Positions 1-64,000 of a DNA stretch of 64,000 nt are shown piece after piece. The position numbers were made by a program, and so were the translations under genes. The notes under the pieces were generated by a model. That model made no database searches, had not been told where the DNA came from, and worked only from the letters and a program-made list of their open reading frames with translations. Numbering within the stretch: position 1 is the stretch's first letter; the number at the start of each line of letters is the position of its first letter. The DNA comes from an uncultured bacterium (GTDB lineage: Bacteria; Fermentibacterota; Fermentibacteria; Fermentibacterales; JCC-6), in NCBI GenBank assembly GCA_965371785.1, contig CBDUZS010000002.1, forward strand, positions 2,362-66,361, written 5' to 3'.

Positions 1-575
1 TCCGACAACGCGATGATGGCTGCTGCAAGAGTCTCCTGCATGGGTGCTTCCACCGACTTGGCCCGGTACCCTCTCCTGTGCAGAGAACCTCCGGAAGTAT
101 CCAGCCTTATGCAGGCTTTGTTCCGGTGTATTCTCAGATTGATCCAGACGTCGGGAGACACGGTGTCAACATTCGGTCTTCGTCCATGATGTTCCACGAA
201 CCAGTCCGCAATCGCATCCTTCAGCCGAAGGGCTGCAAAACGGGAGTGTCTGATATTCGAGTCGGATACCGAGGAGAAGATGGCGAACGTGCCGTCAGGA
301 GAGAGAATTTCTGACCAGTTCAGTGATGATGCTGTCCGGTACAGATATTTGTCTGAGTGACAGTCGAAGGTGATAAGAGGGGCCAGTATCCTGGTGAAGA
401 AGCGGGACAGGTAATTGATCCTGTACATCGTTGAGATGTCGGCATTGAAGAACATCCCCCTGAACGTTCTCCTGGGTCCGGTTGCTCCGAGCCGAAGCAG
501 TTCACTCTCCCCGAGCTCCTCCATGCCATCTGCAAGGAGGCCGAAGTAAAGGCTGTTCTTCTGATATTCGAACAA
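1..575 (-). CDS. THUMP-domain class I SAM-dependent RNA methyltransferase (RlmL/UPF0020-like). N-terminal part only; the C-terminus lies beyond the window start.
   Basis: Minus-strand frame is open from a TTG at 575 to position 1. It translates to MFEYQKNSLYFGLLADGMEELGESELLRLGATG...SLHRRGYRAKSVEAPMQETLAAAIIAL. This gives a THUMP-like N-terminus followed by the LHxRGYR...ETLAAA motif typical of RlmL-type methyltransferases. It lies 25 nt downstream of the nitroreductase gene on the same strand. Confidence 0.55.
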   Translation of the reverse strand, partial: MFEYQKNSLYFGLLADGMEELGESELLRLGATGPRRTFRGMFFNADISTMYRINYLSRFFTRILAPLITFDCHSDKYLYRTASSLNWSEILSPDGTFAIFSSVSDSNIRHSRFAALRLKDAIADWFVEHHGRRPNVDTVSPDVWINLRIHRNKACIRLDTSGGSLHRRGYRAKSVEAPMQETLAAAIIALS

Positions 576-600
576 GATAACTCCCTGGCAGAGAAGCAGA

Positions 601-1107
601 CTACCAGCTGTTCAGGTGGATTCTTCGGCTATCGAATCTGTCCTCGGGCTCGGGGTTCTCACCGGGCACTCCGATGGAAACGAGTGAGACGGGCAGCACG
701 TGATCGGGTAGTTTGAAGAGCAGGCGCATCCCGTTGATTCTCTCAGGCTTTGGATAGACACCGAGCCAGACTGCACCCAGTCCCTGTGCGACGGCTTCGA
801 GCAGGATGTTCTGTGTGACGGCAGCACAGTCCTGGGCAATGTACCCGGGGTTGTCCTGTCTGGAAGTATCGCCGCAAACCAGTATGACAGCGGAGGCTCC
901 GGGCACCATGGACGAGTACGGATGGTATTCCGGAATCCTGTTGAGGATATCCCTGTCCGTCACGAGAACGAACTCCCATGGCTGAAGATTCCTTGCCGAA
1001 GGAGCCTGCATCCCCGCTCTGAGGAGCTCTTCGAGAACATCCCTGGAAACTGCTTCTCCCGTGTACTTTCTTACGCTTCTCCGGCACCTTATGACATCCA
1101 GCATCAA
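601..1107 (-). CDS. nitroreductase family protein (FMN-dependent NAD(P)H oxidoreductase)
   Basis: 168 aa. Contains the RRSVRKY motif, LLRAGMQAPSARNLQPWEFVLV and a conserved C-terminal PxGxP region. Overlaps the upstream CotH-like gene by 4 nt (ATGA). Confidence 0.85.
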   Translation of the reverse strand: MMLDVIRCRRSVRKYTGEAVSRDVLEELLRAGMQAPSARNLQPWEFVLVTDRDILNRIPEYHPYSSMVPGASAVILVCGDTSRQDNPGYIAQDCAAVTQNILLEAVAQGLGAVWLGVYPKPERINGMRLLFKLPDHVLPVSLVSIGVPGENPEPEDRFDSRRIHLNSW

Positions 1108-2705
1108 TCGTCCTCCAGTTCGAACAGGTAATCCACAACGTGAGAATCTATGTACTCGATCCTCCTCTCCGTGAGTGAGACGACACCGAAGACGAATCTG
1201 CCGTTGCCGAGGTAGACCGTTTTCTCCCAGTTCCCGTGAAAGGACTCGATCGGAAAGGCTGCTGTCTCACCGAAGTACATCCTGTCACCGTTCATGACAC
1301 AGGGGGTGAGGAGGTCATGCAGCTCGCGAGCCCTGGAACCGATGAAATCAAGGTTGAAGAATTCTCTTCGCAGGAGATCCACGTAGGCTGCGAAAGCAAG
1401 CCTGTACTCGGGCTCGGCAAACACCCTCCTGTAAAGCGCAAGCCCCGGTTCCCGCCCGTGAAGCGAGTACAGGGGGTGATTCGCCTGCATATCGGGAGGA
1501 CCGAACAGCCCCCAGGAGTCGTTCACGTCCCATGGTATCCATTCGAAGAGATCCGATTCAGGATTATGGAAAAGGAAGTAGTTGTTTCCAGTGTAAGGAT
1601 AGATATCGAGATTTGAACACATGACAACACATGCCATGTAACGGAGAAAGCCGTCGACTCCGAAGACATCTTCCAGGGCCGCGCGGAATTCTCCGCCGGA
1701 GCCGTATTCGATGCCGTCAACGATCCTGCAGAGGTTGATGACGTCCTCGTAATCCGGAAGGGTGTCTCCGCTCATCAGACGGTAGCATTCCTGTCCGTGG
1801 GGAGTCGGATAGTCTTCTATTGCCTCTCCCCAGTAGTGCAGGTCGGCAGAGCCTTCCTCCCAGGCGTAAGCCTTGTAGAGGTTTCCGCTCCTGTTCTCCC
1901 TGCCGAACCTGTTGGCCAGGAATTTCCTGTCAACTCTCTCGACCATCGAGTACACTCCCCAGAATTCCAGTGGAGCGTCATCCCTGCCTATCCAGAACTC
2001 GACGTATCGGATATGGCTTGCGGGAACACCGGCAAAACGGAGCATGTCGAAAGCCAGCTTCTCACGTATCATGGATGGATCGTTGAAGAAATTATTGAAG
2101 AGAAGCTGCTTGAGATTTCTGAACTCCTGTCCGGGCACGAACGCGTTGGTGTCTATCCGCCAGGGCTTCTTCAGGCCTGACTCCCACAACGAACGGTGGC
2201 CCCTCATGCTGAAGCCAATTGTGGAAAGTGTGTCACCTAAGATCACTGCATCGGCAGGAACTTCTATCTCAGCAGATGGGTCGGACCACATCAGTTCCCA
2301 GTTCTCTGCAGTGAGTCGGATCTCGACTCTCCCAACGTGTGAGTCATCGAATATCTGCCGGTAATCGACGCTGCTGAGAGCTGGATCTCTGACGATCACG
2401 GAAAGAGTATCGTGTGAAACCTGACCGATTGCATCGGTGATCTGCAGGACGACGGGGTACTCTCCGGCCTTTTCAAAGGTGATACTGCTGTACCCCTCCG
2501 TTCCGGTCGCGTCCGTCTCGAACGAACCGTCAGCGTCCAGATCCCATCGCAGGGAAGTGATTCCCCGGAACCCCGAACTGCCGAAGGAGCTCAGATGAAC
2601 GGTAAGAGGAGCCCAGCCGTTTCCCGGCATCGCCCATGCCCGGGCGACGGCATCGGTGTCGGCGGAAGCGAACAGGATCAGGCACAGAAGCGGGCATGCG
2701 ATCAT
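1104..2705 (-). CDS. secreted CotH-family (atypical kinase-like) protein with N-terminal PKD-like domain
   Basis: 533 aa. N-terminal signal peptide (MIACPLLCLILFASADT). PKD-like LRWDLDADGSFETDATG segment. The C-terminal ~400 aa resemble the CotH spore-coat kinase family (GNNYFLFHNPESDLFEWIPWDVNDSWG). Confidence 0.65.
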   Translation of the reverse strand: MIACPLLCLILFASADTDAVARAWAMPGNGWAPLTVHLSSFGSSGFRGITSLRWDLDADGSFETDATGTEGYSSITFEKAGEYPVVLQITDAIGQVSHDTLSVIVRDPALSSVDYRQIFDDSHVGRVEIRLTAENWELMWSDPSAEIEVPADAVILGDTLSTIGFSMRGHRSLWESGLKKPWRIDTNAFVPGQEFRNLKQLLFNNFFNDPSMIREKLAFDMLRFAGVPASHIRYVEFWIGRDDAPLEFWGVYSMVERVDRKFLANRFGRENRSGNLYKAYAWEEGSADLHYWGEAIEDYPTPHGQECYRLMSGDTLPDYEDVINLCRIVDGIEYGSGGEFRAALEDVFGVDGFLRYMACVVMCSNLDIYPYTGNNYFLFHNPESDLFEWIPWDVNDSWGLFGPPDMQANHPLYSLHGREPGLALYRRVFAEPEYRLAFAAYVDLLRREFFNLDFIGSRARELHDLLTPCVMNGDRMYFGETAAFPIESFHGNWEKTVYLGNGRFVFGVVSLTERRIEYIDSHVVDYLFELEDD

Positions 2706-2767
2706 TACGGAACTCCTCCTGCGAAAAACTTTGTCGGCTTACCGGACGTCGTCAGGATTATTGAGGA

Positions 2768-4380
2768 TCAGATCGGGAGGAACCAGGTTATTTTCGTGTA
2801 GAAACCGTAATCCGGGTTGTGGAAATCACCGTTCTCGTCTGCTTCGAAAACATTTTCCGCAAGGAAGTACAGCATGCTTCCCGGTCTGTACTCCCAGGAG
2901 AAGAGCATATTTGCCGTTATCTCCCTGGTCTCGCTTCTCTCCGAAAGCCTGTAGTCCATAGCGAATTCGGAGTACTGTGAGAAGATCCTGAGGTTCATGC
3001 AGGGGCTGAACATGTAATTCATCCTGAGAACAATCGATCTCCAGTCGGTATCGCGGCTGTCGAATCCGTACACGTCCGGGTCCCAGTTGAAGTACTCCGC
3101 ATCCCTGGTCCGGAAGAATTGACCCTCGAGACGCAGCTCTAGCGCTGATGAAGGCCGGAATCTCAGGTTGGCCATGTAGTTGCCGAACGTACTTCCGGAG
3201 CCCCACTGGCCGCCGCCGATGCCTCCCCAGAGAGAGAAGGGATCGAACGGACTGGTTCCACTATCGAGGAAGTAATGAAATGCTCCATCGTAGTAATGTC
3301 CTTCCGGGCCTTCGTAGGGATCGAATCTGTCAGCGTCGCAGGTTAGATCGAGCCCGAACCGCAGCCCGCTCTTCAGACTCGCATGTGAACCCAGGCTCAG
3401 GTTTCTTGCAGTGGTCTCACCGTCCTCGAGCCTGGAGTAGTACGCATTGCCCCCGAAACCAACCTCGCTGAACGTCTGCTCCGGACGGATGTTGTTCCAT
3501 ACGTGAGCCCACGCTTCGTAGTATCCTGTTTCGGTCGTGAAACCCGTTCCGTTCACGTTGAAGTCCTCTTCCACGTACTGTCCTCCGGCCCCGTAGGAGA
3601 AGGTGCTGTTGATCCTGTCGATATTCAGTCGGCAGGCGCTGCCCTCACCGGCTCCGCTGTTCCAGCTCCTTCCGGCTGCCGTGCTCACCAGGTGATTTCC
3701 CGGCAATTCTATAGCGCCATCCAGAGCAAGCGCGCGATTGTGCTCCGAATCGAAAGTTTCCTGCTCCCAGGATTCCCTGGAAACGGCCGAGATGCCAAGA
3801 TAGCTGTGGGAGCCGAGCTGTTTGTAACCGCGTAATATTCCGTAATTCGCAGCAGGTTCTGCCAGTGTGGTGTCATCCTCCCAGACCCTCGAAGTTACCG
3901 CATCGATCAGGCCGAACCTGAAACCGTCACCGAACGAACCGGATACCTTGGCTCCACCGATTATCGGGATCACCTCACCGTTCGGTGCTATGGCTCCTAT
4001 CCTTCTGGAATAGAACATGTTGAATGGCATCTGGAAGACGCCTCTCGATCGAGAAAGAATGGGCGTCTGTCCTGGAGGAAGAGCTCGAAATGTGAGAGGT
4101 TCATCTCGACGGCATCTGCCTAGATCTGTCCGAAGTCGGGGTTGAAGGTGAAGTCGGATGTGATTCCGCTCGACAGACCGACCTTCAGGTCGACTCCCGC
4201 TTCGAACGTGTTCTCCCAGGTATCATCGATGTCCGTATGGAACTCTCTTGCCGAGCCGTAGGGACGAACCTCTGCTCCAAGGGAACGGTTCCGAGGAGTG
4301 ATAGTAACAATGCTGTCGCCGTCATGATGCTCCCATCGGATGACAGCAGGGAAGGTATACATTTTCCGCAGGCAGTTCAA
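2768..4380 (-). pseudogene. DUF5916-family (CBM9-associated outer-membrane-like) gene remnant. It has an in-frame amber stop at 4120–4122, a frameshift near 4022–4048, and lacks the N-terminal carbohydrate-binding region.
   Basis: Two adjacent minus-strand ORFs (4380→4120 and 4030→2768). The first ends ...FTFNPDFGQI*. It resumes in the same frame as ADAVEMNLSHFELFLQDRRPFFLD, then needs a 1-nt frame change to continue into ...FNMFYSRRIGAIAPNGEV. NPDF(S/G)Q(V/I)EAD, FELF...RPFFL and FYSRRIG are hallmark DUF5916 motifs (recalled from memory, not searched). Only ~80 aa precede the NPDFGQ motif, whereas family members have a ~250-aa N-terminal region. Confidence 0.5.
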
Positions 4381-4533
4381 ATGTACCTACTCCAAGAGGA
4401 GAATCCAAATAAAGTCTGTTTATGTATGTAGATAAAGGGTAAACACATTGATCTCAAAAAAAAGACAGAGGGCTGGTTCCCGCTGATACCCTTACATATC
4501 TTCTGATGCAGTGTCCATTGAAAATGACGTTCT

Positions 4534-6828
4534 GTGATTCAACGAAAGGTTGTGATTATGTCTTGTATTTTTCTTGTACTCAGCATAGGGCTCATTTCGG
4601 GAGTCCCCGCCGGTCATGGTGAGTGGATCTCACTGGGAGGGGAGATAAGCGATCCTGTGGAGGTGGTTCTCCTCGAATCGTCTACCGAGGGCTTTACGGT
4701 GTCACTGGAACTGCCTGGGTTCACCATGACGGAAACACCGGGCGGCGGGGGAGTCTACTACCGGCTCGCGCTGCTCGAAAACCCCTGCAACTGGGACTCG
4801 CCAGGAATGCCTGAAGTACCGTTACTGCCTTCTCTGATAGGAATTCCTCATGGATGCACGGCGGTTGTCTCTTCGGTCGAGATGGAGACCGTCGTCTTCG
4901 AGAACATCATGCTCTACCCGGTACAGGAACCCGCTACGGATCATGAGTATTACACCGGTTCTTTCGTAATGGACGGTGATGCCTATCAGTCCTCCGAGCC
5001 TTACCCCGCTGAATCCGCGGCATTCGACCTGCCCGGTGTCTGGTCAGGTGTCGACGTAGCCAGACTCGTGCTCTCTCCGTTCAGGTACACCGCGAGCGAT
5101 CACACTCTGGAGGTCGCCAGCAGCATGATCGTGACGGTTTCATTCGAGGGACCGCACGATATCCAGACACCCGTCAGCCCCGCGATACAGCGGATTCACA
5201 AGACCCAGATCATCAACTACGAATCACTCGGGATACCTGAGGCGGATGCTACGGATGCCGACGACCCCATCTACATCGTGATCACGACGGATGAAAACCT
5301 CGAGTTCATCACCCCGCTCCTCCAGGTCGACCACGTCCTCGGCCATCACATGCAGATAGAAGTTCTTGCCGAGGGCTCGACCTCGAGCCAGATAATGAGC
5401 GCCATAACTTCGAACTACGAAGCGGGTATAACGAGGTTCGTTCTCATAGTGGCACGCCATCAGGAACTGCCGTCCTTCAATTACGGGGGCTTCTACGGGG
5501 ATTTTTTCTACTCCAATCTCGAGGCCGGAAACTACCCGGATGTGGGGCTCGGAAGGATTGCCGAAGCGCCTCCGGAGAACATAACGAACCAGGTCAACAA
5601 GATTCTTTCCTTCATCGGTTACACCGGTACTCCCGGTGAAGTCCCGATCTCGGCCAGCTGTGCGGCTGCCGCGCACGAAGAAGGCTACCCCGGTGGATAC
5701 ACCTCCAATAAGAACTCGATTGTGAACTGGCCCTACTCGGCTCTGGACATTGAATTCACTACGTTCTACCCGAACGAGGGCGCGACGGCCGAGGCGCTGC
5801 AGGCACTCATCAACGAGGGAATCGGCAGTGTGAACTACCGCGGTCATGGATCCGTTACCGTCTGGCAGTGGGGTCCCGGCTGGAACACCGGCAGAATCTA
5901 CAATCTGGAAAACACTTTCTTTCCGGTTGTATTCAACATCGCCTGCCTCAACGGCAATCACACGGCTATTTACAACTGCCTCTGCCAGAGCTGGATGGAT
6001 GCCGACAACAAGGGCGCCAGCGGTAATTTCGGCGCAAGCGCTTCTTCCTACACTACCGCTAACCACAGGCTTGACAGGGCTATTTACTGGACTCTCTACG
6101 ACGACGAGATATCCGCAGCCGGAGAGGCCATGGCGGACGCGGTCATCAACATGATCAACTACACGGGTGGCCTTGGAATAACCAACTCACACATGTACCA
6201 CTGGTTCGGCGATCCGGCCATGGACATCGTCACTACCGATGAGCTCGGCGCCCCATTTGCTCTCGTTCTGGGCGGTAACGGGGCAATAGGTCCCGGCGCT
6301 CAGAGCGAGACCTATACGGTCGTGAGCGACGGCTCTCCAGTCGAGGGTGTCACGGTCACGGCGTCCGATGGTATCGGCAACCATCCCGACGATATCGAGA
6401 ATTTCTACGAGTCGGGAACCACAAACTCCTCAGGACAGGTTACACTGAGCTTCACCTCCGTCGAGAATGACGACATCACAGTGGGCGCCTGGAAGCACAA
6501 CTACGTCTACGACACCATGATCGTGACCGTTGGAGGTACGGGAACGGGTGGCGCTGAAAACGATCCGATGCTGTTCATCTCCTCGCCTCGCCCGAACCCC
6601 TGCCGAAGCGTGGCTTCACTTGATTACACGCTTCCATCGACCGGTTATGCAGATCTCTACGTCATGGACCTGTCCGGCAGGAGGGTTTCCACACTCGTGT
6701 CCGGAGAACTTGCAGAGGGTGCTCATTCGGTATCGTGGGATACAACGGAAGTACCTTCAGGGCTTTACTTCGTAAGACTTGCCACAGCCGATGGAATCGC
6801 CACAGCCAGGTTGATGGTCGTGAAGTAG
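4534..6828 (+). CDS. peptidase C25 (gingipain-like cysteine protease) with T9SS C-terminal sorting domain
   Basis: 764 aa. Signal peptide. Catalytic His/Cys dyad context (NYRGHGS ... FNIACLNGNH). C-terminal ~80 aa Por/T9SS CTD (LYVMDLSGRRVSTLVSGELAEGAHSVSWDTTEVPSGLYFVRLATADGIATARLMVVK). AT-rich upstream region at 4380–4533. Confidence 0.85.
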   Translation: MIQRKVVIMSCIFLVLSIGLISGVPAGHGEWISLGGEISDPVEVVLLESSTEGFTVSLELPGFTMTETPGGGGVYYRLALLENPCNWDSPGMPEVPLLPSLIGIPHGCTAVVSSVEMETVVFENIMLYPVQEPATDHEYYTGSFVMDGDAYQSSEPYPAESAAFDLPGVWSGVDVARLVLSPFRYTASDHTLEVASSMIVTVSFEGPHDIQTPVSPAIQRIHKTQIINYESLGIPEADATDADDPIYIVITTDENLEFITPLLQVDHVLGHHMQIEVLAEGSTSSQIMSAITSNYEAGITRFVLIVARHQELPSFNYGGFYGDFFYSNLEAGNYPDVGLGRIAEAPPENITNQVNKILSFIGYTGTPGEVPISASCAAAAHEEGYPGGYTSNKNSIVNWPYSALDIEFTTFYPNEGATAEALQALINEGIGSVNYRGHGSVTVWQWGPGWNTGRIYNLENTFFPVVFNIACLNGNHTAIYNCLCQSWMDADNKGASGNFGASASSYTTANHRLDRAIYWTLYDDEISAAGEAMADAVINMINYTGGLGITNSHMYHWFGDPAMDIVTTDELGAPFALVLGGNGAIGPGAQSETYTVVSDGSPVEGVTVTASDGIGNHPDDIENFYESGTTNSSGQVTLSFTSVENDDITVGAWKHNYVYDTMIVTVGGTGTGGAENDPMLFISSPRPNPCRSVASLDYTLPSTGYADLYVMDLSGRRVSTLVSGELAEGAHSVSWDTTEVPSGLYFVRLATADGIATARLMVVK

Positions 6829-6866
6829 CAGATTGTCGATGCTCGAACCTGGAAGAGGAATCTGAA

Positions 6867-7163
6867 ATGAAGAGAACACTTGCAGCTGTCCTCCTGATCG
6901 TGTTCCTGCTTCCGATGACCGCTTGCTACAACCTGACACACGTTGTGGGAACGGGAGGAGAGGGAACGAGAGTAATCGCCGAACAGCGGCAGTGGTTCGC
7001 CATCTTCGGCCTTATCGACATGAACGATGTCGACAGCAAGGAAATGTCCGACAACGTCGTCAACTACACCGTCGTGTCCGAGATGACGACCGTTGACTTC
7101 ATCATCAGCATTTTCACTTCTCTTGCCACCATTCAATGCTGCACGGTGAGGGTGATAGACTAA
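6867..7163 (+). CDS. small lipoprotein, Bor-family-like
   Basis: 99 aa. Lipobox LLPMTAC. Core WFAIFGLIDMNDVD...VVNYTVVSEMTTVDFIISIFTSLATIQCCTVRV parallels the lambda Bor lipoprotein pattern (FVSGIGQ...VKTETQQTFVNGLLGFITLGIYTPLEARVYC). The upstream GGAAGAGG sequence is a candidate RBS. Confidence 0.5.
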   Translation: MKRTLAAVLLIVFLLPMTACYNLTHVVGTGGEGTRVIAEQRQWFAIFGLIDMNDVDSKEMSDNVVNYTVVSEMTTVDFIISIFTSLATIQCCTVRVID

Positions 7164-7170
7164 TACCTCG

Positions 7171-8142
7171 ATGAACCGATCGAGCAGACGCCTCCTGCTT
7201 ACCGGTGCAGCTGGTGCGGTAATCGCACTGGTATGCAGTTCGTGTCTGCTTGGAGGAGAACCTGCTCCCGGCTACCCGGGATACCTCCTGCGGACCTTTG
7301 ACTGTTCCGGATACGGTGAACCTGCCGCATGCTGCTTCTCCAGCGACGGTCTGTACGCTGTAGCATCGGCAGGGAAGACCCTTCTCTTCTTCGAGCTCCG
7401 GCACGGCAACCTATCGGGAAACATCACTCTCGATTCCGACGTGATCGCAGTTGTCAGCGTTCCCGGAGGGGACCAGCTGCTGGTCCTCTCCGAGCAGAGA
7501 CTCTTCGTTGTGAGTCAGTCAGGTTTCACGGTGACCGGTGATGTGGAACTTGCTGGCGCTGGGGCCTGGTTATCGATATCACCCGATGGCGCTTCGGCAT
7601 GGGTGCTTCATACCGATGGGTTCATTACCCGCCTTGCTCCTTCCGACTGGAGTGTCCTCTCGCACGAATGGACCGGAATCGATGCACCATCAGGTCTGAC
7701 GGTATCGGGTGACGGGGCGTCACTGTTCGTGGGCAGTAACGGAGATTCCACGATCTGCAGGCTTTCAGCCCCGGGTCTGGAACGAACGGGACAATGCGAA
7801 GTCTACAACACGGTCATTTCCCTTTTCAAGGGGCCTGACGGTATGCTGTGTGCACTCGTAGACGGCAGCAACGAGATCTGGTTCGTCGATGAGAGCAGCT
7901 GTACGGTTGATTACATGATGACCGTTCCGGATGTTCCGGTATGTGGAGCATCCATGCCGGATGGCAGCTTTGCGTACGCAGGAGTTCCGGGAACGGGGCT
8001 CGTGGTCTGCAGCAGTAGCGGTGAGCTCGTGCTCAAAACGGCTGTTTACGGTCTTCCGGGCAGTGTAACGCTCGAAAGTGAGGGCTGGAATGCCTTGATC
8101 TGTTCCACGGAGCAGATGAGCATCAGTATTCTGGAAAAGTAG
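7171..8142 (+). CDS. secreted hypothetical protein with beta-propeller-like repeats
   Basis: 323 aa. N-terminal signal/TM (LLLTGAAGAVIALVCSSC). Repeated SxDG..L/V blocks (SSDGLYAVAS, SPDGASAWVL, SGDGASLFVG, GPDGMLCALV, MPDGSFAYAG) resemble YVTN/WD40-like blades. Confidence 0.5.
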   Translation: MNRSSRRLLLTGAAGAVIALVCSSCLLGGEPAPGYPGYLLRTFDCSGYGEPAACCFSSDGLYAVASAGKTLLFFELRHGNLSGNITLDSDVIAVVSVPGGDQLLVLSEQRLFVVSQSGFTVTGDVELAGAGAWLSISPDGASAWVLHTDGFITRLAPSDWSVLSHEWTGIDAPSGLTVSGDGASLFVGSNGDSTICRLSAPGLERTGQCEVYNTVISLFKGPDGMLCALVDGSNEIWFVDESSCTVDYMMTVPDVPVCGASMPDGSFAYAGVPGTGLVVCSSSGELVLKTAVYGLPGSVTLESEGWNALICSTEQMSISILEK

Positions 8143-8148
8143 TCTTTA

Positions 8149-9003
8149 TCAGTTTCCCGGTATCACCAGCTCGATGTAAGTATCTTCCCTCAGTACCCTC
8201 AGGGTCAGATCCTGATCCGATGTGACCAGGAGTCCCCTGAGCGTTTCGGGATGGTATACCCTCATTCCGTTTATATCTGTAATCAGGTCTCCCCGTATCA
8301 GCCCTGATACATCCGCAGTGCTGCCCTGGGTAACGGATATGAGGAGGATTCCCGCAGGCCGTCCGTCGAGCTCGGTGCAGGTAAAGGACATGGCAGTGAC
8401 ACCAAAGGGCGGTGTGTTGATCTCGTAGTCGAACATTGCCAGCTGAGCCCACATGTACCAGAGCTGAGTTGGCAGGAGGGCTATCCTGGCGGATCTGACG
8501 TTGTGGGCCTCCGGCACTTCGATGACACCGGTCACGATACCGATGAAACCGTTCTCGTCGTTGAAAACGGGAGCGCCCATCAGACCGGATATCGGTGCGA
8601 CCGAGAGTACGATGGCTCCATCATTGGTCTGTGAGTCCGCATACGCCTGGACGGCAATGATACCTGAGACACTCTGACCGACGATGGTGAGTAGTTCCCC
8701 GATTTCGGGCAGGTCTTCCGATGGGAGCCTGTACGACGAGAAGGTGTCATCGGGGAACCTGAGCATTGATAAACCCATGTCCCTGAAAACGATGACGGAA
8801 TCAGGAAGCAGAGTGGAATCGCCGCTCATCAGGTACGGCGTGCAGTCGTCGCAGAAGGTGAAGAGTGTGATCGCACACTCGGGAGAGATTGCCACCGCGT
8901 TGCATAGCTCGATGTTCCCCGGTGAGACCTCCCTCGCAATGGACACAAGGGGCTCCATGGGCTGAACCCATGAAATAACGAGCGTGGTCAGCAGGAGCAG
9001 CAC
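8149..9003 (-). CDS. HtrA/DegP-like trypsin-fold protein with C-terminal PDZ domain. Catalytic motif degenerate, so probably a non-catalytic pseudo-protease.
   Basis: 284 aa. SGLMGAPVFNDENGFIGIVTG aligns with the HtrA GNSGGALVNLNGELIGINTA box, but the nucleophilic Ser is replaced (GLMGAP instead of GNSGGA). No His-containing TNNHV-like box is apparent upstream. C-terminal PDZ-like segment (GILLISVTQGSTADVSGLIRGDLITDINGMRVYHPETL). Last gene of the ECF sigma/anti-sigma operon. Confidence 0.6.
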   Translation of the reverse strand: MLLLLTTLVISWVQPMEPLVSIAREVSPGNIELCNAVAISPECAITLFTFCDDCTPYLMSGDSTLLPDSVIVFRDMGLSMLRFPDDTFSSYRLPSEDLPEIGELLTIVGQSVSGIIAVQAYADSQTNDGAIVLSVAPISGLMGAPVFNDENGFIGIVTGVIEVPEAHNVRSARIALLPTQLWYMWAQLAMFDYEINTPPFGVTAMSFTCTELDGRPAGILLISVTQGSTADVSGLIRGDLITDINGMRVYHPETLRGLLVTSDQDLTLRVLREDTYIELVIPGN

Positions 9004-9013
9004 GATCCGATTC

Positions 9014-9484
9014 CTAGAAGGTAATCAGAGTTGAAGGCCTTGAATAGGAAAGAAATGGAGATGTGGAGAAGTTGGTCTTGCTCAGGGAGTAAGATGTCTG
9101 AGATTTGCCGGATGTGATTCCCCTGTCTTCAATGTCCCCGGACCTTCGAAGGGGAGCGATGGAGATGAAGAGCAGCACAGCCGCTGCGAACGGCAGTACA
9201 ATCGCGTACTTCTTCAAAGCGGATCTGGTGGGTGAAACGGCAGGGAAGTCATCGGCATCCAGCCTTGCCCTTACCTTGTCGAGGAGATCCTCGGGCGGCG
9301 CAGGCTGGGAGATATCCCGGACGAGCTCCGATATGCTCATGGTCATCTTCAGGGCTGCTCTGCAGGAAGCGCATCCCATGAGATGGAATCTGAGAAGACG
9401 CCTCTGTTTTTCGTTTGCGATACCGTCGACGATGAGATCGATCAGTTTAAGAGCGTGTGTGCAGTTCATTTCCACTGCTCCCAT
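9014..9484 (-). CDS. anti-sigma factor, zf-HC2 type (single-pass membrane)
   Basis: 156 aa. HLMGCASCRAAL matches the H-x3-C-x2-C zinc-finger anti-sigma motif. One TM segment (IVLPFAAAVLLFISIA). Overlaps the 3' end of the ECF sigma gene. Confidence 0.6.
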   Translation of the reverse strand: MGAVEMNCTHALKLIDLIVDGIANEKQRRLLRFHLMGCASCRAALKMTMSISELVRDISQPAPPEDLLDKVRARLDADDFPAVSPTRSALKKYAIVLPFAAAVLLFISIAPLRRSGDIEDRGITSGKSQTSYSLSKTNFSTSPFLSYSRPSTLITF

Positions 9485-10059
9485 ACATCCTGAAGATAGC
9501 CTCTCAGGGCGGTCCTTGCTCGGTTGATCCGGGACTTGACGGTGCCTATCCTGATATCGAGGACTTCGGCGATCTCCTCGTACGTGAGTTCCTGTTTTTC
9601 TCTGAGAAGGAAGGGCTCACGATAATGGGGGGGCAGCTTGTTTATCGCTTCCTCGAGCGAAGCCCTCAGTTCGACCTGGCCGGAGTCGTAATGTGGTGCG
9701 GTCTTGCCCGGGCTGGTCAGGTTGACGTGCTCGAGGGGAATGTGGACCCATCTGGAGCGTCGTCTCCATTCCTTCTTGGCCAGATTCGAAGCTATGGTGA
9801 ATATCCAGGTTACCAGAGGTCGGCCGGGGTCGTAGTTGTTCCTGTACCTGTGTACCCTGCAGAATGTTATCTGAAGAAGTTCCTCGGCTTCCTCTTCGTT
9901 GCCCAGCATCCTGATAAGAAATGAGTAAACAGGATTCTGAAAGCGCCTGACTACTTCCGAGAACGCATCATCATCTCCGGAACACAGGTCGATCATCAGT
10001 TGCGAATCCGACCGGGGGTCCTTTTTCTTTCTTCTGCCCGAAATTAGTTTTGCACCCAA
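9466..10059 (-). CDS. ECF-type RNA polymerase sigma-70 factor
   Basis: 197 aa. Region 2 (FSEVVRRFQNPVYSFLIRMLGNEEEAEELLQITFCRV) and region 4 HTH (LTYEEIAEVLDIRIGTVKSRINRARTALR). Confidence 0.8.
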   Translation of the reverse strand: MGAKLISGRRKKKDPRSDSQLMIDLCSGDDDAFSEVVRRFQNPVYSFLIRMLGNEEEAEELLQITFCRVHRYRNNYDPGRPLVTWIFTIASNLAKKEWRRRSRWVHIPLEHVNLTSPGKTAPHYDSGQVELRASLEEAINKLPPHYREPFLLREKQELTYEEIAEVLDIRIGTVKSRINRARTALRGYLQDVWEQWK

Positions 10060-10184
10060 ACGGTGTACCTCCGTGGTCGAGCCATATTTCTTAAGATATA
10101 TACCATTCGGCAGGTGTATAGTTCCATCTATCTCCGTTTCCCGTTTCCTTGACCATCTCCGGCCAAAGTCGGAGTATACCGTTT

Positions 10185-12086
10185 ATGAAAGAAAAAGTAT
10201 TCCTCAGAATCCTCCTGCTAGTTCGTCCGTACTGGAAATGGCTCGTCGGAGCGGTTTTCTTCGCGGTGGTATTCGCTCTTTGCAGCGGGGCAACCATCGC
10301 GATGCTGCTGCCCGTTTTCGATGAGATTTTCGCAAGAACAGGCGAAGAGCATCAGGATTCCGATCTGATCCCGCTCCTTCGGGAGAACGTTCAGCCGGAA
10401 CTGGATTCCCTTGCCACCTCCCTGGTATCCTTCCGCATAGGTGACGCCGTTGCACATGCAGGCGCCATCGGAAAAGGCATCAACAACAGTCTCGGAGCAG
10501 CGGATCCAGTCCAGGCGCTGTTCGCGATCATCCTGACAATGGTATTCCTGATCTGTCTGAAGAATGCTTCGGCGTACATGCAGGTATTCTTCCTGTCACA
10601 TCTCGAAGAGGGCGTGCTCTACGACCTGCGCAACCTTCTCTACTCCCACATACTCAGCCTGGATCTGGGCTATTTCGCCTCGTGCAGATCAGGTGAGATC
10701 AACAGCCGCCTTACCGCCGACGTACTGAGGCTGAGAGGAGCCATCTCCCAGGCCCTCATCCATATGATCAAGCAGACGGTCCTTCTGTGCGTTTTCATGG
10801 CGATAGCTCTCTGGGCTTCCTGGAAACTTGCTCTCGTTACCCTCGGCGTGCTTCCGCCGAGTATGCTGATAATCATCCTCCTCGGGCGCAGACTCCGTAA
10901 AAAGAGCCACAGGGCACAGGAGAGGATGGCCGATTTCGCCTCGATCATATCCGAAACCGTATTCGGAGTCCGTGTTGTCAAGGCTTTCGCAATGGAAAAA
11001 TTCGAAGAGAGCAAATTCTTACGTGTACTCGGCTTACACCGGAGAAGCGAAATATCTCTTCGCAGGCTCCATGCGCTTTCAGGTCCTCTGACGGAGATAC
11101 TCGGTGCCGTTGCAAGCGGTGTCATTCTGTGGTTCGGCGGGAGGGCCGTGCTCTCGGGCGACGGCATTTCTGCAGGACGCTTCTTCGTTTTTCTCGCAGC
11201 AGCGCTTTCTATGATGGATCCCATCAAGAGCATTTCCAAAGCCAATGCAGGCATTCAGGCAGGGCTTGCCGCGGCAGAGCGGGTCTTCAGGCTTGTCGAC
11301 AGAAAGCCGGCAATCCTGGATCCGGAGCATCCGGTTCCCTTTGGCAGCTTCGAGATGGAAATCGAGTTCCATGATGTCTGCTTCAGTTACGTACCAGGTG
11401 AACAGGTGCTCACGAACGTGAATCTCAGGGTTCCCCGCGGTGAGATTCTCGCCCTGGTAGGTCCAAGCGGAGGCGGTAAGAGCACGCTCGTCGATATGGT
11501 GCCCCGATTCTACGACCCTGACAGCGGAAGAATTCTCATAGACGGTATCGACCTGCGTGATATCCCCCTGAGTGATCTGCGCCGCAACATGGGAATCGTT
11601 ACACAGGAAACAGTTCTCTTCAACGACACCGTCAGGAACAACATCGCTTACGGTGAGGATTCTATTCCACTGGAAAAGGTCCGCGAAGCCGCGGAAGCCG
11701 CCAACGCCCTGGAGTTCGTAAACAACCTTCCCATGGGTTTCGATACGGTGATAGGAGAGAGGGGATTAACCCTATCTGGTGGACAGAGACAGAGACTTGC
11801 AATAGCCCGTGCGGTTCTCAAGGACCCGCCGATTCTGATATTCGACGAGGCTACATCTTCACTCGATTCACATTCCGAGCAACTGGTTCAGAAGGCGATC
11901 GACAGCCTCATGAGCGGTAGAACCGCCTTCGTAATAGCCCACCGGCTGAGCACGGTCAGGAAAGCCCACAGGATCGTCTTCATAGAAAACGGGCAAATAG
12001 TCGAAGAGGGCACCCATGACGAACTGCTCTCCCTCGGCGGGAGGTACCGGAGACTGTATGAGCTCCAGTTCGCCGAAAATGCATGA
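10185..12086 (+). CDS. msbA: ABC transporter permease/ATPase of the MsbA (lipid A exporter) family
   Basis: Six-TM domain followed by an NBD. Walker A GPSGGGKST, signature LSGGQRQRLAIARA, Walker B ILIFDEATS. The ORF track starts at 10149, but MKEKVFLRILLLVRPYWKW at 10185 is the typical MsbA N-terminus. A heptosyltransferase follows, overlapping by 8 nt. Confidence 0.8.
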   Translation: MKEKVFLRILLLVRPYWKWLVGAVFFAVVFALCSGATIAMLLPVFDEIFARTGEEHQDSDLIPLLRENVQPELDSLATSLVSFRIGDAVAHAGAIGKGINNSLGAADPVQALFAIILTMVFLICLKNASAYMQVFFLSHLEEGVLYDLRNLLYSHILSLDLGYFASCRSGEINSRLTADVLRLRGAISQALIHMIKQTVLLCVFMAIALWASWKLALVTLGVLPPSMLIIILLGRRLRKKSHRAQERMADFASIISETVFGVRVVKAFAMEKFEESKFLRVLGLHRRSEISLRRLHALSGPLTEILGAVASGVILWFGGRAVLSGDGISAGRFFVFLAAALSMMDPIKSISKANAGIQAGLAAAERVFRLVDRKPAILDPEHPVPFGSFEMEIEFHDVCFSYVPGEQVLTNVNLRVPRGEILALVGPSGGGKSTLVDMVPRFYDPDSGRILIDGIDLRDIPLSDLRRNMGIVTQETVLFNDTVRNNIAYGEDSIPLEKVREAAEAANALEFVNNLPMGFDTVIGERGLTLSGGQRQRLAIARAVLKDPPILIFDEATSSLDSHSEQLVQKAIDSLMSGRTAFVIAHRLSTVRKAHRIVFIENGQIVEEGTHDELLSLGGRYRRLYELQFAENA

Positions 12087-13029
12087 GAACCGCGGGAACC
12101 ATAGGACAGTCGTAGTGAGACTGCACTCCCTCGGGGATGTTGTCCTTTCCTCCAGAACCGTGGAGATCCTTTCGAGGAACTCGGAAGTTCATTTCATAAC
12201 GAGAGAGGAATACACCCCGGTCGTGGATATCATGCCCGGGAATCCGGTTGCGGTTCCACTCCTGAAGGGAGAAGGTCTGGTGGCGATAAGACGCCATTAC
12301 AAGAGGATATCCCCCGATCTCCTGGTGGATCTTCAAGGCAACCTTACAAGCATTCTAGGGCTATGGCCACACGGGGTGCACAGGTTCGTTACCAACCGCG
12401 GAACTAGAAGAAGGCTGCTTGCCGGAAAAGGGGGGGAAATGCCCCTGAGAGCGGCAGAGTACCTTCGGACGGCCGGCCTCGAATCGTCCGACACATCACC
12501 GGTACTCTCCGGAAAATCCTCAACGGCCGATCGCAAGCCGACTGCGGGGCTGGTCACAGGAGGGAAATGGCATTCGAAGTCGATACCTTCCGGGGTGCTC
12601 GAAGAGACCGCAAGGCTCCTCGTGGACCGGCTCGGCTTCGAGATCAAGCTTATCGGTGACGCGAAAGCGCATTCCGAGAGAATGGCGCTCTCGATTGCCA
12701 GGAAGGGAGTCCGGGCAGCCGTTCCAGGAGGGGTTGACTCCCTCATCCGGGAGATCGAATCCCTCGACATCCTGATCTCCCCGGATTCCGGACCAGCTCA
12801 CCTCGCAAGGGCACTCGGGATCCCCGTTCTGGTCGTATTCACCACGACATCACCCTCCCTGGGATTCTGGGAACCCGACTATCCCGGGGTCTTCCTGAGC
12901 AGCGAGCTTCCGTGCAGACCCTGTCACAGGCATGGCGGGAATCGTTGCCGTCAGGGGGAATGGCTCTGCAGAAAGCTCATTGTTCCTCTGGAACTGTTCG
13001 AAGCCGCGGAAAGGCTGCTCGCCACGTGA
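12079..13029 (+). CDS. glycosyltransferase family 9 (ADP-heptose:LPS heptosyltransferase-like)
   Basis: N-terminal VVVRLHSLGDVVLSS (cf. IRLSSLGDV). C-terminal DSGPAHLARALGIPVLVVF. Start ATG 12079 (MHENRG...) overlaps the msbA stop (ATGCATGA). Confidence 0.75.
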   Translation: MHENRGNHRTVVVRLHSLGDVVLSSRTVEILSRNSEVHFITREEYTPVVDIMPGNPVAVPLLKGEGLVAIRRHYKRISPDLLVDLQGNLTSILGLWPHGVHRFVTNRGTRRRLLAGKGGEMPLRAAEYLRTAGLESSDTSPVLSGKSSTADRKPTAGLVTGGKWHSKSIPSGVLEETARLLVDRLGFEIKLIGDAKAHSERMALSIARKGVRAAVPGGVDSLIREIESLDILISPDSGPAHLARALGIPVLVVFTTTSPSLGFWEPDYPGVFLSSELPCRPCHRHGGNRCRQGEWLCRKLIVPLELFEAAERLLAT

Positions 13030-13037
13030 AAACCCCC

Positions 13038-15572
13038 ATGATGCGCCAGTACATGGACATGAAGAGGCAGCACAGTGACGAGATACTCCTGTTCAGAATG
13101 GGCGACTTCTACGAAACATTTCTTGATGACGCCAGAACCGTTTCAAAGGTTCTGGGAATTGCCCTGACCGCCAGATCGAAGGACGGCAAGACCGGCGATA
13201 AAATACCTCTTGCCGGTTTTCCGTGGCATGCGCTCGACGGGTATCTCACAAGGCTTATCAGAGCTGGATACAGGGTAGCCATATGCGAGCAGGTGGAAGA
13301 TCCCGCAAAGGCAAAAGGGCTTGTGAAACGTGAAGTGGTAGAAGTCATTACACCCGGCACACTCGTCAGCGGATCCGCCTTGGAGGAGAGGGTAACGCTT
13401 CTTCTCTCCTCAGCCTTCACTGTGGATGGGCATGCAGGAATAGCCTTCTGTGACCTTTCTACCGGGGAAATTTCTGCCACGGAAGTGGATTCAGTCCAGC
13501 TCGACTCCGAGCTTGCCCGCAGATCCCCGAGAGAATTGCTCAGAATGAGCTCCGAAGTATGCCGCACCCCCGAAGGCTGCTCTCTGACGGTTCTGGAGGA
13601 TTGGAGGTTCGATAACGATCTCGCCGAAGAAACCGTAAGAGACCTTCTGGGGGTTGCATCCCTGGACGGGCTTGATCTCCGAGGGCGACCTTCCGTCGTT
13701 TCCGCTCTGGGAGCGCTGCTGCAGTATGTGGGAGAGACGAAGAAGGCAGCGGTGACGCACCTGTTCTGGAACGGGCTCTACCTCAGGGAAAACAGCATGA
13801 TAATCGACAGAACCAGCGCAAGGGCACTCGGGATAACCGAATCAATGCCCGGCGAAGAGGCCGCAATACTGTCACACGCAACAGATGAGACGGTAACACC
13901 AGCAGGGGCAAGAACATGGAGAAAATGGCTGCTCTCGCCGCCGCGAAGCAGCGAAGCAATCCTGTCGAGGCTGGATGCCGTGGAGGAGCTCTCACTGGAC
14001 TCTTCCCGGCTCGGTGAATTGCGGAAACATCTTGGAGACTGCAACGATCTTCTAAGGCAGTCGGGAAGGCTTGGAACTCTCAGATCAGGACCACGTGATC
14101 TGACGGGGATTGCGAATACTGCATCCCTGCTGCCCGTTATCGCCTCATGTATATCGGGCTGTTCGTCTGCAATGCTCAGGGAGTTCACGGCCATGGACAC
14201 ACTCACAGACCTTGCAGGTGTGATCAGAGACACACTCGAAGCCGAACCTCCGCTGAAAATTGCTGACGGCGGAGTCATCAGGCAGGGCTATTCCGGAGAG
14301 CTCGACGAACTGAGGGAAGTTCAGACGGGAGGAAAGGCCTGGATCGCTTCGCTTGTGGCGAAGGAGAGGGAAGCAACAGGTATCGCGAAACTCACAGTGG
14401 GGTACAACAGAGTATTCGGCTATTACATTGAGGTTTCGAAGAGCAACCTGGACAAGGTTCCGGAGCGTTTCGTCAGAAAACAGACACTCGCAGGGGGAGA
14501 GCGTTTCATCACACCTGAACTGAAGGAGTACGAATCGAAAATACTCCGGGCAGATTCTGATATCGTTACGCTCGAACAAAAACTCTTTGCAGAACTCAGA
14601 TCCAGAATCGCACAGGATATCCCCAGAATACGCTCTGCCGGCGAAACCCTTGCGACACTGGACGTCATCACATCACTTGCTTTCATAGCCCTCGAGCGGG
14701 GCTACGTGAGACCGAAGCTGGAGACCGAGCCCTGTCTGAATATTACAGCTGGGAGGCACCCCGTCCTGGAGCGCCGCCTGCCAGCCGGCGAGTGCGTGCC
14801 AAACGATCTGGCTCTCGAATCCGGCAGGCGGATTCTCATCGTTACCGGACCGAACATGGCCGGTAAATCGACTTACCTGAGACAGGCAGCCCTTCTCGTC
14901 GTTCTTGCCCAGACGGGTTCGTTCGTGCCTGCCGCATCCATGACGTTTTCCCCGGTGGACAGACTGTTCACCAGAATAGGCTCTGCGGATCATATCCTCA
15001 GGGGGCAGTCAACATTTCTCGTCGAAATGGCTGAAACGTCCCTTCTGCTCAACTCGTGCACCCGGTACAGCCTTGCCATTCTCGACGAGGTCGGCAGGGG
15101 CACCAGCACATTCGATGGGCTTTCAATCGCATGGGCCATGGTGGAGTACCTGCATGAGAGCCCGGAACACCAGCCGCTGGTTCTCTTTGCCACACATTAC
15201 CATGAGCTTACGGCACTGGGCTCGAGACTGGCTGCCGCGGCAAACGTCAACATCCTTGTCAGAGAGACGGGGAACAGGATCGTATTCCTGTACAGGGTGG
15301 AGGACGGGAGCACCGACCGATCCTACGGGATACACGTTGCTTCCATGGCAGGCATGCCGAAATCCGTTCTGAAGAGAGCGAGACAGGTGCTCACAGATCT
15401 GGAAACGGGCCGCCACATCATGCCCGGAGTGGGGATATCGGACCAGCTCGAACTACCTCTATCGACACCGGAACATCCTGTCCTAGAGGATATACGGGCG
15501 CTGGATCCTGACTCCATCAGTCCAAAGAAAGCTCTGGAGCTGATCTACGAACTAAGGGAAAAGCTGGAGTAG
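13038..15572 (+). CDS. mutS: DNA mismatch repair protein MutS
   Basis: MMRQYMDMKRQHSDEILLFRMGDFYETF N-terminus. Walker A GPNMAGKSTYLRQ. TGRGTSTFDGLSIAWA. C-terminal HTH. The ORF track's upstream extension (12912) is out of context; ATG at 13038 follows the GT9 stop. Confidence 0.95.
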   Translation: MMRQYMDMKRQHSDEILLFRMGDFYETFLDDARTVSKVLGIALTARSKDGKTGDKIPLAGFPWHALDGYLTRLIRAGYRVAICEQVEDPAKAKGLVKREVVEVITPGTLVSGSALEERVTLLLSSAFTVDGHAGIAFCDLSTGEISATEVDSVQLDSELARRSPRELLRMSSEVCRTPEGCSLTVLEDWRFDNDLAEETVRDLLGVASLDGLDLRGRPSVVSALGALLQYVGETKKAAVTHLFWNGLYLRENSMIIDRTSARALGITESMPGEEAAILSHATDETVTPAGARTWRKWLLSPPRSSEAILSRLDAVEELSLDSSRLGELRKHLGDCNDLLRQSGRLGTLRSGPRDLTGIANTASLLPVIASCISGCSSAMLREFTAMDTLTDLAGVIRDTLEAEPPLKIADGGVIRQGYSGELDELREVQTGGKAWIASLVAKEREATGIAKLTVGYNRVFGYYIEVSKSNLDKVPERFVRKQTLAGGERFITPELKEYESKILRADSDIVTLEQKLFAELRSRIAQDIPRIRSAGETLATLDVITSLAFIALERGYVRPKLETEPCLNITAGRHPVLERRLPAGECVPNDLALESGRRILIVTGPNMAGKSTYLRQAALLVVLAQTGSFVPAASMTFSPVDRLFTRIGSADHILRGQSTFLVEMAETSLLLNSCTRYSLAILDEVGRGTSTFDGLSIAWAMVEYLHESPEHQPLVLFATHYHELTALGSRLAAAANVNILVRETGNRIVFLYRVEDGSTDRSYGIHVASMAGMPKSVLKRARQVLTDLETGRHIMPGVGISDQLELPLSTPEHPVLEDIRALDPDSISPKKALELIYELREKLE

Positions 15573-16040
15573 CCTCAGAGCACTGGATCTCACCAGCAGT
15601 ATTTTTCGCGACGTACTGAACAGGTGTTTACTATCGTGCGTTCATCCGTTATCTTCACCTCCGGCAGCACTGAGAGGTGGAAGCGTGAGCGAATGGAAGG
15701 TGAGAACGGCCCCTGGAGCCTCGGAAAAACCGGGCTGGCTGGTCGTTTCCGGTGAAAGACCGATCAGATTCGCAATCATCACAATGAACACCTGTTCCGG
15801 TCTCCTCCGGAACATGATATCGGACGGAGAATGGCAGGTCTTCAGGGAACACGACGAAGTGTCCATATCCATGCGGTTGATATGGTGCAGGAAACTCCCC
15901 ACCGCAGGCACGATACTGCTCTGTGCCCGCGAGATACCCGGAAGCACCATGTAACACTGAGGATGTCGGGGGATGTTTATGGGCTGACACACTGGCTCAG
16001 TGAACACTCCAGCCTTATCTTTCCTCCCAAGCCGGGAGGT

Positions 16041-16799
16041 ATGTTCATCAACGTTATCGACCCCACTTCAGAGGGCATAAGCCTGTTCCTTCCCGCGTAC
16101 AACGAGGAGGAAAACGTCCAGTGGATGGTTGAGAGGGCAAGGGATGCTCTCTCGGGTATAACCGACCGCTGGGAGATTATCGTTGTGGATGACGGCTCAA
16201 CGGATGGGACCGCATCGATAACGAACGCTCTCGCGAACTCGGACAAGCGCATCAGGCTGGTTTCTCACGAAACGAACAGAGGGTTTGGACAGGCTCTGAT
16301 AACCGGAATCGCTTCCTCCGTGTACGAGTGGATATTCTACACCGATTGTGACGGGCAGTTCGATCTCGACGAACTGCAGCTGGTCTGGAACGAGCGGAAA
16401 GAGGCTGATATCGTCTCCGCATTCAGGCGAAGAAGACAGGATCCGGGGATGAGGCTGTTCTATTCACTTGCCTACACCACTCTCACACTGATCATGTTCG
16501 GTAAGGGCTTCAAGGATTGCGATTCTTCCTTCAAACTCTACAGAAAGGCGATCTTCAGCCGTGTCAAACCCCGCTCGACCTGCGGAGTCGCCGATTTCGA
16601 GATTCTCACACTGGCCAGAGGGCTCGGCTACCGGGTCCGTCAGATTCCCGTTTCCCACTTTCCCCGAAGAGCTGGATCGGTATCCTTCGAATCGGTAAGG
16701 AAAGGTTTCCTCGTCTGGGTGCGCATGTCCGCTCTGCTCGAGATGTTCGTACAGCTCCTGGCCTTCAGGATCAGGGTATTTCGCGGAAAGGTGAGATGA
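16041..16799 (+). CDS. glycosyltransferase family 2, polyprenol-phosphate sugar transferase-like (Dpm1/Ppm1/ArnC-like)
   Basis: ISLFLPAYNEEENV...IIVVDDGSTDGT...DCDGQFD. The DxD and DDGS motifs are typical of GT2 polyisoprenyl-phosphate glycosyltransferases. RBS GGGAGG 3 nt upstream of ATG 16041. Confidence 0.85.
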   Translation: MFINVIDPTSEGISLFLPAYNEEENVQWMVERARDALSGITDRWEIIVVDDGSTDGTASITNALANSDKRIRLVSHETNRGFGQALITGIASSVYEWIFYTDCDGQFDLDELQLVWNERKEADIVSAFRRRRQDPGMRLFYSLAYTTLTLIMFGKGFKDCDSSFKLYRKAIFSRVKPRSTCGVADFEILTLARGLGYRVRQIPVSHFPRRAGSVSFESVRKGFLVWVRMSALLEMFVQLLAFRIRVFRGKVR

Positions 16800-18232
16800 G
16801 AAGACCGAGAGCCCTTCTCACAACTCCTCTGCCACCGCTTGAAACAGGTCTGGCGACCTATGCGATCAGGGTACTCGACGGCACGAGTGATCTGATCGAC
16901 TGGACGGTTGCTTACACTCCGGGTTCCGACCCGGGGAGCCTGCCCGCGGAAATGACATCCATCCCCGTTGCAGAACTCCATGAACCTGCCCGAATCAGAA
17001 TTTTCCAGCTCGGTAATTCACCCCACTGTTTCGACGTGCTTTCTGCCCTCTACAGGTTCGGTGGAACAGGCCTGTTCCACGAGGTCCATCTCCATCACAT
17101 GATCAGGCATTGCTGCCTTGAGAGAGGTCTTCTGCCGGACTACTCCAGAGAACTGCGGTTCGAATACGGTCCCTCAGCCGAAGCCGTGGAGAAACTCCTT
17201 TCCATACGACCATCCGACGAGGCCGAATACGATGCAAGGCTCAAGCGTTATCCCCTTATTGCAAGGGCGGTTCATGCGTGCGGCAGCCTCGTGTGTCTCA
17301 ACGGCTACGCAGCCTCCATACTTCGCGGCAGAGGCAAGATGGTTACAACGATTCGTCACCCGCTGAGCAGGCTTCCCGATCGCCTCGAATCGATGGAGAA
17401 ACCCGGAGATCCCGTCATCGGGATGGCCGGAGGGTTCCACTACGGCCGAAATCTCGAATCGGTGATCAAGGCGGTGAGCATCCTGAGGAGATCGTGTCCC
17501 GATGCGGTTCTGCTCCTCGCGGGAGGGGGTTACCCGGAGGGGCTTCCCGACTGGGTCGTCAGGGCGTCTGGCAGGCTGCCTGAAAGGGAATACCAGCAGT
17601 GGATAAGGGTAATGGACGTTGCCGTTGACATACGCCACCCACCACTTGGTGAAACATCCGGGAGTCTGCTCGAGGTGATGAGGGCAGGGGTGCCCGCGGT
17701 TGTTTCCGCATCGGGAGCCTTCAATACACTGCCATCGGATTCGGTGACAAGAGTTCCGGTTGACAACCTGGTGCACGGCACCGCTGCTTCGCTCGAACTT
17801 CTTCTTGCAAGGGATGATCTAAGGCATTCCATGTCGGAAGCATCAAAGGCATGGGCTTCGGAGCAGGGCTCGCTTGAAGCACTCCGCAAGGACTGGATTT
17901 CCCTGATCGAAGAACAGGCTTTGCAGATTGATTCCACAGCAAGGGATAGAACACTCAACAGAAGGTCTCTCTCGCCCGCATGGCACGATGCGCCCCCTGG
18001 TTTCGAGCTGGACACATCGGGTAAAGCAGTTGCCTGGCGATTCGAAGGCACTGCGACGATCGAGGGTCCGTCCGGAGCAAGGGGAGCATGGGTCACGGCA
18101 AGAGGGCGCGGTGAAATTTCGGGCAGGACACTGTCGGAAACCGCCGCAGTGTACACAACGGCAGGCTCCTCGATCACGTTCAGCGGCAGGGGAGAGGTTA
18201 CGAACATCCACTGGTTGTCGGGAGAGATGTAA
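16796..18232 (+). CDS. glycosyltransferase family 4 (GT-B fold), with long C-terminal extension
   Basis: ATG 16796 overlaps the upstream stop (ATGA). GT4-like C-terminal core (GETSGSLLEVMRAGVPAVVSASGAF). Real N-terminus is MRRPRALLTTPL... Confidence 0.7.
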   Translation: MRRPRALLTTPLPPLETGLATYAIRVLDGTSDLIDWTVAYTPGSDPGSLPAEMTSIPVAELHEPARIRIFQLGNSPHCFDVLSALYRFGGTGLFHEVHLHHMIRHCCLERGLLPDYSRELRFEYGPSAEAVEKLLSIRPSDEAEYDARLKRYPLIARAVHACGSLVCLNGYAASILRGRGKMVTTIRHPLSRLPDRLESMEKPGDPVIGMAGGFHYGRNLESVIKAVSILRRSCPDAVLLLAGGGYPEGLPDWVVRASGRLPEREYQQWIRVMDVAVDIRHPPLGETSGSLLEVMRAGVPAVVSASGAFNTLPSDSVTRVPVDNLVHGTAASLELLLARDDLRHSMSEASKAWASEQGSLEALRKDWISLIEEQALQIDSTARDRTLNRRSLSPAWHDAPPGFELDTSGKAVAWRFEGTATIEGPSGARGAWVTARGRGEISGRTLSETAAVYTTAGSSITFSGRGEVTNIHWLSGEM

Positions 18233-19848
18233 TGAAACCGGCAGGACGACGGCTCCTGGCTGCTGCCGCCATTCTACTGCTGCTCATTCCTTTCCTGATC
18301 CATTTCATATTCAATGGTGAGGATATCGCAGGAGAACTTGCGGACGAAGCGATTATCTCCGGTGATTCGGATGTGTACGATTGTGTCTGGCATTTCTGGT
18401 GGGTAGGAAAAGCGCTTCGGATGGGAGCAGACCCTCGATTCTGCCCTTTGACTTTCTATCCCGAAGGCGCAACGGTTGCGTTTCAGAATATCGGATGGCC
18501 CGATACCTGGCTCATGGCTCTGACGGGTTTATCCGAAAAGAGTCCCGTGACGGCATACAACCTGTCCATTCTGTTCGGCACGATTCTGGCAGCCTGTGGA
18601 GCCTTCTGGGCCGCAAGACAGTGGGGATTGGATACCGTCGGCTGTTTCTTTGCAGCACTTGCCCTTGCATGGCTTCCATCAAGAATAGCCCACATGGGGC
18701 AACACTATCAGATCGCTTCGCTCGGGTATCTTGCCTTCAGCCTTGGTTCGATCAGAGCCTGGTTGACGGAGGGAAAAGCCTGGCAGCTCATCCTGGTCGT
18801 GCTCTTCTCGCTGCTTGCATGCCTCGAGAGCGCATACTTTGCCATGCTGGGAGGATTCGGCCTCCTGGCAACCATACTCCTCAGCTTGAATGAGATGGAT
18901 CACAAGGCGTACAGGATATGCATGCTGGTGCCTGCTTTCCTCGCGTCAGTAATAGCTGCCGGAGCGTTCTTCATGACTTCACCAGGGCTCGGAAGTGATA
19001 CCCCGGCTCTTTCCTGGCGGGAAGCGGTGTACTGGGCTGCCGACCCTCAGGCATGGCTCCTTCCGTCTCCCTACGGCATATTCGGCAGGCTTTTGTCAAT
19101 TCCGGCCAGGTTCTCATGGATGTCGAATTCCTTTGAGGGTGTGGTTACACCCGGTCTTACACTCATGGGTATCTTCATTCTGTCGGTGGTAAAGCGTAGA
19201 AAATGGTTACTTGCGGGGCTGATCTTGATTCTGGCGCTTCTCACCCTTGGACCCGAGCTGCGTATCTTCGGCCGGCCCCGGGGGATACCTCTTCCTTACA
19301 GGCTGATCCTGCTGGCTCCTCTTCTCGAAGGAGCAAGATCTCCATCGAGGTTTGCCCTGCTTGCGGGATTCTTCATCGCACTGGAGGCCGGACGGTATTT
19401 TTCGGCGGTTCGACTGAAATGGAAGCTCGTGCTCGGCAGCTGTCTTGTTCTTGAACTGATGCTCCCTTCTCTTGCGGTTATTTCGGGTTTCATTCCGGAG
19501 GAGTACGAACGGATGGGGGAATCTGAAGGTCCCTTGCTGGAGGTTCCGTCCTCCCCGCACGTGAGAAGGTACAGTTTCTTCCAGGTATCCGACGGTCTGC
19601 CCAGATTACTGAGCTTCATGGTAAGACCCGGGAGCAGCATAATACCGGAGAATCTCACGCCGTTCCGGCTCGAGACTTCGGAAATCCCGGACCGGCAGGA
19701 TGCGCTTGCCACGGGTGCAAAGCTGATCGTCTACAACAGGTGGATGTTCTCCGATCGGGAAAGGGAGATCTTTGACTCCAGGTTTTCCCCCCTTTTCGAG
19801 GGATTCGATACCGATGACTCGCTCTGGATCTGGAGGAGCGAAGAGTGA
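18232..19848 (+). CDS. polytopic membrane protein, putative GT-C-type glycosyltransferase
   Basis: 538 aa. About 10 predicted TM helices, then a soluble C-terminal domain. Acidic first-loop motif GDSDVYDCVWHFWW. Start overlaps the upstream stop (TAATG). Confidence 0.55.
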   Translation: MKPAGRRLLAAAAILLLLIPFLIHFIFNGEDIAGELADEAIISGDSDVYDCVWHFWWVGKALRMGADPRFCPLTFYPEGATVAFQNIGWPDTWLMALTGLSEKSPVTAYNLSILFGTILAACGAFWAARQWGLDTVGCFFAALALAWLPSRIAHMGQHYQIASLGYLAFSLGSIRAWLTEGKAWQLILVVLFSLLACLESAYFAMLGGFGLLATILLSLNEMDHKAYRICMLVPAFLASVIAAGAFFMTSPGLGSDTPALSWREAVYWAADPQAWLLPSPYGIFGRLLSIPARFSWMSNSFEGVVTPGLTLMGIFILSVVKRRKWLLAGLILILALLTLGPELRIFGRPRGIPLPYRLILLAPLLEGARSPSRFALLAGFFIALEAGRYFSAVRLKWKLVLGSCLVLELMLPSLAVISGFIPEEYERMGESEGPLLEVPSSPHVRRYSFFQVSDGLPRLLSFMVRPGSSIIPENLTPFRLETSEIPDRQDALATGAKLIVYNRWMFSDREREIFDSRFSPLFEGFDTDDSLWIWRSEE

Positions 19849-20978
19849 GTGAAATGCTCGATGTCGTACTGGACATGACTCCTGCCGCTCACAGCAGGGG
19901 AGGTGTGGGCAAATACCTGACACTGCTTGCGTCCAGCCTTCACGCCCACTCGCGGGAGGAAGGGCTGAGATTTCGCACCCTCGATATTCCCGCTGCCAGA
20001 CCGGGGACGCCTCCGCTGCCTGCCGAGCCGGATCTGACCCTCGGTAATCCGCTCTACCTCGGGATTCCCCTTCTGAGGCGGCTGCCGATAAGATATTCGC
20101 GGGAATTGCGTTCGAGAGGCAGGAGGCTGAGTACTCTTCTGGGGAAGAAGGGAATTTTCCACCACAGCGGGGTCCAGCCAGTCTGTCCCCGGGGATGGAC
20201 ATCCGTGCTGACAACGTTCGATCTCTCCGCAATTCAACATGAGAAATGGCATACGCTGGAGACCGTCTCGTACGGAGCCAGGGAGAAGCAGCTGACGGAG
20301 GAAGGCTCCAGGCTGATTGCCATCTCCCGATGGGCAGCCGGCGAGGCGGAATCATACTTTTCCCTTGAAAGCGGGACGGTAGGCATCGCCGGCGGCGCTG
20401 CGGGACCAATCTTCGTGCCGGGTGAACCAGACCCGGAATTCCTTGCGGAAAACGGTCTCGAAAGGGAACGATTCGTTCTGCACGTGGGCAGCTTCGTTCC
20501 GAGAAAGAACATTCCCTTCCTTCTTGAGGTTTATTCAGCCTGCGTCGATGACGGTTTCGACTATCCCCTCGTAATGGTGGGAGCAGAGGAGTGGGGAGAA
20601 CTGGATATCGATACAGGTCTTCCGTGGCTGCGAATCTTTTCGGGGATATCTGACGAAGACCTCCTGAGCCTTTACAGGGGAGCCAGAGCCGTTCTGCTCC
20701 CCAGCAGGTATGAGGGCCTCGGTTTCCCGGCACTCGAAGCCATGGCCTGCGGCAGACCTCTTCTCTGCAGCAATGCTGCAGCGCTTCCCGAAACCGTGGG
20801 AGACGGTGGGCTGCTGCTCGATCCGGATGACGCTCACGCCTGGCGCAGAGCCATATCGCACCTCGAGGACGATGAGCACCTGTCGATGCTCAGGAAAATG
20901 TCTGAAAGCGTTCACCGACGAACCTGGGAAGAGGTCGCATCGAATGCCGCGGCGTTCTACAGGAGCATATCCGAATGA
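19845..20978 (+). CDS. glycosyltransferase family 4
   Basis: C-terminal GT4 core (VGSFVPRKNIPFLLEVY...LLPSRYEGLGFPALEAMACGRPLLCSNAAALPE). GTG start overlaps the upstream stop. Confidence 0.8.
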   Translation: MSEMLDVVLDMTPAAHSRGGVGKYLTLLASSLHAHSREEGLRFRTLDIPAARPGTPPLPAEPDLTLGNPLYLGIPLLRRLPIRYSRELRSRGRRLSTLLGKKGIFHHSGVQPVCPRGWTSVLTTFDLSAIQHEKWHTLETVSYGAREKQLTEEGSRLIAISRWAAGEAESYFSLESGTVGIAGGAAGPIFVPGEPDPEFLAENGLERERFVLHVGSFVPRKNIPFLLEVYSACVDDGFDYPLVMVGAEEWGELDIDTGLPWLRIFSGISDEDLLSLYRGARAVLLPSRYEGLGFPALEAMACGRPLLCSNAAALPETVGDGGLLLDPDDAHAWRRAISHLEDDEHLSMLRKMSESVHRRTWEEVASNAAAFYRSISE

Positions 20979-22219
20979 AAATACTCCATCTCGTCCACAG
21001 GACCTGGCCGTATCACGGCGGCGCGGAGCGTTACGTCTGGGAGCATGCCGTTGCTGCTCAGCGATGGGGGCACGAGAGCACGGTGTACTCGACGGATGCA
21101 TGGGATATGTCCTGGCTTGTCTCGAACCGGGGCAAATCAGTCGATTCACCCGAGTCGTACAGAGACGGAGTCCGAATCGTGCGATTCAGAGTCCTTCATC
21201 CTCCTCTCCAGAACCTTCTGCGGGGAACGCTGCGGAGGCTGATGCCCTGTGGAGAGGACAGGTTCTTCTACCCTAACCCTTTCCTGCCCGGACTCCACTC
21301 GCGGCTGGGGAGAGACAGGGAGTTCGATTTCGTCCACGCGAACGCGATGCCTTTCCTTCTGTGGGAAGGGTTCGGATACGCTTCGAAAAGGGGAGCAGGT
21401 CTCGCGGCGGTTCCCCACGGGAATCTCGGTGAACGCTTCAGAAGAACGGCGGAGATTCGCTACCTTGCGGGATGTCAACCGGAAATCCTTCGGAAGAGCA
21501 GTGTAGTCGTAGCTCAGAATCGTTTCGAGAGAGATGTCTACGTCGACCTCGGTGTGGACCCGGAGAGGGTTCTCGTTCTGGGCAGCGGAGTGGATCCCCG
21601 GGAATTCGAGGGGGCTTCGAGGATTGCCGGAAGGAGAAGGCTGGGTATCGCGGAGGATGCGAGAGTAATCCTCACACTGACTGCGCTCTCGCGAGAGAAG
21701 GGAACGATTGCCCTCCTGAAATCCAGCCTGGATCTCTGGAGGAACGGAATGGACTTCACACTCGTTCTTGCCGGACCGAGAATGCCGGATTTCGATGTTT
21801 TTCTGCGAAGCATCGCAGAGCAGATCCCGCCGGGCAGGCTGATTCTTACGGGAATGGTGAAACGTGAGACAAGGGCTGATCTCATAGCGGCAGCAGACGT
21901 CTTTGCCCTGCTGTCGCGGCTTGATTGCTTCGGCATAGTTCTACTCGAAGCCTGGGTTTGCGGGTTACCCGTAGTGGGATGCTGGGCCGGCGCCATGCCG
22001 GATCTGATCGCAGACGGGGAGACAGGATTTCTCGTCGGTTTCGATGATACTGAGACGCTCGCATCCAGGCTGGGTGTCCTCATCGACTCGGAAGGTCTCA
22101 GAAGGGAGATGGGGAAAAAGGGGAAACGTCTCGTCGAAGGCAGATACACCTGGGACAGGGTTACCGACAGGTTCTACAGTCGAATCGCAGGATGCCTGAC
22201 GAAAGAGGGGATACGGTGA
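20975..22219 (+). CDS. glycosyltransferase family 4
   Basis: MKILHLVHRTWPYHGGAERYV N-terminus. C-terminal LSRLDCFGIVLLEAWVCGLPVVGCWAGAMPDLI...GETGFLV (EX7E-like). ATGA overlap with the upstream gene. Confidence 0.8.
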   Translation: MKILHLVHRTWPYHGGAERYVWEHAVAAQRWGHESTVYSTDAWDMSWLVSNRGKSVDSPESYRDGVRIVRFRVLHPPLQNLLRGTLRRLMPCGEDRFFYPNPFLPGLHSRLGRDREFDFVHANAMPFLLWEGFGYASKRGAGLAAVPHGNLGERFRRTAEIRYLAGCQPEILRKSSVVVAQNRFERDVYVDLGVDPERVLVLGSGVDPREFEGASRIAGRRRLGIAEDARVILTLTALSREKGTIALLKSSLDLWRNGMDFTLVLAGPRMPDFDVFLRSIAEQIPPGRLILTGMVKRETRADLIAAADVFALLSRLDCFGIVLLEAWVCGLPVVGCWAGAMPDLIADGETGFLVGFDDTETLASRLGVLIDSEGLRREMGKKGKRLVEGRYTWDRVTDRFYSRIAGCLTKEGIR

Positions 22220-23472
22220 GCAGGAGTGTAACGGTTGTCTCGGTTCTCTGGAATTCAGCCGGTCTGATTCCCGATCTTGCAGACACCCTTCGCGGCCTAT
22301 CCGATGAGTGCGATATCATCCTGGTAGACAACAATTCAACCGATGACACCGCAGATCTGGCAGCCAGTCTCATCCCGGATGCCAGAATCAAAAGAATGTC
22401 TCAAAACGGAGGTTTCGGCTGGGGCAACAACAGAGCGCTCGAAGAGGTTACCACACCCTTCATCCTCTTGTTGAACAGCGATGCAAGGATGGAACCCGAA
22501 TCACTGAAGAGCCTGCTGTCGGTAATGGACCGATACGAGAAAACAGCAGCCGTACAGCCAACTCTGAAGATATGGGACTGGCCGCTGCTCTCTGCGGGCA
22601 AGGGTGTATCCATGACCCGTTACGGAGAAGGTTATGACATTAATTTCCTTCACTTCTCTTCCGGCGCCGCGAAGGGAGATCCGGTACGCGTTCCGGGGGT
22701 AACCGCAGCGGTCTCACTGTGGAGAACGGCTGCACTCCAGGAGGTTTCCGGTTTTGACGAGGAAATATTCATGTACTTCGAGGACGTCGATCTGTCCATG
22801 AGACTGGCATCTGCTGGCTGGCGGTTCAGCCTTGCGACGGCAGCGACCGCGCTTCACAGAGCGGGAGCATCCAGTTCGAGGGAGAGGGCAGCGAAATGGG
22901 AACTGGAGTCATCCGTCTACCTGACGCGAAGGTACTTCGGATCCCGCTCATGTACCCTTCCTCCGTACTGGTGGAAGCGGGAATTGAGGATTCGGGCCCA
23001 CGGAATTATCAGACGCATTCCCTGGAAATGGAGAATTGGAGCCGTTAGAAGAGCATGCTCCATTCCGTGCACACCTGTCCGGCTGTCAGGTGAAGTGCTT
23101 TCCATGCTGCAGTCCAGACCGATGGAGCTTCCTCTGACCCGCAGTGCGCTTCGAGATAATCTGGATCCGGACGGCGTTCTGGAGGCCGGTCCAGGTTTCT
23201 CGAAGAGGGATGGACGGCTCTTCATTACACAGTATGGCTGTATACTCTCGAAGGCCAGGGGAGTGATATCGCTGGAACTGGTCACGCCTGACCGCTGCAG
23301 GAGCGGCTCCATCAGGAACGAGAGGGGAGATGTCCTCACACGATGGAACAGCATGCCCGGGGAAGTGGTTCATCTGAAAACAGGAGTTGCCCCTGCCGGT
23401 TCAAAGTTCTATCTCTCAATGGATGAGTACGATGCCACTGCGGAGGTAAAAAAGATTGTTCACCGTCGCTGA
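22216..23472 (+). CDS. glycosyltransferase family 2
   Basis: VSVLWNSAGLIPD...IILVDNNSTDDT...LLLNSDARMEP... A DxD-type GT2 fold. GTG start overlaps the upstream stop (GTGA). Confidence 0.75.
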   Translation: MSRSVTVVSVLWNSAGLIPDLADTLRGLSDECDIILVDNNSTDDTADLAASLIPDARIKRMSQNGGFGWGNNRALEEVTTPFILLLNSDARMEPESLKSLLSVMDRYEKTAAVQPTLKIWDWPLLSAGKGVSMTRYGEGYDINFLHFSSGAAKGDPVRVPGVTAAVSLWRTAALQEVSGFDEEIFMYFEDVDLSMRLASAGWRFSLATAATALHRAGASSSRERAAKWELESSVYLTRRYFGSRSCTLPPYWWKRELRIRAHGIIRRIPWKWRIGAVRRACSIPCTPVRLSGEVLSMLQSRPMELPLTRSALRDNLDPDGVLEAGPGFSKRDGRLFITQYGCILSKARGVISLELVTPDRCRSGSIRNERGDVLTRWNSMPGEVVHLKTGVAPAGSKFYLSMDEYDATAEVKKIVHRR

Positions 23473-23473
23473 C

Positions 23474-24274
23474 ATGAGGAAAAGCTCAAAGCTGCATGTC
23501 AGGCTGGGAGCCTGGCTCATCCTGTCGATACTCCTTCTGCTCACCAGGAGCTTTTCATGGCTTTCCGCCGGACTGATCGCCGGTGCCCTTCCGCCTGCTC
23601 TCCAGCTCCGGGAGAATCTATTCATGAGGGTATGTCTGCTCCTTCTGGCGATCGCTGCCGTTCTGCCCCTCGATTCACAGTCATCAGCGCTTGTGATGGC
23701 GTCAGGAATGTTGCTCGTATTGAACGGTAAATCTCTGCTCATCAGAGTAACGGGACTATGTTCGATCCTGCTCGCGGCGCTGCAGGGTTCGGTTAGCGGT
23801 CTGATGTTCATCCTGATCCTTTCTGCGATTTCAGTGTTTCCCCCGAGCAGGAAGTGGAGACTCGCCACGATGGCGCCTGGGCTGATCCTGTGCCTCGTAA
23901 TAGCCGGTCTGCCCGATGCGCGCCTTCATCCGGAACGGGTAGCACAGGAACGGCATATCGAGGATCGTCTTGCATGGACTTACGTTCCGGCCCTGACTGC
24001 GGGATCACCGGCAGTCCTCTTCAGAACTTCGTCCACGGACGGGGGAGTCCTGCACGTACCGGTGGATGCGGGAGGTGTCAGGGATGATCTGCCCGTCGGC
24101 ACAATCCTGACGGGGGAGCAGAGCATCACATTCGGAGCAGGGAGGGACACTCTGAACGTTCCTTTCAACGCCGGCGATACCGTTCGTGTGTGGATATCCA
24201 GGCCATGGGCTGCGTTCGAGCATACGATTATCCACTTCGGGCATTGCTGGACATCACCGAAGGAAGGATCATGA
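23474..24274 (+). CDS. hypothetical membrane protein
   Basis: Four hydrophobic segments at the N-terminus (LGAWLILSILLLL..., VCLLLLAIAAVL..., LCSILLAAL..., APGLILCLVIAGL), then a ~100-aa soluble tail. ATG 23474 is 1 nt after the upstream stop. Confidence 0.45.
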   Translation: MRKSSKLHVRLGAWLILSILLLLTRSFSWLSAGLIAGALPPALQLRENLFMRVCLLLLAIAAVLPLDSQSSALVMASGMLLVLNGKSLLIRVTGLCSILLAALQGSVSGLMFILILSAISVFPPSRKWRLATMAPGLILCLVIAGLPDARLHPERVAQERHIEDRLAWTYVPALTAGSPAVLFRTSSTDGGVLHVPVDAGGVRDDLPVGTILTGEQSITFGAGRDTLNVPFNAGDTVRVWISRPWAAFEHTIIHFGHCWTSPKEGS

Positions 24275-26358
24275 GACTGACTGCACTCCTCCGCAGGTAC
24301 CAGGGGGCAGTCTTCCCCCTTTTCGCGGGAATCCTCGTGTTCGCAGTCTGGAGAATCACCGGAATGCCGGCTCCCGGCACCCATGGAAGGCTTGTGCCGC
24401 TCGCATGGGCTCTCCTGTCCCTTGTATCCGGGAGGCTCAGGGTTCACCGGCTCTCCGTACTGTTCCTGACGATGTTCGTCCTGCTCTCTGTCTTCTGGCA
24501 TACCGGCCGGGTTGTCGAGCTGCTTGCGGTTTCCTTTGCTGTCCTGGGGATGCTTCCGGCGATGCTGTCACTGGCCGGAAAAGGTATCTGGGGTCCCGCA
24601 AGGGCTGCGGTCCCTCTCTTCCTGCTCAGCGTTCTGCTGGTTCCATTCGAAGGAGACGAACCTCATTACGGCGCCCTGACAGAGGATCTTGCCGGGGGCG
24701 GATCGGAAGTATTCGGTGAGCCAGGAGGACAGACTGGTGACATGGAGGGGGGGGAATCCCACCACACGAAGGCTTTTCCCTTGCTGCTTCTACCGGGATA
24801 CCCTCTCGGGGTAATCGGTGTGAGAACGGTTTCCTTTCTGATGGCGCTGGCATCTTCCGTTCTCCTGGCCCTCATCTACAGAAGGGCGAATGTCCCTTCC
24901 GGCGGTAAACTCGCGCTCATGGGCATGGTTCTCCTGCCCGGGGCAGGCATACTCGGTCTCCTGTATCCTGGCTGGCTTGCACTGGGACTTTTTTGCGCAG
25001 GGGCGTTATGGGGAATGAAAGGCAGGCTTGGGCTTCCCATCGTAATCCTGGTCACACTAGTACTCACAGCCATCAAATTCCGTTTCTTCTTTCTGGGGGC
25101 GGGACTCTTCCTCGTATGGTTCATCAGGCTCCCCTCTCAATGGAAGTTCAGGGCACTCGCCCTCGTCATCGGGGGAGCCGCGATGGTGCTCGTCGCTGAT
25201 TTCTTCCTGCTCGGCGGCAATCTCTTCTGGAACCGGTACGGTAACACCGGTGTGATCATGCTGGTCTGGACTAACATCACGCAAAGGACAGGTTCACTCG
25301 TTCTCGCACCGTTTGCAGCCCTGCTCGATATCGAAGCGGGTTTGATCTGGAAAGCTCCGTGGCTGCTTCTGTCCTTTGCCGGTATTCCAGAACTTCGAAG
25401 AAGGTTTCCAGACCTCTTCCTTACCCTTGGACTCCCATCCCTCATTTACATCGCGGTTCTCTTCCTCTGGATGCCTGCCGGGTGGCACGGTCTGCCCACC
25501 CCTCCTGGAAGGTTCTTCATTCCCCTGCTGCCTTTCATGCTCGCGTCTGCCTCCATGCTGCTCCACAAACCATCGGCGAAGGTGTTGCTGTGGCTATCTC
25601 TGATGGTCACCGCCCTCTGCATAGCCGACCCATGGCTGAGGTTCAACCACGCTGACGGTACCGACGCTCTGGTTAAACTTTTCTCCGGCGGATCCCACTC
25701 CCTGACCGCATGGCTTCCTACACAGGTAAGGCCGGCCCTGCCGCCTTTCCTGATCTGGGGAGCCTTCTTCTCATCCCTCATAATTCTGGTGAAGAGGACG
25801 AGGTGGGGAGTCTTATTTGCGCTTCTGGCAGCATCCATAGCAGTCGGATCCGTTGTCAGAACTGCTCCCTCTTCGTGGGAAGCCGAGGATCTGGGAGCCT
25901 GCGAAAGGACCGGATGTGTCATCTACCCTTCTGACGTTGACCCCGATCGCAGGAACTACTGGCTTTTCGACAGACAGCTGATGCTCCATCTCGAGCATCC
26001 ATCTGACCGCATAACTCTTGATATTCCTCCGGGAAACGGTGATTCCGTGACGGTAGCGATCGTTTTGAGAGGTTTCGCCTCCGATACCGAATGTCCGGGT
26101 ATAGTTATCTCGTGCGGAAGCAGTACGTTCACTGCATTCCTCGATTCGGAAACACGACCGCCTCCTTCCTGGGTGAGCATGTTCAGGCGGGGCAGAGAGA
26201 TAGACAGAATCCCCGAAAATCTTGCCGATACGACCCTGTCGTGTGTGCTGTGCAATGAGCAGGGCAATCCACTAGTCATAGAGCCTGTACCATGGGCAGA
26301 TGACCAGGGGCTCCTGTTCGGGCTCTATCTGGACAGGATAGAGGTTCGAGTGAGATGA
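24271..26358 (+). CDS. polytopic membrane protein, GT-C-type glycosyltransferase-like (PMT/ArnT-like acidic loop)
   Basis: About 13 TM helices. First extracytoplasmic loop carries EGDEPHYGALTEDLAGG, reminiscent of the DE catalytic motif of GT39/GT83 enzymes. C-terminal ~180-aa soluble domain. ATGA overlap with the upstream gene. Confidence 0.55.
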   Translation: MRLTALLRRYQGAVFPLFAGILVFAVWRITGMPAPGTHGRLVPLAWALLSLVSGRLRVHRLSVLFLTMFVLLSVFWHTGRVVELLAVSFAVLGMLPAMLSLAGKGIWGPARAAVPLFLLSVLLVPFEGDEPHYGALTEDLAGGGSEVFGEPGGQTGDMEGGESHHTKAFPLLLLPGYPLGVIGVRTVSFLMALASSVLLALIYRRANVPSGGKLALMGMVLLPGAGILGLLYPGWLALGLFCAGALWGMKGRLGLPIVILVTLVLTAIKFRFFFLGAGLFLVWFIRLPSQWKFRALALVIGGAAMVLVADFFLLGGNLFWNRYGNTGVIMLVWTNITQRTGSLVLAPFAALLDIEAGLIWKAPWLLLSFAGIPELRRRFPDLFLTLGLPSLIYIAVLFLWMPAGWHGLPTPPGRFFIPLLPFMLASASMLLHKPSAKVLLWLSLMVTALCIADPWLRFNHADGTDALVKLFSGGSHSLTAWLPTQVRPALPPFLIWGAFFSSLIILVKRTRWGVLFALLAASIAVGSVVRTAPSSWEAEDLGACERTGCVIYPSDVDPDRRNYWLFDRQLMLHLEHPSDRITLDIPPGNGDSVTVAIVLRGFASDTECPGIVISCGSSTFTAFLDSETRPPPSWVSMFRRGREIDRIPENLADTTLSCVLCNEQGNPLVIEPVPWADDQGLLFGLYLDRIEVRVR

Positions 26359-27173
26359 AGCTCTCGGTAGTGGTTCCATCCCGAAACGGACTGTGCTTTC
26401 TCCGGAAGTACCTCCCCGCAGTACTGGCAGACCTGGGAAACGGGGGAGAGCTGATCGTGGTGGACGATTGCTCCGATGACGAGACGGCAGTCAAAGGACC
26501 GGTCGAATTTCCGGAAGTCAGATTCATCACAAGGCAGGGCGAGCCCGGATTCTGTCATGCGGTGAACATCGGAATGCGTGAGTCTTCGGGAGACATGCTC
26601 CTGCTGCTGAACAATGATGTTCTTCTACCCGAGGGGGCTCTTTCGACACTTGCAGAGGAGTTGCATAAGGCTCCACAGTACTACTGCGCAGCAGTTCCCC
26701 GGATAAGGCGGCCCGACGGCTCGGACGAGAGTAAGGTGAACTACATGTTCAGCAGGGGTCTGGCATCTACTTCGCTCGGCGGTGACGGTGTTCCGTATCC
26801 ATCGGGAGCCTGCAGCCTCTGGAGGCGTACCTCATGGGAGTCACTCGGCGGTCTGGATACGATCTATGCACCCATATACTGGGAGGATGCCGACATCGGA
26901 GCCAGAGCATTCAAGCTCGGGATGAAGGTTCTCAGAATACCGGGAGTCGAGGTACAGCATGAACATGCAGCAACCATGCGGCTGTCACCCGAATCGGACT
27001 CTCTACGGGAGAGAAACAGATTCATATTCATGCACAGGCACTTCAGAACGCCCCCTGCCAGACTCTCGACTGCATTCTGGCTGCCTCTGCACCTGCTGAA
27101 GGCTGCCTTGACGGGGAACACAGCATTCCTGAAAGGTTACAGGAGCTTTCTCTTGATGAAAGGGCTGCTGTGA
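26355..27173 (+). CDS. glycosyltransferase family 2
   Basis: MKLSVVVPSRNGLCFLRKYL...LIVVDDCSDDET...LLLNNDVLLPEG. ATGA overlap upstream and GTGA overlap downstream. Confidence 0.8.
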   Translation: MKLSVVVPSRNGLCFLRKYLPAVLADLGNGGELIVVDDCSDDETAVKGPVEFPEVRFITRQGEPGFCHAVNIGMRESSGDMLLLLNNDVLLPEGALSTLAEELHKAPQYYCAAVPRIRRPDGSDESKVNYMFSRGLASTSLGGDGVPYPSGACSLWRRTSWESLGGLDTIYAPIYWEDADIGARAFKLGMKVLRIPGVEVQHEHAATMRLSPESDSLRERNRFIFMHRHFRTPPARLSTAFWLPLHLLKAALTGNTAFLKGYRSFLLMKGLL

Positions 27174-28840
27174 AGAAGGCCAGGTTCGTACTGGGAGTAG
27201 AGCTGCTCACCGGCATGGTTGCCGGAGCTGCAGCGCTTTCCGCTGTTGCTTCACTGCTGATAACACTTCTCGTCATTCAGGATTCTGCGAACAGATCCAG
27301 CGCTCTGGCCATGTACACGGTGTCGTCCATTGCCCTGAACCTTCCCCCTGATCCCGGATACGAAGATCTGAGGGGGGCCGTACACGGTCTTGTTCTCGGA
27401 GAAACAATAGACGCAGTCGTTGTCGCGGACAGCCTTTTCAACCCGCTTCTAAGTGTTGAGCCCCTTTCCTCGGGAATACTTCCGCTCAGGCAGGACGATT
27501 GGGTCTTCTACAGTATCCCCGATAGTCCGCTGATGGTAGGTGTAATACCGGTGAACCCGCTTTCATCCGGTTTCAACATGCTCCTGATGACGGGTCTGGC
27601 GGTGCTTGCGGCCGGTCTGACCATAATAGCCATATTCACCCCCGGATACCTGAAGAGGCGGGTCCTGGCCCCTCTGAAGGCCATTCTCGGCGAAGCCGAC
27701 AGGCTCGAGGAGGGAGCAGGTAGAAATCCTGACACCGCGCGGGCATCTTTTCATCGTGTTGTCGAACTCCTGGAAGACAGGGACAGGGAACTGGAGCTGC
27801 TGAGGAAAGAAGCCGAGAAAAGGGCTGATGCTGCCGAATCCAGAGCGGGAGCTCTACTCTCCGCCATCCGTTCGTCCGTACTCGCTCTGGACGATGAGGG
27901 AAACCTTGTCTTCTTCAACGACCCGGCGAGAGAACTCTTCGATCTGGTTCCCGATGACAGGGGCGCCGGGTTCCCACTCGACAGGTCGGAGACCGGGTCG
28001 AGAATGAAGAGAGTACTGAACACATTCGAGGGAACAACACTCGAGACCGAGATAGAAATTCCCTCCGATGCGGGAAAAAGAATACTGAACGTCTCCATAT
28101 CATGTTCCGATACCGGAGAAACGGTTATCCTGCTCACGGACGTGACAAGGCTTGCCGAACTGGAGAGAAGGATAGCCGAGGAAACCGCAATGGCTGATCT
28201 GGGTTCGGTGTCAGCAGGCATTTCCCACGAAGTCGGAAACACACTCTGTGCTCTTTCGGGCTTCATAGAGCTGCTTGGAAAGGGACACAGCGACGAGCGG
28301 ACGATGTCAATACTCTCAGAGGCCAAAGTGGAAATCGACTCCGCACGGCAGACGGTAGAGTCGTTCAAAGCCCTTGCCGGATCCGGGAAACCTGTTTCGA
28401 CGGTCGTACCGGTGGAAGAACTGCATGAACTTGCCAGAGAACTATGCGAAGAGATGGGTGACCGGTGCGGGGTATCGACGGAGCATATTTCAGGGGCGGT
28501 TTCGGTTGACCGTCTACTGATGAGCAGGTGCATCAGCAACCTGCTCAGGAACTCAATCGAAGCGGATCCGGACAGCAGAATAGAGGTTAACCTCTCGTGC
28601 ACTGCAGGGGAGTTCATCCTTCTCGTCGAAGACGATGGCCCGGGCTTTGCAGAGGACACCGAAATCCTTTTCAGACCGCTCTATTCGACGAAACGCAGCG
28701 AAGGCAACATGGGGATCGGTCTCACCATAACCAGAAGGATAATAGCAGCATTTGGAGGGAAGGTGACAGCCTGCCGAAAGGCCGATGGCAAGGGCGCAAT
28801 CGTGAGCATCAGGCTTCCCCTCGTTAAGGAGACGAATTGA
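27170..28840 (+). CDS. sensor histidine kinase (2 TM, periplasmic loop, PAS-like, HisKA, HATPase_c)
   Basis: H-box MADLGSVSAGISHEVGNTL. ATP-lid LVEDDGPGF...GIGLTI. Two TM segments flank a ~130-aa extracytoplasmic domain. Confidence 0.85.
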   Translation: MKKARFVLGVELLTGMVAGAAALSAVASLLITLLVIQDSANRSSALAMYTVSSIALNLPPDPGYEDLRGAVHGLVLGETIDAVVVADSLFNPLLSVEPLSSGILPLRQDDWVFYSIPDSPLMVGVIPVNPLSSGFNMLLMTGLAVLAAGLTIIAIFTPGYLKRRVLAPLKAILGEADRLEEGAGRNPDTARASFHRVVELLEDRDRELELLRKEAEKRADAAESRAGALLSAIRSSVLALDDEGNLVFFNDPARELFDLVPDDRGAGFPLDRSETGSRMKRVLNTFEGTTLETEIEIPSDAGKRILNVSISCSDTGETVILLTDVTRLAELERRIAEETAMADLGSVSAGISHEVGNTLCALSGFIELLGKGHSDERTMSILSEAKVEIDSARQTVESFKALAGSGKPVSTVVPVEELHELARELCEEMGDRCGVSTEHISGAVSVDRLLMSRCISNLLRNSIEADPDSRIEVNLSCTAGEFILLVEDDGPGFAEDTEILFRPLYSTKRSEGNMGIGLTITRRIIAAFGGKVTACRKADGKGAIVSIRLPLVKETN

Positions 28841-30138
28841 ACAGGATACTGCTCGTCGAGGACAAGCGGGGCATGAGGGTAATGCTGAGCACCGCTCTCA
28901 CCGAGGATGGATGGGAAGTGACTGCCGTTCCCAGCGGCGAACGTGCGGTCCGGGAAATAAGTTCGACCGAGTTCCCATTCGACATGATTCTCACCGATGT
29001 GTGTCTGCCGGGCTCCATCGACGGGAACGAAGTACTCAGTCATTCACGCGGGGCAACGCCATCCACTCCCGTGATACTCATGACTGCATTCGGAACGATA
29101 GAGATGGCTGTGTCGGCGATGAAACGCGGTGCGCGTGACTTCATCACGAAACCGTTCGAGCTCGAGAACCTTCTCAGGCTCGTAAGACGTCACGCAGCAT
29201 CTCATGAGAACAGCATGATAGGCACTTCCCGGTCTCTGTCCCGCGAGGTTGACAGGGCGATGAAGGGAGCGGTCACGGATCTGAACATGCTGATTCTGGG
29301 CGAAAGCGGAACCGGAAAAGAGCTCCTTGCAAGAATGGTCCATTCCGAAAGCCGCTGGAAGGATGGACCTTTCATACCCGTAAACTGTGCGGCAATTCCC
29401 GCTAATCTCATGGAAAGTGAATTATTCGGCGCAGAGAAGGGGGCTTACACCGGTGCGGATGCCAGGCGTATCGGCAGATTCGAACTTGCGGACGGCGGCA
29501 CGATTCTCCTCGATGAAGTGGGAGACCTTGCACCCTCTCTCCAGGGGAAGCTGCTTCGTATTCTCCAGGAGAAGGAGTACACGAGAGTTGGCGGAACCGA
29601 GCTCCTCCACGCAAAAGTAAGGGTTATCTCCGCAAGCAACAGGGATCTCACAGCTTCGATTGAATCGGGACTGTTCCGGAAGGATCTCTACTACAGGATC
29701 AGTGAGTTTCCTGTTACCCTCCCGCCCCTGAGGAAAAGAGCGGAAGACATCCCCGAACTCGCAAAGTATTTCCTGAGACAGTGCGGCTACGACAACCTGA
29801 CCATTTCGGAACAGGCCATGTCCTTGCTGGCAAGGTACGACTGGCCAGGGAACGTAAGGGAACTGCGGAACATCGTTCTCAGAGCAGCCGCTCTTGCGCA
29901 GCAGGATGTTATCGATTCCACTCTCCTCGAGATAGGAGACGGCTCCGCCCCGGAAGAGGGTCTTCTCCAGGAAGCGAACAGGGTAGCGAGAGAGCGTGAG
30001 AGGGAGATGATTCTCTCCACTCTTCTGGAAACCGATGGCAACAGGAAAAAAGCCGCGGAGATTCTCAAGGTCAGCTACCGCACACTGCTCTCGAGAATCA
30101 AGGAACTCAGGCTGGGAACGGATACCGGGAAGGGTTAA
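28837..30138 (+). CDS. sigma-54-dependent response regulator (NtrC family: REC, AAA+ sigma54-activation, Fis-type HTH)
   Basis: REC with D in ILTDVCLPG. GESGTGKELLARMVH Walker A. ESELFGAEKGAYTGA GAFTGA motif. C-terminal HTH (KKAAEILKVSYRTLLSRIKEL). TTG start overlaps the kinase stop. Confidence 0.9.
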   Translation: MNRILLVEDKRGMRVMLSTALTEDGWEVTAVPSGERAVREISSTEFPFDMILTDVCLPGSIDGNEVLSHSRGATPSTPVILMTAFGTIEMAVSAMKRGARDFITKPFELENLLRLVRRHAASHENSMIGTSRSLSREVDRAMKGAVTDLNMLILGESGTGKELLARMVHSESRWKDGPFIPVNCAAIPANLMESELFGAEKGAYTGADARRIGRFELADGGTILLDEVGDLAPSLQGKLLRILQEKEYTRVGGTELLHAKVRVISASNRDLTASIESGLFRKDLYYRISEFPVTLPPLRKRAEDIPELAKYFLRQCGYDNLTISEQAMSLLARYDWPGNVRELRNIVLRAAALAQQDVIDSTLLEIGDGSAPEEGLLQEANRVAREREREMILSTLLETDGNRKKAAEILKVSYRTLLSRIKELRLGTDTGKG

Positions 30139-30357
30139 CCGTTCCCGAATGCTTTTCTGGAACCCCCGGACATGATCGGACTATCTCCGGTTGACCGGGA
30201 AAGGTGAGTGAGATATTATTTCTCCGTGGCAATGACACCTAAAGAGAAACCGTTTTTCGCTGTAGCTGAAGGCTATTCCGGAGACGGTCTTTTTCATACC
30301 AGGGAACATATCCGAAGCAGTTCGAGAGGGGCATTTCTTGCCCTGAAGGGAGAGAGT

Positions 30358-30900
30358 ATGAACATCGATATCAGCGGAAGGCACTTCGATCTCACGGATG
30401 CGCTGAAGACTCACGTAGAAGATAAAATCTCTGCTTTCGAAAGATTCTACGATGGTATAGATGATGTGCACGTCATCCTGGAGTTCACTGCCGGGTTGAA
30501 CCATGCACATATCTCTGTCAGGGGCGACAGGCTAAGGCTGGACTCCAGATCGAAATCGCACGACATGTACTTCGCGATAGACGAATGCGTATCCAGCCTC
30601 GAAAGACAGATCAGGAGGTTCAAGGACAGAATTCACGGTCACCCTCACAGGGGCGGAGGCAACGGCAAAAAAGGCACTTACTACGTTCCCGTGGAAATGT
30701 CAGAACTCAACAAAATCCTTCTCGTAGAGAACGGCACACTGCTCCCGAGGTTTACCACGAACAACGCGATGACCGAATTCGAGGTCGACGGGGATGACTA
30801 CCTGGTTTTCTTCAACACCGAGACCAACAGCGTGAATGCGGTGTACAGAACTCCCGGCGGTACGAGTCAGGTCGTCGAACTCATGGAAGCGGGAGTGTAG
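30358..30900 (+). CDS. hpf: ribosome hibernation-promoting factor, long form
   Basis: MNIDISGRHFDLTDALKTHVEDKISAFERFYDG... C-terminal dimerisation domain (YLVFFNTETNSVNAVYRTPGGTSQVVEL). ATG 30358 is preceded by GAAGGGAGAG. The longer track ORF start (30208) lacks an RBS. Confidence 0.85.
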   Translation: MNIDISGRHFDLTDALKTHVEDKISAFERFYDGIDDVHVILEFTAGLNHAHISVRGDRLRLDSRSKSHDMYFAIDECVSSLERQIRRFKDRIHGHPHRGGGNGKKGTYYVPVEMSELNKILLVENGTLLPRFTTNNAMTEFEVDGDDYLVFFNTETNSVNAVYRTPGGTSQVVELMEAGV

Positions 30901-31130
30901 CCCCACTGAGCGATCTCTATCCCGATTCCGAGAACGTAACCGCGGCCAGCATTCTGAAAGCGCTGCGAAAAAAACTGAAGCTCAGCTCCGCCATAGAAGA
31001 CACCGGCTTCGACAGGCTGATAACCTCTCCCGACATCAGCCGGCCGGGCCTCTGTCTTACCGGCTACACTCACAACTTTTTATACGAGCGGATACAGATA
31101 TTCGGCGAGACCGAGATCACCCTCCTGAAC

Positions 31131-31874
31131 ATGCTCGATCCGAAGCTGCGGAAAGAAGCTATCTCAAACGTGTTCCGGTTTCCAGTGAATTGCAGCATGG
31201 TTACGAAGGGCCTTGAACCTCCGCCCGAACTGCTCGAAGCCTCTCGCGATTCGGGGGCGGCTCTCTTCATCTCATCGAGGGACACAACACCGCTCATCCA
31301 TGATCTGGGAGACTACCTGACCGAGGTGTTTTCCCCGGTGGAATCGGTGCACGGCACGCTTGTCGACGTTTTCGGAGTCGGACTTCTCTGTACGGGTAAG
31401 AGTTCGATCGGGAAGAGTGAAGCGGTTCTCGGTCTCATGGAGAGAGGACACCGTCTCGTTGCCGACGACATGGTCAGGATTCGCAGAGTATCCGACAAGC
31501 TCGTAGGCTCAGGGGATACACTGATGAGCTATCACATGGAGATAAGGGGTCTCGGGATGGTTAACATCGCAGATCTCTTCGGTATCAGGTCCACAAAGGA
31601 ACGTCAGCAGGTCGACCTCGAAGTCAGGCTTCAGGCATGGTCGGAAGTTCAGAACCTCGATCGCACGGGGCTGTCTAAAACCGAAGCCAGTATACTCGAC
31701 GTATCGATTCCACTTATAATTCTGCCCGTGCTTCCCGGAAGAAACCTGTCACTCCTTCTCGAAGTGGCAGTTCTCAACCATATCCTCGACAAGAGGGGTA
31801 TGAACCCGGCAAGGAAGCTGAACAGGGCCCTGATCCAACGAATGACCGGAGAGAAACCCGAAAAGGAAGGCTAA
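31131..31874 (+). CDS. hprK: HPr kinase/phosphorylase
   Basis: Kinase domain with P-loop GVGLLCTGKSSIGKSE and LVADDMV. The HprK N-terminal domain (VTAASILKALRKKLKLSSAIEDTGFDRLITSPDISRPGLCLTGY...) is encoded in the same frame upstream, from ~30900. No ATG/GTG/TTG exists between the in-frame stop at 30795–30797 and 31131. The true start may be non-canonical (CTG at 30906, with GGGAG 10 nt upstream). Confidence 0.8.
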   Translation: MLDPKLRKEAISNVFRFPVNCSMVTKGLEPPPELLEASRDSGAALFISSRDTTPLIHDLGDYLTEVFSPVESVHGTLVDVFGVGLLCTGKSSIGKSEAVLGLMERGHRLVADDMVRIRRVSDKLVGSGDTLMSYHMEIRGLGMVNIADLFGIRSTKERQQVDLEVRLQAWSEVQNLDRTGLSKTEASILDVSIPLIILPVLPGRNLSLLLEVAVLNHILDKRGMNPARKLNRALIQRMTGEKPEKEG

Positions 31875-31877
31875 TCG

Positions 31878-32150
31878 GTGTTCAGCACGACTGTGACAGT
31901 GCCGAACAGGCTTGGCATACATGCAAGGCCGGCGGCACAGATAGTCAAGCTCGCATCAACGTTCCTGAGCGAGATATCCCTTGTCGTCGGACACGATCAG
32001 GTAAACGCCAAGAGTATCATGGGGGTCATGACCCTCGCAGCGGGCGCAGGCACTGAGGTCGGCATCAACGCTGACGGTTCGGACGAGCGGAAGGCAGTCG
32101 ATTCACTGGCCGATCTCTTCGAAACAGGCTTCGGGGAAGAGATGGTCTGA
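31878..32150 (+). CDS. ptsH: phosphocarrier protein HPr
   Basis: 90 aa. His15 context GIHARPA. Regulatory Ser46 context KSIMGVM. GTG start. Confidence 0.85.
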   Translation: MFSTTVTVPNRLGIHARPAAQIVKLASTFLSEISLVVGHDQVNAKSIMGVMTLAAGAGTEVGINADGSDERKAVDSLADLFETGFGEEMV

Positions 32151-33922
32151 TGAAGGTTTTATTCGACGGCACACCCGCATCCCCGGGCATCGTGATAGGT
32201 CCCGCGTTCCTGCTCAACGTCGGGGAACTTCGAATCGCCAAGCATGTTCTTTCCGGCAAGAGTGCCGTGAAGGCTGAGATAGAGCGATTTGACCGAGCTA
32301 TCGGGGAGACCCGCAAAGAACTCGAATCGATCTCATCAGATCTGGGTGATGTACTCGAGGGCAAACAGATCATCGAAGTCCATATCCTTCTCCTGGATGA
32401 TCCCACAATGCAGAAGGAAGTCCATTCACGGATCAGGAACGACCTGGTAAACGCTGAATATGCTGTCAGTCAAGTTCTCCGCGACGTGGTAAAGCGTTTC
32501 ATGCAGCTGAAGGACTCCTACATGAGGGAGAGAGCGGCCGACGTCAGGGATGTCGGCAGGCGGGTTATTTCCAGACTCCTCGGAACCGAGCGTGAGGTTC
32601 TCGGAAAAGTGATCGAACCAGTGGTCCTCGTCGCGAGGGACATCGACCCATCCGAGACGGCAGGGCTCTCCAGCAAACAGGTTCTTGCCTTAGTCACCGA
32701 CAAGGGCGGAAGAACCTCACACACTGCCATTCTGGCAAGGAGCCTGGGAATACCGGCGGTAGTAGCCCTCAAGGATGTGGCCGAACACACGCAGCCCGGT
32801 GATACCATCATAGTAGACGGAATCCATGGCAGGGTGATCATCAACCCTGACAAGGAAGAACTGCGCTTCTACCGTGAACTGCAGTGCAGATACGAAGAGG
32901 CAGAGGCTGACATCGCCCTGAACGCCTCGGACCCTGCGGTTACACTGGACGGTGTTTCCATAGAACTCTCGGCGAACATCGAATTCTCGCAGGAAGCCGA
33001 GCAGGTCAAACGCTACGGGGGAGCGGGAGTAGGTCTGTTCAGAACCGAATTCCTTGGTCTTCTTTATCCCGATATGGAGAACGAAGAGGAGAATCACTAC
33101 CTCGCCTACAGGCACGTACTCGAACTCCTGAAGCCCGATCCTGTCATAATCAGGACCCTCGACCTCGGCGGTGACAAGTTCCTGAACGATCTGGGTGCCG
33201 TTGAAGCGAATCCGTTTCTCGGATGGAGGGCTATCAGGGTCTGCCTGGATCAACCCGAGCGATTCAGAGTTCAACTCCGCGCAATCCTCAGAGCATCGGT
33301 TGCGGGCAATGCATGGCTGATGGTTCCCATGGTCACCGATGTGTTCCAGGTTACAAAGCTGAAAGAGCACATCGCCGAAATCGGAGAAGATCTCAGGGAG
33401 GAAGGGATTCCCTTTGACGAGGACATGCCGGTGGGGATAATGGTCGAGACTCCCGCGGCAGCCCTGGGAATCGATCTGCTATTGCCTTACGTCGATTTCG
33501 TCTCCATCGGAACCAACGACCTGACCCAGTACACGCTGGCCGTTGACAGGGGGAGCCCATACGTTGCGCACCTGTTCGATTCTCTGCATCCAACCGTACT
33601 CAGGCAGATAGATCATGTCGCGAGGTACTGCAAATCTCATGGAAAATGGGTCGGGGTTTGCGGGCAGATAGCAAGTGATCCTCTGGCCGTTCCTCTATTG
33701 CTCGGCCTGGGCGTGAACGAGCTCAGCGTAGCGCTTACCCAGATTCCCGATGTAAAGAAGATGATCAGCGTCGTGACAATGGATGGATCGAGGAGTCTGG
33801 TGGAGAAGGCACTCAAAATGGAATCAGGCAGGCAGATAAGAGAGCTGGTCAGAAACTTCGTTGCAGGAAGTTATCCTGATATCCTGCTGGAGGACGACCA
33901 CGACGAGATGGGGGAGAACTGA
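32150..33922 (+). CDS. ptsI: phosphoenolpyruvate–protein phosphotransferase (PTS enzyme I)
   Basis: 590 aa. Phospho-His domain GGRTSHTAILARSLGIPAVV. PEP-utilising C-terminal domain (VSIGTNDLTQYTLAVDR). Confidence 0.9.
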   Translation: MKVLFDGTPASPGIVIGPAFLLNVGELRIAKHVLSGKSAVKAEIERFDRAIGETRKELESISSDLGDVLEGKQIIEVHILLLDDPTMQKEVHSRIRNDLVNAEYAVSQVLRDVVKRFMQLKDSYMRERAADVRDVGRRVISRLLGTEREVLGKVIEPVVLVARDIDPSETAGLSSKQVLALVTDKGGRTSHTAILARSLGIPAVVALKDVAEHTQPGDTIIVDGIHGRVIINPDKEELRFYRELQCRYEEAEADIALNASDPAVTLDGVSIELSANIEFSQEAEQVKRYGGAGVGLFRTEFLGLLYPDMENEEENHYLAYRHVLELLKPDPVIIRTLDLGGDKFLNDLGAVEANPFLGWRAIRVCLDQPERFRVQLRAILRASVAGNAWLMVPMVTDVFQVTKLKEHIAEIGEDLREEGIPFDEDMPVGIMVETPAAALGIDLLLPYVDFVSIGTNDLTQYTLAVDRGSPYVAHLFDSLHPTVLRQIDHVARYCKSHGKWVGVCGQIASDPLAVPLLLGLGVNELSVALTQIPDVKKMISVVTMDGSRSLVEKALKMESGRQIRELVRNFVAGSYPDILLEDDHDEMGEN

Positions 33923-34902
33923 TGCATGCGATCATTCCGGTTGCCGGCAAGGGAACCAGACTCAGGCCCCATACCTATTCAACTCCCAAAGCCCTCCTTC
34001 CCGTCGCGGGGCGCCCCATTCTCGCTCACATCATTGACAGGCTCATTCCGGCCGGAATAGAAAGGCTCACCCTCATCGTCGGCCACCTCGGTGACCAGAT
34101 CGTCGAATGGACGAAGAACAGGTACGATATGCCCGTCGATTTCGCGGTACAGGAGAGTATGGATGGTCTGGCGGCCGCCCTACTGCTGGCTTCACCCTGG
34201 TGTGATGACTCGAGGACGATGGTCGTGCTGGGTGATACCATCTTCGAAGCAGATCTGTCTTCACTCGGGAGTGGCTCCCGTAACATCATCGGTGTCAGGC
34301 CCGTTGAGGATCCAGGGCGTTTCGGTGTTGTCGTTATGGAAGGTGAACGAGTCGTCAGGCTTGTCGAGAAACCCGCAGAATTCGTTAGTGATATAGCAAT
34401 AGTGGGGATTTACTGCTTCAATTCCGGTTCAGGATTGATGGACGCCTGCAGCAGTCTTGTCGATTCCGGTCGAAGAACGAAAGGTGAGTTCCAGCTCACC
34501 GATGCCATGCAGAACATGCTTGCCTGCGGCGAGGAATTCGGCACATTTCAGGTCGAGAGCTGGTTCGACTGCGGAAACGTCGAAACCATGCTGGAAACGA
34601 ACAGGATTCTTCTCGATGCTCGTCCTCAGGAAACATCTCAGGAACTGCTTGGTGATTCCATCGTCATACAACCATCTTTCGTTTCTTCCGATGCAAGACT
34701 CTCTTCGTCCGTAATAGGCCCATACGCCTCGATCGGCCCGGGAAGCATCATCGAGAGATCGGTTGTATCCGACAGCATTGTTGGGTCGAATTCGAGGATA
34801 ACATCTGCAATTCTCGAACACTCCCTTGTCGGCAACGATGTTGTCGTCGAGGGTCATCTCCAGTCAGTTAACACCGGAGACAACTCCGTCATTGATTTAT
34901 GA
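33922..34902 (+). CDS. sugar-1-phosphate nucleotidyltransferase with C-terminal left-handed beta-helix domain
   Basis: IIPVAGKGTRLRPHTYSTPKALLPVAGRPIL (G-x-G-T-R-L NTP-transferase motif). C-terminal hexapeptide-like repeats (IVIQPSFVSSDARLSSSVIGPYASIGPGSIIERSVVSDSIVG). Confidence 0.8.
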   Translation: MHAIIPVAGKGTRLRPHTYSTPKALLPVAGRPILAHIIDRLIPAGIERLTLIVGHLGDQIVEWTKNRYDMPVDFAVQESMDGLAAALLLASPWCDDSRTMVVLGDTIFEADLSSLGSGSRNIIGVRPVEDPGRFGVVVMEGERVVRLVEKPAEFVSDIAIVGIYCFNSGSGLMDACSSLVDSGRRTKGEFQLTDAMQNMLACGEEFGTFQVESWFDCGNVETMLETNRILLDARPQETSQELLGDSIVIQPSFVSSDARLSSSVIGPYASIGPGSIIERSVVSDSIVGSNSRITSAILEHSLVGNDVVVEGHLQSVNTGDNSVIDL

Positions 34903-35953
34903 CGCGGTAATATACGGGTCTTCTCTCGGCAACATGGGAGGGACCGGAGTGTACCTCAGAAGGCTGATAGATGGTCTTTCCCAGATTCCATTCCCTGGTG
35001 TAGGAGTCGCCACTGGAGATGGCCTCTTCGACCCGAAGGACGTTCCGGCGGAAGGCTATCCGCGAGGTCTTCGCAAAGTGTTCAGAGAGAATATCAGAAT
35101 TCCCGCCATGCTTGCCGCCCTCAGCCCCGGTCTGGTTCACCTTCCTGCATTCGGGGGGAGGGCACCGGATGGAATTCCTTTCGTCGTGACACTCCATGAT
35201 CTCGCCTTTCTCCACAGACCGGACTGGTTTCCCCGAATCCGCTCGCTCTACTACAGGACACATTTCGGGAAGACGGCGAGGAATGCGGACATGGTGCTTG
35301 TCGACAGCGATTTCACCGGAAGGGAAGCCGTCAGGCTTCTCGGTCTCGAACCTTCTCGAATCAGAAGGATCTACCTGTCCACCCCCGACTTCACTTCATC
35401 TCAACAGCTATCCGGAAAGCTCTTCCCCTCCGATGGAGAACCCTACCTTATTTCGGTTGGCACCATTGAGCCTCGAAAGAACATTTCAGCTCTCCTTGAC
35501 GCCTGGCGAATCCTCCTGCCGAAGCTGGAGGGCTTCACACTGGTCATCGCCGGCAGGTGGGGCTGGGGTGAACGATCTCTTCGGAAGCGTCTCCTCACGG
35601 AGCCCGGTGTCCGCTGGGCAGGCTCTCTCCCGGAAGAGGTGCTCCGCAGCGCTGTCTCCGCTTCGCGATTACTGGTCTACCCCTCTCTTTACGAAGGATT
35701 CGGTCTTCCTCCCCTCGAAGCCGCATCGGCCGGTGTACCATTCGTTATCGGCCCTGCAGCCGCACTCGAGGAGGTCTACGGCGGGATAGCGGCTGCTTCC
35801 TGCGGTGATTCACCGGAGTCGATTGCCGAAGCAGTGCACAGCGCTCTTGGCTCATCGCCCTGTTCCGACGAGCTGCGGGAGTTCGCAAGTGCGTTTTCTA
35901 ACAGAAAGATGGCTGAGGAAGTCCTGTCGGTTTACAGGGAGGTTCTGCACTGA
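34892..35953 (+). CDS. glycosyltransferase family 4
   Basis: Probable TTG start at 34892 ((M)IYDAVIYGSSLGNMGGTGVYL), overlapping the upstream stop by 11 nt; the ORF track's 34826 start overlaps by 77 nt. C-terminal LVYPSLYEGFGLPPLEAASAGVPFVIGPAAALEE. Confidence 0.7.
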   Translation: MIYDAVIYGSSLGNMGGTGVYLRRLIDGLSQIPFPGVGVATGDGLFDPKDVPAEGYPRGLRKVFRENIRIPAMLAALSPGLVHLPAFGGRAPDGIPFVVTLHDLAFLHRPDWFPRIRSLYYRTHFGKTARNADMVLVDSDFTGREAVRLLGLEPSRIRRIYLSTPDFTSSQQLSGKLFPSDGEPYLISVGTIEPRKNISALLDAWRILLPKLEGFTLVIAGRWGWGERSLRKRLLTEPGVRWAGSLPEEVLRSAVSASRLLVYPSLYEGFGLPPLEAASAGVPFVIGPAAALEEVYGGIAAASCGDSPESIAEAVHSALGSSPCSDELREFASAFSNRKMAEEVLSVYREVLH

Positions 35954-36054
35954 AGGTTCTGCACGTCTACAAGGACGTTCATCCGATCGTAAGGGGTGGC
36001 ATCGAACGCTACATCCACGATCTGGGCGGCTTCTTCGTTTCCAGGGGACACGAG

Positions 36055-37047
36055 GTGGATGTCCTGGTTGCAGGTTCTCCCGGCGGCATGAGAACTGAAA
36101 CGGTAGATGGAATGCGGATCATCTCCGCGAGGTGTCTTCTGAGAATTCTCTCGAATCCTCTGTGCCCGGGTTTCGGAAAGCATATATCGCGTTCCGATGC
36201 GGATATTATTCACTTCCACCTGCCTCTCCCGACCGCGGTGATCAGCTGGCTCCTCAACAGGAATTTCGGTTCGAGACCTTTCGTGGTGACGTATCACAGT
36301 GACATCGTTCGCCAGGCTTTCGTCATGCCCTTTTACGGCCCATTCCTGAAGAGGTTTCTGCGCAAAGCGAACAGAATTATCGCCACGTCGAGGGCATACG
36401 TCGAAAGTTCGAGATGGATCAGAGACCTTCCCAACGTCTGCGTTGTACCGATCGGCGCAGATCCGGGGAAATTCAAAGTGGGAAAGCCGGATGAAAGAGA
36501 GGATTTCTTCCTCTTCGTCGGACGGTTCCGAAAGTACAAGGGAATTGATGTACTCCTGGATGCCTGGAAGAGTTTATCGGATCACAGGCTTATCATGGTT
36601 GGCGGCGGTCCTCTGCTGCCGATGATGAGGAAAAGGATAGAGGACGAGAATCTCAACGTTTCGATTATCACCGATCCATCCGACGACGTACTTGCCGCAT
36701 TGTATGGAAGCGCTCTTGCGCTGATTCTTCCCTCGACTTTGAGAAGTGAGGCATTCGGCATGGTCCAGGTCGAGGCAATGTTCTGCGGAACTCCAGTGAT
36801 AAGCACGGCAATCGATACCGGTGTGCCATGGGTGAACAAGGATTCCGTATCGGGACTGACCATCGAACCTGGCGATTCGGCTGCTCTTGTGAGTGCTGTA
36901 CATCGCATTCTCGAAGGTGATGAATGGTCACGTCTATCGGAGGGGGCGAGGGAGAGGGCTGTTTCACTCTTCGATGGTCCCATGCTGATGAGCAGGATAG
37001 AAAAGATCTGTATGGAAGTTCTTGATGACCGGCAGAACAGATCCTGA
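36055..37047 (+). CDS. glycosyltransferase family 4
   Basis: GT4 core FLFVGRFRKYKGIDVLLDAW...LILPSTLRSEAFGMVQVEAMFCGTPVISTAIDTG. GTG 36055 is the first canonical start. However, the conserved GT4 N-terminus (KVLHVYKDVHPIVRGGIERYIHDLGGFFVSRGHEV) is encoded in frame from 35950, after the stop at 35914–35916. A CTG at 35950 sits 7 nt after AGGGAGG, so the true start is probably 35950. Confidence 0.8.
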   Translation: MDVLVAGSPGGMRTETVDGMRIISARCLLRILSNPLCPGFGKHISRSDADIIHFHLPLPTAVISWLLNRNFGSRPFVVTYHSDIVRQAFVMPFYGPFLKRFLRKANRIIATSRAYVESSRWIRDLPNVCVVPIGADPGKFKVGKPDEREDFFLFVGRFRKYKGIDVLLDAWKSLSDHRLIMVGGGPLLPMMRKRIEDENLNVSIITDPSDDVLAALYGSALALILPSTLRSEAFGMVQVEAMFCGTPVISTAIDTGVPWVNKDSVSGLTIEPGDSAALVSAVHRILEGDEWSRLSEGARERAVSLFDGPMLMSRIEKICMEVLDDRQNRS

Positions 37048-37588
37048 ACCATGCGGGATAGGGAAAGCAGTCCCCCCGGTGGTGATGCTTGCCCTGATCG
37101 CCGTAGGACTGGGTGTTGTAGACGGCATACTGCCCAGACCTCTCCCGTTTCTCAAGATTGGGCTCGCTAACGTAGTCACCGTGATGGTTGCGTTCCGCAT
37201 GGGAACTGCCAGAGCCCTCTCGGTGAATCTGCTGAGGGTTGTTGCCGTCTCACTCTTTCTCGGTTCGATAGCAACTCCCTCTTTCCTCATGTCATTGGCG
37301 GGAGGACTCAGTTCAGCGTTGCTCATGGGTCTGCTTTCCCGCACGGCACGACGTATCCTCTCGGTAACCGGGATATCCATTGCCGGAAGTATGGCAAGCC
37401 TTTCCGCCCAGCTTTCCGTTGCAGTCCTGATCATCCCCGGAATCCCTGTCGGATCGATTGTGGTTCCACTCACCGCCTGGGGAATACTTTCCGGTACGGT
37501 TACGGGGTTGCTTGCCGCTCTTCTCCTCCGGAGGAGGTTTCTCGAGCGCGCTCCCTTCGGGCTTGTTCCGGAAGCATCTGGTGGGTAG
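37022..37588 (+). CDS. Gx-transporter-family-like membrane protein (heptaprenyl diphosphate synthase component I-like fold)
   Basis: 188 aa. Five to six TM helices with small-residue-rich segments (GISIAGSMASLSAQLSVAVLIIPGIPVGSIVV). Confidence 0.45.
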   Translation: MMTGRTDPEPCGIGKAVPPVVMLALIAVGLGVVDGILPRPLPFLKIGLANVVTVMVAFRMGTARALSVNLLRVVAVSLFLGSIATPSFLMSLAGGLSSALLMGLLSRTARRILSVTGISIAGSMASLSAQLSVAVLIIPGIPVGSIVVPLTAWGILSGTVTGLLAALLLRRRFLERAPFGLVPEASGG

Positions 37589-37617
37589 ATTCAGATTTTC
37601 ACGGAGGTTGACTGGTA

Positions 37618-37890
37618 TTGCTACACAACAGGTCATCAGGCTTCTGGGTGGTGTTGTCACTTGCAGGAATGATCACCGGCACTGTTCTGGGCGAAACCCT
37701 GGGTGCAATATTACCAGATACTTCTACGACCCTGAAAACTTTCTTTGCAGGGTCACTTGACCTGTCGCTGGGTCCTTTTAGGATCGATCTAGTAGTTTTC
37801 AGATTCGCACTGGAGGAATTGGCTCTGAAAGTTAATCTGATGAGTTTTGCCGGCCTTGTCGTTACGGGCTTTCTTTACAGGTGGTTCTAG
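37618..37890 (+). CDS. DUF4321-like small membrane protein
   Basis: About 90 aa. WVVLSLAGMITGTVLGETLGAILP ... NLMSFAGLVVTGFLYRWF matches the layout of DUF4321 proteins as recalled. TTG start. Confidence 0.45.
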   Translation: MLHNRSSGFWVVLSLAGMITGTVLGETLGAILPDTSTTLKTFFAGSLDLSLGPFRIDLVVFRFALEELALKVNLMSFAGLVVTGFLYRWF

Positions 37891-38079
37891 ATGTTCGGAA
37901 GAATTGGACCAGTCGAGATAATCCTGATACTGATCGTTCTCCTCCTTCTCTTCGGTGCGAAGAGAATTCCCGAGATCGCCAGATCCCTGGGAAAATCACT
38001 GAGCCAGTTCAAGAGAGGCCTCAGGGACGTCGATATAGACAAAACAGGCGACGACAACGAGGATGAGAAGGACGCGTAG
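37891..38079 (+). CDS. tatA: twin-arginine translocase subunit TatA/E
   Basis: 62 aa. MFGRIGPVEIILILIVLLLLFGAKRIPEIARSLGKSLSQFKRG is the canonical TatA TM plus amphipathic helix. Confidence 0.85.
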   Translation: MFGRIGPVEIILILIVLLLLFGAKRIPEIARSLGKSLSQFKRGLRDVDIDKTGDDNEDEKDA

Positions 38080-38682
38080 ATGGCAACCGTCAGTTTCAGT
38101 GCCAGGGAGATCGACTGCAAGATAGTCTACTGCGGTCCAGGCCTTTCCGGTAAGACGACCAACGTCCAATGGATACACAAGACGATTCCGCAAGATGCCA
38201 GAGGTAAGCTCATATCCCTTGCCGCAGGCAACGAGAGAACTCTCTTCTTTGATTTTCTTCCCATAGACACGGGTGAGATCAACGGGTTCAAGTTAAGACT
38301 TCATCTGTACAGCGTTCCGGGGCAGGCCATGTACTCCGATAGCAGAAGGCTCATACTCCAGTGCGTCGACGGTATCATTTTCGTAGCCGATTCGCAGATC
38401 GAGAGAATGGAAGCAAACCTGGACAGCCTGCGCGATCTCAAGGAGAACCTTCGCCGTCAGAAGAGAAAGGGAGTCAGCCTTATTCTTCAGGCGAACAAGA
38501 GGGATCTTCCCAATATCATTACAACCGATGAACTCATTACAACTCTCAGGCTGAACAGGATTTCCTGCGTCGAATCCGTCGCATGTGACGGCGTAGGAGT
38601 TTTCGAAACCCTCCGCAAGGTCAGTCGCATGGTGATCGGAAGGCTCCGCAGACAGTTCATGAGCTTCGAGGGAAGGGCCTGA
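38080..38682 (+). CDS. mglA: MglA-family Ras-like small GTPase
   Basis: 200 aa. REIDCKIVYCGPGLSGKTTN (P-loop). TLFFDFLP. LHLYSVPGQAMY (catalytic Gln context). FVADSQIERMEAN. NKRDLPN. Near-collinear with Myxococcus MglA. Confidence 0.85.
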   Translation: MATVSFSAREIDCKIVYCGPGLSGKTTNVQWIHKTIPQDARGKLISLAAGNERTLFFDFLPIDTGEINGFKLRLHLYSVPGQAMYSDSRRLILQCVDGIIFVADSQIERMEANLDSLRDLKENLRRQKRKGVSLILQANKRDLPNIITTDELITTLRLNRISCVESVACDGVGVFETLRKVSRMVIGRLRRQFMSFEGRA

Positions 38683-40154
38683 TGGCACAGGAACCTCTCG
38701 TAGACCTTCTCCTGGTCAGACTGGGCCGTGAAGAGGAAAAAAAGCGGGTCAGGACTCTGCTCGTAAACGGTCTCGGGATGAGCGAGACCGAAGCCGATGA
38801 AGCCGTCGAGAATTCCCCTTCAGTTCTCAGAGAAGCAATTCCGATGGTCGAAGCCCGTGATATCCAGAAAAGACTCTACCCGTTTATCGACCTCCTTCCG
38901 CGGATAGACGAAACGACTGAACCGCCTCCTCCGAAACCCGAGGAACCGGCCAGGGAGGGAATCGAGGAAGAAAAGGAAGAAGAGGCGGAAGAGGACTTCA
39001 CTTCCGGAATCGATGAAGAACATCTCGAATTCGACATCCTGGCTTCTGGACCTCCGCCTTCGGATCCGGTCAGGAATAGTGATTCCGCTTCCTCGGAATC
39101 AGACGTCGAGCAGGACCTCATCCTTACCTCTGCCAAACAGGAAATGCTTCAGATCGATAGATGCCATGTCTGTGGCAGAACACCGACCGATGGCGAAAAG
39201 CTTGCGCCCTGCAGGGCCTGCGGCTCCCTGACCTGCCGTGATTGCTTCGATCGGGCGGCCCATGTCTGCGAGAAGTGCGCTACGGACGGCAAAGTAGTCA
39301 GCCACGCTCTTGCGGGAACTCCGGAGTACATCAGCAAGCATGATCATCATCTCGATTCCGATGCTCCCGAGACCGTTCAAGAGAAAGAGAAAGCCTCGAA
39401 ATCCGGTCTGATGAAGATCCTCGTTCCCGTCTGTATCCTGCTTGCTCTGGGAGCTGCGTTCTACTTCGTTGACCCCATGAATCTCTTTGCCGGTGATGAA
39501 CGGGAAGACAGCGGCACGGTTCCTCTCGACACGACGTTTGTAGATACGACCGCAGTCGACACGGTTGCTGTAACTCCGGATACGTCCGAAGTCGTCTCTC
39601 CGGACAGTCTGCAGATCCTCCCGGACACAATCCTGGTCGTCGAGTCCGTGAATCCCCTCGGTCTGACATCACTCACGCTGCCCGACAGTCTTGTTCAGCC
39701 GGATGTGGTTTACTCCATCGAGGTCGTCGAAAGATTCTCATCGAGAGAGATCGATATGATGAACGAGGAACTCATCATCATTGCCACTCCGATCGAGCAG
39801 TACGCAGCACTGTGCAATCTGACCATAGACAGACTCACACTCGTGAGAATTGATGGATACGTTGTGCTTGCCATGTCCGTTCTCCATCCCGAGGATAACA
39901 CGAACAGGTACAAATTCCTGAACTACATTGCTGGTTTTCTGTACTCCTCGGATGTAGACCAGTTCGTTTTCTATTACAGGGAGAACAGGTTCCAGAATAC
40001 CAGCATTCTCACGTACACCAACGATATATTCGGCGAACTACGGACGGCAACCAGCCCACAGAATTTCCAGATGTTCGCAGGCAGCCAGGGGGGCACAGTC
40101 TGGGAGTCAGTCTCCGGAGAATTACAGGACACTCTGACCGAAGCCGTGCAGTAG
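38682..40154 (+). CDS. hypothetical single-pass membrane protein with cytoplasmic zinc-ribbon (2×CxxC), translationally coupled to the mglA-like gene
   Basis: 490 aa. N-terminal ~75 aa resemble the ribosomal L7/L12 C-terminal-domain fold (VRTLLVNGLGMSETEADEAVENSPSVLREAIPMVEARDIQKRL). Acidic/Pro-rich linker. CHVCGRT...CRACGSLTCRDCFDRAAHVCEKC zinc ribbon. TM helix ILVPVCILLALGAAFYFV. About 230-aa extracytoplasmic domain. ATG overlaps the mglA stop (TGATG). Confidence 0.6.
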   Translation: MAQEPLVDLLLVRLGREEEKKRVRTLLVNGLGMSETEADEAVENSPSVLREAIPMVEARDIQKRLYPFIDLLPRIDETTEPPPPKPEEPAREGIEEEKEEEAEEDFTSGIDEEHLEFDILASGPPPSDPVRNSDSASSESDVEQDLILTSAKQEMLQIDRCHVCGRTPTDGEKLAPCRACGSLTCRDCFDRAAHVCEKCATDGKVVSHALAGTPEYISKHDHHLDSDAPETVQEKEKASKSGLMKILVPVCILLALGAAFYFVDPMNLFAGDEREDSGTVPLDTTFVDTTAVDTVAVTPDTSEVVSPDSLQILPDTILVVESVNPLGLTSLTLPDSLVQPDVVYSIEVVERFSSREIDMMNEELIIIATPIEQYAALCNLTIDRLTLVRIDGYVVLAMSVLHPEDNTNRYKFLNYIAGFLYSSDVDQFVFYYRENRFQNTSILTYTNDIFGELRTATSPQNFQMFAGSQGGTVWESVSGELQDTLTEAVQ

Positions 40155-40213
40155 AATCTTTCTCAATAATATGGAAGACGTGACATCTCAGCACTGTCGC
40201 GACAAGAGGGGCA

Positions 40214-42421
40214 ATGCCGAAGCGCAAGAATAAACTGGTGATAATCGAGTCTCCGGGAAAAGCCAGGACCCTTGTGAGTTATCTGGGGCCGGAATACGAG
40301 GTAATCGCTTCCGTCGGCCACGTGCGTGATCTGCCAAGGAACCGCATTGGTGTATCGGAGGAAAACGGCTTCAAGCCAACCTATACCGTGCTCCCCGAGC
40401 AGAGAAAAACGGTGGCCAGGCTCAAGAAGACAGCTTCCCGTTTCAAGACAATCTACCTTGCGGCCGATCCGGACAGGGAAGGTGAAGCCATATGCTGGCA
40501 CCTCTCCCAGCTTCTCGCTGGTGAGAACAGGGTGTTTCGGAGGCTGAGGTTCAACGCTGTCACTCGAAAGGCTGTTCTGGACGCAGTGAAGCATCCCAGC
40601 AGACTTGACATGGATCTGGTCGATGCCCAGCAGGCGAGAAGGGTAATGGACAGGCTGGTGGGTTACAGGGTGAGCCCCTACCTCTGGAGAACCATTGGCA
40701 AGGGCTTGAGCGCAGGACGAGTGCAGACGGTTGCCCTTAGATTGATCAGAGAGCGAGAGGACCACATAGAAGCCTTTGTGCCACGGGAGTACTGGCCTGT
40801 GACTGCCGATTTCGATGTCGAAGGCGCAACGTTCAGGGGCAGCCTTGTAAGAGTGGACGGAGCCCCGGCAAACGGTGAGAAACACTCTCCCACGGACAGG
40901 GGAGAGGTCGACAGACTCCTTCCGAGGATCAGGAAGGCGGACTGGACCCTCTCATCGGTAGAAACAAAGACTCTCAACCGAAAACCGGGTCCCCCGTTCA
41001 TAACTAGTACACTGCAGGCTGCTGCATCACAGCGCCTTTCGATGGCTCCCTCCAGGACCATGCGCTGCGCCCAGCAGCTCTACGAAGGGCTGCCTGCAGC
41101 AGGAGAAGCATCGACAGGACTCATCACTTACATGAGAACCGATTCGGTCAGGATAAGCTCTACGGCAATATCCGATTGCCGTAAGTACATTTCTGCCACA
41201 TGGGGTGAAGGCGCCACAGCGAAAAAACCAAGAAGGTTCCGAAGCTCGGGCGGCGCACAGGACGCTCACGAAGCGATCAGGCCCGTAGATCCTTCACTTA
41301 CACCGGATTCACTGAAAAGCACACTATCGAAGGACCAGCACCGTCTCTACGATCTCATCTGGAGGCGCTTCGTAGCCACTCAGATGCGAGATGCAGAGAT
41401 AGAGCGAACGGTACTGTCGTTCCAGGGAGACGGGCTGGAATTCCATTGTTCAGGAGAACTGCTGACAGAGGACGGATTCACGGTGGTGGACCCTTCTCAG
41501 CTCAGGAAGGAAGCCATGCTCCCGAGCCGGCCTTCCAGAGGCAGAGCGGAATGCGTTGACGTTCAGACGGAGCAGAAATTTACCTCTCCGTTACCCAGAT
41601 TCACTGAAGCCGGTCTTGTCTCCGAGATGAAGAAAAAGGGCATCGGAAGACCATCTACGTACGTTTCCATCATATCCACGCTCAGGAAGAGGAAGTACAT
41701 CGAATCCTCAGAGCGAAAGCTGCATCCGACCGAACTTGGTTCCACCGTTGTCAGACTTCTCATCGAGCTCTTTCCCCACATCTTCGAGATCGGTTTCACG
41801 GCCGAGATGGAGAAGCTCCTCGATTCGATTGCGAAGGGGAAGATGGGCTACACTGAAGCCCTCGAGAAGTTGAGTCTGCCGCTGACGTCATCACTCGAAC
41901 TTGCTCTTACACGCCTGTCAGAAGTCAGGGACAGCCTTGCCGAGAAAAGTGACGAGAACTGCCCGAAATGCGGACGTTCACTCGTCATCAAATGGGGACA
42001 ATACGGCAAATTCTATGCCTGCACGGGATTCCCCGACTGCAGGTATACCGGACCGGTTGAAGCTCCCGATACCGCTCTTTTTGCCGACAGAGCCTGTCCG
42101 GTTTGCGGTGGTTCCCTGGTTCTCAGAAACGGCAGGTACGGAACCTATCTCTCCTGCATGAACTCACCCGAATGCAAGCATTCCGAGCCGGTTCCGACCG
42201 GTGTTTCATGCCCGGCCGAGAACTGCTCCGGAGAACTCGTCGAGCGCAGGTCGAGAAAGGGAAAACAGTTCTTCTCCTGCAACAGGTACCCTCATTGCGA
42301 CTACGCCCTCTGGAACAGACCAGTCGGCCGCACCTGTCCCAAGTGCGGTTTTCCGCTCCTCGAGAAGAGAGTGAAGGGAATCTACTGTCCGAGATGCAGA
42401 AAGAAGATAGAGGAGCCATAG
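40214..42421 (+). CDS. topA: DNA topoisomerase I with C-terminal zinc-ribbon repeats
   Basis: LVIIESPGKARTL TOPRIM N-terminus. Active-site region GLITYMRTDS. Four C4 zinc ribbons at the C-terminus. Confidence 0.95.
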   Translation: MPKRKNKLVIIESPGKARTLVSYLGPEYEVIASVGHVRDLPRNRIGVSEENGFKPTYTVLPEQRKTVARLKKTASRFKTIYLAADPDREGEAICWHLSQLLAGENRVFRRLRFNAVTRKAVLDAVKHPSRLDMDLVDAQQARRVMDRLVGYRVSPYLWRTIGKGLSAGRVQTVALRLIREREDHIEAFVPREYWPVTADFDVEGATFRGSLVRVDGAPANGEKHSPTDRGEVDRLLPRIRKADWTLSSVETKTLNRKPGPPFITSTLQAAASQRLSMAPSRTMRCAQQLYEGLPAAGEASTGLITYMRTDSVRISSTAISDCRKYISATWGEGATAKKPRRFRSSGGAQDAHEAIRPVDPSLTPDSLKSTLSKDQHRLYDLIWRRFVATQMRDAEIERTVLSFQGDGLEFHCSGELLTEDGFTVVDPSQLRKEAMLPSRPSRGRAECVDVQTEQKFTSPLPRFTEAGLVSEMKKKGIGRPSTYVSIISTLRKRKYIESSERKLHPTELGSTVVRLLIELFPHIFEIGFTAEMEKLLDSIAKGKMGYTEALEKLSLPLTSSLELALTRLSEVRDSLAEKSDENCPKCGRSLVIKWGQYGKFYACTGFPDCRYTGPVEAPDTALFADRACPVCGGSLVLRNGRYGTYLSCMNSPECKHSEPVPTGVSCPAENCSGELVERRSRKGKQFFSCNRYPHCDYALWNRPVGRTCPKCGFPLLEKRVKGIYCPRCRKKIEEP

Positions 42422-43290
42422 AGGTTTTCTGCGATGACATGCTCCTGGGCAGAGGGCTCTCAACGCTCACTGTGAAGGCATACAGGACGGACCTGGAGAA
42501 ATTTCACACATGGTGTGACGGGGAAGTAACAGATAACTTCACACTCCCGAAACTCCGGGGATTCATCAGGCACGAAACGACCAGGGGACTGGGATCAGGT
42601 TCCATATCCAGAACGATATCCGCGCTGAGGACGTTCAGCCGGTGGCTCATGGAAACCGGCAGACTCGACAGCGATCCCGCAAGACTGCTGACCATGCCCC
42701 GGGTTCACAGGAACCTTCCCGGATTTCTCAGTATATCAGAGGTGACACAGGTCATAGAGAGCTATGACACGTCCACACTTCTCGGGATGAGGAACCGGGC
42801 TCTGGTCGAGCTGCTCTACGGAACCGGTGTAAGGGCATCTGAAGCGGCATCGGTCATGCTCATGGATCTGGACCTGAGCGGAAAACTGATGCGCGTACTC
42901 GGCAAGGGCAGGAGGGAGAGAGTACTTCCCGTAACGGGAAAAGCGATAGAAGCTCTGGAATCATGGCTTTCACGAAGAGGTGAATTACTCGGAACCTCAG
43001 AGGACCCGGGTACGGTGTTCATCAGCGTAAGGGGAAGGAAACTTGACCCCAGAGATGTTCGACGTATTGTTGCCATCGGTGTGAAGAAAGCTGCCAGAGC
43101 GGCGGGAGCCACACCGCATACGTTCCGACACAGTTTTGCCACACATCTTCTGGACAGGGGAGCTGATCTGAGAGCGGTACAGGACATGCTTGGCCACGCG
43201 AGTCTGTCTACAACACAGATTTATACACATCTTACCGCAGAGCGGCTCAGGAAAGCTTACAGGAAGGCACACCCCAGGGGGGAAGAGTGA
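42394..43290 (+). CDS. site-specific tyrosine recombinase XerC/XerD family
   Basis: MQKEDRGAIEVFCDDMLLGRGLSTLTVKAYRTDL. Catalytic R...HxxR...Y set (GVRASE, HTFRHSFATHLL, LGHASLSTTQIYTHL). Start overlaps the topA 3' end by ~28 nt. Confidence 0.85.
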   Translation: MQKEDRGAIEVFCDDMLLGRGLSTLTVKAYRTDLEKFHTWCDGEVTDNFTLPKLRGFIRHETTRGLGSGSISRTISALRTFSRWLMETGRLDSDPARLLTMPRVHRNLPGFLSISEVTQVIESYDTSTLLGMRNRALVELLYGTGVRASEAASVMLMDLDLSGKLMRVLGKGRRERVLPVTGKAIEALESWLSRRGELLGTSEDPGTVFISVRGRKLDPRDVRRIVAIGVKKAARAAGATPHTFRHSFATHLLDRGADLRAVQDMLGHASLSTTQIYTHLTAERLRKAYRKAHPRGEE

Positions 43291-46200
43291 AAACAGAAGG
43301 ACTTCTCGATTCTGACAGGAAAACGGTTCGAACGGATCGGCTACTCGTTCTGCTCACTGCCCTGATAGCCGCAGCTGTCTACATGTCAACGCTCGCATCC
43401 ACGGTCAGCTTCTGGGACAGCGGGGAATACATTACATGTTCATGGGTTGCAGGAGTTCCTCATCCTCCGGGTGTACCGCTTTTCGTTCTCAGCGGAAGGT
43501 TCAGCACGCTGCTCTTCTCATTCCTTCCCTCGATAGCCCAGAGAGTCAACCTGCTCTGCGCTCTTTCAGGCGTGATATCCATTGCCCTCGTATCCCGGCT
43601 CGTTCAGCGCTGGGCGCATCGGATGGGTTTCTCCTCCTCTACTTACAGACCCATGTCGATGCTTGCAGGTCTCCTTTCGGCATTCAGCTACAGTGTCTGG
43701 AGGAACAACAACGGCACTGAAACCTATGCGGTGGCACTTCTTCTTTCGATGATCATTCTCTGGGTTTTCGACCTCTGGCTTGTCCGGAGATCGCATGACC
43801 AGCCGGCAGGCAGACTGCTCCTGCTCCTGGGATATCTCATAACACTGTCCATAGCAAACCATCTCAGTGCGCTGATAGTCGTTGCGCCAATCACTCTTGT
43901 GTACGTTCACTACGCGGTCAGAAAGAAGACCAGGAGCTGGATGAAGCCAGGATTCGTTCTGACTTTCATTGGACTCATGGTCCTTGCGTTCAGCATCCAC
44001 CTCTACATGCCTATCAGAGCGGTCCAGGGACCCGAGATCAACGAAACGAACCCAGGCCAGTGGGAATCCTTCAGACAGGCCCTTGCAAGGGAGCAGTACG
44101 GTCAGGTCTCGATCTTCAGCAGGAAGGGTCCGTTCGGGGAGCAGCTGGCCCTCTACATGGAGTACCTGTCATGGCAGACGGGCAGGCCATCTGCATGGAA
44201 CAGCCTCCTGGGCCGGGGAGGCCAGAGGATCGGAACGGTCATCTGGGTTCTTCTTATGGCAGGTGTCGTCTACGGACTCATTACGCTTGGAGCCAGGCGG
44301 CCCGATTTGCTCCTGTTGATAGGATTCACATTCCTCATGGCCAGCTTTGCGTTCGTGGTGTATCTGAATTTCAAGACCGGACCCGAGGGCACTTCTGCAG
44401 GGGAAGTGCGGGAAAGGGATTACTTCTTTGGTGCATCCTTCGTTTTCTTTGCCATGCTGGCTTCCATCGGACTCGTCTCCGCTCTCAGGGAGCTCATCAG
44501 AAAAAGGAGGAGGAGGTACATCTGGGCTCTGATGCTGATTCCCGCAGTCAGCCTTGCCGTGAATTACCATCGATGCGACCGATCTGGTGATTTCATTGCC
44601 CACGACTACGGTGTTAACCTGCTCGAATCCTGCAGTGAAGGCGCCGTACTCATCACCAACGGCGACAACGATACTTTCCCGCTCTGGTTTGCCCAGGGCG
44701 TTCTGGGTGTCAGGAGAGACGTGATCGTGAGCAATCTCAGCCTCATGAACACTCCATGGTATACAGAGCAGCTTATCGAGCGCGATTCCCTGCTCCTGAG
44801 CTACGGCGCAACCGATCTCGTGGACTCCCTCCGGGCGATATTCATCTGGGGCCCCGATTTCTTCCATGTCGGGGCCGAAGCCCTTCCGGAATGGAGCAAC
44901 GCCGATAATCTCGTACTCAGGTCTACATTCGATCAGAAATGGCCATGGGCTGTCATATCCGAAGAATTTGCCGCAGTTGTACCCAACATGGGGCTGGGGT
45001 CACAGGGAGCGGTTCCAATGCAGGATCTTCTGCTCTTCGACATGATCAGCAATCAGTCCGTCCACGGGAGAGACATATACTTTGCCGGAACGGTTGCCAC
45101 CGACAACAGGGCCTACTTCCAGGATTACCTCGAAATGGAGGGCATAGCTTTTCACCTGGTCGATCACCCCGTCATCGAGGCAGTCAATTCTGAACGCGGC
45201 TGGGATCTCCTTGACAGCTACCAGTACACGGGACTCGACGATCCTGACGTATTCAAGGGCGATCAGGCCAGACAGCTGGCCAGGAATTACGTTTCGGCCT
45301 GTCACAGGCTTGCCTACCATCATATCGCAGCCGGTGAGCCCGAACAGGTAGCCAGGGCTCTCCAGATGGCAGAACAGATCATGATCACCATGCAGGATGA
45401 ATGGCACCAGATACTTCCCCAGCAGTCCCTTATAGAGGCAAGGCTTGTCGATGGTCTATATGGTCCGCAAGCCGCAATCGACACGATTTTCCTCCGCGCA
45501 GACAAGGTTTCTGCCTGGGCCAGCCGGACTGGAAACACCAGGATGGCAGGCGCCGCGATGGGCCTGGTGCAGATTTCCGAGGAGTTTCAGCAGGAACAGG
45601 CTTTCAGAGAGGTTATCGCGGATCTGGATAACGGATCCGTGGCCTCGGCCTGGCTTCGAATCGAAGTCGATCTCTCCTTCGGGAACTTCATCTCGGCCTG
45701 GAACGTCTACGCAGAGCTCGAAAGGGATCACCCGGACGATCCATTGCTGCCTCTCGTAGGCGACTTCCTCGAAACCGCAGCTTCCGGAATGAGTATTCAT
45801 ACGCGCCTGAACCTGACGAGAAGCGCTGTATTCACCGTTTTCGAATTCTACGACCAGGAAGTCCAGGACAGGTTCGTATGGACCGAAGAGATAGAACTCG
45901 AGCCGGTTCTCATGGCGGTCACGTCACACCTGGCGGAAGGCAGAATTCTGCCCGGCTGCGCGGCCGGGCTTCTACTCGCCGAGAGAATAGCCGACCCCTA
46001 CGAACGCGGCATGGTCGGCAGCTACATCGAATGGATTCTTTCCGAGCCCGACGGAGCGGTTGAACTTGCCGTCTGGTTCCTCCTAGAAGGAAACAGATCA
46101 TCCTGGGAATCGGTTGCCTGGCAGAGCATTCGAGTCGGCAACTACCCACTTGGATGGCTGGCTCTGAGTCTTTCCGGAAGTACTTCCACGGAAGCTCTGG

Positions 46201-46301
46201 AGAGTCTTCTCCACTCTCCTGACGCCTATCTGAACGGCATGCCGGAACCGGGCATGGCCAGAGGCGTCTACTCGTGGACGAACGCATTGATTGGAGACTG
46301 A
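43287..46301 (+). CDS. DUF2723/TMEM260-like polytopic membrane protein (GT-C-type glycosyltransferase-like) with large C-terminal TPR-like domain
   Basis: 1004 aa. N-terminal FWDSGEYI motif, characteristic of DUF2723. About 11 TM helices. About 600-aa soluble C-terminal region with TPR-like helical repeats. GTGA overlap with the recombinase gene. Confidence 0.7.
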   Translation: MKTEGLLDSDRKTVRTDRLLVLLTALIAAAVYMSTLASTVSFWDSGEYITCSWVAGVPHPPGVPLFVLSGRFSTLLFSFLPSIAQRVNLLCALSGVISIALVSRLVQRWAHRMGFSSSTYRPMSMLAGLLSAFSYSVWRNNNGTETYAVALLLSMIILWVFDLWLVRRSHDQPAGRLLLLLGYLITLSIANHLSALIVVAPITLVYVHYAVRKKTRSWMKPGFVLTFIGLMVLAFSIHLYMPIRAVQGPEINETNPGQWESFRQALAREQYGQVSIFSRKGPFGEQLALYMEYLSWQTGRPSAWNSLLGRGGQRIGTVIWVLLMAGVVYGLITLGARRPDLLLLIGFTFLMASFAFVVYLNFKTGPEGTSAGEVRERDYFFGASFVFFAMLASIGLVSALRELIRKRRRRYIWALMLIPAVSLAVNYHRCDRSGDFIAHDYGVNLLESCSEGAVLITNGDNDTFPLWFAQGVLGVRRDVIVSNLSLMNTPWYTEQLIERDSLLLSYGATDLVDSLRAIFIWGPDFFHVGAEALPEWSNADNLVLRSTFDQKWPWAVISEEFAAVVPNMGLGSQGAVPMQDLLLFDMISNQSVHGRDIYFAGTVATDNRAYFQDYLEMEGIAFHLVDHPVIEAVNSERGWDLLDSYQYTGLDDPDVFKGDQARQLARNYVSACHRLAYHHIAAGEPEQVARALQMAEQIMITMQDEWHQILPQQSLIEARLVDGLYGPQAAIDTIFLRADKVSAWASRTGNTRMAGAAMGLVQISEEFQQEQAFREVIADLDNGSVASAWLRIEVDLSFGNFISAWNVYAELERDHPDDPLLPLVGDFLETAASGMSIHTRLNLTRSAVFTVFEFYDQEVQDRFVWTEEIELEPVLMAVTSHLAEGRILPGCAAGLLLAERIADPYERGMVGSYIEWILSEPDGAVELAVWFLLEGNRSSWESVAWQSIRVGNYPLGWLALSLSGSTSTEALESLLHSPDAYLNGMPEPGMARGVYSWTNALIGD

Positions 46302-46836
46302 CTTGAAAATACATGCCACGACGGTAATAGGCATCGTGAGAAACGGCAGGGCCGCAATGGCTGCCGACGGCCAGGTTACGCTTGGCGACACCATCGTAAA
46401 GAATACCGCAATGAAGATAAGGAAACTGAGTAACGGAAGTGTACTGGTAGGATTTTCCGGTACCGGGGCGGATGCATTTGCGCTGGTCGAAAGACTCGAA
46501 GAAAAACTCGAGGCGTTCAGGGGGAATCTCCCGAGGGCAGCGGTCGAACTGGCCAGGGAATGGAGATCGGACAAGTACCTGAGAGAGCTCAACGCTCTTC
46601 TTGCGGCAATCGACAAGAACCATTCCCTCCTGATCGGAGGTTCAGGTGAAGTCGTCGAAGCCCCGGACGGAATAGTAAGCGTCGGATCGGGCCATGCATA
46701 TGCCCTGGCTGCAGCCAGAGCGCTGGACACACATACGAACATGACCCCTGCAAGAATCGCAAAGGAAAGCATTGCCATAGCCTGCGACATCTGTATCTAC
46801 ACCGGGGGAGACATCCAGGTGGAGGAAATATGCTGA
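46291..46836 (+). CDS. hslV: ATP-dependent protease subunit HslV (CodW-like N-terminal extension)
   Basis: ...KIHATTVIGIVRNGRAAMAADGQVTLG...GFSGTGADAF...GSGHAYALAAARAL. The catalytic Thr pair is preceded by IHA, as in B. subtilis CodW (SSFHATT). Start is TTG at 46291 or 46303. Confidence 0.9.
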   Translation: METDLKIHATTVIGIVRNGRAAMAADGQVTLGDTIVKNTAMKIRKLSNGSVLVGFSGTGADAFALVERLEEKLEAFRGNLPRAAVELAREWRSDKYLRELNALLAAIDKNHSLLIGGSGEVVEAPDGIVSVGSGHAYALAAARALDTHTNMTPARIAKESIAIACDICIYTGGDIQVEEIC

Positions 46837-48149
46837 AGGCCGACAAGCTTACACCCGTTGAGATAGTGCATTGGCTCGATCGACACGTCATCGGTCAGGC
46901 CGAAGCTAAGCGCACCGTGTCCATTTCTCTGAGGAACCGCTACAGGAGACGCCTGGTCGAAGAGCCTATGCGCTCTGAGATCTACCCCAGTAACCTGATC
47001 ATGATGGGACCCACGGGTATAGGAAAAACTGAGATCGCCAGAAGACTTGCCACCCTTGTTGGCGCACCGTTCGTGAAGGTCGAGGCCACGAAGTACACCG
47101 AGACTGGCTACGTCGGACGGGATGTGGAGGGTATTGTGCGAGATCTCGTAAGACAGGCCGTGAACCTGGCAGCGAGACATACCAGGAGCAGTAGGAAGGA
47201 GGACGCACAGAAGTCCTCTACGAGGAGACTGCTCGGTGTGCTCAGGAAGAACGGATACGAGAACCTTGCCGACCCCGAACTCAAGCGCCTTCTCGATTCA
47301 GGGAAACTGGACCATGTCGAGCTGGAGCTCTTTCTGACAGACGACATTGCCAGACTCGAGATATTCCCGATGATTCCAGGTGCCGGCTTCGACTCCACCG
47401 CGGGAGAAAACCTCAAGAAGGTGCTGGGAAAGATGATGGGCGGGAAAAGGAAAAGGACAACTCTCAAGGTTACGGAAGCAAGGGAGAAGCTCTTCGAAGA
47501 GGAGATGGGAAGGCTTCTGGACTCCGACGATTACATCGACAGAGGACTCGAGCTCGCCCAGGAAGAGGGAATCATCTTCATCGACGAAATCGACAAGATC
47601 ATTGGCTCAGAAGGCGGGAGTGGTCCCGATGTGTCTCGCCTGGGTGTCCAGAGGGATCTCCTGCCGCTTGTCGAGGGTTCAACGGTGCAGACGCGTTACG
47701 GTCCGGTCAGAACCGATCACATCCTTTTCATTGCAGCAGGCGCGTTTCATGGGTCCAGCCCATCGGATCTCATACCCGAGCTCCAGGGACGTTTTCCTCT
47801 GAGGGTCTCACTGGACCCTCTCAGCGAGGAGGATCTCTTCAGGATACTCACTGAACCCGAGAGCTGTCTTCTGAGGCAGTACACATGCCTTCTCGAATCA
47901 GACGGTGTCGCGCTAAGGCTCGACAGGGGGGCATCACGAGAGGTTGCATCGGTTGCCAAAAGACTCAACGAGGCAACGGAGGACATCGGGGCCAGGAGGC
48001 TCAGACCGGTTCTGACATACCTGTTGGATGAGTATCTCTTTGGCGCACCTGATCTTGTACGCGGGAAGGTCAGGATAACGAAAGCGATATCCAGGGCTCG
48101 CCTTTCGGGGCTTGTTGAAACCTCCAATGAAGGCAATTATATACTCTGA
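46830..48149 (+). CDS. hslU: ATP-dependent protease ATPase subunit HslU
   Basis: LTPVEIVHWLDRHVIGQAEAKR. Walker A MMGPTGIGKTEIARRLA. I-domain. Sensor-2 GARRLRPVL. ATG overlaps the hslV stop. Confidence 0.95.
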   Translation: MLKADKLTPVEIVHWLDRHVIGQAEAKRTVSISLRNRYRRRLVEEPMRSEIYPSNLIMMGPTGIGKTEIARRLATLVGAPFVKVEATKYTETGYVGRDVEGIVRDLVRQAVNLAARHTRSSRKEDAQKSSTRRLLGVLRKNGYENLADPELKRLLDSGKLDHVELELFLTDDIARLEIFPMIPGAGFDSTAGENLKKVLGKMMGGKRKRTTLKVTEAREKLFEEEMGRLLDSDDYIDRGLELAQEEGIIFIDEIDKIIGSEGGSGPDVSRLGVQRDLLPLVEGSTVQTRYGPVRTDHILFIAAGAFHGSSPSDLIPELQGRFPLRVSLDPLSEEDLFRILTEPESCLLRQYTCLLESDGVALRLDRGASREVASVAKRLNEATEDIGARRLRPVLTYLLDEYLFGAPDLVRGKVRITKAISRARLSGLVETSNEGNYIL

Positions 48150-48179
48150 CTCAGGCATCGGTTGAACACTGGAGATGGT

Positions 48180-48758
48180 ATGCACAGATCGGGAAACGAA
48201 GTTGCCTACAAGATCGTATTCTACGGTCCGGGTCTTTCCGGAAAAACGACAAACCTCAGGGGAATCAGGGATTTCATAGCTCCGGAGAACCGCGGTCGCC
48301 TGGTCACGCTCTGCACGCGGGGTGAGAGAACCGTGTTCTTCGATTTCCTTCCGATCAACTTCGCAAACATTGCCGGAACCCGGATCAAGCTGCATCTCTA
48401 CTCCGTACCCGGCCAGGCCTACTACGCGCTCAGCCGTCGTGTGATACTCGATGGCGTCGACGGGCTCGTCTTCGTGGCCGACAGCCAGTTGGAAAGGTCC
48501 GATGCCAATCTCGACACGATGGACGATCTCGATCACAACCTGCAGTCGTACGGGCTCAGACTCCAGAGCATCCCACTTGTCCTCCAGTTCAACAAACGCG
48601 ATCTTCCGGGAATAACTGACGTCGAAACCATGAACATGGATCTCAACAGGAATGGCTGGCCAACCGTCGAATCGGTTGCACTCGGAGGTCATGGTCCCGC
48701 CGAAACCCTCAAAATCATCTCCGCTATCATGGCCAGACGTCATGTCAGCAAGGGCTGA
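48180..48758 (+). CDS. MglA-family Ras-like small GTPase, second paralog
   Basis: MHRSGNEVAYKIVFYGPGLSGKTTN. TVFFDFLP. LHLYSVPGQAYY. FVADSQLERSDAN. NKRDLPG. GGAG 5 nt upstream of ATG 48180; the track start at 48162 is also possible. Confidence 0.8.
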   Translation: MHRSGNEVAYKIVFYGPGLSGKTTNLRGIRDFIAPENRGRLVTLCTRGERTVFFDFLPINFANIAGTRIKLHLYSVPGQAYYALSRRVILDGVDGLVFVADSQLERSDANLDTMDDLDHNLQSYGLRLQSIPLVLQFNKRDLPGITDVETMNMDLNRNGWPTVESVALGGHGPAETLKIISAIMARRHVSKG

Positions 48759-50940
48759 GGGCTCAAAGAAAACAAATACTGCATACGTAACCTTCATCTT
48801 CCTTATCGTGTGCGCCGCATTCTTCTTCAGAAGCTGGTTCGCCTCTGATATCCTTCCTCCACCCGGGCGAATGCAGGGAGAAACAACCCAGGCATACCGG
48901 TATTCACGCATGATCTCGGAAGGTGAACCCGTTCCATCCACGGATATCATGGTGATGCATCCGGAAGGCATGAACACGGGCGAGAACTCAATTTTCGAAG
49001 AGTACATCGCCGGGGGGATTCACGCCCTCATCGGTGGAGATTTCAACACTTTCATGAGGTTCTTCAGCATCTTCTTTCCGCTGCTCGCCATTCCAGGGCT
49101 CATCCTGTGGATGCAAAGGGGCGGGATTCCCATGCGAAGCGCTCTTCTGGGGGGAGCTGCTTACGGGATTCTCCTGCCGGCACTCCTTCGTACGAGAGGG
49201 GAGTCTCTTTACAGGGAAACGGTTGCCCTCCCTCTTCTCGTCTGGATGGGATGGGCGGTGGAGTCTGCGCTGGCCACGGGAAAAAAGGCTCATGCTGTCA
49301 CATCCGCTCTGCTTCTTTTCGCAGCACTTGCAGCCTGGAAAGTTACCGGGTTCATGTCCGCCTTTCTCTTCTTCTACCTGCTCTACCGCTCCTGCAGGCG
49401 AAAGGATGTTTCTCCGTTCCTTGCAGGAATGCTTGCGGCAACACAGATACTGGCTTCCCTTTTTCTCTCGCACATGAGGCATGATTTCGCGATTTTATCT
49501 CCAGCAACGGTGCTGGCGTTCTTCCTGCTGCTCTCGATATTCCTCAGGAGGTCGTACATCCCATGGGCAGGCCTGCTTCTGGCACTGGCTGCGGGACTGA
49601 CAGGTTCCTCGAGCACCGGGCATCTGGGTGCGGTCATCACGGCAAAACTGAGGTTCTTCTTCTCTCACCCCTCGGATCCTTCTCTCCTCGATCCAGACGC
49701 CAGGCTCTTCTGGGTCTCCGGATACACGAGCCCATCACCGGGGAATATCATTCTGCTGTTCGGGCTCCCCATTCTCATCGCAGTCTCCGGTATGCGCAGG
49801 TTCGTGAGTGAGCATGGGAGAACACTGCTGCTGTGGTTTCTCCCCATGGCATTTGCCGGCTACCTCTTCTTCGACAGACTTCACGTCATGCTCGCAGTTG
49901 CCCTGATCCCTCCGATTGCACTCGTAATGAAAAGGTACTGGAAACCTGTTGTTGTTTTACTCCTGCTTGCACTTCAGACGATCTTTGTCATTGCATTGGC
50001 GAGGGGCATCGACAGTGCCGGTCTCGAGACCGGCAGCTCCGGATCTTTGCTTCGTGATGATGAGCTGGACTCGCTTTTCGAATGGATAGACGACTACACG
50101 GAGCCCGGTGACGCCTTCCTCAGCTTCTGGCATATCTCCGGCCTTATATCGGCATACGCGGAACGCCCCGTGGTTACCCATACATTCTTCGAAAACGAGA
50201 GCAACAGAAGGACGATCGTAGAATACGCCGAACGAACGTATCAACCCGAGGACAGTCTGCTTGTATTCATGCGCATGCATGACGCAGATTACTACGTGTA
50301 CCAGGCGGATTTCATACTGGACAGGTCATCGGCAGGACTCCTGTACCTTTCCGGGCTCACGGAAGTCCCCGATAACTGCGTTGCTCTGAGGATGCACTAC
50401 GCACCGGAAACGCTTGATTCCCTCATGCTCGTATTCCAGGGGGCCTCGCTTCGGGTCTTCGGCCGCGGCGATGACTCAGCGTACATTCTTCCACAGCCCC
50501 TTTTCAAAATCAGGTACTACCCGTTCTTCAGTGATTACGATGCTGCAATGTCTGCTCTTCTCTTCCCTGGTGAGACGGCATGGAACCTCGCCTGGGAAGG
50601 GCGGGAGACCGCCGAACCTGACATGGTATCCGCAGCCCTGCTTCTGATTTCAGGCTCGGGAGCCATCCCCGAAGACGCAATCGGTATTCTCCAGGAACTG
50701 GTCATGTTCCATCTCCAGAGAGGATACGAAATGGAATACCTCGAAGAGGACTTTCTTGTGTATCTTCACTACTACGGGCCGGATCCTGCCATAAGACTGG
50801 ATCTGGCAAGGCTCCTTGTTTCGGAAGGACTGCTGGAACGTGCTGCAGTACAGTACCGAAAGGTGCTCTCTGAGGATCCTTCCGCAGTCCAGGCAGCCAT
50901 CGAGCTCGAGCAACTTATGGCGGAGGGCATTTCGGAATGA
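48742..50940 (+). CDS. polytopic membrane protein (GT-C-like) with C-terminal periplasmic domain and TPR-like tail, translationally coupled to the mglA paralog
   Basis: About 730 aa. At least 11 TM helices. Soluble C-terminal ~330 aa ends in helical repeats (ARLLVSEGLLERAAVQYRKVLSEDPSAVQAAIELEQ). ATG 48742 overlaps the GTPase gene 3' end by 17 nt. Confidence 0.5.
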   Translation: MSARAEGSKKTNTAYVTFIFLIVCAAFFFRSWFASDILPPPGRMQGETTQAYRYSRMISEGEPVPSTDIMVMHPEGMNTGENSIFEEYIAGGIHALIGGDFNTFMRFFSIFFPLLAIPGLILWMQRGGIPMRSALLGGAAYGILLPALLRTRGESLYRETVALPLLVWMGWAVESALATGKKAHAVTSALLLFAALAAWKVTGFMSAFLFFYLLYRSCRRKDVSPFLAGMLAATQILASLFLSHMRHDFAILSPATVLAFFLLLSIFLRRSYIPWAGLLLALAAGLTGSSSTGHLGAVITAKLRFFFSHPSDPSLLDPDARLFWVSGYTSPSPGNIILLFGLPILIAVSGMRRFVSEHGRTLLLWFLPMAFAGYLFFDRLHVMLAVALIPPIALVMKRYWKPVVVLLLLALQTIFVIALARGIDSAGLETGSSGSLLRDDELDSLFEWIDDYTEPGDAFLSFWHISGLISAYAERPVVTHTFFENESNRRTIVEYAERTYQPEDSLLVFMRMHDADYYVYQADFILDRSSAGLLYLSGLTEVPDNCVALRMHYAPETLDSLMLVFQGASLRVFGRGDDSAYILPQPLFKIRYYPFFSDYDAAMSALLFPGETAWNLAWEGRETAEPDMVSAALLLISGSGAIPEDAIGILQELVMFHLQRGYEMEYLEEDFLVYLHYYGPDPAIRLDLARLLVSEGLLERAAVQYRKVLSEDPSAVQAAIELEQLMAEGISE

Positions 50941-51752
50941 TAGAATTCTGGAAGATGAGCGGTGCGGGTAACGATTTCATTTTTCTGAGCAACTTCGACG
51001 GAGCTCTCGACGGTGTCCTCACGAAGGAATTCATCAGCTCCGTGTGCAGAAGAAATGCTTCGGTTGGTGCTGACGGGTTGATAGAGCTATCGAACGATCC
51101 GGATACCGCTTTTCGAATGAGGTACTGGAACAGAGACGGCATCTCCGCCGCCATGTGCGGCAACGGCGGCAGATGCGCGTGCGTTTTTGCCGAGAGGATG
51201 GGAATACTCGAGGATGCAGGCCGATTCACTTTCCGCTCGGATTCAGGAGTTCACACCGGAGAGATTACTTCCGATTCGACTGCCAGGATATGGCTGACGG
51301 ATCCTGTTACCGTCTTTCTGGGGAAGAACCTTGACTACGGAGGCAGGTACACGGTTTCTTACGTCGTTGCGGGAGTCCCGCATGCCGTCCTGTTTACCGA
51401 CGGTCCTGATGACCCTGAATTCGATAGATTCGCAGAGGTTCTCAGAAGGCACGAAGAGTTTCAGCCGGGAGGGGCAAACGTTGATTTTGCGTTTATCACC
51501 GGCCACAATTCCGTAACTCTCCGCACCTTCGAGCTGGGTGTCGAATCGGAGACTCTCGCCTGCGGCACGGGTGCGGTAGCGGCCGTGTTATGCGCCCGGG
51601 AACTCTTTCCCGGCAGGCTTTCCCTGCCGGTCATGGTCAAAGTCAGAAGCGGCCTTGTGTTGGAAGTCGGTCGGGACGAGAAGGGCTGGTGGCTCATGGG
51701 AGAGGCCAGAATTGTTTACCGGGGGTTTCTTGAAGCCATCCCCGTTACTTGA
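50937..51752 (+). CDS. dapF: diaminopimelate epimerase
   Basis: MIEFWKMSGAGNDFIFL N-terminus. Second catalytic Cys context (ETLACGTGAVAA). ATGA overlap upstream. Confidence 0.9.
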   Translation: MIEFWKMSGAGNDFIFLSNFDGALDGVLTKEFISSVCRRNASVGADGLIELSNDPDTAFRMRYWNRDGISAAMCGNGGRCACVFAERMGILEDAGRFTFRSDSGVHTGEITSDSTARIWLTDPVTVFLGKNLDYGGRYTVSYVVAGVPHAVLFTDGPDDPEFDRFAEVLRRHEEFQPGGANVDFAFITGHNSVTLRTFELGVESETLACGTGAVAAVLCARELFPGRLSLPVMVKVRSGLVLEVGRDEKGWWLMGEARIVYRGFLEAIPVT

Positions 51753-51793
51753 CAGGGAAGCGAGGACATACCATCTACACGCGATTGACCGGA

Positions 51794-51869
51794 GCGGGCA
51801 TAACTCAGCCGGCAGAGTGTCAGCTTCCCAAGCTGAATGTCGCGGGTTCGATTCCCGTTGCCCGCTCCA
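51794..51869 (+). tRNA. tRNA-Gly (anticodon CCC)
   Basis: 76 nt, GCGGGCATAACTCAGCCGGCAGAGTGTCAGCTTCCCAAGCTGAATGTCGCGGGTTCGATTCCCGTTGCCCGCTCCA. Hand-folded: 7-bp acceptor stem (GCGGGCA/TGCCCGC), D-stem ACTC/GAGT, anticodon stem TCAGC/GCTGA with loop TTCCCAA, T-arm GCGGG-TTCGATT-CCCGT, discriminator T, encoded CCA. Confidence 0.9.
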
Positions 51870-52051
51870 TTCTTTTCCTGTTCCTGCTGCTTACCACTCC
51901 TCTGCTTGCTGATACCGGGGGAGGCAGTTCAGACGCATGGGCTATCCGCTCGGGTTATGCGCCATCTTCTTCAGCCGATGCGGTCTTATGGAGGCTGCAC
52001 CTCTACTGTCTTCTCGATGAAGGACTCGAAGAGGAACCCGATCTCGACCTG

Positions 52052-52501
52052 ATGATAAGAAATTTGAAAGCCGGGGACGTCTACGCCCTGATCACGGTAG
52101 TGAGCGAACTGGTCAGGAAGGGACGGCTCTCGGACGCACGGGCATTCATGGAGGGCAGGGGAGTGCTCATCCCGGCCACGAGAAGGGATCTGGCCATCGC
52201 ACTCGCATGGTACGGCAGGTTCGAGATTCTCGATGCCCTGGAATACCGCTCGGATCCTCCGCCTGACCTCGAGGGCGATACCTACGAAGCACAGATATCC
52301 GCCCTGATGGTCATGGGCTGGATGGAAACATCGCCTGACGGCTTGTTCCATGGTGATAACCTTGCAGGAGTGAGAGATATAGAACTTGCCGCGTCCGGAT
52401 TACTGGGGTTGCCGGTCGAATGGAGCTGGGACTGGATCGCGATCAGCGAACTCGATCGCCTCTTCACCTCCGGTTCGATAGAGAGAGACACCGTCAGGTG
52501 A
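52052..52501 (+). CDS. hypothetical protein (start uncertain)
   Basis: Open frame continues from the tRNA through 52501. First canonical start after the tRNA is ATG 52052 (MIRNLKAGDVYALITVVSELVRKGRLSDARAF...). The upstream in-frame segment encodes a signal-peptide-like stretch (ILFLFLLLTTPLLADTGGG) with no ATG/GTG/TTG. Confidence 0.3.
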   Translation: MIRNLKAGDVYALITVVSELVRKGRLSDARAFMEGRGVLIPATRRDLAIALAWYGRFEILDALEYRSDPPPDLEGDTYEAQISALMVMGWMETSPDGLFHGDNLAGVRDIELAASGLLGLPVEWSWDWIAISELDRLFTSGSIERDTVR

Positions 52502-52521
52502 TCGTGAGGAATAACGGTGCG

Positions 52522-53109
52522 ATGAGCCTGCTTCGCAGAGCAGAGGAATTGAGGGAACGCGTTCCCCTTGCCCCGGCTCTCGTGACATGGGTACGTCTTC
52601 TCATCCTTCCGGTTGCAGCCATTCTCGCTTCCGCGGGGAGGGAGCCCATCCTTGTTTTCTGGCTCGTGTTTGCTGCTTCACTGTCAGATTACTTCGATGG
52701 ATGGCTTGCCAGAAGGCTGAAGAAAGTATCGTACGGGGGCAAGATTCTCGACTTCATTGCCGACAAGTTCTTCCTCAGCGTGATGTTCCTCGTTCTCGGC
52801 AGAACCGGTGCGATAGACACCACAGCCTCCGCCATCCTTGCCGCATACCACCTTCTGATAATGCTGGTAACCGCCGTTATATCATGGAGCGTGTCCAAGC
52901 CGGTGGTCGCAATACCGACCGGGGAGAGAGTGGTTCTTATATTCAGCTACATGCTGGTCGTGGTTTCCGCGGGAAAACTCGCATTTCCAGGGAAGGGCAT
53001 CTTTCATACACTGGGCAGTGTCGGTTCCATCCTTGCCGTATGCTCGGTTTTCTTCGGCATTATCAGTTACCTCAGGGTAACGAGAAGACTGCTTGTGAGG
53101 TTCAAATGA
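52522..53109 (+). CDS. CDP-alcohol phosphatidyltransferase family protein
   Basis: D-x2-D-G-x2-AR-x8-G-x3-D signature. Sequence shows SDYFDGWLARRLKKVSYGGKILDFIADK. Five to six TM helices. ATG 52522 (MSLLRRAEEL...). Confidence 0.8.
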   Translation: MSLLRRAEELRERVPLAPALVTWVRLLILPVAAILASAGREPILVFWLVFAASLSDYFDGWLARRLKKVSYGGKILDFIADKFFLSVMFLVLGRTGAIDTTASAILAAYHLLIMLVTAVISWSVSKPVVAIPTGERVVLIFSYMLVVVSAGKLAFPGKGIFHTLGSVGSILAVCSVFFGIISYLRVTRRLLVRFK

Positions 53110-53792
53110 TACTTTGCGTCCTGTACTCACTGTTGCTGGCTTTCATCTCATTGTCACCGGGTGAGCTCGAGATCGCTGGAAACCTGCCCGAAGCAGGGCT
53201 TGCATGGCAGGAGGATGGCTCTCTCGACGGACAGTCCCGTGTGCTCTGCAGGCTTCTCGAAGAAGCCCTTTACGCCGGACACGGCAACAGGGCAATGATA
53301 CTGATGGGCGATCTGCAGCACTTCGGAGCAGAGGACGATCTGATCGATTTCTGGTACGCGAGGCTTGCCTGGATCTGTGGTCTAGAGAACATGGCGGCGG
53401 AACGGCTGGAATCCTTTGCCGGTGACGACTGGCTCGGGTACAGGGCTCGTGGAATGGCTCACATAATGCGAAGGCATCCCGAAGAAGCAATCCCCGAGCT
53501 CGAACTCTCCATTGCACGTGCCGGGAGCATACGTCGGAGATTCTATTCGGTCATCGATCTATGCTGGGCCAACCTGGCAGCGGGAAACACTTTCGAATCG
53601 ATACGGATTGCCACCTTCCTGGTCGACAGTTTTCCCTGTGAGGGACTGCCCCGAATCATACTCGCGGTCTGTTACCAGGAATCGGGACGTTACGCGTCTG
53701 CAATGATGATGCTGCAGAACACTGCCAGTAATTCGAATTTTGGAGCCGGCCCCCGGAGCATGGCAGCCGATCTCCTGAGAGATTACGAGTGA
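53106..53792 (+). CDS. hypothetical secreted protein with TPR-like helical repeats
   Basis: ATG 53106 overlaps the upstream stop (ATGA). N-terminal signal peptide MILCVLYSLLLAFISLS. Helical repeats (ARLAWICGLENMAAERLESFAG...AMMMLQN). Confidence 0.5.
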   Translation: MILCVLYSLLLAFISLSPGELEIAGNLPEAGLAWQEDGSLDGQSRVLCRLLEEALYAGHGNRAMILMGDLQHFGAEDDLIDFWYARLAWICGLENMAAERLESFAGDDWLGYRARGMAHIMRRHPEEAIPELELSIARAGSIRRRFYSVIDLCWANLAAGNTFESIRIATFLVDSFPCEGLPRIILAVCYQESGRYASAMMMLQNTASNSNFGAGPRSMAADLLRDYE

Positions 53793-54700
53793 AAAGCAGG
53801 CTGATCTCGAGAATCCTTCGTAAGTCAAGATCGCGGAAAGCCCTGATTGACAGAGAGATGCTCCACTTCCCCGATGTTCTCGATTCACCGCTGAAGGTAG
53901 CAGTATTCTCAGCACGGAACAGAGAGGATGTCTGGGCGGCTCTGTTTCTGATGCACACACTCCAGAAGAACTTCCCCGAAGCAGCGCATTCCCTCATCTG
54001 CCGTGAAAGGGATGGCGAGCTCGCGGACATGCTCGGCTGGCTTCCGGATTTGATTTTCTACGGTGATTCACCCATTGCGGCCACACCCGAGATAAGGGAG
54101 AAACTCGGGAAAGAGGCCGTGTTGTTCTATCCCTATGCCACAATGAACGAGGAAGATGCCGGATTCATCATGGATACGGGTGTCGGAGTGTGTGTCTCCA
54201 CCGCAAACGATCCTGTTGTGAACCTGTCGGTCCGTATCGAATGCTCGCGCCAGCCGGAAGCTCTGTACTCGATGTGTGATATTCTTCGATTGAAACCGGA
54301 CAGGGGCTGGACGCCCTCGATTCCATCGACGTATACCGAACGAGCAAGCGCCATTCTCGCACCCGTCTCAGGAAGAGCGCTGCCCTACATCGTGGCCACG
54401 ACCGCGGCCGCTAACATCATGGAGAAAAACAGATGCGAGATTCCCGTCAGGATGATCGTTGTCGAGGGCAAGCGCAAAGAGATAGCCGATATCACGAGAG
54501 GGATCATGGCTGCAGTGGTCGGGGGAGCTTCTGCAGTAGTGACAACCGACGAATGGCTCTGGCTGAAGGCACAGGCTCTCGAGGTTCCCACCGTGGGTCT
54601 CGATCGTCGCGGCATCTTCCCCGACTGGGGAACGGAACCGGCTTCCACCGAAGGAGAATTCCTTCTGCAATGGGCTGATCTGCTCCGCAGAGGATGGTAA
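53789..54700 (+). CDS. divergent glycosyltransferase family 9-like protein
   Basis: C-terminal half resembles the GT9 donor-binding region (ADITRGIMAAVVGGASAVVTTDEWLWLKAQALEVPTVGL, cf. xxNDSGPMHLAAALGxPxVxLFG). The N-terminal SLGD motif is not conserved. GTGA overlap upstream, 7-nt overlap downstream. Confidence 0.45.
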   Translation: MKSRLISRILRKSRSRKALIDREMLHFPDVLDSPLKVAVFSARNREDVWAALFLMHTLQKNFPEAAHSLICRERDGELADMLGWLPDLIFYGDSPIAATPEIREKLGKEAVLFYPYATMNEEDAGFIMDTGVGVCVSTANDPVVNLSVRIECSRQPEALYSMCDILRLKPDRGWTPSIPSTYTERASAILAPVSGRALPYIVATTAAANIMEKNRCEIPVRMIVVEGKRKEIADITRGIMAAVVGGASAVVTTDEWLWLKAQALEVPTVGLDRRGIFPDWGTEPASTEGEFLLQWADLLRRGW

Positions 54701-55605
54701 TGAGCCTCCTGGTCAGGGTGCCCAACTGGCTCGGTGATCTGGTTATGAGCTCTGATTGTCTCAACGGACTTCGCTCCGCGTATCCCGACCTCTCATTCTG
54801 GAGCCATGCAAGGGTTTCAGGGCTTCTTCCGGTCTTCTTTCCCGGGGTAAAGGTGCTTGGGCTCGAAGAGAGACCGGAAGGCTTCGAGACAGCTCTGCTC
54901 CTGACGGGGTCCTTCAGTTCAGCGCTCAAAGCCTGGAAGGCCAGGATACCGTCAAGGGTAGGATACAGGGGAGAGGGCAGGAGTCTTCTCCTCACGAGCA
55001 CCATGGGAATGAACAGGAAACGGGATCACCACCATTCGCTCGATTACGAAATACTCGCGAAGAAGCTGCTCCATACGGAACCCGTAAAAACTGACCTGTC
55101 GCACATTGCTCCCGAGGGAAGAGCGCACTGCGCACTGTTTCCCGGAGCGTATTACGGATCCGCGAAGAGATGGGGGGGGTTCGGGGAGCTGGCTTCCGAA
55201 CTGGCCATCAGGACGGGCTTACCGGTTGTTTTCTACGGCAGCCAGTCTGAGAAGGCAATGCTCATCGAGCAGGCAGGCTCCATACGGGGAGCGGAAATCG
55301 AGACAGGCTTGCCCTATGGGTCCCTATGCAGAAAGCTGTGCTCAGCAGTAATTTCGGTAGGAAACGATTCCGGGGGAGTTCATCTGACGGCATCGCTGGG
55401 CGTTCCGACGGTTACGATATTCGGTTCCACATCCCCTCTCTGGACTGCACCAAGGGGGCAGAACACTGAAATCGTTTACCTCGACAGGTTCTGTTCCCCA
55501 TGTTTCAGACAACGGTGTCCCGGGGGAGAGCAACCTCCCTGTCTTCAGGACATCAGCCTTGATACCGTACTGAACGCCTGCACTGAACTCATGGGGAAAG
55601 CATGA
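54694..55605 (+). CDS. glycosyltransferase family 9 (ADP-heptose:LPS heptosyltransferase)
   Basis: LLVRVPNWLGDLVMSSDCL. GNDSGGVHLTASLGVPTVTIFGSTSP. Confidence 0.8.
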   Translation: MVMSLLVRVPNWLGDLVMSSDCLNGLRSAYPDLSFWSHARVSGLLPVFFPGVKVLGLEERPEGFETALLLTGSFSSALKAWKARIPSRVGYRGEGRSLLLTSTMGMNRKRDHHHSLDYEILAKKLLHTEPVKTDLSHIAPEGRAHCALFPGAYYGSAKRWGGFGELASELAIRTGLPVVFYGSQSEKAMLIEQAGSIRGAEIETGLPYGSLCRKLCSAVISVGNDSGGVHLTASLGVPTVTIFGSTSPLWTAPRGQNTEIVYLDRFCSPCFRQRCPGGEQPPCLQDISLDTVLNACTELMGKA

Positions 55606-58250
55606 AGAAACTGCTGCTGATCGACAGCCTGGGTTTGCTGTACAGGGGACACTACGCGCTCATCAGTCATCCACTGACGGCCCCTGACGGTACCGTTACC
55701 AGCGGTGTCAACTTCCTCGCGACTGAGATACTCTCAATGTACGACAAATATTCTCCCGACCGTCTTGCAGCCGTATTCGACTACCCCGCACCATCATTCC
55801 GAAAAGCGATATATCCCGACTACAAGGCTAACCGTCCTCCAATGCCGGATGAGCTGAGGCTTCAATCCTCTATTGTCCGTGAACTGCTTCCACTTCTCGG
55901 AATTCCGGTCGTCGAGAGAAAAGGGCTCGAAGCAGATGATCTGATCGCTTCTCTATCCCTCAAGGCTCTCGAGGAAGGCATGGAAGTCATCATCCTTTCA
56001 TCGGACAAGGACATGCTGCAGCTGCTGCAGCCGGGAGTCGTCATTCTAAAGCCGGGCATCCGCGGTAGTCCGGGAAGGGAGATAACGGACGAGAACGTTA
56101 TCGAAGAAATAGGTGTCAGAGCAGATCAGGTGATAGATTATTTCGCCCTCACAGGGGATTCCTCGGACAACATTCCAGGAGCAAGAGGAATCGGTCCGAA
56201 AACGGCGAAAACCCTCATCGAGAAGTACGACAGCCTCGATGCCATCTACGGGCATATAGATACCGTCTTGCCGGAATCGGTCCGAAAGAAACTCGTTGAC
56301 AGCAGAGACATCGTTGATCTGAGCAGAACACTGGTCACCCTCGATTCCAGCCTCCCGAAGAATATATCCCTGGCAACACTCAGGCTGACGCTGCCCTCGA
56401 CGGTCGAAGCCCTGAAAATGCTCGAACGGCTTGGAATGAAGAACCTTTTTAAACGTTTCGCCCCGGAACAGGACAAGGTCGATATCGACACGAATGTAAT
56501 CACGGATGAAGACCTGCTCGATTCGATCGAGAGCTGCCTTCAGCCCGGTGCTGTCGCGATCGATACCGAAACGACTTCCCGCAAGCCGATGGATGCCGAT
56601 ATCGTGGGAATATCTTTAACCAACAGCTCAGATTCGGCCTGGTATCTCCCCATGTCAGGAGATGACAGGCTCCCCAGAGAAGCTGTTGTCAAACTTCTGA
56701 AAAGGCTTGCTTCTGAAAGAGGCCTTGTGGCTCAGAACGCAAAGTACGACCTTCATATCCTTCGCAATCTCGGCATAGAATGGGGCAGGGTGGAAGGAGA
56801 CCCCTTCATAGCGGACTACCTGCTGCGTCCCGTTGCGGCATCGAGGTCAATTGCCACTCTTTCATCACACTACATCGGCCGATCGATGATGACGTACAGC
56901 GAGGTGCTGGGCGGCAGTGAGACTCTGCTAGGCGTTCCAATCCATGAGGTTGCCGACTACTGCTGCGCCGATGCCGCTACCGCATGGAGGCTGCACGAAC
57001 TCCTCGCCCTGAAGCTGCGTGCCGACAGCGACCTGAACAGAATCTACACGGAAGTCGAACTTCCCCTGATACGAGTGCTCACCTCGATGGAGCGCAGAGG
57101 TGTGCGGCTGGATATGGAATCCCTGAGCCGGTTGAAGCTGTCCTTTTCCGAAAGGCTGCATGAACTCGCTTCGGAAGCGCATCGAATGACAGGCTATCAG
57201 ATCAATCTCAGCAGCCCAAGGCAGGTCTCGAATGCCCTCTTCAGCGGATTCGGTCTCAAACCGGTAAGAAAAACCGCAAAGGGAGTCCTCTCCTCCAGCA
57301 TGACCGTCCTCGAGGCACTCAGAGGTCAGCATCCTTTCGTGGATCTGATGATCGAGTACAGAGAGCTATCCAAACTTCTCAACACATACGTTTCCAAGCT
57401 GCCTGACTACATTTCACCCGCAACCGGGCTGATTCACACTTCGTTCAACCAGGCGGTCACAGCAACCGGAAGGCTCAGTTCGAGCGCACCCAATCTGCAG
57501 AACATCCCCATCCGCACCACCCGCGGAAAACTAGTCAGGAGCTGCTTCAGACCTCCGCGAGAGAACGATGTATTCGTTAGCGCCGACTACTCGCAGATAG
57601 AACTTCGTGTACTGGCTCACCTTGCGGGTCCAGGGGCTCTGCGGGACGCCTACGAGAATGACAGGGATATCCACAATTCCACGTCAGAAGCCCTCTTCGG
57701 TGACTGCTCACCAGAGCACAGGACCAAAGCCAAGGAAGTGAACTTCTCCATAGTCTACGGCATCAGTCCATACGGTCTGGCCTCCAGGCTGGGTGTGAGC
57801 AGGGGGGAAGCTTCAGGTATAATCAACAGGTACTTCGCAACGTATCCGGAGGTCGATGCCTTTTACCGGCGGACGGTATCGGACGCCGAATCGACAGCCG
57901 AAACGAGAACGATACTCGGACGGAAGCGTGACTTCCCCGATCTGGCCGCCTCCAGAGGAAACGTCAGGAGATCGATCGAACGGATGGTCGTGAACACGAC
58001 GGTTCAGGGTTCTGCGGCAGACATCGTCAAACTTGCGATGCTGAAGGTTCACGAACGTCTCCTGAAAGAGCTTCCCGATTCGGGCCTTGTTCTACAGGTT
58101 CACGATGAGCTTCTCATCTCGTGTACCGAGGAGGATTCGGAGAAGGCTTCCGCAATCCTGAAGGAGGAGATGGAGACAGCCTTCGAGCTTGCCGTTCCGC
58201 TGAGAGTCGAATCGGGAAAGGGACGCAACTGGCTGGAAGCGGCGCATTAA
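55602..58250 (+). CDS. polA: DNA polymerase I
   Basis: 882 aa. 5'-3' exonuclease N-domain (LLLIDSLGLLYRGHYAL). Central 3'-5' exo-like domain. Pol A motifs DYSQIELRVLAHLAG, RTKAKEVNFSIVYGIS, VLQVHDELLI. Confidence 0.95.
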   Translation: MKKLLLIDSLGLLYRGHYALISHPLTAPDGTVTSGVNFLATEILSMYDKYSPDRLAAVFDYPAPSFRKAIYPDYKANRPPMPDELRLQSSIVRELLPLLGIPVVERKGLEADDLIASLSLKALEEGMEVIILSSDKDMLQLLQPGVVILKPGIRGSPGREITDENVIEEIGVRADQVIDYFALTGDSSDNIPGARGIGPKTAKTLIEKYDSLDAIYGHIDTVLPESVRKKLVDSRDIVDLSRTLVTLDSSLPKNISLATLRLTLPSTVEALKMLERLGMKNLFKRFAPEQDKVDIDTNVITDEDLLDSIESCLQPGAVAIDTETTSRKPMDADIVGISLTNSSDSAWYLPMSGDDRLPREAVVKLLKRLASERGLVAQNAKYDLHILRNLGIEWGRVEGDPFIADYLLRPVAASRSIATLSSHYIGRSMMTYSEVLGGSETLLGVPIHEVADYCCADAATAWRLHELLALKLRADSDLNRIYTEVELPLIRVLTSMERRGVRLDMESLSRLKLSFSERLHELASEAHRMTGYQINLSSPRQVSNALFSGFGLKPVRKTAKGVLSSSMTVLEALRGQHPFVDLMIEYRELSKLLNTYVSKLPDYISPATGLIHTSFNQAVTATGRLSSSAPNLQNIPIRTTRGKLVRSCFRPPRENDVFVSADYSQIELRVLAHLAGPGALRDAYENDRDIHNSTSEALFGDCSPEHRTKAKEVNFSIVYGISPYGLASRLGVSRGEASGIINRYFATYPEVDAFYRRTVSDAESTAETRTILGRKRDFPDLAASRGNVRRSIERMVVNTTVQGSAADIVKLAMLKVHERLLKELPDSGLVLQVHDELLISCTEEDSEKASAILKEEMETAFELAVPLRVESGKGRNWLEAAH

Positions 58251-58264
58251 CTGCAGGGAAGAAT

Positions 58265-59587
58265 ATGAAGACTACCGGGCTTGTGATGTTTTCGATACTG
58301 ATGCTGCTGTCCTGTGGAGGGAGCACCGGAAACGGCGTCAACGTATTGCTGGTTCTCCTCGACACCGTAAGAGCCGACCATCTCCATTGCTACGGCTACG
58401 AATTAGCAACCAGCCCCGTTATAGACAGCCTCGTCAGTTCGGGTACGATTTTCACACAGCTGCAGTCACAGAGTTCATGGACCCTGCCATCGATGGCATC
58501 GATTCTTACAGGTGTGTCCCCCCGTGAGCATGGAGCGGGACGCAGGAATAGTGAGTTCTACGGCATTTCCCCCGAGCTGCCAAGCATGCCCCTTCACTTC
58601 CACACCTCGGGCTACGAGACCGCTGCATTCATCAACGTGATATTCATGAGCGAAGATTTCGGATTTCACAGGGGATTCGATCATTTCGACTGCCAGGGAT
58701 TCGCAAACAGGCATAGCCTGAGAAGGGCGGGAGAGACAGTCGACCTTGTACTCGACTGGCTCGACCAGAGAAATCCCGAAAGACCATTCTTCATTGCACT
58801 CCATTTTTACGACCCGCACATTCCCTACAATCCGCCTGAGCCCTGGGCTTCCATGTTCACGGATCCCGGATACGTAGGCGAATACGACACATCATGGGGC
58901 AGCGTTCCACAGATGAACGCGATAAACACCGGAGAAGTGGATGTGCCGGAAAGGGGTCTCCTGAACATCATCGGCCTATACGACGGCGAGATAGCTTACA
59001 CCGATCACGAACTGGGAAGATTGCTTGCCGAGCTGAGACGAAGGGGAATCGCTGAGAATACGATAGTCGTTGTCGTAGCCGATCACGGAGAGGAATTTCT
59101 CGAACATGGCAGGATCGAGCACGGAGTCGATCTCTTCCAGGAGGTCCTCCACGTCCCCCTGGTGTTTTCGGGTCCTGGAATAGAACGGGGGGTCTGGCGC
59201 GAAACCCCTGTTTCCCAGATGGATATCTTCCCAACACTGAGCGATCTTGCCGGGCTGGAACCCCCGGGGGGGATATCGGGGAAAAACATGCTCGGGAGCA
59301 GCGGAATTTCACGGGACATCCCCTCAAGCGGTGTGCTCTGGGCTTCCAGCGATATGGCTTCCGTCCGGCAGGATAACCTCAAGGTCATCTGGTGCATCGA
59401 GACCGACTCCATTGCGGCTTACGACCTTCTGGAGGATCCGGGGGAGCTTTCTCCCTTCCCGCCCGACTCCGTTCTCACCGAAGCGCTCCAATACTACTGG
59501 GCGACGCCGGCGATGGCAGAACCTCCGCTCGTGCCGTTCGGTGAGACGATGAGCCGCGAACTCAGGGATCTTGGATACGTAAGGTAA
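58265..59587 (+). CDS. sulfatase-like hydrolase/transferase (alkaline-phosphatase superfamily) lipoprotein
   Basis: Lipobox LLSCGGS. NVLLVLLDTVRADHLHCYGY metal-binding N-terminus. VVADHGEEFLEHG. No canonical C/S-x-P-x-R FGly motif is visible (SSWTLPSMASILTG instead). Confidence 0.7.
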   Translation: MKTTGLVMFSILMLLSCGGSTGNGVNVLLVLLDTVRADHLHCYGYELATSPVIDSLVSSGTIFTQLQSQSSWTLPSMASILTGVSPREHGAGRRNSEFYGISPELPSMPLHFHTSGYETAAFINVIFMSEDFGFHRGFDHFDCQGFANRHSLRRAGETVDLVLDWLDQRNPERPFFIALHFYDPHIPYNPPEPWASMFTDPGYVGEYDTSWGSVPQMNAINTGEVDVPERGLLNIIGLYDGEIAYTDHELGRLLAELRRRGIAENTIVVVVADHGEEFLEHGRIEHGVDLFQEVLHVPLVFSGPGIERGVWRETPVSQMDIFPTLSDLAGLEPPGGISGKNMLGSSGISRDIPSSGVLWASSDMASVRQDNLKVIWCIETDSIAAYDLLEDPGELSPFPPDSVLTEALQYYWATPAMAEPPLVPFGETMSRELRDLGYVR

Positions 59588-59595
59588 TGCATTGT

Positions 59596-59630
59596 AATCG
59601 TTTCACCCTCTTTTACGGAGTGAGACGATT
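59596..59630. terminator. candidate bidirectional intrinsic terminator hairpin between convergent genes
   Basis: AATCGTTTCAC-(13-nt loop)-GTGAGACGATT. 11-bp stem with one mismatch, followed by a T-rich tract (TTCTATGGTTTTCTT) on the + strand. Confidence 0.35.
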
Positions 59631-59650
59631 CGGGGTCTTCTATGGTTTTC

Positions 59651-60244
59651 TTACCAGAGAAACGCACCAATACCGCACTCGAGGAATATCCTGTTCGTAG
59701 TCTTGGAGAATGTCTCCGGTTCGTAATCCGATGTGATGTGGCGAGACATGAATCCAAACTCTATCGGTATCGTGACATGATCCCCGATGATCGGTGATAT
59801 GCCCAGTCCGAGCTTCACTCCCCATCCGCTCTCAATCGCTCCGGGATCGGTCTCGGACCTTATGTACTGGACTGAGCATTCAGCATATGGCATCAGTTGT
59901 TCAAGAATGCCCGGGCGTTTCATGTAATATGCTATGCTAGGTCCGATGCTTATATCCTCAGTCCTGAATTGTCCTTTGAAATAATAGAAGTCAGCGTCGA
60001 TACCGACTCCGAATCGGTCGATCGGGAACCAGAGCACCCTCGGGTTGATGTCTAGCGAGAGAGCACCCTCTTCGGTATAGTTATCTTCCTCGATAGGCAG
60101 TCGATAGTATAAGCTGAACATACTCGCCAGATACCAGCTGTTCTTTGCTGTGGCGTTACTGTCTGCCCGTACGGATCCGAGACCGATCGCGAGAATGAGC
60201 AGAATGAAATAGATGCCTGCACGATTTTTCACTGTTTTCTCCAT
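59651..60244 (-). CDS. hypothetical outer-membrane beta-barrel-like protein
   Basis: 197 aa. Signal peptide (IYFILLILAIGLGSVRA). Alternating hydrophobic beta-strand pattern. Ends in aromatic FLW, typical of OMP C-termini. Located in a lower-GC segment. Confidence 0.45.
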   Translation of the reverse strand: MEKTVKNRAGIYFILLILAIGLGSVRADSNATAKNSWYLASMFSLYYRLPIEEDNYTEEGALSLDINPRVLWFPIDRFGVGIDADFYYFKGQFRTEDISIGPSIAYYMKRPGILEQLMPYAECSVQYIRSETDPGAIESGWGVKLGLGISPIIGDHVTIPIEFGFMSRHITSDYEPETFSKTTNRIFLECGIGAFLW

Positions 60245-60284
60245 AACTGATAGTGTATAGGTATATACGCCTTCACAATACGGA

Positions 60285-61472
60285 TCAGTTCCTCTGATTG
60301 AATTCCGTTCCGAGCTGGTATGATTTCCCCCAGTCGCTCCAGCCGCCTATGATATTGGATGTGGAGATCACCATAGTGTCACCTAACAGCTTTACTATGG
60401 CGAACCCGTAGCTGTTGTCCGCGCCGGCATCGTTGAAGATGATATTGTCGAAAAAGACACTGTCCTCCTGTGAGTCCAAACCCGCAAACACTCGCCAATG
60501 GTGCTCTTCATGTACGTGACCTGTGAATATGCCGAGAACGTTGTACGGTTGCGCCGCCTGGTAAGTAGTGTCGTTCCAGTCCCGACGGCAAAGCACGTCG
60601 AGCTCCAGATCCCTCATTTCCGGGGTCCACCAATGACCATTAGTGCTTTCGTAATCCCAGCCGTAGTGCTGGAATATAAGAACGCCGAGTCCAGTTGTAC
60701 CGACATGCTCTGCGAGGAAGTCCTTCAACCAGTTGAGTTTGGAATAAGATATGTGTGTATTGCTTTCGTAACCACACGATCCAGCCCATAAGCCAAGCGA
60801 GATGAAGTAGTACTGTCCCCAACGCCAGATGTATGCTCCACTGTTGTCGTCGAAGAAAGCCAGAATTCCTTGCGCATTCCCGATACGGTAATTGATGTAA
60901 TCACCCGGTTGACCCCAGCCAGTGGGACTGTCGCCGTAGGGTGGGCAATCGTGATTGCCGATAGTGGGGAATACAGGTTTGTGGACCCTGTATCCACAGC
61001 TATAGGCATTGTAGTCAGTGTCAAAAGCCCCGTAGATGGAACCGCCGTCCATGCCGGGATAATCGTTCTCATAAAGCTGTCTGAACGCTATGAGGTTCTG
61101 GGTGTTGTTGGCATCCACCATGTCTCCCAAATGCACGATTCCATGACAGTTGTCGTACAGATGGTCGTTCAGACCCTGGATCGTCCTGCGATTGCGAATT
61201 ACATGCCAGGTGTCACGGTATTGATGATCATGGCCTGGCACCCAGCCAGCATAGCTGGCATCGATATGGGTATCGGCAATCACGCCGAAGTAAACGATCG
61301 TTTCGTTGGGATTCACGGGATGGACATATATAGGATTTGGCATCCCGGGATTATCATTATTTCCATCGGACGATGGCTCTATTGGGTTATCCCTGCATCC
61401 AGTCATTAACATTAACAAGAGAATACCGTGAATAATTATGACTGTCATGATTGCTTTTCGATTCGAGTACAC
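60285..61472 (-). CDS. calcineurin-like metallophosphoesterase lipoprotein
   Basis: 395 aa. Lipobox LMLMTGC. Metallophosphoesterase motifs D-x-H (GVIADTHID), GDMVD, GNHD, GHVHEEHH. Lower GC than the window average. Confidence 0.8.
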   Translation of the reverse strand: MYSNRKAIMTVIIIHGILLLMLMTGCRDNPIEPSSDGNNDNPGMPNPIYVHPVNPNETIVYFGVIADTHIDASYAGWVPGHDHQYRDTWHVIRNRRTIQGLNDHLYDNCHGIVHLGDMVDANNTQNLIAFRQLYENDYPGMDGGSIYGAFDTDYNAYSCGYRVHKPVFPTIGNHDCPPYGDSPTGWGQPGDYINYRIGNAQGILAFFDDNSGAYIWRWGQYYFISLGLWAGSCGYESNTHISYSKLNWLKDFLAEHVGTTGLGVLIFQHYGWDYESTNGHWWTPEMRDLELDVLCRRDWNDTTYQAAQPYNVLGIFTGHVHEEHHWRVFAGLDSQEDSVFFDNIIFNDAGADNSYGFAIVKLLGDTMVISTSNIIGGWSDWGKSYQLGTEFNQRN

Positions 61473-61526
61473 TGATACCCCTCCATTCTTAATCGCTCGC
61501 TGACTACTCTCGGCCCGTAATTCAGG

Positions 61527-64000
61527 CTAGGTCAGGATTCCTTCATTCTTCAGGCGTGTTCTGAGTTTGCCGAACTCATGCTCGAGTACGGCCAGAAGGG
61601 TAGCGCCATTTCCAAGATCACCACTCCTTGCCAGGTTTTCCAGTCTTGCGGACGCATCCGAGAGAGCCTTTGCCCCGATGTTTGCGGCGGAACCTTTCAG
61701 TGTGTGAGCATGCGATCTCAACTCGATTGCATCGGCTTGCCCGAGTGAATCAGCAATCGCATCAATCTGATCCTCTGCATCACTCATGAACACGCCGAGT
61801 ATCTCGTGGAAGAGTTTCTTGTCGCTCTGGAGGTCGTTCAGGAGTTTCTCCGAGTCGAATATCGTTGCATCCGTCTCGGAATCAGAAAAGAGCAGTGGTC
61901 TTCTGGTGCTGCTGGGAAGCCATTTGTTGAGCAGGTTGATGATATCGGTCTGATTCACGGGTTTGGCAATGTAGTCGTTCATGCCTGCTGCGATGCATTT
62001 CTCTCTGTCACCTTTGAGAGCGTTCGCGGTCATGGCGATTATTGGAATGTCATGGTTCCTGACGTTTGAATCGATGTTCCTGATGGCTCTGGTCGCTTCG
62101 TATCCGTCCATCTCGGGCATGTGGCAATCCATCAGAACCAGATCGTAGGGGATTAGCTCGAGAGCTTTCAGAGCCTCGCTGCCGTCTGCAACCGCATCGG
62201 ATGCGAAACCGTATTTCTCCAGGATCTTGAGAGCTACCAGCTGGTTCACGACGTTGTCTTCCGCTATGAGAATTCTCGCACGCCTCCTGCTGGTCTCGGC
62301 AATACTGTGCTTTGTCATGATCTTTCCATCACCAGAACGTTTACTGGGCTCTTCCGAATAAAGCGTGGTAAGACAATCGTGAAGACAGGACTGCTTCACC
62401 GGCTTCGTCAGGTATGCCGAGAAACCGACCTCCAAAAGACGTCTGGCGTCACCTCTCCTGCCGATTGACGACATCATCACCAGTGTAGTCGAATCTATGG
62501 AGGGGTCCTCCTTGATCTTCAACCCGAGCGTTTCACCGTTCATTCCCGGCATCTGCATGTCTATGATCGCTATTGCATAGGGATCTTTCATGCCTGAGGC
62601 CGCCCTGAGAAGTTCGAGAGCGGTTTCGGCATCCCTGGCAAGGTCGAACCTGCACTTCCAGGATCCGAGCAGAAGGGAGAGCAGCCTGCGGTTGGTCGGG
62701 TTGTCATCTACGGCGAGAATTCTGGCACCCTCGATGCTCGCATGGCTTTCGGGCACCTGCTCCGGGTTCTTCTGTCTTCCGAATTCTACTTCGAACCAGA
62801 ACACGGATCCCTTTCCAGGTTTACTTTCCGCTCCGATATCCCCACCCATCATCCGAACCAGTCTTCTCGATATCGAGAGACCGAGGCCTGTGCCGCCGTA
62901 CTTCCGTGTGGTCGAAGTGTCAGCCTGTGAAAAGGCTTCGAACAGCTCTTCGAGACGATCCCGCGAGATACCGATACCGGTATCGCGAACCTCGAATCTC
63001 AGGAGGATTCTCTCGTCCGTCGCCTTCCGTACCGTCACGTGGATACTGATCTCCCCTTCATCAGTGAATTTAACGGCATTTCCGGTCAGGTTGACCAGTA
63101 TCTGGCGAAGCCTGCCGGGGTCGCCACAGACAAAAGAGGGAACCGAGGGGTCGACCATGCTTATGAACTCGACATCCTTCTGCTGGGCTCTGAAAGCCAT
63201 CTGATCGACGAATTCGTCGAGCATTATCCTGAGATCGAAATCGATTATCTCCAGTTCCAGTTTTCCAGCTTCGATCTTCGAGAAATCGAGAATGTCATTG
63301 ATTATGGCAAGCAGAGCCTCTCCGCTGTGACGGATGGTCTCCGCGAACTCTCGCTGTTCGGGAGACAGGTTCGTATCCATCAGGAGTCCCGTCATTCCGA
63401 TAACACCGTTCAGGGGTGTTCGTATCTCATGGCTCATGTTCGCCAGGAACTCACTCTTCGCATGGCTTGCCTTCTCGGCTTCCAGAGCTTTCTTTTCCGC
63501 CAGATTCAGTGCTTTTTCCAGCTTCAGATTCGCTACGTCGGTTTCTTCCTTGGAGGTCTTCAGAGTCTCGATGAACTCTTCATGTTTTGCTTCGAGTCTG
63601 AGATTGCCCAGTGAGAATGCCACATCGTCTGCAACTTCTTCGAAAATGCTGCGCTCATCCTTGCTGTCGGCAAGATCGGAGAGGATACCAACCGAGATCA
63701 GGCCGTAGACGATGTCGTTGCTCTCGAGCCTTGCGGTGAGGGTCCTGTTGCCCTTGTCCTTCCCGAGAAGGGGACAATTCTTGCACGAGGAAGACGGATC
63801 GAGAATGACAACAGGCCCCTTTTGCTCCATGGCGAGCAGCCCGCACTCGTTCAGGGTCCCGTTCCGGAAGTTATCCTCGAGTTCGGCAAAGGACTCACCG
63901 ATACCGGATTCCGCAAACTTGTCGTACTGTCCCGAATCGTTGATCAGAGCTATCCATGCCGAAGTGTATCCACGGTTGACGATGAGAGTATCACAGATGC
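61527..64000 (-). CDS. hybrid sensor histidine kinase/response regulator (HisKA, HATPase_c, REC, REC, HPt). The N-terminal sensor region continues beyond the window end.
   Basis: H-box [18 protein letters not shown]. ATPase RDTGIGI...GGTGLGLSI. Two REC domains ([14 protein letters not shown]...; [13 protein letters not shown]...[14 protein letters not shown]). C-terminal HPt ([15 protein letters not shown]). The frame is open upstream of Met 63830 to position 64000 (...[12 protein letters not shown]...), so the gene is 5'-partial in this window. Confidence 0.85.

Follow-up and report, generated by a model that had tools for sequence, protein, structure and literature searches.

A conserved HtrA-fold pseudo-protease in an ECF sigma factor operon of Candidatus Fermentibacteria

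ECF sigma factor operons with HtrA-family proteins

To our knowledge, the HtrA member of the ECF sigma/anti-sigma/HtrA operons studied so far is active, serving as a site-1 or a quality-control protease. The order of ECF sigma, anti-sigma and HtrA-family PDZ protein is found in rpoE-rseA-mucD of Xanthomonas campestris and Stenotrophomonas maltophilia and in algU-mucABCD of P. aeruginosa, where MucD is a DegP-type protease that is active and carries two PDZ domains; negative feedback by MucD has been proposed in both operons. DegS (E. coli) and AlgW (P. aeruginosa) are PDZ-regulated site-1 proteases for the anti-sigmas of sigma-E and AlgU; degS lies outside the rpoE operon, in contrast to the gene described here, which lies inside the sigma operon. 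In the sigE-rseA-htrA (Rv1223) cluster of M. tuberculosis, an ECF sigma presumably has a ZAS-type anti-sigma and a PDZ protein of the HtrA family as its neighbours, like the sigma of the present operon; the HtrA there is an active, essential protease and RseA is cytoplasmic.

The DegS PDZ domain is a sensor of OMP C-termini (PMC8103513), and the rpoE-rseA-mucD operon is itself sigma-dependent (PMC4229105). RseB and MucB are periplasmic anti-sigma binders that block site-1 cleavage. MamO, an HtrA/trypsin-fold pseudoprotease of magnetotactic bacteria, offers a parallel as a bacterial Deg-branch protein with dispensable catalysis and a non-catalytic role (PMC4794232), but it carries a fused TauE transporter domain, binds metal ions, functions in biomineralization, has neither a PDZ domain nor an anti-sigma context, and keeps a triad-like His/Asp/Thr. 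A literature search turned up no paper describing a sigma operon with a dead HtrA, and the main text of the ECF re-classification paper is silent on neighbours of the PDZ, trypsin or DegP kind.

Within the 64-kb window (the whole stretch of DNA that was analysed), an earlier note had described an ECF sigma/zf-HC2 anti-sigma/HtrA-like PDZ operon at 8149-10059, and three minus-strand ORFs were found to fill exactly this span (Table 1). The third protein, here called pseudo-HtrA, was confirmed as a real, conserved pseudo-protease, and its operon is a variant form of an already known type, sigma/anti-sigma/HtrA. The first protein contains sigma-2 and sigma-4 regions only (Sigma70_r2, 59.7 bits; r4_2, 65.2 bits), passes the TIGR02937 sigma70-ECF model (96.2 bits, cutoff 42.9) and has an N-terminus that agrees with its orthologs. 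It reaches no equivalog cutoff, the best being PRK12513 (127.8 vs 206 bits), and belongs to neither the RpoE (sigma-E) equivalog (TIGR02939, 86.5 vs 236 bits) nor the SigW equivalog (105.9 vs 243 bits).

Table 1. Features of the sigma/anti-sigma/pseudo-HtrA locus, in window coordinates
Feature	Position	Strand	Evidence
Three-gene block, sigma / anti-sigma / HtrA-like	8149-10059	minus	ORF list, tightly packed
Candidate autoregulatory ECF-type promoter, GGAAC-N17-GTATA (-35 'AAC' box, -10 'GTA' box)	10099..10125	minus	motif conservation; putative function
ECF (group 4) sigma-70 family factor, 197 aa, TTG start	9466..10059	minus	Sigma70_r2 + Sigma70_r4_2, TIGR02937
Membrane-anchored zf-HC2 (ZAS-type, class I) anti-sigma, 151-156 aa	9014..9484	minus	zf-HC2 match
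Single TM helix of anti-sigma, ~residues 93-112	9149..9208	minus	hydropathy
Conserved anti-sigma tail motif, (A)P-x3-Y-S-R-x2-S-[LV]-x-[ST]-F-COOH; window, SPFLSYSRPSTLITF	9017..9061	minus	ortholog conservation
Pseudo-HtrA, non-catalytic HtrA-fold + single PDZ, 284 aa, GTG start	8149..9003	minus	profiles, alignment, AlphaFold2 model, Foldseek
Uncharged hydrophobic N-terminal segment of pseudo-HtrA, ~residues 1-14, putative signal peptide or DegS-like membrane anchor	8962..9003	minus	hydrophobicity
Degenerate chymotrypsin-fold (S1C-like) domain, ~residues 17-190	8434..8955	minus	AlphaFold2 model, Foldseek
Dead nucleophile loop, G140-L-M142-G-A-P replacing G-N-S-G-G-A	8569..8586	minus	three alignment methods
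PDZ domain, ~residues 200-281	8161..8406	minus	PDZ_6 match, hhalign

The sigma and anti-sigma genes share 4-19 nt, the figure varying with the start codon taken: 4 nt (ATGA) if the anti-sigma begins at M6, as in the database calls, and 19 nt if it begins at the first ATG. Between the anti-sigma stop and the pseudo-HtrA start lie 10 nt. Judging from this spacing, the three genes are probably co-transcribed. The gene 3' of pseudo-HtrA runs convergent; therefore, the pseudo-HtrA gene closes the transcription unit. Scans for terminators and sigma-70 promoters around the operon returned nothing above chance. MsbA-like and heptosyltransferase-like genes adjoin the operon, and these neighbours were counted in favour of reading it as an envelope-stress module.

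Orthologs of all three genes, in unchanged order, were present in each sufficiently long locus among 33 related loci, so the three-gene pattern does not represent chance ORFs. The order of sigma, anti-sigma and pseudo-HtrA is strict, with gene junctions of 0-16 nt in all loci, and the pseudo-HtrA ORF is intact in every locus except one that is cut by a contig end (L034). The pseudo-HtrA family comprises 31 database clusters (~10 representatives at 50% identity) and is sharply bounded, being found only in the uncultured phylum Candidatus Fermentibacteria and always within the same gene block. A five-gene block that includes the operon is syntenic across Fermentibacteria; since all five genes share this synteny, it does not by itself single out a functional link.

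The GGAAC-N17-GTATA motif has a single occurrence in the 64-kb window, where 0.08 would be expected, and the window holds no second copy that would point to further regulon members. In the window and in the 32 loci with enough upstream sequence, GGAAC stands ahead of sigma at the equivalent site and its spacer is variable; across these the 3' box is GTA except in L003 (CTA) and L013 (ATA), and the stricter pattern GGAAC-N17-GTAWA is matched exactly in 23 loci. This conserved GGAAC-N17-GTA(T/A) upstream of sigma suggests that the operon may be autoregulated. Overall, the Fermentibacteria operon shares with the rpoE-rseA-mucD type both the gene order and a candidate sigma-dependent promoter, whose activity we infer. 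It differs from the MucD operons in that its third gene is dead and carries one PDZ domain rather than encoding an active two-PDZ protease, in that its anti-sigma is ZAS-type with a 44-aa tail whereas the RseA/MucA type has a large periplasmic domain, and in that RseB/MucB is lacking.

Fold and active site of the pseudo-HtrA protein

The AlphaFold2 model of pseudo-HtrA (pLDDT 87.4, pTM 0.80) contains a chymotrypsin-fold domain of two beta-barrels plus a C-terminal helix, followed by the PDZ domain; this is the layout of HtrA proteins and MEROPS S1C, in which a chymotrypsin fold precedes at least one PDZ. Foldseek matched the model over protease and PDZ domains to DegP, DegQ, MucD, M. tuberculosis HtrA (5zvj, 7w4u), DegS and AlgW (3gdv, 6ew9, 7co2/7co3) with E ~1e-13 and TM ~0.6, so that model and matches agree with the HtrA fold that the earlier note had recognized. 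Sequence profiles are less generous, with pseudo-HtrA below the Trypsin_2 cutoff (19.6 vs 27.6 bits) and far below TIGR02037 (degP_htrA_DO; 25.4 vs 416 bits). The PDZ domain was also correctly described as intact: it scores 29.2 bits against PDZ_6 (cutoff 27), its carboxylate-binding loop F200-G-V-T-A204 is invariant and was aligned by hhalign to the YIGIG loop of DegS, and the likewise invariant Y-H251-P-E253 lies at the start of helix alphaB, which spans 252-261 in the model.

The reading of GLMGAP for GNSGGA holds at residues 140-145, where M142 falls on the Ser of GNSGG in the HtrAs of H. pylori and Campylobacter and in DegS by phmmer, profile hmmsearch and hhalign alike. Met142-Gly143-Ala144 is invariant in 31/31 clusters and 35/35 orthologous loci, and because of this invariance the loss of catalysis is supported as fixed in the family and not sporadic. 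The hmmsearch and hhalign alignments to HtrAs cover pseudo-HtrA only from ~residue 97 on, and a forced global hhalign (Prob 4.5%) was discarded for mapping His and Asp. The His box was instead placed by motif and secondary-structure register (SPxHAVTLxAF vs SPxWVLTAAHC, with strand 43-47 and turn 48-50 in the AlphaFold2 model), which predicts T49 as the His column. This column holds A, I, M, T, L or V in the family and never His, and the N-terminal barrel has no invariant His anywhere (31 clusters, 35 loci), in line with the earlier note, to which no catalytic His box was evident. As a possible counterpart of the catalytic Asp, D75 is invariant and placed just ahead of strand 78-82, as in the D-x-A-V-L-K box, in a barrel whose alignment to HtrAs is unreliable (Prob 4.5%). 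Position 43 alternates between His and Cys: the window clade has Cys, as does a second clade (P0009, P0010, P0015), whereas P0023 has Asn. No Ser, Cys or His is invariant in the family that could provide a universal nucleophile/base pair, and a search for an intact triad at shifted positions, which the earlier note had named as its refutation, found none. Combined, these alignments support the view that the third protein is unable to act as a canonical Ser/His/Asp protease.

Of the known proteins, DegS and AlgW resemble pseudo-HtrA in having an N-terminal hydrophobic segment, a chymotrypsin-fold domain and a single PDZ with an alignable carboxylate-binding loop, and in being tied to an ECF sigma/anti-sigma pair. 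Unlike these active His-Asp-Ser proteases, pseudo-HtrA has Met in place of Ser and no His, its protease-like domain is ~45 residues shorter and sub-cutoff for Trypsin_2, and its N-terminal barrel is unalignable by sequence. The N-terminus is hydrophobic in all full-length orthologs without its sequence being kept (L034 is truncated here), forms a low-confidence helix in the model, and is followed in some orthologs by A-x-A/S-like sites after the hydrophobic core. Pseudo-HtrA is presumably exported; the basic K/R n-region of a typical Sec signal is present in no ortholog, which makes this export uncertain.

Some automated pipelines name members of this family 'S1-C subfamily serine protease' or 'RseP'. 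The analysis shows that both names are wrong for the pseudo-HtrA family.

The anti-sigma factor and its C-terminal tail

The anti-sigma matches zf-HC2 with 27.9 bits (cutoff 22.2), and 34 orthologs keep C8 and H34xxxC38xxC41 without exception. The H-x3-C-x2-C motif with an upstream Cys, in a gene that overlaps the sigma gene, places it among class I, ZAS-type anti-sigmas. Its Kyte-Doolittle 19-residue maximum is 2.51 at residues 94-112, and this helix has basic residues at either end (KK ahead of it, RR behind it), which leaves its orientation undecided by charge; since zf-HC2 binds sigma in the cytoplasm, the topology was taken to be N-in, C-out.

The 44 aa past the TM helix are hypervariable save for the last ~15 residues, so that ~25 drifting residues precede a tail motif in which 34/34 orthologs share P-14, Y-10, R-8 and F-1. 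The third codon positions of these four residues vary, and Ser-5 is retained across both TCN and AGC codons; invariant residues combined with synonymous codon change indicate selection at the protein level. This C-terminal motif with its invariant Phe is a new observation of the present analysis, and the tail with its terminal Phe is a candidate PDZ ligand. A whole phylum has fixed a non-catalytic HtrA with Met at the nucleophile position and a retained PDZ, next to an anti-sigma whose C-terminus is under strong selection.

Contact between tail and PDZ was examined on the P0023 sequence, in which the anti-sigma and gene 3 are read as one chain. In the AlphaFold2 model, a single unbroken helix (pLDDT 64-88) runs from the anti-sigma tail into the N-terminus of gene 3, and the PDZ groove is not occupied by a strand of the tail; this chain has no free carboxylate at the tail, which makes it a weak docking test. 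P0023 was rejected as a natural fusion, since its junction reads TTC TTA GGA ATA ATG where relatives have TAA, TAG or TGA, and the stop codon has thus been lost through one base change, on a contig of 2.2 kb, which is no natural architecture. In the covariation analysis of tail and PDZ, clade structure saturated the signal (MI = 1 in many columns), so that phylogeny confounds it; that 9 of the top 20 columns fall in the PDZ, vs 54/163 variable columns overall, is not meaningful.

A candidate mechanism and its alternatives

The earlier note had proposed that a dead PDZ protein gates cleavage of the anti-sigma by another protease. The dead HtrA-fold PDZ protein and its fixed loss of catalysis have stood, whereas docking, covariation and the search for a site-2 protease in the 64-kb window lent no support to the gating. 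Gating remains plausible, and two observations speak for it: protein-level conservation of the anti-sigma C-terminus, which ends in an invariant Phe, and the DegS-like architecture with a single PDZ; pseudo-HtrA probably senses or shields the anti-sigma rather than cutting it. As a whole, we tentatively read the operon as a phylum-wide, probably autoregulated envelope-stress module in which the dead pseudo-HtrA is a peptide-binding regulatory subunit guarding the anti-sigma tail, and we judge the chances of this reading to be somewhat below even.

In such a module, the ECF sigma factor would be held at the membrane by its ZAS-type anti-sigma, and pseudo-HtrA, in which catalysis is lost for good (Met for Ser, a non-His residue for His), would serve as a peptide-binding regulator. 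Once exported, it would bind the short periplasmic tail of the anti-sigma through the free ...S-Φ-x-[ST]-Phe C-terminus, in the PDZ carboxylate-binding groove, in the conserved dead cleft, or in both. The tail may resemble an anti-sigma already trimmed at site 1, and the bulky pseudo-HtrA cap would block the proteases expected to remove it otherwise, either a site-2 protease whose PDZ acts as a size filter or one specific for tails. The tail would be set free by competing C-termini from envelope proteins that are not assembled, or by a different cue from the envelope, after which the anti-sigma would be degraded and sigma would transcribe its own operon from the GGAAC-N17-GTA promoter. The tail-PDZ contact, the acting protease and the signal are parts of this scheme that we infer. 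As a proposed non-enzymatic partner that is encoded in the sigma operon and protects the anti-sigma until a signal arrives, pseudo-HtrA would resemble RseB/MucB, although the folds are unrelated and pseudo-HtrA has no RseB homology. If the pairing is direct, a DegS-type sensor would control an anti-sigma through binding alone, providing a simple, testable bacterial pseudo-enzyme that serves as a signalling receptor.

The active PDZ site-1 protease of sigma-E-type proteolysis is absent from the locus, where the only HtrA-like protein is the dead one, and the 64-kb window contains no ORF with the GNSGG/TNxHV signatures of an active HtrA. No site-2 (M50) protease was seen in the window either; its only ORF with HExxH and LDG (60285-61472) was rejected as a site-2 protease, having no Pfam match. 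An extended version of the guarding scheme would dispense with a site-1 protease altogether: the anti-sigma would be made 'pre-trimmed', with its 44-aa tail and terminal Phe, and shielded from the site-2 or tail-specific protease only by the PDZ or cleft of the dead DegS-like protein, while stress would be read through direct competition, with exposed C-termini of unassembled OMPs displacing the tail. We regard this version as unlikely; if true, a protease fold would have been turned into a pure receptor and shield.

The guarding role has to be weighed against a function with no anti-sigma contact, in which pseudo-HtrA would be a sigma-regulon, protease-independent holdase or chaperone for misfolded envelope proteins that lowers the stress signal, as in MucD-like feedback. 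The gene order is that of the published rpoE-rseA-mucD operon of the sigma-E regulon (PMC4229105), pseudo-HtrA is last in an apparently autoregulated unit and retains the PDZ peptide-binding loop, and MucD is among its structural matches (8k2y). Nevertheless, one PDZ and an N-terminal hydrophobic segment are features of DegS/AlgW, the two PDZs that build DegP/MucD cages are missing, and neither the conserved extreme C-terminus of the anti-sigma beside its drifting tail nor the fixed Met at the nucleophile position would be explained; we consider a chaperone role somewhat unlikely. HtrA proteins function as trimers, and pseudo-HtrA could also be a subunit or allosteric controller of an active HtrA/DegS paralog encoded elsewhere, which would be the true site-1 protease. 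Such a mixed oligomer is compatible with the conserved dead cleft and core, which may retain an oligomer interface, and has a counterpart in MamO, a pseudoprotease needed for MamE-dependent proteolysis, although a physical MamE-MamO interaction was not detected in that work (PMC4794232). The active paralog it calls for is missing from the window, and the trimmed protease-like domain, with an N-terminal barrel too diverged to align to HtrAs, also argues against it, making a mixed oligomer decidedly improbable.

A cytoplasmic pseudo-HtrA, acting for example on the sigma/anti-sigma complex, would follow if the hydrophobic segment were N-out/C-in or were neither a membrane nor an export signal. 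The missing basic n-region and the single helix modelled for tail and N-terminal segment in the stop-loss chain are consistent with this topology, but that chain arises from one base change on one short contig, A-x-A/S-like sites follow the hydrophobic core in some orthologs, and HtrA-family PDZ proteins are usually extracytoplasmic; we hold this topology to be very improbable. Scarcely credible, finally, is that pseudo-HtrA is either a hydrolase with non-canonical residues or, conversely, a functionless decaying gene. A hydrolase could draw on the invariant D75 and on the alternation of His and Cys at position 43, yet the variation at position 43 between clades and the missing invariant Ser, Cys or His speak against it. 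Decay is excluded by the confident fold, by the intact ORFs (apart from the contig-cut L034), and by 32 columns of pseudo-HtrA that are invariant among sequences merely 35-45% identical.

The sigma factor operon and its HtrA-fold pseudo-protease

The interval 8149-10059 is filled exactly by three minus-strand genes (see table), and their earlier description as an ECF sigma factor, a zf-HC2 anti-sigma factor and an HtrA-like PDZ protein was borne out by the Pfam and TIGR scores and by the predicted fold. Gene 1, the sigma factor, scored 96.2 bits against TIGR02937 (cutoff 42.9) and reached none of the equivalog cutoffs (e.g., RpoE, SigW). Gene 2, the anti-sigma factor, carries a complete ZAS-type motif (C8, H34xxxC38xxC41) and a single hydrophobic helix at approximately residues 93-112, followed by 44 residues. 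Because the neighbouring gene is convergent, gene 3 is the final gene of the unit.

Features of the window discussed in the text
Feature	Position	Strand	Remarks
Gingipain-like C25 peptidase	4534-6828	+	propeptide; type IX secretion (T9SS) C-terminal sorting domain
323-aa protein	7171-8142	+	lipoprotein-like N-terminus (…ALVCSSC); convergent on pseudo-HtrA, 6 nt between stops
Gene 3, pseudo-HtrA	8149-9003	-	284 aa; starts 10 nt past the anti-sigma stop
Residue 43 of pseudo-HtrA	8875-8877	-	His/Cys alternation among orthologs
Hydrophobic N-terminal segment of pseudo-HtrA	8962-9003	-	equivalent in full-length orthologs; locus L034 cut at contig end
Gene 2, zf-HC2 anti-sigma factor	9014-9484	-	27.9 vs 22.2 bits
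Gene 1, ECF sigma factor	9466-10059	-	197 aa; Sigma70_r2 and r4_2
ABC exporter, then heptosyltransferase-like GT9	10149-13029	+	divergent from the sigma promoter; 89-nt intergenic region
Two paralogous ~200-aa ORFs	38080-38682, 48162-48758	+	N-termini …KIVYCGPGLSGKTTN / …KIVFYGPGLSGK

The AlphaFold model of the gene 3 product (pseudo-HtrA; pLDDT 87.4, pTM 0.80) matched DegP, DegQ, MucD, M. tuberculosis HtrA, DegS and AlgW over both the protease and PDZ domains (E ~1e-13, TM ~0.6); given this confident model and the two-domain matches, the fold is that of HtrA. The Pfam Trypsin_2 score was below threshold (19.6 vs 27.6 bits), and, since the defining catalytic features are lacking, the product is an HtrA-fold pseudo-protease outside the S1C peptidases by catalytic definition. 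The automated names "S1-C subfamily serine protease" and "RseP" therefore mislead for members of this family.

The earlier note had claimed that GLMGAP replaces GNSGGA and that no catalytic His box is evident, and both claims held. Residues 140-145 read GLMGAP, with M142 pairing with the nucleophile Ser of GNSGG by phmmer against the PDB, by hmmsearch of the PDB with the family profile and by hhalign against DegS. Across 31 database clusters and 35 orthologous genes from genomes, M142 and G143 are invariant, as is A144 except at a single genome locus, where Ser replaces it. A resemblance to the classical S1 box, SPxWVLTAAHC, is seen in the stretch SPxHAVTLxAF, which forms a strand (43-47) and short turn (48-50) in the model, like genuine S1 proteases; aligned this way, the place of the catalytic His is taken by T49 in the window and by A, I, M, T, L or V in the others, with His in none. 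The N-terminal barrel was not aligned with HtrAs by sequence methods, a forced global alignment being unreliable, and it contains no invariant His whatever the register. Of the three residues that the earlier note proposed to check among orthologs, Ser and His are thus uniformly lost. D75 is invariant and may be a relic of the catalytic Asp. Judged from these alignments, the loss of protease function is fixed across the family. Met-Gly-Ala is fixed rather than drifting, and 32 columns are invariant among sequences of only 35-45% identity, which argues that the erstwhile active-site region retains a function.

Most clades have His at position 43; the clade of the window and one further clade (P0009, P0010, P0015) have Cys there, and P0023, a database protein from locus L035, has Asn. 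Exchange between His and Cys is typical of metal ligands, and residue 43, together with the invariant Met142 and Asp75, might form a metal site such as MamO, another pseudoprotease, has.

The PDZ domain, above the Pfam threshold, is intact as originally described. The invariant F200-G-V-T-A204 falls on the YIGIG carboxylate-binding loop of DegS by hhalign, and the likewise invariant Y-H251-P-E253 begins the alphaB helix (model helix 252-261). In PDZ domains, this loop and the start of alphaB grip the free C-terminus of the ligand and read the residues upstream of it.

The anti-sigma tail and a putative promoter motif upstream

Past its transmembrane helix, the anti-sigma factor varies extremely in both length and sequence up to the last ~15 residues, which follow the pattern (A)P-x3-Y-S-R-[QP]-x-S-[LV]-x-[ST]-F-COOH, with P-14, Y-10, R-8 and the terminal Phe invariant (34/34 anti-sigma factors). 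This motif is a new observation. Third codon positions are free to vary at the conserved residues, and Ser-5 persists whether encoded by TCN or by AGC; this places selection at the protein level rather than on an RNA element or ribosome-binding site. Short tails with a free hydrophobic terminal residue are the type of ligand bound by PDZ domains. The tail also resembles the E. coli site-1 cleavage product: the PDZ tandem of E. coli RseP lets in RseA only once its periplasmic part has been trimmed (PMC7728848), and the C-terminal residue reportedly has to be hydrophobic (Li et al. 2009, as cited in PMC7728848).

P0023 (447 aa), the sole "anti-sigma + pseudo-HtrA fusion" in the databases, was ruled out as a natural fusion. 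Its junction (L035:735-749, TTC TTA GGA ATA ATG) on a 2.2-kb contig reflects the loss of a stop codon through one base change (TAA to TTA), every relative having a stop after TTC, and is probably a sequencing error or recent mutation. Tail docking was not seen in the P0023 co-fold, a weak test in a chain without a free carboxylate; the tail, 3-residue junction and gene 3 N-terminus were modelled as one helix (pLDDT 64-88) with no docked strand. Covariation was uninformative.

Upstream of the sigma gene, GGAAC occurs at the same position in the window and in 32/32 loci with enough upstream sequence, followed after a 17-nt variable spacer by GTA(T/A), the two exceptions being CTA in L003 and ATA in L013. 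The 64-kb window holds a single copy of the motif (0.08 expected), and there is one per locus elsewhere; GGAAC-N17-GTA is a putative autoregulatory promoter of the usual ECF kind.

Distribution and neighbourhood of the family

A search with one genome per species returned 34 loci, all from MAGs, most of them named Candidatus Fermentibacteria, Fermentibacteraceae, Aegiribacteria or Sabulitectum and the rest "uncultured bacterium". When 1.84 billion representatives were scanned exhaustively with HMMER, ~10 full-length relatives scored no less than 236 bits, matches below this score being one family fragment or proteins aligned chiefly through their PDZ domains. On these searches, the family is sharply bounded and confined to the Fermentibacteria phylum. 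All loci long enough share an identical block (divergent MsbA-like ABC exporter, sigma factor, anti-sigma factor, pseudo-HtrA and convergent 323-aa protein), with 0-16 nt between the anti-sigma gene and gene 3.

The ABC exporter scored best against the model of MsbA, a lipid A flippase, at 527 bits (under the cutoff of 602). The nearby MsbA-like, heptosyltransferase-like GT9 and T9SS-tailed C25 genes indicate a T9SS-bearing diderm host and an outer-membrane-related neighbourhood; LPS and outer-membrane biogenesis genes thus adjoin a stress sigma factor. The gene for the 323-aa protein adjoins or neighbours that of pseudo-HtrA in nearly all related loci. Pfam gave no match for this protein, and a profile of its orthologs matched nothing beyond beta-propellers, and these weakly (Pizza6/PknD blades, E ~5e-6); it could be an additional envelope partner of the module. 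Elsewhere in the window, two paralogous ORFs have N-termini putatively of the MglA-like small-GTPase type.

A tentative regulatory model and its alternatives

The pseudo-protease and the conserved anti-sigma tail, found in an uncultured phylum, are each solid and of note to specialists; the mechanism that we propose for them is plausible but short of probable. The hydrophobic N-terminus of pseudo-HtrA would export the protein or anchor it, and the PDZ groove and/or dead cleft would hold the anti-sigma tail, protecting the anti-sigma factor from the protease(s) otherwise removing it. An envelope signal would free the tail, most simply the competing C-termini of unassembled outer-membrane proteins, which are the signal for DegS (PMC8103513), whereupon the anti-sigma factor would be degraded and sigma would induce its own expression. 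The proposal is a more specific form of the "RseB-like logic" in another fold suggested in the earlier note. Neither a site-2 protease nor an active HtrA was found within the 64-kb window.

The operon order matches rpoE-rseA-mucD (PMC4229105), which would also fit a protease-independent holdase providing feedback in the manner of MucD; this reading is rather doubtful, as it leaves both the conserved anti-sigma C-terminus and the one-PDZ, DegS-like layout unexplained. A role like that of MamO towards MamE (PMC4794232), in which pseudo-HtrA would be an inactive subunit governing a catalytically active HtrA paralog, is unlikely. A basic n-region (Lys/Arg) ahead of the hydrophobic segment is absent in every full-length ortholog examined. 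Sec signals of this kind are unusual; a cytoplasmic or N-out topology is conceivable, though quite improbable. A cryptic hydrolase or decaying gene is scarcely credible given the strong conservation and the lack of a universal nucleophile/base pair.

[quoted passage not shown] A literature search outside subscription journals found no description of a sigma/anti-sigma operon that includes a dead HtrA. Bacterial HtrA-fold pseudoproteases do exist, as with MamO (PMC4794232), whose process is unrelated to sigma/anti-sigma regulation. Additionally, P0143, an unrelated 849-aa protein from the representative search with several PDZ-like repeats, has THARF and GSFGG in place of the S1 boxes TNxHV and GNSGG and appears to be a further catalytically dead HtrA-like protein, suggesting that such losses recur repeatedly.

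Follow-up and report, generated by a model that had tools for sequence, protein, structure and literature searches.

Positions 16041-30138 on the plus strand of the window, the whole 64-kb stretch of DNA analysed here, hold a real, tightly packed 11-gene operon that is conserved across Fermentibacterota. It is probably specific to this phylum (Candidatus Aegiribacteria lineage) and devoted to the two-compartment assembly of a lipid-linked envelope glycan, with glycosyltransferases on both membrane faces and a sensor kinase and sigma-54 activator at the 3′ end.

A compact gene block conserved across the phylum

Based on the open reading frame listing and start-codon choice, 11 consecutive genes (g1 to g11) were assigned to this region. 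The earlier note had counted twelve genes, yet named eleven classes, which is the correct number, and each of these classes was verified by domain searches. The features, including the leader that separates g1 from mutS, are as follows.

15573..16040, + strand: leader between mutS and g1, 468 nt
16041..16799, + strand: g1, GT2, polyprenyl-phosphate sugar synthase-like, 252 aa (PF00535, E 2e-28)
16796..18232, + strand: g2, divergent GT-B/GT4-like protein with a C-terminal extension, 478 aa
18232..19848, + strand: g3, membrane glycosyltransferase with predicted GT-C fold, 538 aa
19845..20978, + strand: g4, GT4 glycosyltransferase, 377 aa (Glycos_transf_1, E 4e-24)
20975..22219, + strand: g5, GT4 glycosyltransferase, 414 aa (Glycos_transf_1, E 5e-25, plus Glyco_transf_4)
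22216..23472, + strand: g6, GT2 with a C-terminal extension of ~170 aa, 418 aa (PF00535, E 8e-18)
23474..24274, + strand: g7, membrane protein with ~5 TM helices and a periplasmic C-terminal beta domain, 266 aa
24271..26358, + strand: g8, membrane glycosyltransferase with predicted GT-C fold and a C-terminal CBM6/35/36-like domain, 695 aa
26355..27173, + strand: g9, GT2 glycosyltransferase and variable cluster member, 272 aa (PF00535, E 8e-16)
27170..28840, + strand: g10, sensor histidine kinase, 556 aa (HisKA and HATPase_c)
28837..30138, + strand: g11, NtrC-family sigma-54 enhancer-binding response regulator, 433 aa

Stop and start codons overlap at nine of the ten gene junctions, in agreement with the overlaps at almost every junction described earlier. 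Eight overlap by 4 nt, as ATGA (g1/g2), GTGA (g5/g6 and g9/g10) or TTGA (g10/g11), while g2/g3 share a single nucleotide (TAATG) and g6/g7 are separated by a 1-nt spacer. However, unrelated genes elsewhere in the window are also often joined by −1 and −4 overlaps, such as integrase/GT-C at 43287, Dpy19-like/dapF at 50937 and GT9/polA at 55602; on its own, therefore, an overlap says little about functional coupling. Because such overlaps are a genome-wide habit, the “tight stoichiometric coupling” that had been read from them was an over-reading, and relatives lacking g9 have 23–95 nt between g8 and the kinase (approximate start calls; −1 in one locus). Of the proposed single polycistronic unit, the compact and conserved unit stands, and we infer the co-transcription of its 11 genes.

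Synteny comparison found the same gene order in ~25 independent Fermentibacterota loci, belonging to Aegiribacteria, Fermentibacteraceae and Sabulitectum, at 25–69% protein identity, which argues that the arrangement is not a chance run of open reading frames. The order g1-g8-(g9)-kinase-activator was kept in every Fermentibacterota locus with enough sequence, and the kinase/activator pair remained attached to the glycosyltransferase block even where both flanks differed: upstream lies mutS, a hybrid kinase with AhpC, or a minus-strand gene, and downstream hpf or gatDE. Besides the window, g9 was present in four distinct relatives (L004/L027, L005/L033, L028 and L029), in all of which the kinase start overlaps it, and was absent from all other loci spanning the g8-kinase junction; the gap before the kinase never exceeded ~95 nt. 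Two relatives (L012 and L019) have no g3 and many have no g9, so the pathway appears to tolerate loss of these genes. Nowhere outside Fermentibacterota was the full cluster found, and the remote g8 relatives followed beyond the phylum had unrelated neighbourhoods. A gene order conserved within a single phylum may be inherited rather than maintained by function, and the clearly unrelated neighbours mutS and hpf-hprK are conserved in gene order as well. An hpf-hprK-ptsH-ptsI module neighbours the operon, and an MsbA-type ABC exporter, which scores best as MsbA, lies with a GT9 gene 4–6 kb upstream.

As the earlier note had stated for the cluster, the layout is that of neither an O-antigen nor a capsule locus with the usual parts: Pfam searches found no Wzx, Wzy, Wzz or initiating PGT domain in the cluster genes, nor in the ORFs of at least 200 aa across the 64 kb or the smaller flanking ORFs that were searched. 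The 64 kb likewise yielded no GtrA domain.

Cytosolic-type glycosyltransferases and GT-C membrane proteins

The product of g1 has a GT-A catalytic domain most similar to the ArnC/GtrB/DPM1-type class. Its top NCBIfam matches were ArnC, dolichyl-P hexose transferase, AglJ and PpgS, all under the equivalog cut-offs (71.8 bits against a cut-off of 529 for the ArnC model), and its best solved relative in the PDB was ArnC (E 7e-18, residues 12–240 of 252), followed by GtrB and DPMS, which bears out its earlier assignment to the polyprenyl-phosphate type. The C-terminus carries a single hydrophobic segment (residues 223–241) and lacks the TM hairpin of ArnC and GtrB.

Among the remaining cytosolic-type enzymes, g2 gave a weak GT1/GT4 match, to Glycos_transf_1 and Glyco_trans_1_4 (E ~4e-7, residues 201–352). 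The nearest solved relatives were MshA and PimA for g4, and BshA, MshA, PimB′ and PimA for g5; the two proteins resemble PimA/PimB′ no better than MshA/BshA, and their NCBIfam matches to GlcN-PG synthase fell far under the cut-off. MftF, EpsD and rhamnosyltransferase-like matches were obtained for g6, all under the cut-offs. The C-terminal extensions of g2 and g6 were considered as a common element, which was rejected for want of mutual similarity.

None of the membrane proteins g3, g7 and g8 belongs to a Pfam or NCBIfam family, and profile searches of the three against PDB sequences returned only noise. Confident predicted models nevertheless revealed a multi-pass membrane core with a GT-C fold in both g3 and g8, so that the GT-C-like nature proposed for the two large membrane proteins is borne out by structure models. 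In fold comparison, the arabinosyl- and mannosyltransferases AftD, AftA, ArnT and ALG12 scored about as well against them as the protein-glycosylating GT-Cs, and profile searches detected no sequence-level homology to the mycobacterial GT-C families. In g3, D47 is invariant and D45 nearly so, both within a GDSDVY motif directly after TM1 in the first extracytoplasmic loop, and in g8, D129 and E130 are invariant within a GDEP motif of a predicted periplasmic loop. By regular-expression search, the WWDxG motif occurred in 0 of 42 g3-family and 0 of 14 g8-family sequences. The fold, together with the adjacent ArnC-like g1, suggests that g3 and g8 would use a lipid-phosphate-linked sugar donor.

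Distant relatives of g3 match YfhO (PF09586) and PF10131, the latter matched by only two of 42 g3 homologues with the 2025 Pfam copy; precomputed PF19830 matches of g3 homologues were not reproduced with that copy and were set aside. The g8 core defines a sparse superfamily of ~450 representatives without a Pfam model. The motifs GGxRD and RxxxxFxH are conserved in g7; even a 21-sequence profile of this protein matched nothing in Pfam, NCBIfam or the PDB. A weak hhalign match covered the last TM helix and CBM-like domain of g8, but at a probability of 22% it was too weak to name g7, and a Wzy_C match in three of 21 g7 homologues was insignificant (E 0.021). Hydropathy and charge bias place the C-terminal domains of both g7 and g8 in the periplasm.

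The kinase/activator pair and promoter searches

The best NCBIfam match of the kinase g10 was AtoS, under the cut-off, and two TM segments flank an extracytoplasmic segment of ~100 aa (residues 38–137). The activator g11 comprises Response_reg, Sigma54_activat (E 5e-64), AAA_lid_14 and HTH_8 domains, has GAYTGA as its GAFTGA-type loop, as read in the translation, and scored under the equivalog cut-offs of the NtrC, AtoC, PrsR and ZraR models. PrsK/PrsR resembles g10/g11 as a tandem transmembrane histidine kinase and NtrC-type activator with glycosyltransferase or EPS genes usually nearby, although g11 reached 323.7 bits against the PrsR model TIGR02915 (cut-off 502.6) and g10 only 54.2 bits against the PrsK model TIGR02916 (cut-off 300), and, in difference from the PEP-CTERM/EpsH system, the window showed neither PEP-CTERM proteins nor EpsH or PrsT. 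PrsK/PrsR kinase and sigma-54 activator pairs are usually found close to glycosyltransferase genes, with their sigma-54 sites located at other genes (PMC1569441), and a general association links sigma-54 to genes for envelope glycans (PMC3162934). The attachment of the regulators to the 3′ end holds in all relatives despite differing flanks, whereas its description as unusual is weakened by the PrsK/PrsR precedents.

That these are the operon's “own” regulators received no support from promoter searches. Pattern search of the leader (15573-16040) for a −24 GG/−12 GC promoter gave no match at up to two mismatches, weighted scans of the leaders of the window and four relatives found nothing, and a sigma-54 promoter scan of 33 loci found none upstream of g1. 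Recurrent −24/−12 matches elsewhere in the loci were rejected as by-products of conserved codons in coding sequence, tracing to HANAMP antisense in g5 and GIHVA in mutS, and a minus-strand sigma-54-like match at 61208 falls within a gene for a lipoprotein phosphoesterase. In the leader, neither an Rfam family nor an ORF shared with relatives was found. It contains the palindrome GAACA-N2-TGTT twice, at a spacing of 168 nt; the palindrome is enriched in the window but absent from relatives, and was discarded. The window as a whole yielded no sigma-54 promoter, and no rpoN gene is present in it.

A proposed two-compartment pathway and its alternatives

The sugar donors, the acceptor, the order of steps and any regulatory link are what we infer in the following pathway. 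On the cytoplasmic face, the GT-B/GT4 enzymes g2, g4 and g5 and the GT2 enzymes g6 and g9 would extend a lipid-linked primer from nucleotide sugars, and in parallel g1 would attach one sugar to polyprenyl phosphate in the manner of ArnC, GtrB and DPM1. A further component would carry out flipping to the periplasmic face; neither a flippase nor a primer-forming enzyme for the pathway was identified among the genes searched. On the periplasmic face, g3 and g8 would add sugars from the lipid-phosphate donor, and the CBM-like domain of g8, possibly with the periplasmic domain of g7, may hold the growing glycan in a way resembling EmbC and AftD in mycobacterial arabinan synthesis. The kinase and activator, presumably co-transcribed with the other genes, could link an envelope or periplasmic signal to sigma-54 promoters elsewhere rather than before g1, as in PrsK/PrsR.

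The nearest known systems each share part of this design. The mycobacterial and corynebacterial PIM/LM/LAM and arabinogalactan pathways combine PimA/PimB′ GT4 enzymes, the GT2 Ppm1 and the GT-C enzymes PimE, MptA, EmbC and AftA-D, of which EmbC and AftD contain CBMs; here, by contrast, the host is a diderm FCB-group phylum rather than Actinobacteria, and all genes stand in one operon ending in a sigma-54 two-component system. O-antigen glucosylation by GtrA/GtrB/GtrV and teichoic acid glycosylation by CsbB/YfhO likewise use a polyprenyl-P-sugar GT2 followed by GT-C transfer outside the membrane, and g1 matches GtrB sll0501. Here, no GtrA-type flippase was found, with g7, of ~5 TM helices, matching no family, and the operon has five further cytosolic glycosyltransferases and a second GT-C enzyme, so it appears to be more than a decoration module. 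The lipid A modification locus arnBCADTEF with pmrCAB differs in that PmrA is OmpR-type and not a sigma-54 activator, in that GT4 and GT2 enzymes for chain building are missing from the Arn pathway, and in the TM hairpin of ArnC that g1 lacks.

It seems rather unlikely that the kinase and activator are passengers, held by inherited order and read-through, that regulate something unrelated such as hpf-hprK-ptsH-ptsI or nitrogen/carbon genes while the glycan pathway is constitutive. The missing −24/−12 promoter upstream of g1 in the window and relatives would fit this, as would the 23–95 nt gap before the kinase in most relatives, the conserved order of the unrelated mutS and hpf-hprK, the overlaps that join unrelated genes elsewhere in the genome, and the generic NtrC/AtoC-like character of the activator. 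Nevertheless, in every locus the pair remains next to g8 or g9 despite rearranged flanks, including the insertion of gatDE between the activator and hpf, the kinase start overlaps g9 wherever g9 is present, and the kinase has a periplasmic sensor segment.

We consider it improbable that the region is a conventional locus for O-antigen, capsule or EPS, with Wzx/Wzy (or an ABC transporter) and the initiating PGT encoded elsewhere and the GT-C proteins serving Gtr-like side-branch decoration. The gene for a PGT such as WecA often lies apart from the glycan locus, the exporter and GT9 gene lie close upstream, and g1 paired with a GT-C protein follows the scheme of GtrB/GtrV and CsbB/YfhO; yet no Wzx, Wzy, Wzz, PGT or GtrA domain was found in the 64 kb, the exporter scores best as MsbA, and the two large GT-Cs, one with a CBM, keep fixed operon positions across the phylum, which argues for core rather than accessory roles. 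Nor is protein glycosylation favoured, in which the cytosolic glycosyltransferases build a lipid-linked donor and g3 and/or g8 transfer the sugar or oligosaccharide to periplasmic or surface proteins in an OST- or PMT-like manner. This earlier suggestion is equally improbable: WWDxG occurs in no member of either GT-C family, AftD, AftA, ArnT and ALG12 score about equally well, g8 bears a CBM-like domain and not TPR or MIR, and the operon has neither a PGT nor a PglK-type flippase.

The two-compartment lipid-linked glycan pathway is the reading that we prefer. A more speculative version, which we regard as unlikely, is a glycerolipid-anchored, LAM-like lipoglycan made without PGT or Wzx/Wzy and extended in the periplasm by two new GT-C families, where the kinase would monitor the product or the condition of the envelope and govern a sigma-54 surface-protein regulon; if true, a diderm phylum would have independently evolved a lipoglycan system that monitors itself.

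The operon overturns no established view, but is one of the most conserved multi-gene blocks of Fermentibacterota, an uncultured FCB-group phylum of sediments and digesters with a so far undescribed cell envelope. Two GT-C families within it go unrecognised by current profile libraries. As a compact, testable case of a glycan pathway with both cytosolic and periplasmic steps and a physically attached sigma-54 two-component system, it is useful for annotating GT-C enzymes and for asking how envelope glycan synthesis is sensed.

Gene layout and junctions of the operon

The run of consecutive plus-strand genes described in the earlier note at 16041-30138 is real, but once the ORFs are listed and their start codons inspected it consists of 11 genes, not the 12 counted there, and the note itself named 11 classes.

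Genes of the putative envelope-glycan operon (window positions)
g1, 16041-16799, +, GT2, polyprenyl-phosphate sugar synthase-like
g2, 16796-18232, +, weak GT-B/GT4 relative
g3, 18232-19848, +, membrane protein, GT-C family (membrane glycosyltransferase fold)
g4, 19845-20978, +, GT4
g5, 20975-22219, +, GT4
g6, 22216-23472, +, GT2
g7, 23474-24274, +, membrane protein without family match
g8, 24271-26358, +, membrane protein, GT-C family with a domain resembling a carbohydrate-binding module (CBM)
g9, 26355-27173, +, GT2
g10, 27170-28840, +, HisKA/HATPase_c kinase
g11, 28837-30138, +, sigma-54 activator

Overlapping stop and start codons were indeed found at almost every junction, with a 4-nt overlap (ATGA, GTGA or TTGA) at eight and a 1-nt overlap (TAATG) at one, while a single spacer base separates the genes at the remaining one. 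Since overlapping junctions are also frequent between unrelated genes in this genome, the stoichiometric coupling previously read from them is not established. The 468-nt leader between mutS and g1 contained no Rfam family and no conserved small ORF. It carries two copies of the palindrome GAACA-N2-TGTT (15618-15629 and 15786-15797, 168 nt apart) and GAACA occurs six times against 1.4 expected; the palindrome was not found in the leaders of relatives.

Glycosyltransferases, membrane proteins and the proposed pathway

Pfam searches returned the glycosyltransferase classes named earlier, GT2 for g1, g6 and g9 and GT4 for g4 and g5, together with a weak GT-B/GT4 match for g2 (E about 4e-7). By sequence, g1 resembles polyprenyl-phosphate sugar synthases: its top NCBIfam matches were ArnC, dolichyl-P hexose transferase, PpgS and AglJ, all far under every equivalog cut-off, its best solved relatives were ArnC (E 7e-18, residues 12-240 of 252), GtrB and DPMS, and its C-terminus bears a single hydrophobic segment. 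The closest relatives of g4 and g5 were MshA, BshA, PimA and PimB', matches that do not fix the acceptor.

None of the membrane proteins g3, g7 and g8 matched a Pfam or NCBIfam family. A word-indexed search of 5.8 billion proteins found homologues of g8 in only 14 clusters, all from Fermentibacteria where named, and an AlphaFold2 model built from their alignment reached a pLDDT of 83. D129 and E130 (GDEP) are invariant and lie in a loop after five TM helices that is predicted to be periplasmic. Exhaustive HMMER searching gave about 27 full-length representatives and a wider set of 457 at E 1e-3 or better, which share only core residues 125-558. In a sample of ten such remote relatives, hosted by other uncultured groups, no recognised GT-C domain was found and some ended in TPR or CBM60 modules; both neighbourhoods inspected were unrelated gene contexts. 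For g3 (model pLDDT 91.8), about 60 homologues were found in Fermentibacteria, with distant matches extending to YfhO/PF10131-type proteins, and a conserved GDSDVY motif directly follows TM1. Precomputed tables place PF19830 (DUF6311) on most g3 homologues (P0017-P0071), whereas direct hmmscan of 42 members against 2025 Pfam-A models gave no PF19830 match, and PF10131 for two only. The g7 protein, with about five predicted TM helices, a predicted periplasmic domain of about 115 residues and GGxRD and RxxxxFxH motifs, matched no family or solved structure, and its profile matched the last helix and CBM-like domain of g8 only weakly. That domain of g8 spans residues 535-695 approximately.

The best-supported reading is that the operon assembles a lipid-linked envelope glycan in two compartments. 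In this scheme the cytosolic GT4 and GT2 enzymes would use nucleotide sugars to lengthen a primer, g1 would provide the polyprenyl-P-sugar, g3 and g8 would add sugars in the periplasm and the CBM-like domain of g8 may hold the glycan acceptor. The mycobacterial LM/LAM and arabinogalactan pathways follow the same logic, as do GtrB/GtrV and CsbB/YfhO on a smaller scale. A protein glycosylation system, to which the fold matches to AglB, STT3 and Pmt4 point, is unlikely, given that the WWDxG oligosaccharyltransferase motif is missing from both the g3 and g8 families and that a CBM is present instead of a TPR domain. We consider it similarly improbable that this is an ordinary O-antigen or EPS locus with Wzx, Wzy and an initiating phosphoglycosyltransferase (PGT) encoded elsewhere; as the earlier note had stated for the operon, no Wzx, Wzy, Wzz or PGT domain (Bac_transf, Glycos_transf_4) was found in the cluster, nor was one found in the rest of the 64 kb, and GtrA domains were absent from both. 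The earlier observation itself was confirmed, and its interpretation is supported in part.

Surrounding genes

At a distance of 4-6 kb, the operon is preceded by a GT9 gene and by one encoding an MsbA-like ABC exporter.

Other features of the window
1104-6828, CotH-kinase protein with PKD domains; DUF5916 protein; gingipain-like C25 peptidase with T9SS C-terminal sorting domain
30358-33922, hpf, hprK, ptsH and ptsI, directly after the sigma-54 activator
33922-37047, RmlA-long/GlmU-like sugar-1-phosphate nucleotidyltransferase, overlapping the ptsI stop, then two more GT4 genes
38080-40154, small Ras/Arf-like GTPase (200 aa) and a 490-aa gene without family, with one-base overlap
43287-46301, TMEM260-like protein, 1004 aa (PF11028, E 2e-32); start overlaps XerC/D-like integrase gene
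48652-50940, 762-aa protein weakly matching Dpy19 (E 4e-5); dapF comes next
51794-51866, tRNA gene (Rfam, 67 bits)

The nucleotidyltransferase and two GT4 genes are candidates for supplying or extending the glycan proposed above, and the genes at 1104-6828 are consistent with an FCB-group diderm having type IX secretion. The TMEM260-like and Dpy19-matching genes are two more large GT-C-type genes outside the operon, so that the window holds at least four GT-C-like genes. Because the tRNA gene lies within it, the mechanically called ORF 51749-52501 is probably not a gene.

Conservation of the locus and the kinase-activator pair

With each species represented by a single genome, a scan recovered 28 loci carrying g8; wherever the organism was named, it belonged to Candidatus Aegiribacteria, Fermentibacteria, Fermentibacteraceae or Sabulitectum. 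Every locus of sufficient length showed the order g1-g2-g3-g4-g5-g6-g7-g8-(g9)-kinase-activator. The g9 gene is carried by the window and four distinct relatives (L004/L027, L005/L033, L028 and L029) and is missing from the other loci spanning the g8-kinase junction; g3 is absent from L012 and L019, about 1.8 kb with two small minus-strand genes was inserted between g4 and g5 in L001 (L001/L017 3870-6750), and about 3 kb between g7 and g8 in L025 (about 6930-10000). The flanks vary: the block is preceded by mutS, by a minus-strand gene or by a hybrid kinase together with AhpC and a flavin reductase, and it is followed by hpf either immediately or, in most relatives, with gatDE in between. The kinase always comes next after g8 or g9, overlapping g9 wherever g9 exists and starting 23-95 nt past g8 elsewhere (L008 reads -1; start codons approximated).

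The regulator classes assigned earlier also held: g10 is a HisKA/HATPase_c kinase, with two predicted TM segments on either side of a stretch of about 100 residues predicted to lie outside, and g11 combines receiver, Sigma54_activat (E 5e-64) and HTH_8 domains, with a GAYTGA loop read in translation. The activator is a generic NtrC/AtoC/PrsR-like protein, under all equivalog cut-offs. No rpoN was found in the window; hpf, hprK, ptsH and ptsI are the usual rpoN neighbours in many bacteria. No -24/-12 sigma-54 promoter was found in the leaders of the window or its relatives. Between the g11 stop and hpf there is a promoter-like site. Recurrent sigma-54-like matches across the loci were rejected as promoters, being side effects of conserved codons: the near-consensus TGGCATTGCATTTGCA lies on the minus strand, opposite the HANAMP codons conserved in g5 (L002, L005, L007, L008, L028, L032, L033 and others), and a second motif follows the GIHVA codons of mutS. 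Such coding by-products could mislead promoter scans.

Very probably, one transcript covers the kinase, the activator and the glycosyltransferase block, and the retention of the pair with that block through rearrangements favours a functional tie. That they are passenger regulators beside the glycan block is a doubtful though somewhat more serious alternative, for which the lack of a promoter and a gene order inherited across the phylum, unrelated neighbours included, speak. Under the favoured functional tie, as no sigma-54 promoter was found at the operon, the targets of the activator probably lie elsewhere, by analogy with PrsK/PrsR (PMC1569441); sigma-54 is generally associated with envelope glycan genes (PMC3162934). 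The locus is built of known enzyme classes in a conserved and phylum-specific arrangement, which includes two unrecognised GT-C families and a membrane protein without family.

Follow-up and report, generated by a model that had tools for sequence, protein, structure and literature searches.

The four large polytopic membrane proteins encoded in this region, here called M1 to M4, were found in two tightly packed and separately conserved operons, 17 kb apart, and we consider it reasonably probable that these are independent units, each conserved in the phylum, and not parts of one system, namely a pathway for envelope glycans in which the GT-C steps are periplasmic and, separate from it, a candidate TMEM260-type protein O-glycosyltransferase. 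The window, i.e. the whole stretch of DNA that was analysed (64,000 nucleotides from an uncultured bacterium of the Fermentibacterota), had originally been predicted to hold one protein O-glycosylation system, a reading that was partly supported. The results below establish the folds of M1 and M2, the family and catalytic residues of M3, the class of the GT2 and the arrangement and synteny of the operons, and what is said of donors, acceptors, membrane topology and enzymatic activity is inferred.

Two separately conserved gene units

All four open reading frames were found on the forward strand at the coordinates listed in the following sections, with lengths agreeing with those of their database homologues. 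Their description as large polytopic proteins was borne out, with about 11 (M1) and 17 (M2) membrane helices in the structure models; for M3 and M4, hydropathy only was used and indicated some 10 or more hydrophobic segments in each. None of them resembled Wzy_C, O-antigen ligase (WaaL) or transporters when checked against these, a likeness that had been named beforehand as grounds for refutation. The proposal that all four are GT-C proteins found strong support for M1, M2 and M3, whereas M4 is only a probable member. Conserved acidic loop residues were also seen in each protein, as had been anticipated, these being D45/D47 in M1, D129/E130 in M2, D44/E47 in M3 and E47/D68 in M4 (all of them invariant or nearly so), with a periplasmic siting suggested by the models and the positive-inside rule.

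Unit 1 is an 11-gene operon (16041–30138) that contains M1, M2 and a GT2 gene and closes with a histidine kinase and a σ54 regulator. Its neighbouring genes overlap by 1–28 bases, and the neighbours of M1 and M2 are four GT4-type and three GT2 genes. The gene order was strictly kept in three other Fermentibacterota genomes (L001, L009 and L010), in which M1 and M2 were 32–42% identical to those studied here. Unit 2 is the housekeeping operon xerC-M3-hslV-hslU-GTPase-M4-dapF, with its order also found in Aegiribacteria. The entire region from mutS to polA was syntenic, and the nearness of the two units is thus no sign of their coupling; the only plausible tie between them would be a supply of donors in trans by the unit-1 GT2. 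The window also contained a gene for a T9SS-type cargo protein. A GT9 heptosyltransferase was furthermore found, from which it follows that LPS is made.

M3 and M4 in the housekeeping operon

The features of unit 2 were as follows.

43287–46301, forward strand: M3, bacterial TMEM260/DUF2723-family GT-C, candidate protein O-glycosyltransferase (1004 aa)
43410–43430, forward strand: FWD44SGEY motif of M3, residues 42–48, corresponding to human D52 (9rql alignment; invariant in 6 orthologues)
44658–44672, forward strand: NGD460ND motif of M3, corresponding to the human catalytic base D441 (9rql alignment; invariant in 6 orthologues)
48162–48758, forward strand: Arf-like small GTPase, directly upstream of M4 (Pfam Arf 1.5e-4, below cutoff)
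48742–50940, forward strand: M4, phylum-restricted polytopic protein with TPR tail, probable Dpy19/STT3-like GT-C (732 aa)
50125–50142, forward strand: F-W463-H-I-S-G467 motif of M4, aligning with W-W-D-Y-G-Y of STT3 (HMMER alignment)

The DUF2723 motif noted earlier in one of the proteins was confirmed in M3, together with a match to PF11028 (TMEM260-like; 2.2e-32, with 112.7 bits vs a GA of 24.2). Residues 27–496 of M3 aligned to human TMEM260 (PDB 9rql; 1.8e-17), with the alignment extending to human residue 477 within the Rossmann-like domain, and an orthologue of M3 bears both TMEM260_N and PF28495 (TMEM260_2). In the human enzyme, D52, H67, R264, Y267, R355 and D441 are all essential, and D441, located in the luminal Rossmann-like domain, deprotonates the peptide Thr (bioRxiv 10.64898/2026.03.17.711096). 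These residues correspond to D44, H59, R268, Y271, R377 and D460 of M3, all of which were invariant in 6 orthologues. By its sequence, M3 is a member of the TMEM260 family with the catalytic residues retained, and among the four proteins it is the only one that looks like a protein O-glycosyltransferase. Most likely, M3 would take one sugar from a donor of the polyprenyl-phosphate type and attach it to Ser or Thr in periplasmic polypeptides of extended conformation. TMEM260 protein O-mannosylation was recognised only in 2023, with the structure following in 2026, and M3, with all of the essential residues including the unusual luminal-domain base, offers a concrete and testable hypothesis.

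For M4, a set of sub-threshold signals indicated that it probably is a GT-C. The match to Dpy19 (3.7e-5) reached 22.6 bits, below the GA of 27.2; out of 32 M4 homologues, 11 matched Dpy19, one matched PMT (weakly, 1.2e-4) and one matched STT3; and the M4 family profile found STT3 in the PDB (8i9p_Lh, E 0.0038), this being the only STT3 among the 60 matches listed. M4 itself did not match the STT3 Pfam model, and at the aligned position WWDYG was replaced by FWHISG, in which W463, S466 and G467 did not vary and the conservation of H464 was at least 90%. Comparisons with the families of M1, M2 and M3 using hhalign were not significant. Of the two TPR-like tails that had been proposed, that of M4 was weakly detectable (Pfam TPR_14 0.0076; designed TPR proteins 1.7e-4 using the family profile), whereas M3 gave no TPR with the Pfam models at E≤0.01. 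The start of M4 is overlapped by 17 bases by the Arf-like GTPase gene, a pairing kept in L002. M4 is a core gene confined to the phylum and a candidate new CAZy family.

A further-reaching proposal, which we regard as possible but doubtful, is that Fermentibacterota, and perhaps other FCB bacteria, perform a eukaryote-style, lipid-monophosphate-dependent protein O-glycosylation, in which M3 would function as a bacterial TMEM260, its active site split in the same way, and receive its donor from a Dpm1/ArnC-type synthase, with the TPR-bearing M4, a relative of Dpy19/STT3, as a further GT-C acting on proteins. If true, M3 and M4 would stand to the metazoan TMEM260 pathway as its ancestors or analogues in prokaryotes and would give a lead towards the class of O-glycosyltransferase still sought in FCB lineages. 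The original statement that such systems are not described for T9SS-bearing FCB lineages needs qualifying, since general O-glycosylation is well studied in Bacteroidota, with the transferase of that system still unidentified in 2022 (PMC8729774).

That no protein is glycosylated at all, with the four GT-Cs instead decorating or elongating envelope glycans or lipids (LPS core/lipid A, lipoglycan or exopolysaccharide) and the likeness of M3 to TMEM260 reflecting no more than shared donor binding and fold, appears unlikely to us. Lipids or glycans are indeed the targets of most characterised bacterial GT-Cs (ArnT, Gtr*, Emb/Aft, PimE and GT136), LPS is indicated by the GT9 heptosyltransferase, and the literature searched held no characterised bacterial homologue of TMEM260, mentioning only 'distant homologs in bacteria'. 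Against this stand the retention in M3 of the D441 equivalent besides the donor-binding residues, the location of M3 and M4 outside glycan clusters, and the TPR tail of M4, which is typical of protein recognition.

The glycosyltransferase operon with M1 and M2

Operon 1 contained the following features.

16041–16799, forward strand: opening gene of the operon, GT2 of the ArnC/GtrB/DPMS class of polyprenyl-phosphate sugar synthases
16802–18232, forward strand: GT4-like glycosyltransferase (Pfam Glyco_trans_1_4 3.2e-7; position kept in L001, L009 and L010)
18232–19848, forward strand: M1, GT-C glycosyltransferase, DUF6311-type, with a modelled OST/AftD-like fold (538 aa)
18364–18372, forward strand: D45-S-D47 acidic motif of M1, directly preceding the first loop helix (48–63, model)
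19845–23472, forward strand: two GT4 (19845–20978 and 20975–22219) and one GT2 (22192–23472) (Pfam; order kept in three other genomes)
23456–24274, forward strand: small polytopic membrane protein, overlapping the start of M2 (position conserved)
24271–26358, forward strand: M2, GT-C with predicted C-terminal CBM-like domain, of a family outside Pfam (695 aa)
24652–24669, forward strand: G-D129-E130-P-H-Y acidic motif of M2, residues 128–133, putatively periplasmic
25873–26355, forward strand: predicted C-terminal beta-sandwich of M2, CBM6/35/36-like, residues ~535–695
26355–30138, forward strand: GT2 (26355–27173), histidine kinase (27170–28840) and sigma54-dependent response regulator (28837–30138), ending the operon (Pfam; 4-base overlaps; order conserved)

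The first gene had been assigned to the polyprenol-phosphate-sugar synthase type of GT2, and its sequence agreed well with this class. The protein matched Pfam Glycos_transf_2 (1.1e-28) and, over its full length and with all scores under cutoff, the NCBIfam models for ArnC, dolichyl-P-hexose transferase and AglJ; in the PDB, ArnC was closest (6.8e-18, full length), followed by GtrB (9e-10) and DPMS (4e-7). A single C-terminal hydrophobic helix was found at about residue 223. The two further GT2 enzymes of the operon had no hydrophobic segments and resembled other GT2 types. The small polytopic protein (23456–24274) gave no match in Pfam, NCBIfam or PDB, with its slot in L001, L009 and L010 being filled by a Pfam-less protein of 230–262 aa, and it may have a flippase or accessory role. 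No initiating phosphoglycosyltransferase (PglC/WecA-type), Wzx/ABC exporter or GtrA/SMR/MATE flippase was recognised in the operon, and the acceptor may thus be a lipid-linked glycan, a glycolipid or a protein.

The model of M1 strongly supported a GT-C fold. The closest solved folds were the STT3, AglB and PglB oligosaccharyltransferases together with Dpy19, and because protein oligosaccharyltransferases are its closest structures, M1 may have a protein acceptor. AftD and AftA scored equally well, and M1 had neither a WWDYG-type motif nor an STT3 Pfam match. D47 was the same in all of 33 homologues, in which D45 was conserved to at least 90%.

For M2, the model likewise strongly supported a GT-C fold, and the protein represents a new family of GT-Cs that Pfam does not cover; this family has some 457 cluster representatives, from Fermentibacterota, Acidobacteriota and other phyla, and is a candidate new CAZy family. 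An acidic DE motif like that of PMT/ArnT had been placed in its first loop. The motif itself held, with F126, D129, E130 and P131 invariant in an alignment of only 14 homologues, with D-E kept in the L010 orthologue at 32% identity, and with the match to distant relatives starting at the GDEPHY region, but it follows the fifth helix and not the first, the positive-inside rule putting it in the periplasm. The C-terminus was predicted to form a beta-sandwich matching solved CBM6/35/36 modules, and this CBM-like domain, assigned by its fold, suggests that the acceptor of M2 may be a glycan.

According to the two-unit explanation that we favour, the cytoplasmic GT4 and GT2 enzymes of unit 1 would assemble the glycan of a conserved cell-envelope glycoconjugate, the ArnC/GtrB/DPMS-type GT2 would put a sugar on polyprenyl phosphate, followed by flipping, and M1 and M2 would then move the lipid-linked sugar to an acceptor at the periplasmic face, which for M2 would most likely be a glycan. 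The histidine kinase and σ54 regulator at the end would be co-transcribed with these enzymes. The product of the 11 genes is probably an envelope glycoconjugate that is a signature of this uncultured phylum.

It seems very improbable that the GT2 instead makes polyprenyl-P-mannose for a single Ppm1/Pmt-like system, in which each of the four GT-Cs would add mannose to its own set of secreted, outer-membrane or T9SS proteins. The fitting class of the GT2, the certain or probable GT-C nature of all four proteins, the intact catalytic residues of the TMEM260-like M3, the TPR tail of M4, the structural nearness of M1 to STT3, AglB and PglB, and the T9SS-type cargo gene would all agree with such a system. 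The division into two operons within the wholly syntenic mutS–polA region nonetheless argues against it, as do the seven cytoplasmic glycosyltransferases around M1 and M2, superfluous for a single-sugar Pmt-type pathway, the CBM-like domain on M2 and the lack of PMT and MIR domains. A single sugar-nucleotide enzyme was furthermore encoded nearby, and it matched RmlA (7e-65) better than a GDP-mannose enzyme (2e-27), and no indication of mannose was seen anywhere in the window. The predictions of one co-encoded system and of Ppm1/Pmt-type O-mannosylation were thus not supported. We likewise give very little credence to operon 1 as a pgl-like locus, where M1 would transfer an undecaprenyl-diphosphate oligosaccharide en bloc to proteins and M2 together with the ArnC-like GT2 would add a periplasmic side-branch sugar, since M1 lacks the STT3 signatures and is fitted equally well by AftD and AftA, the operon has no recognisable PglC/WecA-type initiating enzyme or flippase, and the Pgl matches were generic GT4/GT2 similarity far under cutoffs.

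Comparison with known systems

The findings on M1–M4 overturn nothing in current understanding, and the proteins are fresh members of already known kinds. M3 shares with human TMEM260 (9rql/9rqm/9rqn, PF11028) a Pfam match above threshold and six essential residues. The human protein is 707 aa long, with a solved chain of 729 residues, whereas M3 has 1004 aa and carries a helical tail of about 500 residues with no Pfam TPR. Unlike human TMEM260, M3 is bacterial and its gene lies within a housekeeping operon, and its donor would be undecaprenyl-type instead of dolichyl. When M4 was compared with STT3, its 'sfWHISG..AY..R' aligned with the 'WWDYGY' region and its 'YRE' with 'DNE', with every score, also against Dpy19, under curated thresholds. 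M1 is much shorter (538 aa) than STT3, AglB and PglB, and its periplasmic domain is small.

In comparison with actinobacterial Ppm1/Pmt (GT39 PMT), M1–M4 all lacked PMT (PF02366), PMT_2 and MIR by Pfam, there was no evidence for mannose, and the GT2, although of the right class, was nearest to ArnC; in M2, the D-E motif is accompanied by a CBM-like and not a protein-binding domain. Three-component systems such as GtrA/GtrB/Gtr*, CsbB/YfhO and GT136 of Citrobacter (PMC11127046) pair a GtrB/ArnC-class GT2 with a GT-C as operon 1 does, and GT136 ORF12 has, like M2, a GT-C with a CBM-like domain. Operon 1 differs in being without a recognisable GtrA, MATE or SMR flippase and in having two GT-Cs per recognisable polyprenyl-phosphate synthase; M1 and M2 belong to sequence families other than those of the three-component systems, and the Gtr-type systems are serotype-specific whereas operon 1 is invariant across the phylum. 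The Ppm1-dependent mycobacterial PimE, AftA/B/D and EmbA-C follow the same logic as operon 1, combining GT4 enzymes, a polyprenyl-P-sugar synthase and several GT-Cs. AftD, AftA, AftB and PimE were among the top structural neighbours of the operon-1 GT-C models, and Emb and AftD carry CBMs. Sequence homology to the mycobacterial proteins was not detectable, and the host here is a diderm FCB-lineage bacterium. With its GT4 and GT2 genes around M1 and M2 and the CBM-like domain of M2, operon 1 resembles glycan or lipoglycan assembly of the Emb/Aft/GT136-like kind more closely than Pmt-type protein mannosylation.

Two operons and their genomic setting

The DNA comes from the chromosome of an uncultured bacterium of the phylum Fermentibacterota (candidate division Hyd24-12; Ca. 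Aegiribacteria/Fermentibacteraceae), and the nearest named homologues of the four large polytopic membrane proteins, here called M1 to M4, are all from this phylum. The four open reading frames were confirmed, with lengths agreeing with those of their database homologues. A map was built from Pfam, NCBIfam and PDB searches, with every gene of the mapped region located on the + strand.

Gene map of the region from mutS to polA
12912–15572, +, mutS (Pfam/NCBIfam/PDB)
16041–30138, +, operon 1: GT2 (16041–16799), GT4-like, M1 (18232–19848), GT4, GT4, GT2, small membrane protein, M2 (24271–26358), GT2, histidine kinase, sigma54-dependent response regulator
after operon 1, +, HPF, HprK, HPr, PtsI
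33922–37588, +, RmlA-like nucleotidyltransferase, two GT4 genes, Hpre_diP_synt_I-domain protein
38080–38682, +, small GTPase, then a 490-aa protein (38682–40154)
before operon 2, +, topA
operon 2, +, xerC, M3 (43287–46301), hslV, hslU, Arf-like GTPase, M4 (48742–50940), dapF and downstream genes
52420–53109, +, CDP-alcohol phosphatidyltransferase
54694–55605, +, GT9 heptosyltransferase
thereafter, +, polA

The original prediction had joined the four proteins and the GT2 at 16041–16799 into one O-glycosylation system. The genes instead form two conserved operons, with intergenic spacing of +2 to −28 bases in operon 1 and, from xerC onward, +12 to −17 in operon 2, separated by 17 kb of unrelated genes, and these two operons are not one system. 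The order of operon 1 was found again in three Fermentibacterota genomes, with M1 and M2 only 32–42% identical; two of these loci (L009 and L010) matched gene for gene, while in the third (L001) the last GT2 was missing and two small genes on the other strand intervened. The order topA, xerC, M3, hslV, hslU, GTPase, M4, dapF recurred on an Aegiribacteria contig (locus L002) that was syntenic throughout from mutS to polA; that the four GT-C genes lie close together thus reflects a gene order inherited with the backbone and is no evidence that they are functionally coupled. The arrangement is that of a probable envelope-glycan operon plus two genes lying among housekeeping genes.

Both in the window and in L001, L009 and L010, operon 1 was closed by a histidine kinase and a sigma54-dependent response regulator overlapping the last glycosyltransferase genes, which suggests that this two-component system is co-transcribed with the envelope-glycan genes phylum-wide. 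As for operon 2, xerC, hslV and hslU form a widespread conserved bacterial trio, and the M3 gene, positioned between xerC and hslV with stop and start codons overlapping on both sides (42103–43290, 43287–46301 and 46291–46836), therefore breaks up, in this phylum, a housekeeping gene order of ancient origin. The CDP-alcohol phosphatidyltransferase and GT9 heptosyltransferase downstream of dapF are both kept in the Aegiribacteria locus, and the latter suggests a heptose-containing LPS core in this uncultured phylum. HprK was seemingly split into overlapping ORFs in different frames within 30836–31874, one (30836–31216) without a Pfam match and the other (31131–31874) having a partial N domain and the C domain, followed by an HPr-sized ORF at 31878–32150; the Aegiribacteria HprK orthologue is intact, at 332 aa, and the split may have arisen from a frameshift or from faulty assembly.

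The membrane proteins of operon 2

Recognition of a DUF2723/TMEM260 motif in one of the proteins held true for M3, having FWDSGEY at residues 42–48 and a Pfam TMEM260-like match at 2.2e-32, with residues 27–496 aligning with the solved human TMEM260 at E 1.8e-17. Six residues are required in the human enzyme, namely D52 and H67 of the first loop, R264 and Y267 of the donor-lid loop, R355 of TM10 and D441, the catalytic base in the luminal Rossmann-like domain (bioRxiv 10.64898/2026.03.17.711096). Their equivalents in the alignment were D44, H59, R268, Y271, R377 and D460 of M3, all invariant across six orthologues from Fermentibacterota that are about 50% identical. Judged by sequence, M3 is a true TMEM260 family member with a predicted intact active site, and because the luminal catalytic base is conserved, its acceptor would by analogy with the single characterised homologue be a peptide hydroxyl. 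M3 belongs to a known family without a bacterial study in the literature searched, bacteria being mentioned only as having 'distant homologs in bacteria' (PMC10214176).

That a bacterium of the FCB lineage genuinely carries out protein O-glycosylation of the TMEM260 type is in our view possible but rather doubtful. The novelty claimed for an O-glycosylation system in T9SS-bearing FCB lineages must be qualified, as a general O-glycosylation system has been described in Bacteroidota, with the O-oligosaccharyltransferase still unknown in 2022 (PMC8729774). The window also encodes a gingipain-like C25 peptidase (4534–6828) whose C-terminus weakly matches a T9SS sorting domain (Por_Secre_tail 1.1e-4, below cutoff). 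Close by are a PKD-bearing CotH kinase and a DUF5916 protein (1104–2705 and 2768–4030, both on the − strand), and an FG-GAP protein encoded in L002 likewise gives a weak Por_Secre_tail match; these weak sorting-domain proteins fit a T9SS-bearing lineage.

M4 was the weakest case. Its Dpy19 match was sub-threshold (22.6 bits, with the gathering threshold at 27.2), and among 32 homologues Dpy19 was matched in 11, PMT in one and STT3 in one. The family profile found a single STT3 sequence in the PDB (E 0.0038), aligning 'sfWHISGlvsAYaerP' of M4 with 'SWWDYGYQIGGMADRP' and 'RGESLYRE' with 'RSVAGSYDNE', with further STT3 sequences absent among the 60 PDB matches listed. We consider it likely, on these profile matches, that M4 is a GT-C, and probable that it is a Dpy19/STT3-like one specific to the phylum. 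A metagenome scan for distant relatives gave only orthologues of 45–65% identity and none bridging to a known family, M4 being phylum-restricted. Pairwise hhalign comparison of the M1, M2, M3 and M4 families gave no significant pair (probabilities 0.3–21%), M4 not being linked to the other three, and a common origin of the four is therefore not visible at the sequence level. Of the TPR-like tails predicted for two of the proteins, that of M4 was detected, albeit weakly, whereas the M3 tail is helical and Pfam recognises no TPR in it.

Two Ras-superfamily small GTPases were encoded in the window. One (48162–48758) shares 17 bases with the beginning of M4, in a pairing kept in Aegiribacteria, and the other (38080–38682) directly adjoins the 490-aa protein, which has weak RING/zinc-ribbon-like matches.

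Enzymes and product of operon 1

When M1 and M2 were scanned directly with Pfam and NCBIfam, at E up to 10, no usable match appeared, and neither family profile found a GT-C match among PDB sequences; assignment of their fold therefore needed structure prediction, and both were modelled as GT-C folds. M1 is a DUF6311-type GT-C, where DUF6311 (PF19830) is the precomputed label of its homologues, not reproduced with local Pfam and kept as a database label only; local Pfam instead found PTPS_related in one and DUF6057 in one of 33 homologues. In M2, the predicted acidic motif proved conserved with regard to its D-E pair but not placed in the first loop: GDEPHY spans residues 128–133, after helix 5 of the structure model, with no variation at F126, D129, E130 or P131 among 14 homologues and the D-E pair still present in a 32%-identical orthologue. 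By the positive-inside rule, the motif would be periplasmic. The close family comprises only 14 proteins, but with its profile 457 cluster representatives were found at E<=1e-3, their matches running from the D-E motif towards the C-terminus. In ten of these that were sampled (578–1101 aa; Acidobacteriota, Thermoanaerobaculia and CSSED10-310), the membrane region carried no Pfam domain, and one had weak TPR-type matches in its tail. M2, with its C-terminal CBM6/35/36-like domain, represents a GT-C family outside Pfam coverage.

The GT2 at 16041–16799 was of the polyprenol-phosphate-sugar synthase type, as predicted; it aligned end to end with ArnC (6.8e-18), followed by GtrB (9e-10) and DPMS (4e-7), and had full-length NCBIfam matches solely to polyprenyl- or dolichyl-phosphate glycosyltransferases. 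As to the proposed mannosylation logic, nothing in the window indicates mannose: this GT2 is nearest ArnC, and the sole local sugar-nucleotide enzyme (33922–34902) is RmlA-like. Its candidacy as a GDP-mannose pyrophosphorylase was rejected on NCBIfam scores (long-form RmlA 7.3e-65 versus mannose-1-phosphate guanylyltransferase 2.2e-27), the PDB search being ambiguous. The gene belongs to a second small sugar cluster (33922–37588), together with two GT4 genes, one nearest BshA and GlcN-PG synthase models, and the Hpre_diP_synt_I-domain membrane protein.

Operon 1 would produce a glycan, lipoglycan or glycolipid, with the ArnC-like GT2 feeding periplasmic GT-C steps; we favour such a product because CBM-bearing GT-C enzymes (EmbA-C, AftD, GT136 ORF12) act on glycans (PMC11127046) and because the operon encodes seven cytoplasmic glycosyltransferases. 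Its strict conservation across the phylum argues for a signature envelope structure rather than a variable O-antigen or capsule. It is possible, if unlikely, that the operon instead works in a pgl-like manner, with M1 transferring a glycan en bloc to protein, as the solved folds nearest the M1 model are protein oligosaccharyltransferases; yet AftD and AftA have equally good scores, and M1 showed no WWDYG motif. Identities as Wzy, WaaL or transporters were rejected for the membrane proteins. The conserved small membrane protein (23456–24274), for which Pfam, NCBIfam and PDB searches gave no family, is by position a candidate for an accessory role.

Taken together, the initial observation was confirmed and its interpretation partly supported, and M1–M4 add to the GT-C glycosyltransferases one TMEM260 orthologue, one GT-C with a CBM-like domain, one DUF6311-type member and one probable Dpy19/STT3-like member. 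The literature searched held no paper joining Fermentibacteria with glycosyltransferases. Neither an initiating phosphoglycosyltransferase nor a recognisable flippase was found in operon 1, the latter setting it apart from three-component and Ppm1-dependent systems, as does the membership of M1 and M2 in other sequence families; in its predicted working, operon 1 is similar both to three-component periplasmic glycosylation systems and to the mycobacterial Ppm1-dependent GT-C pathways.
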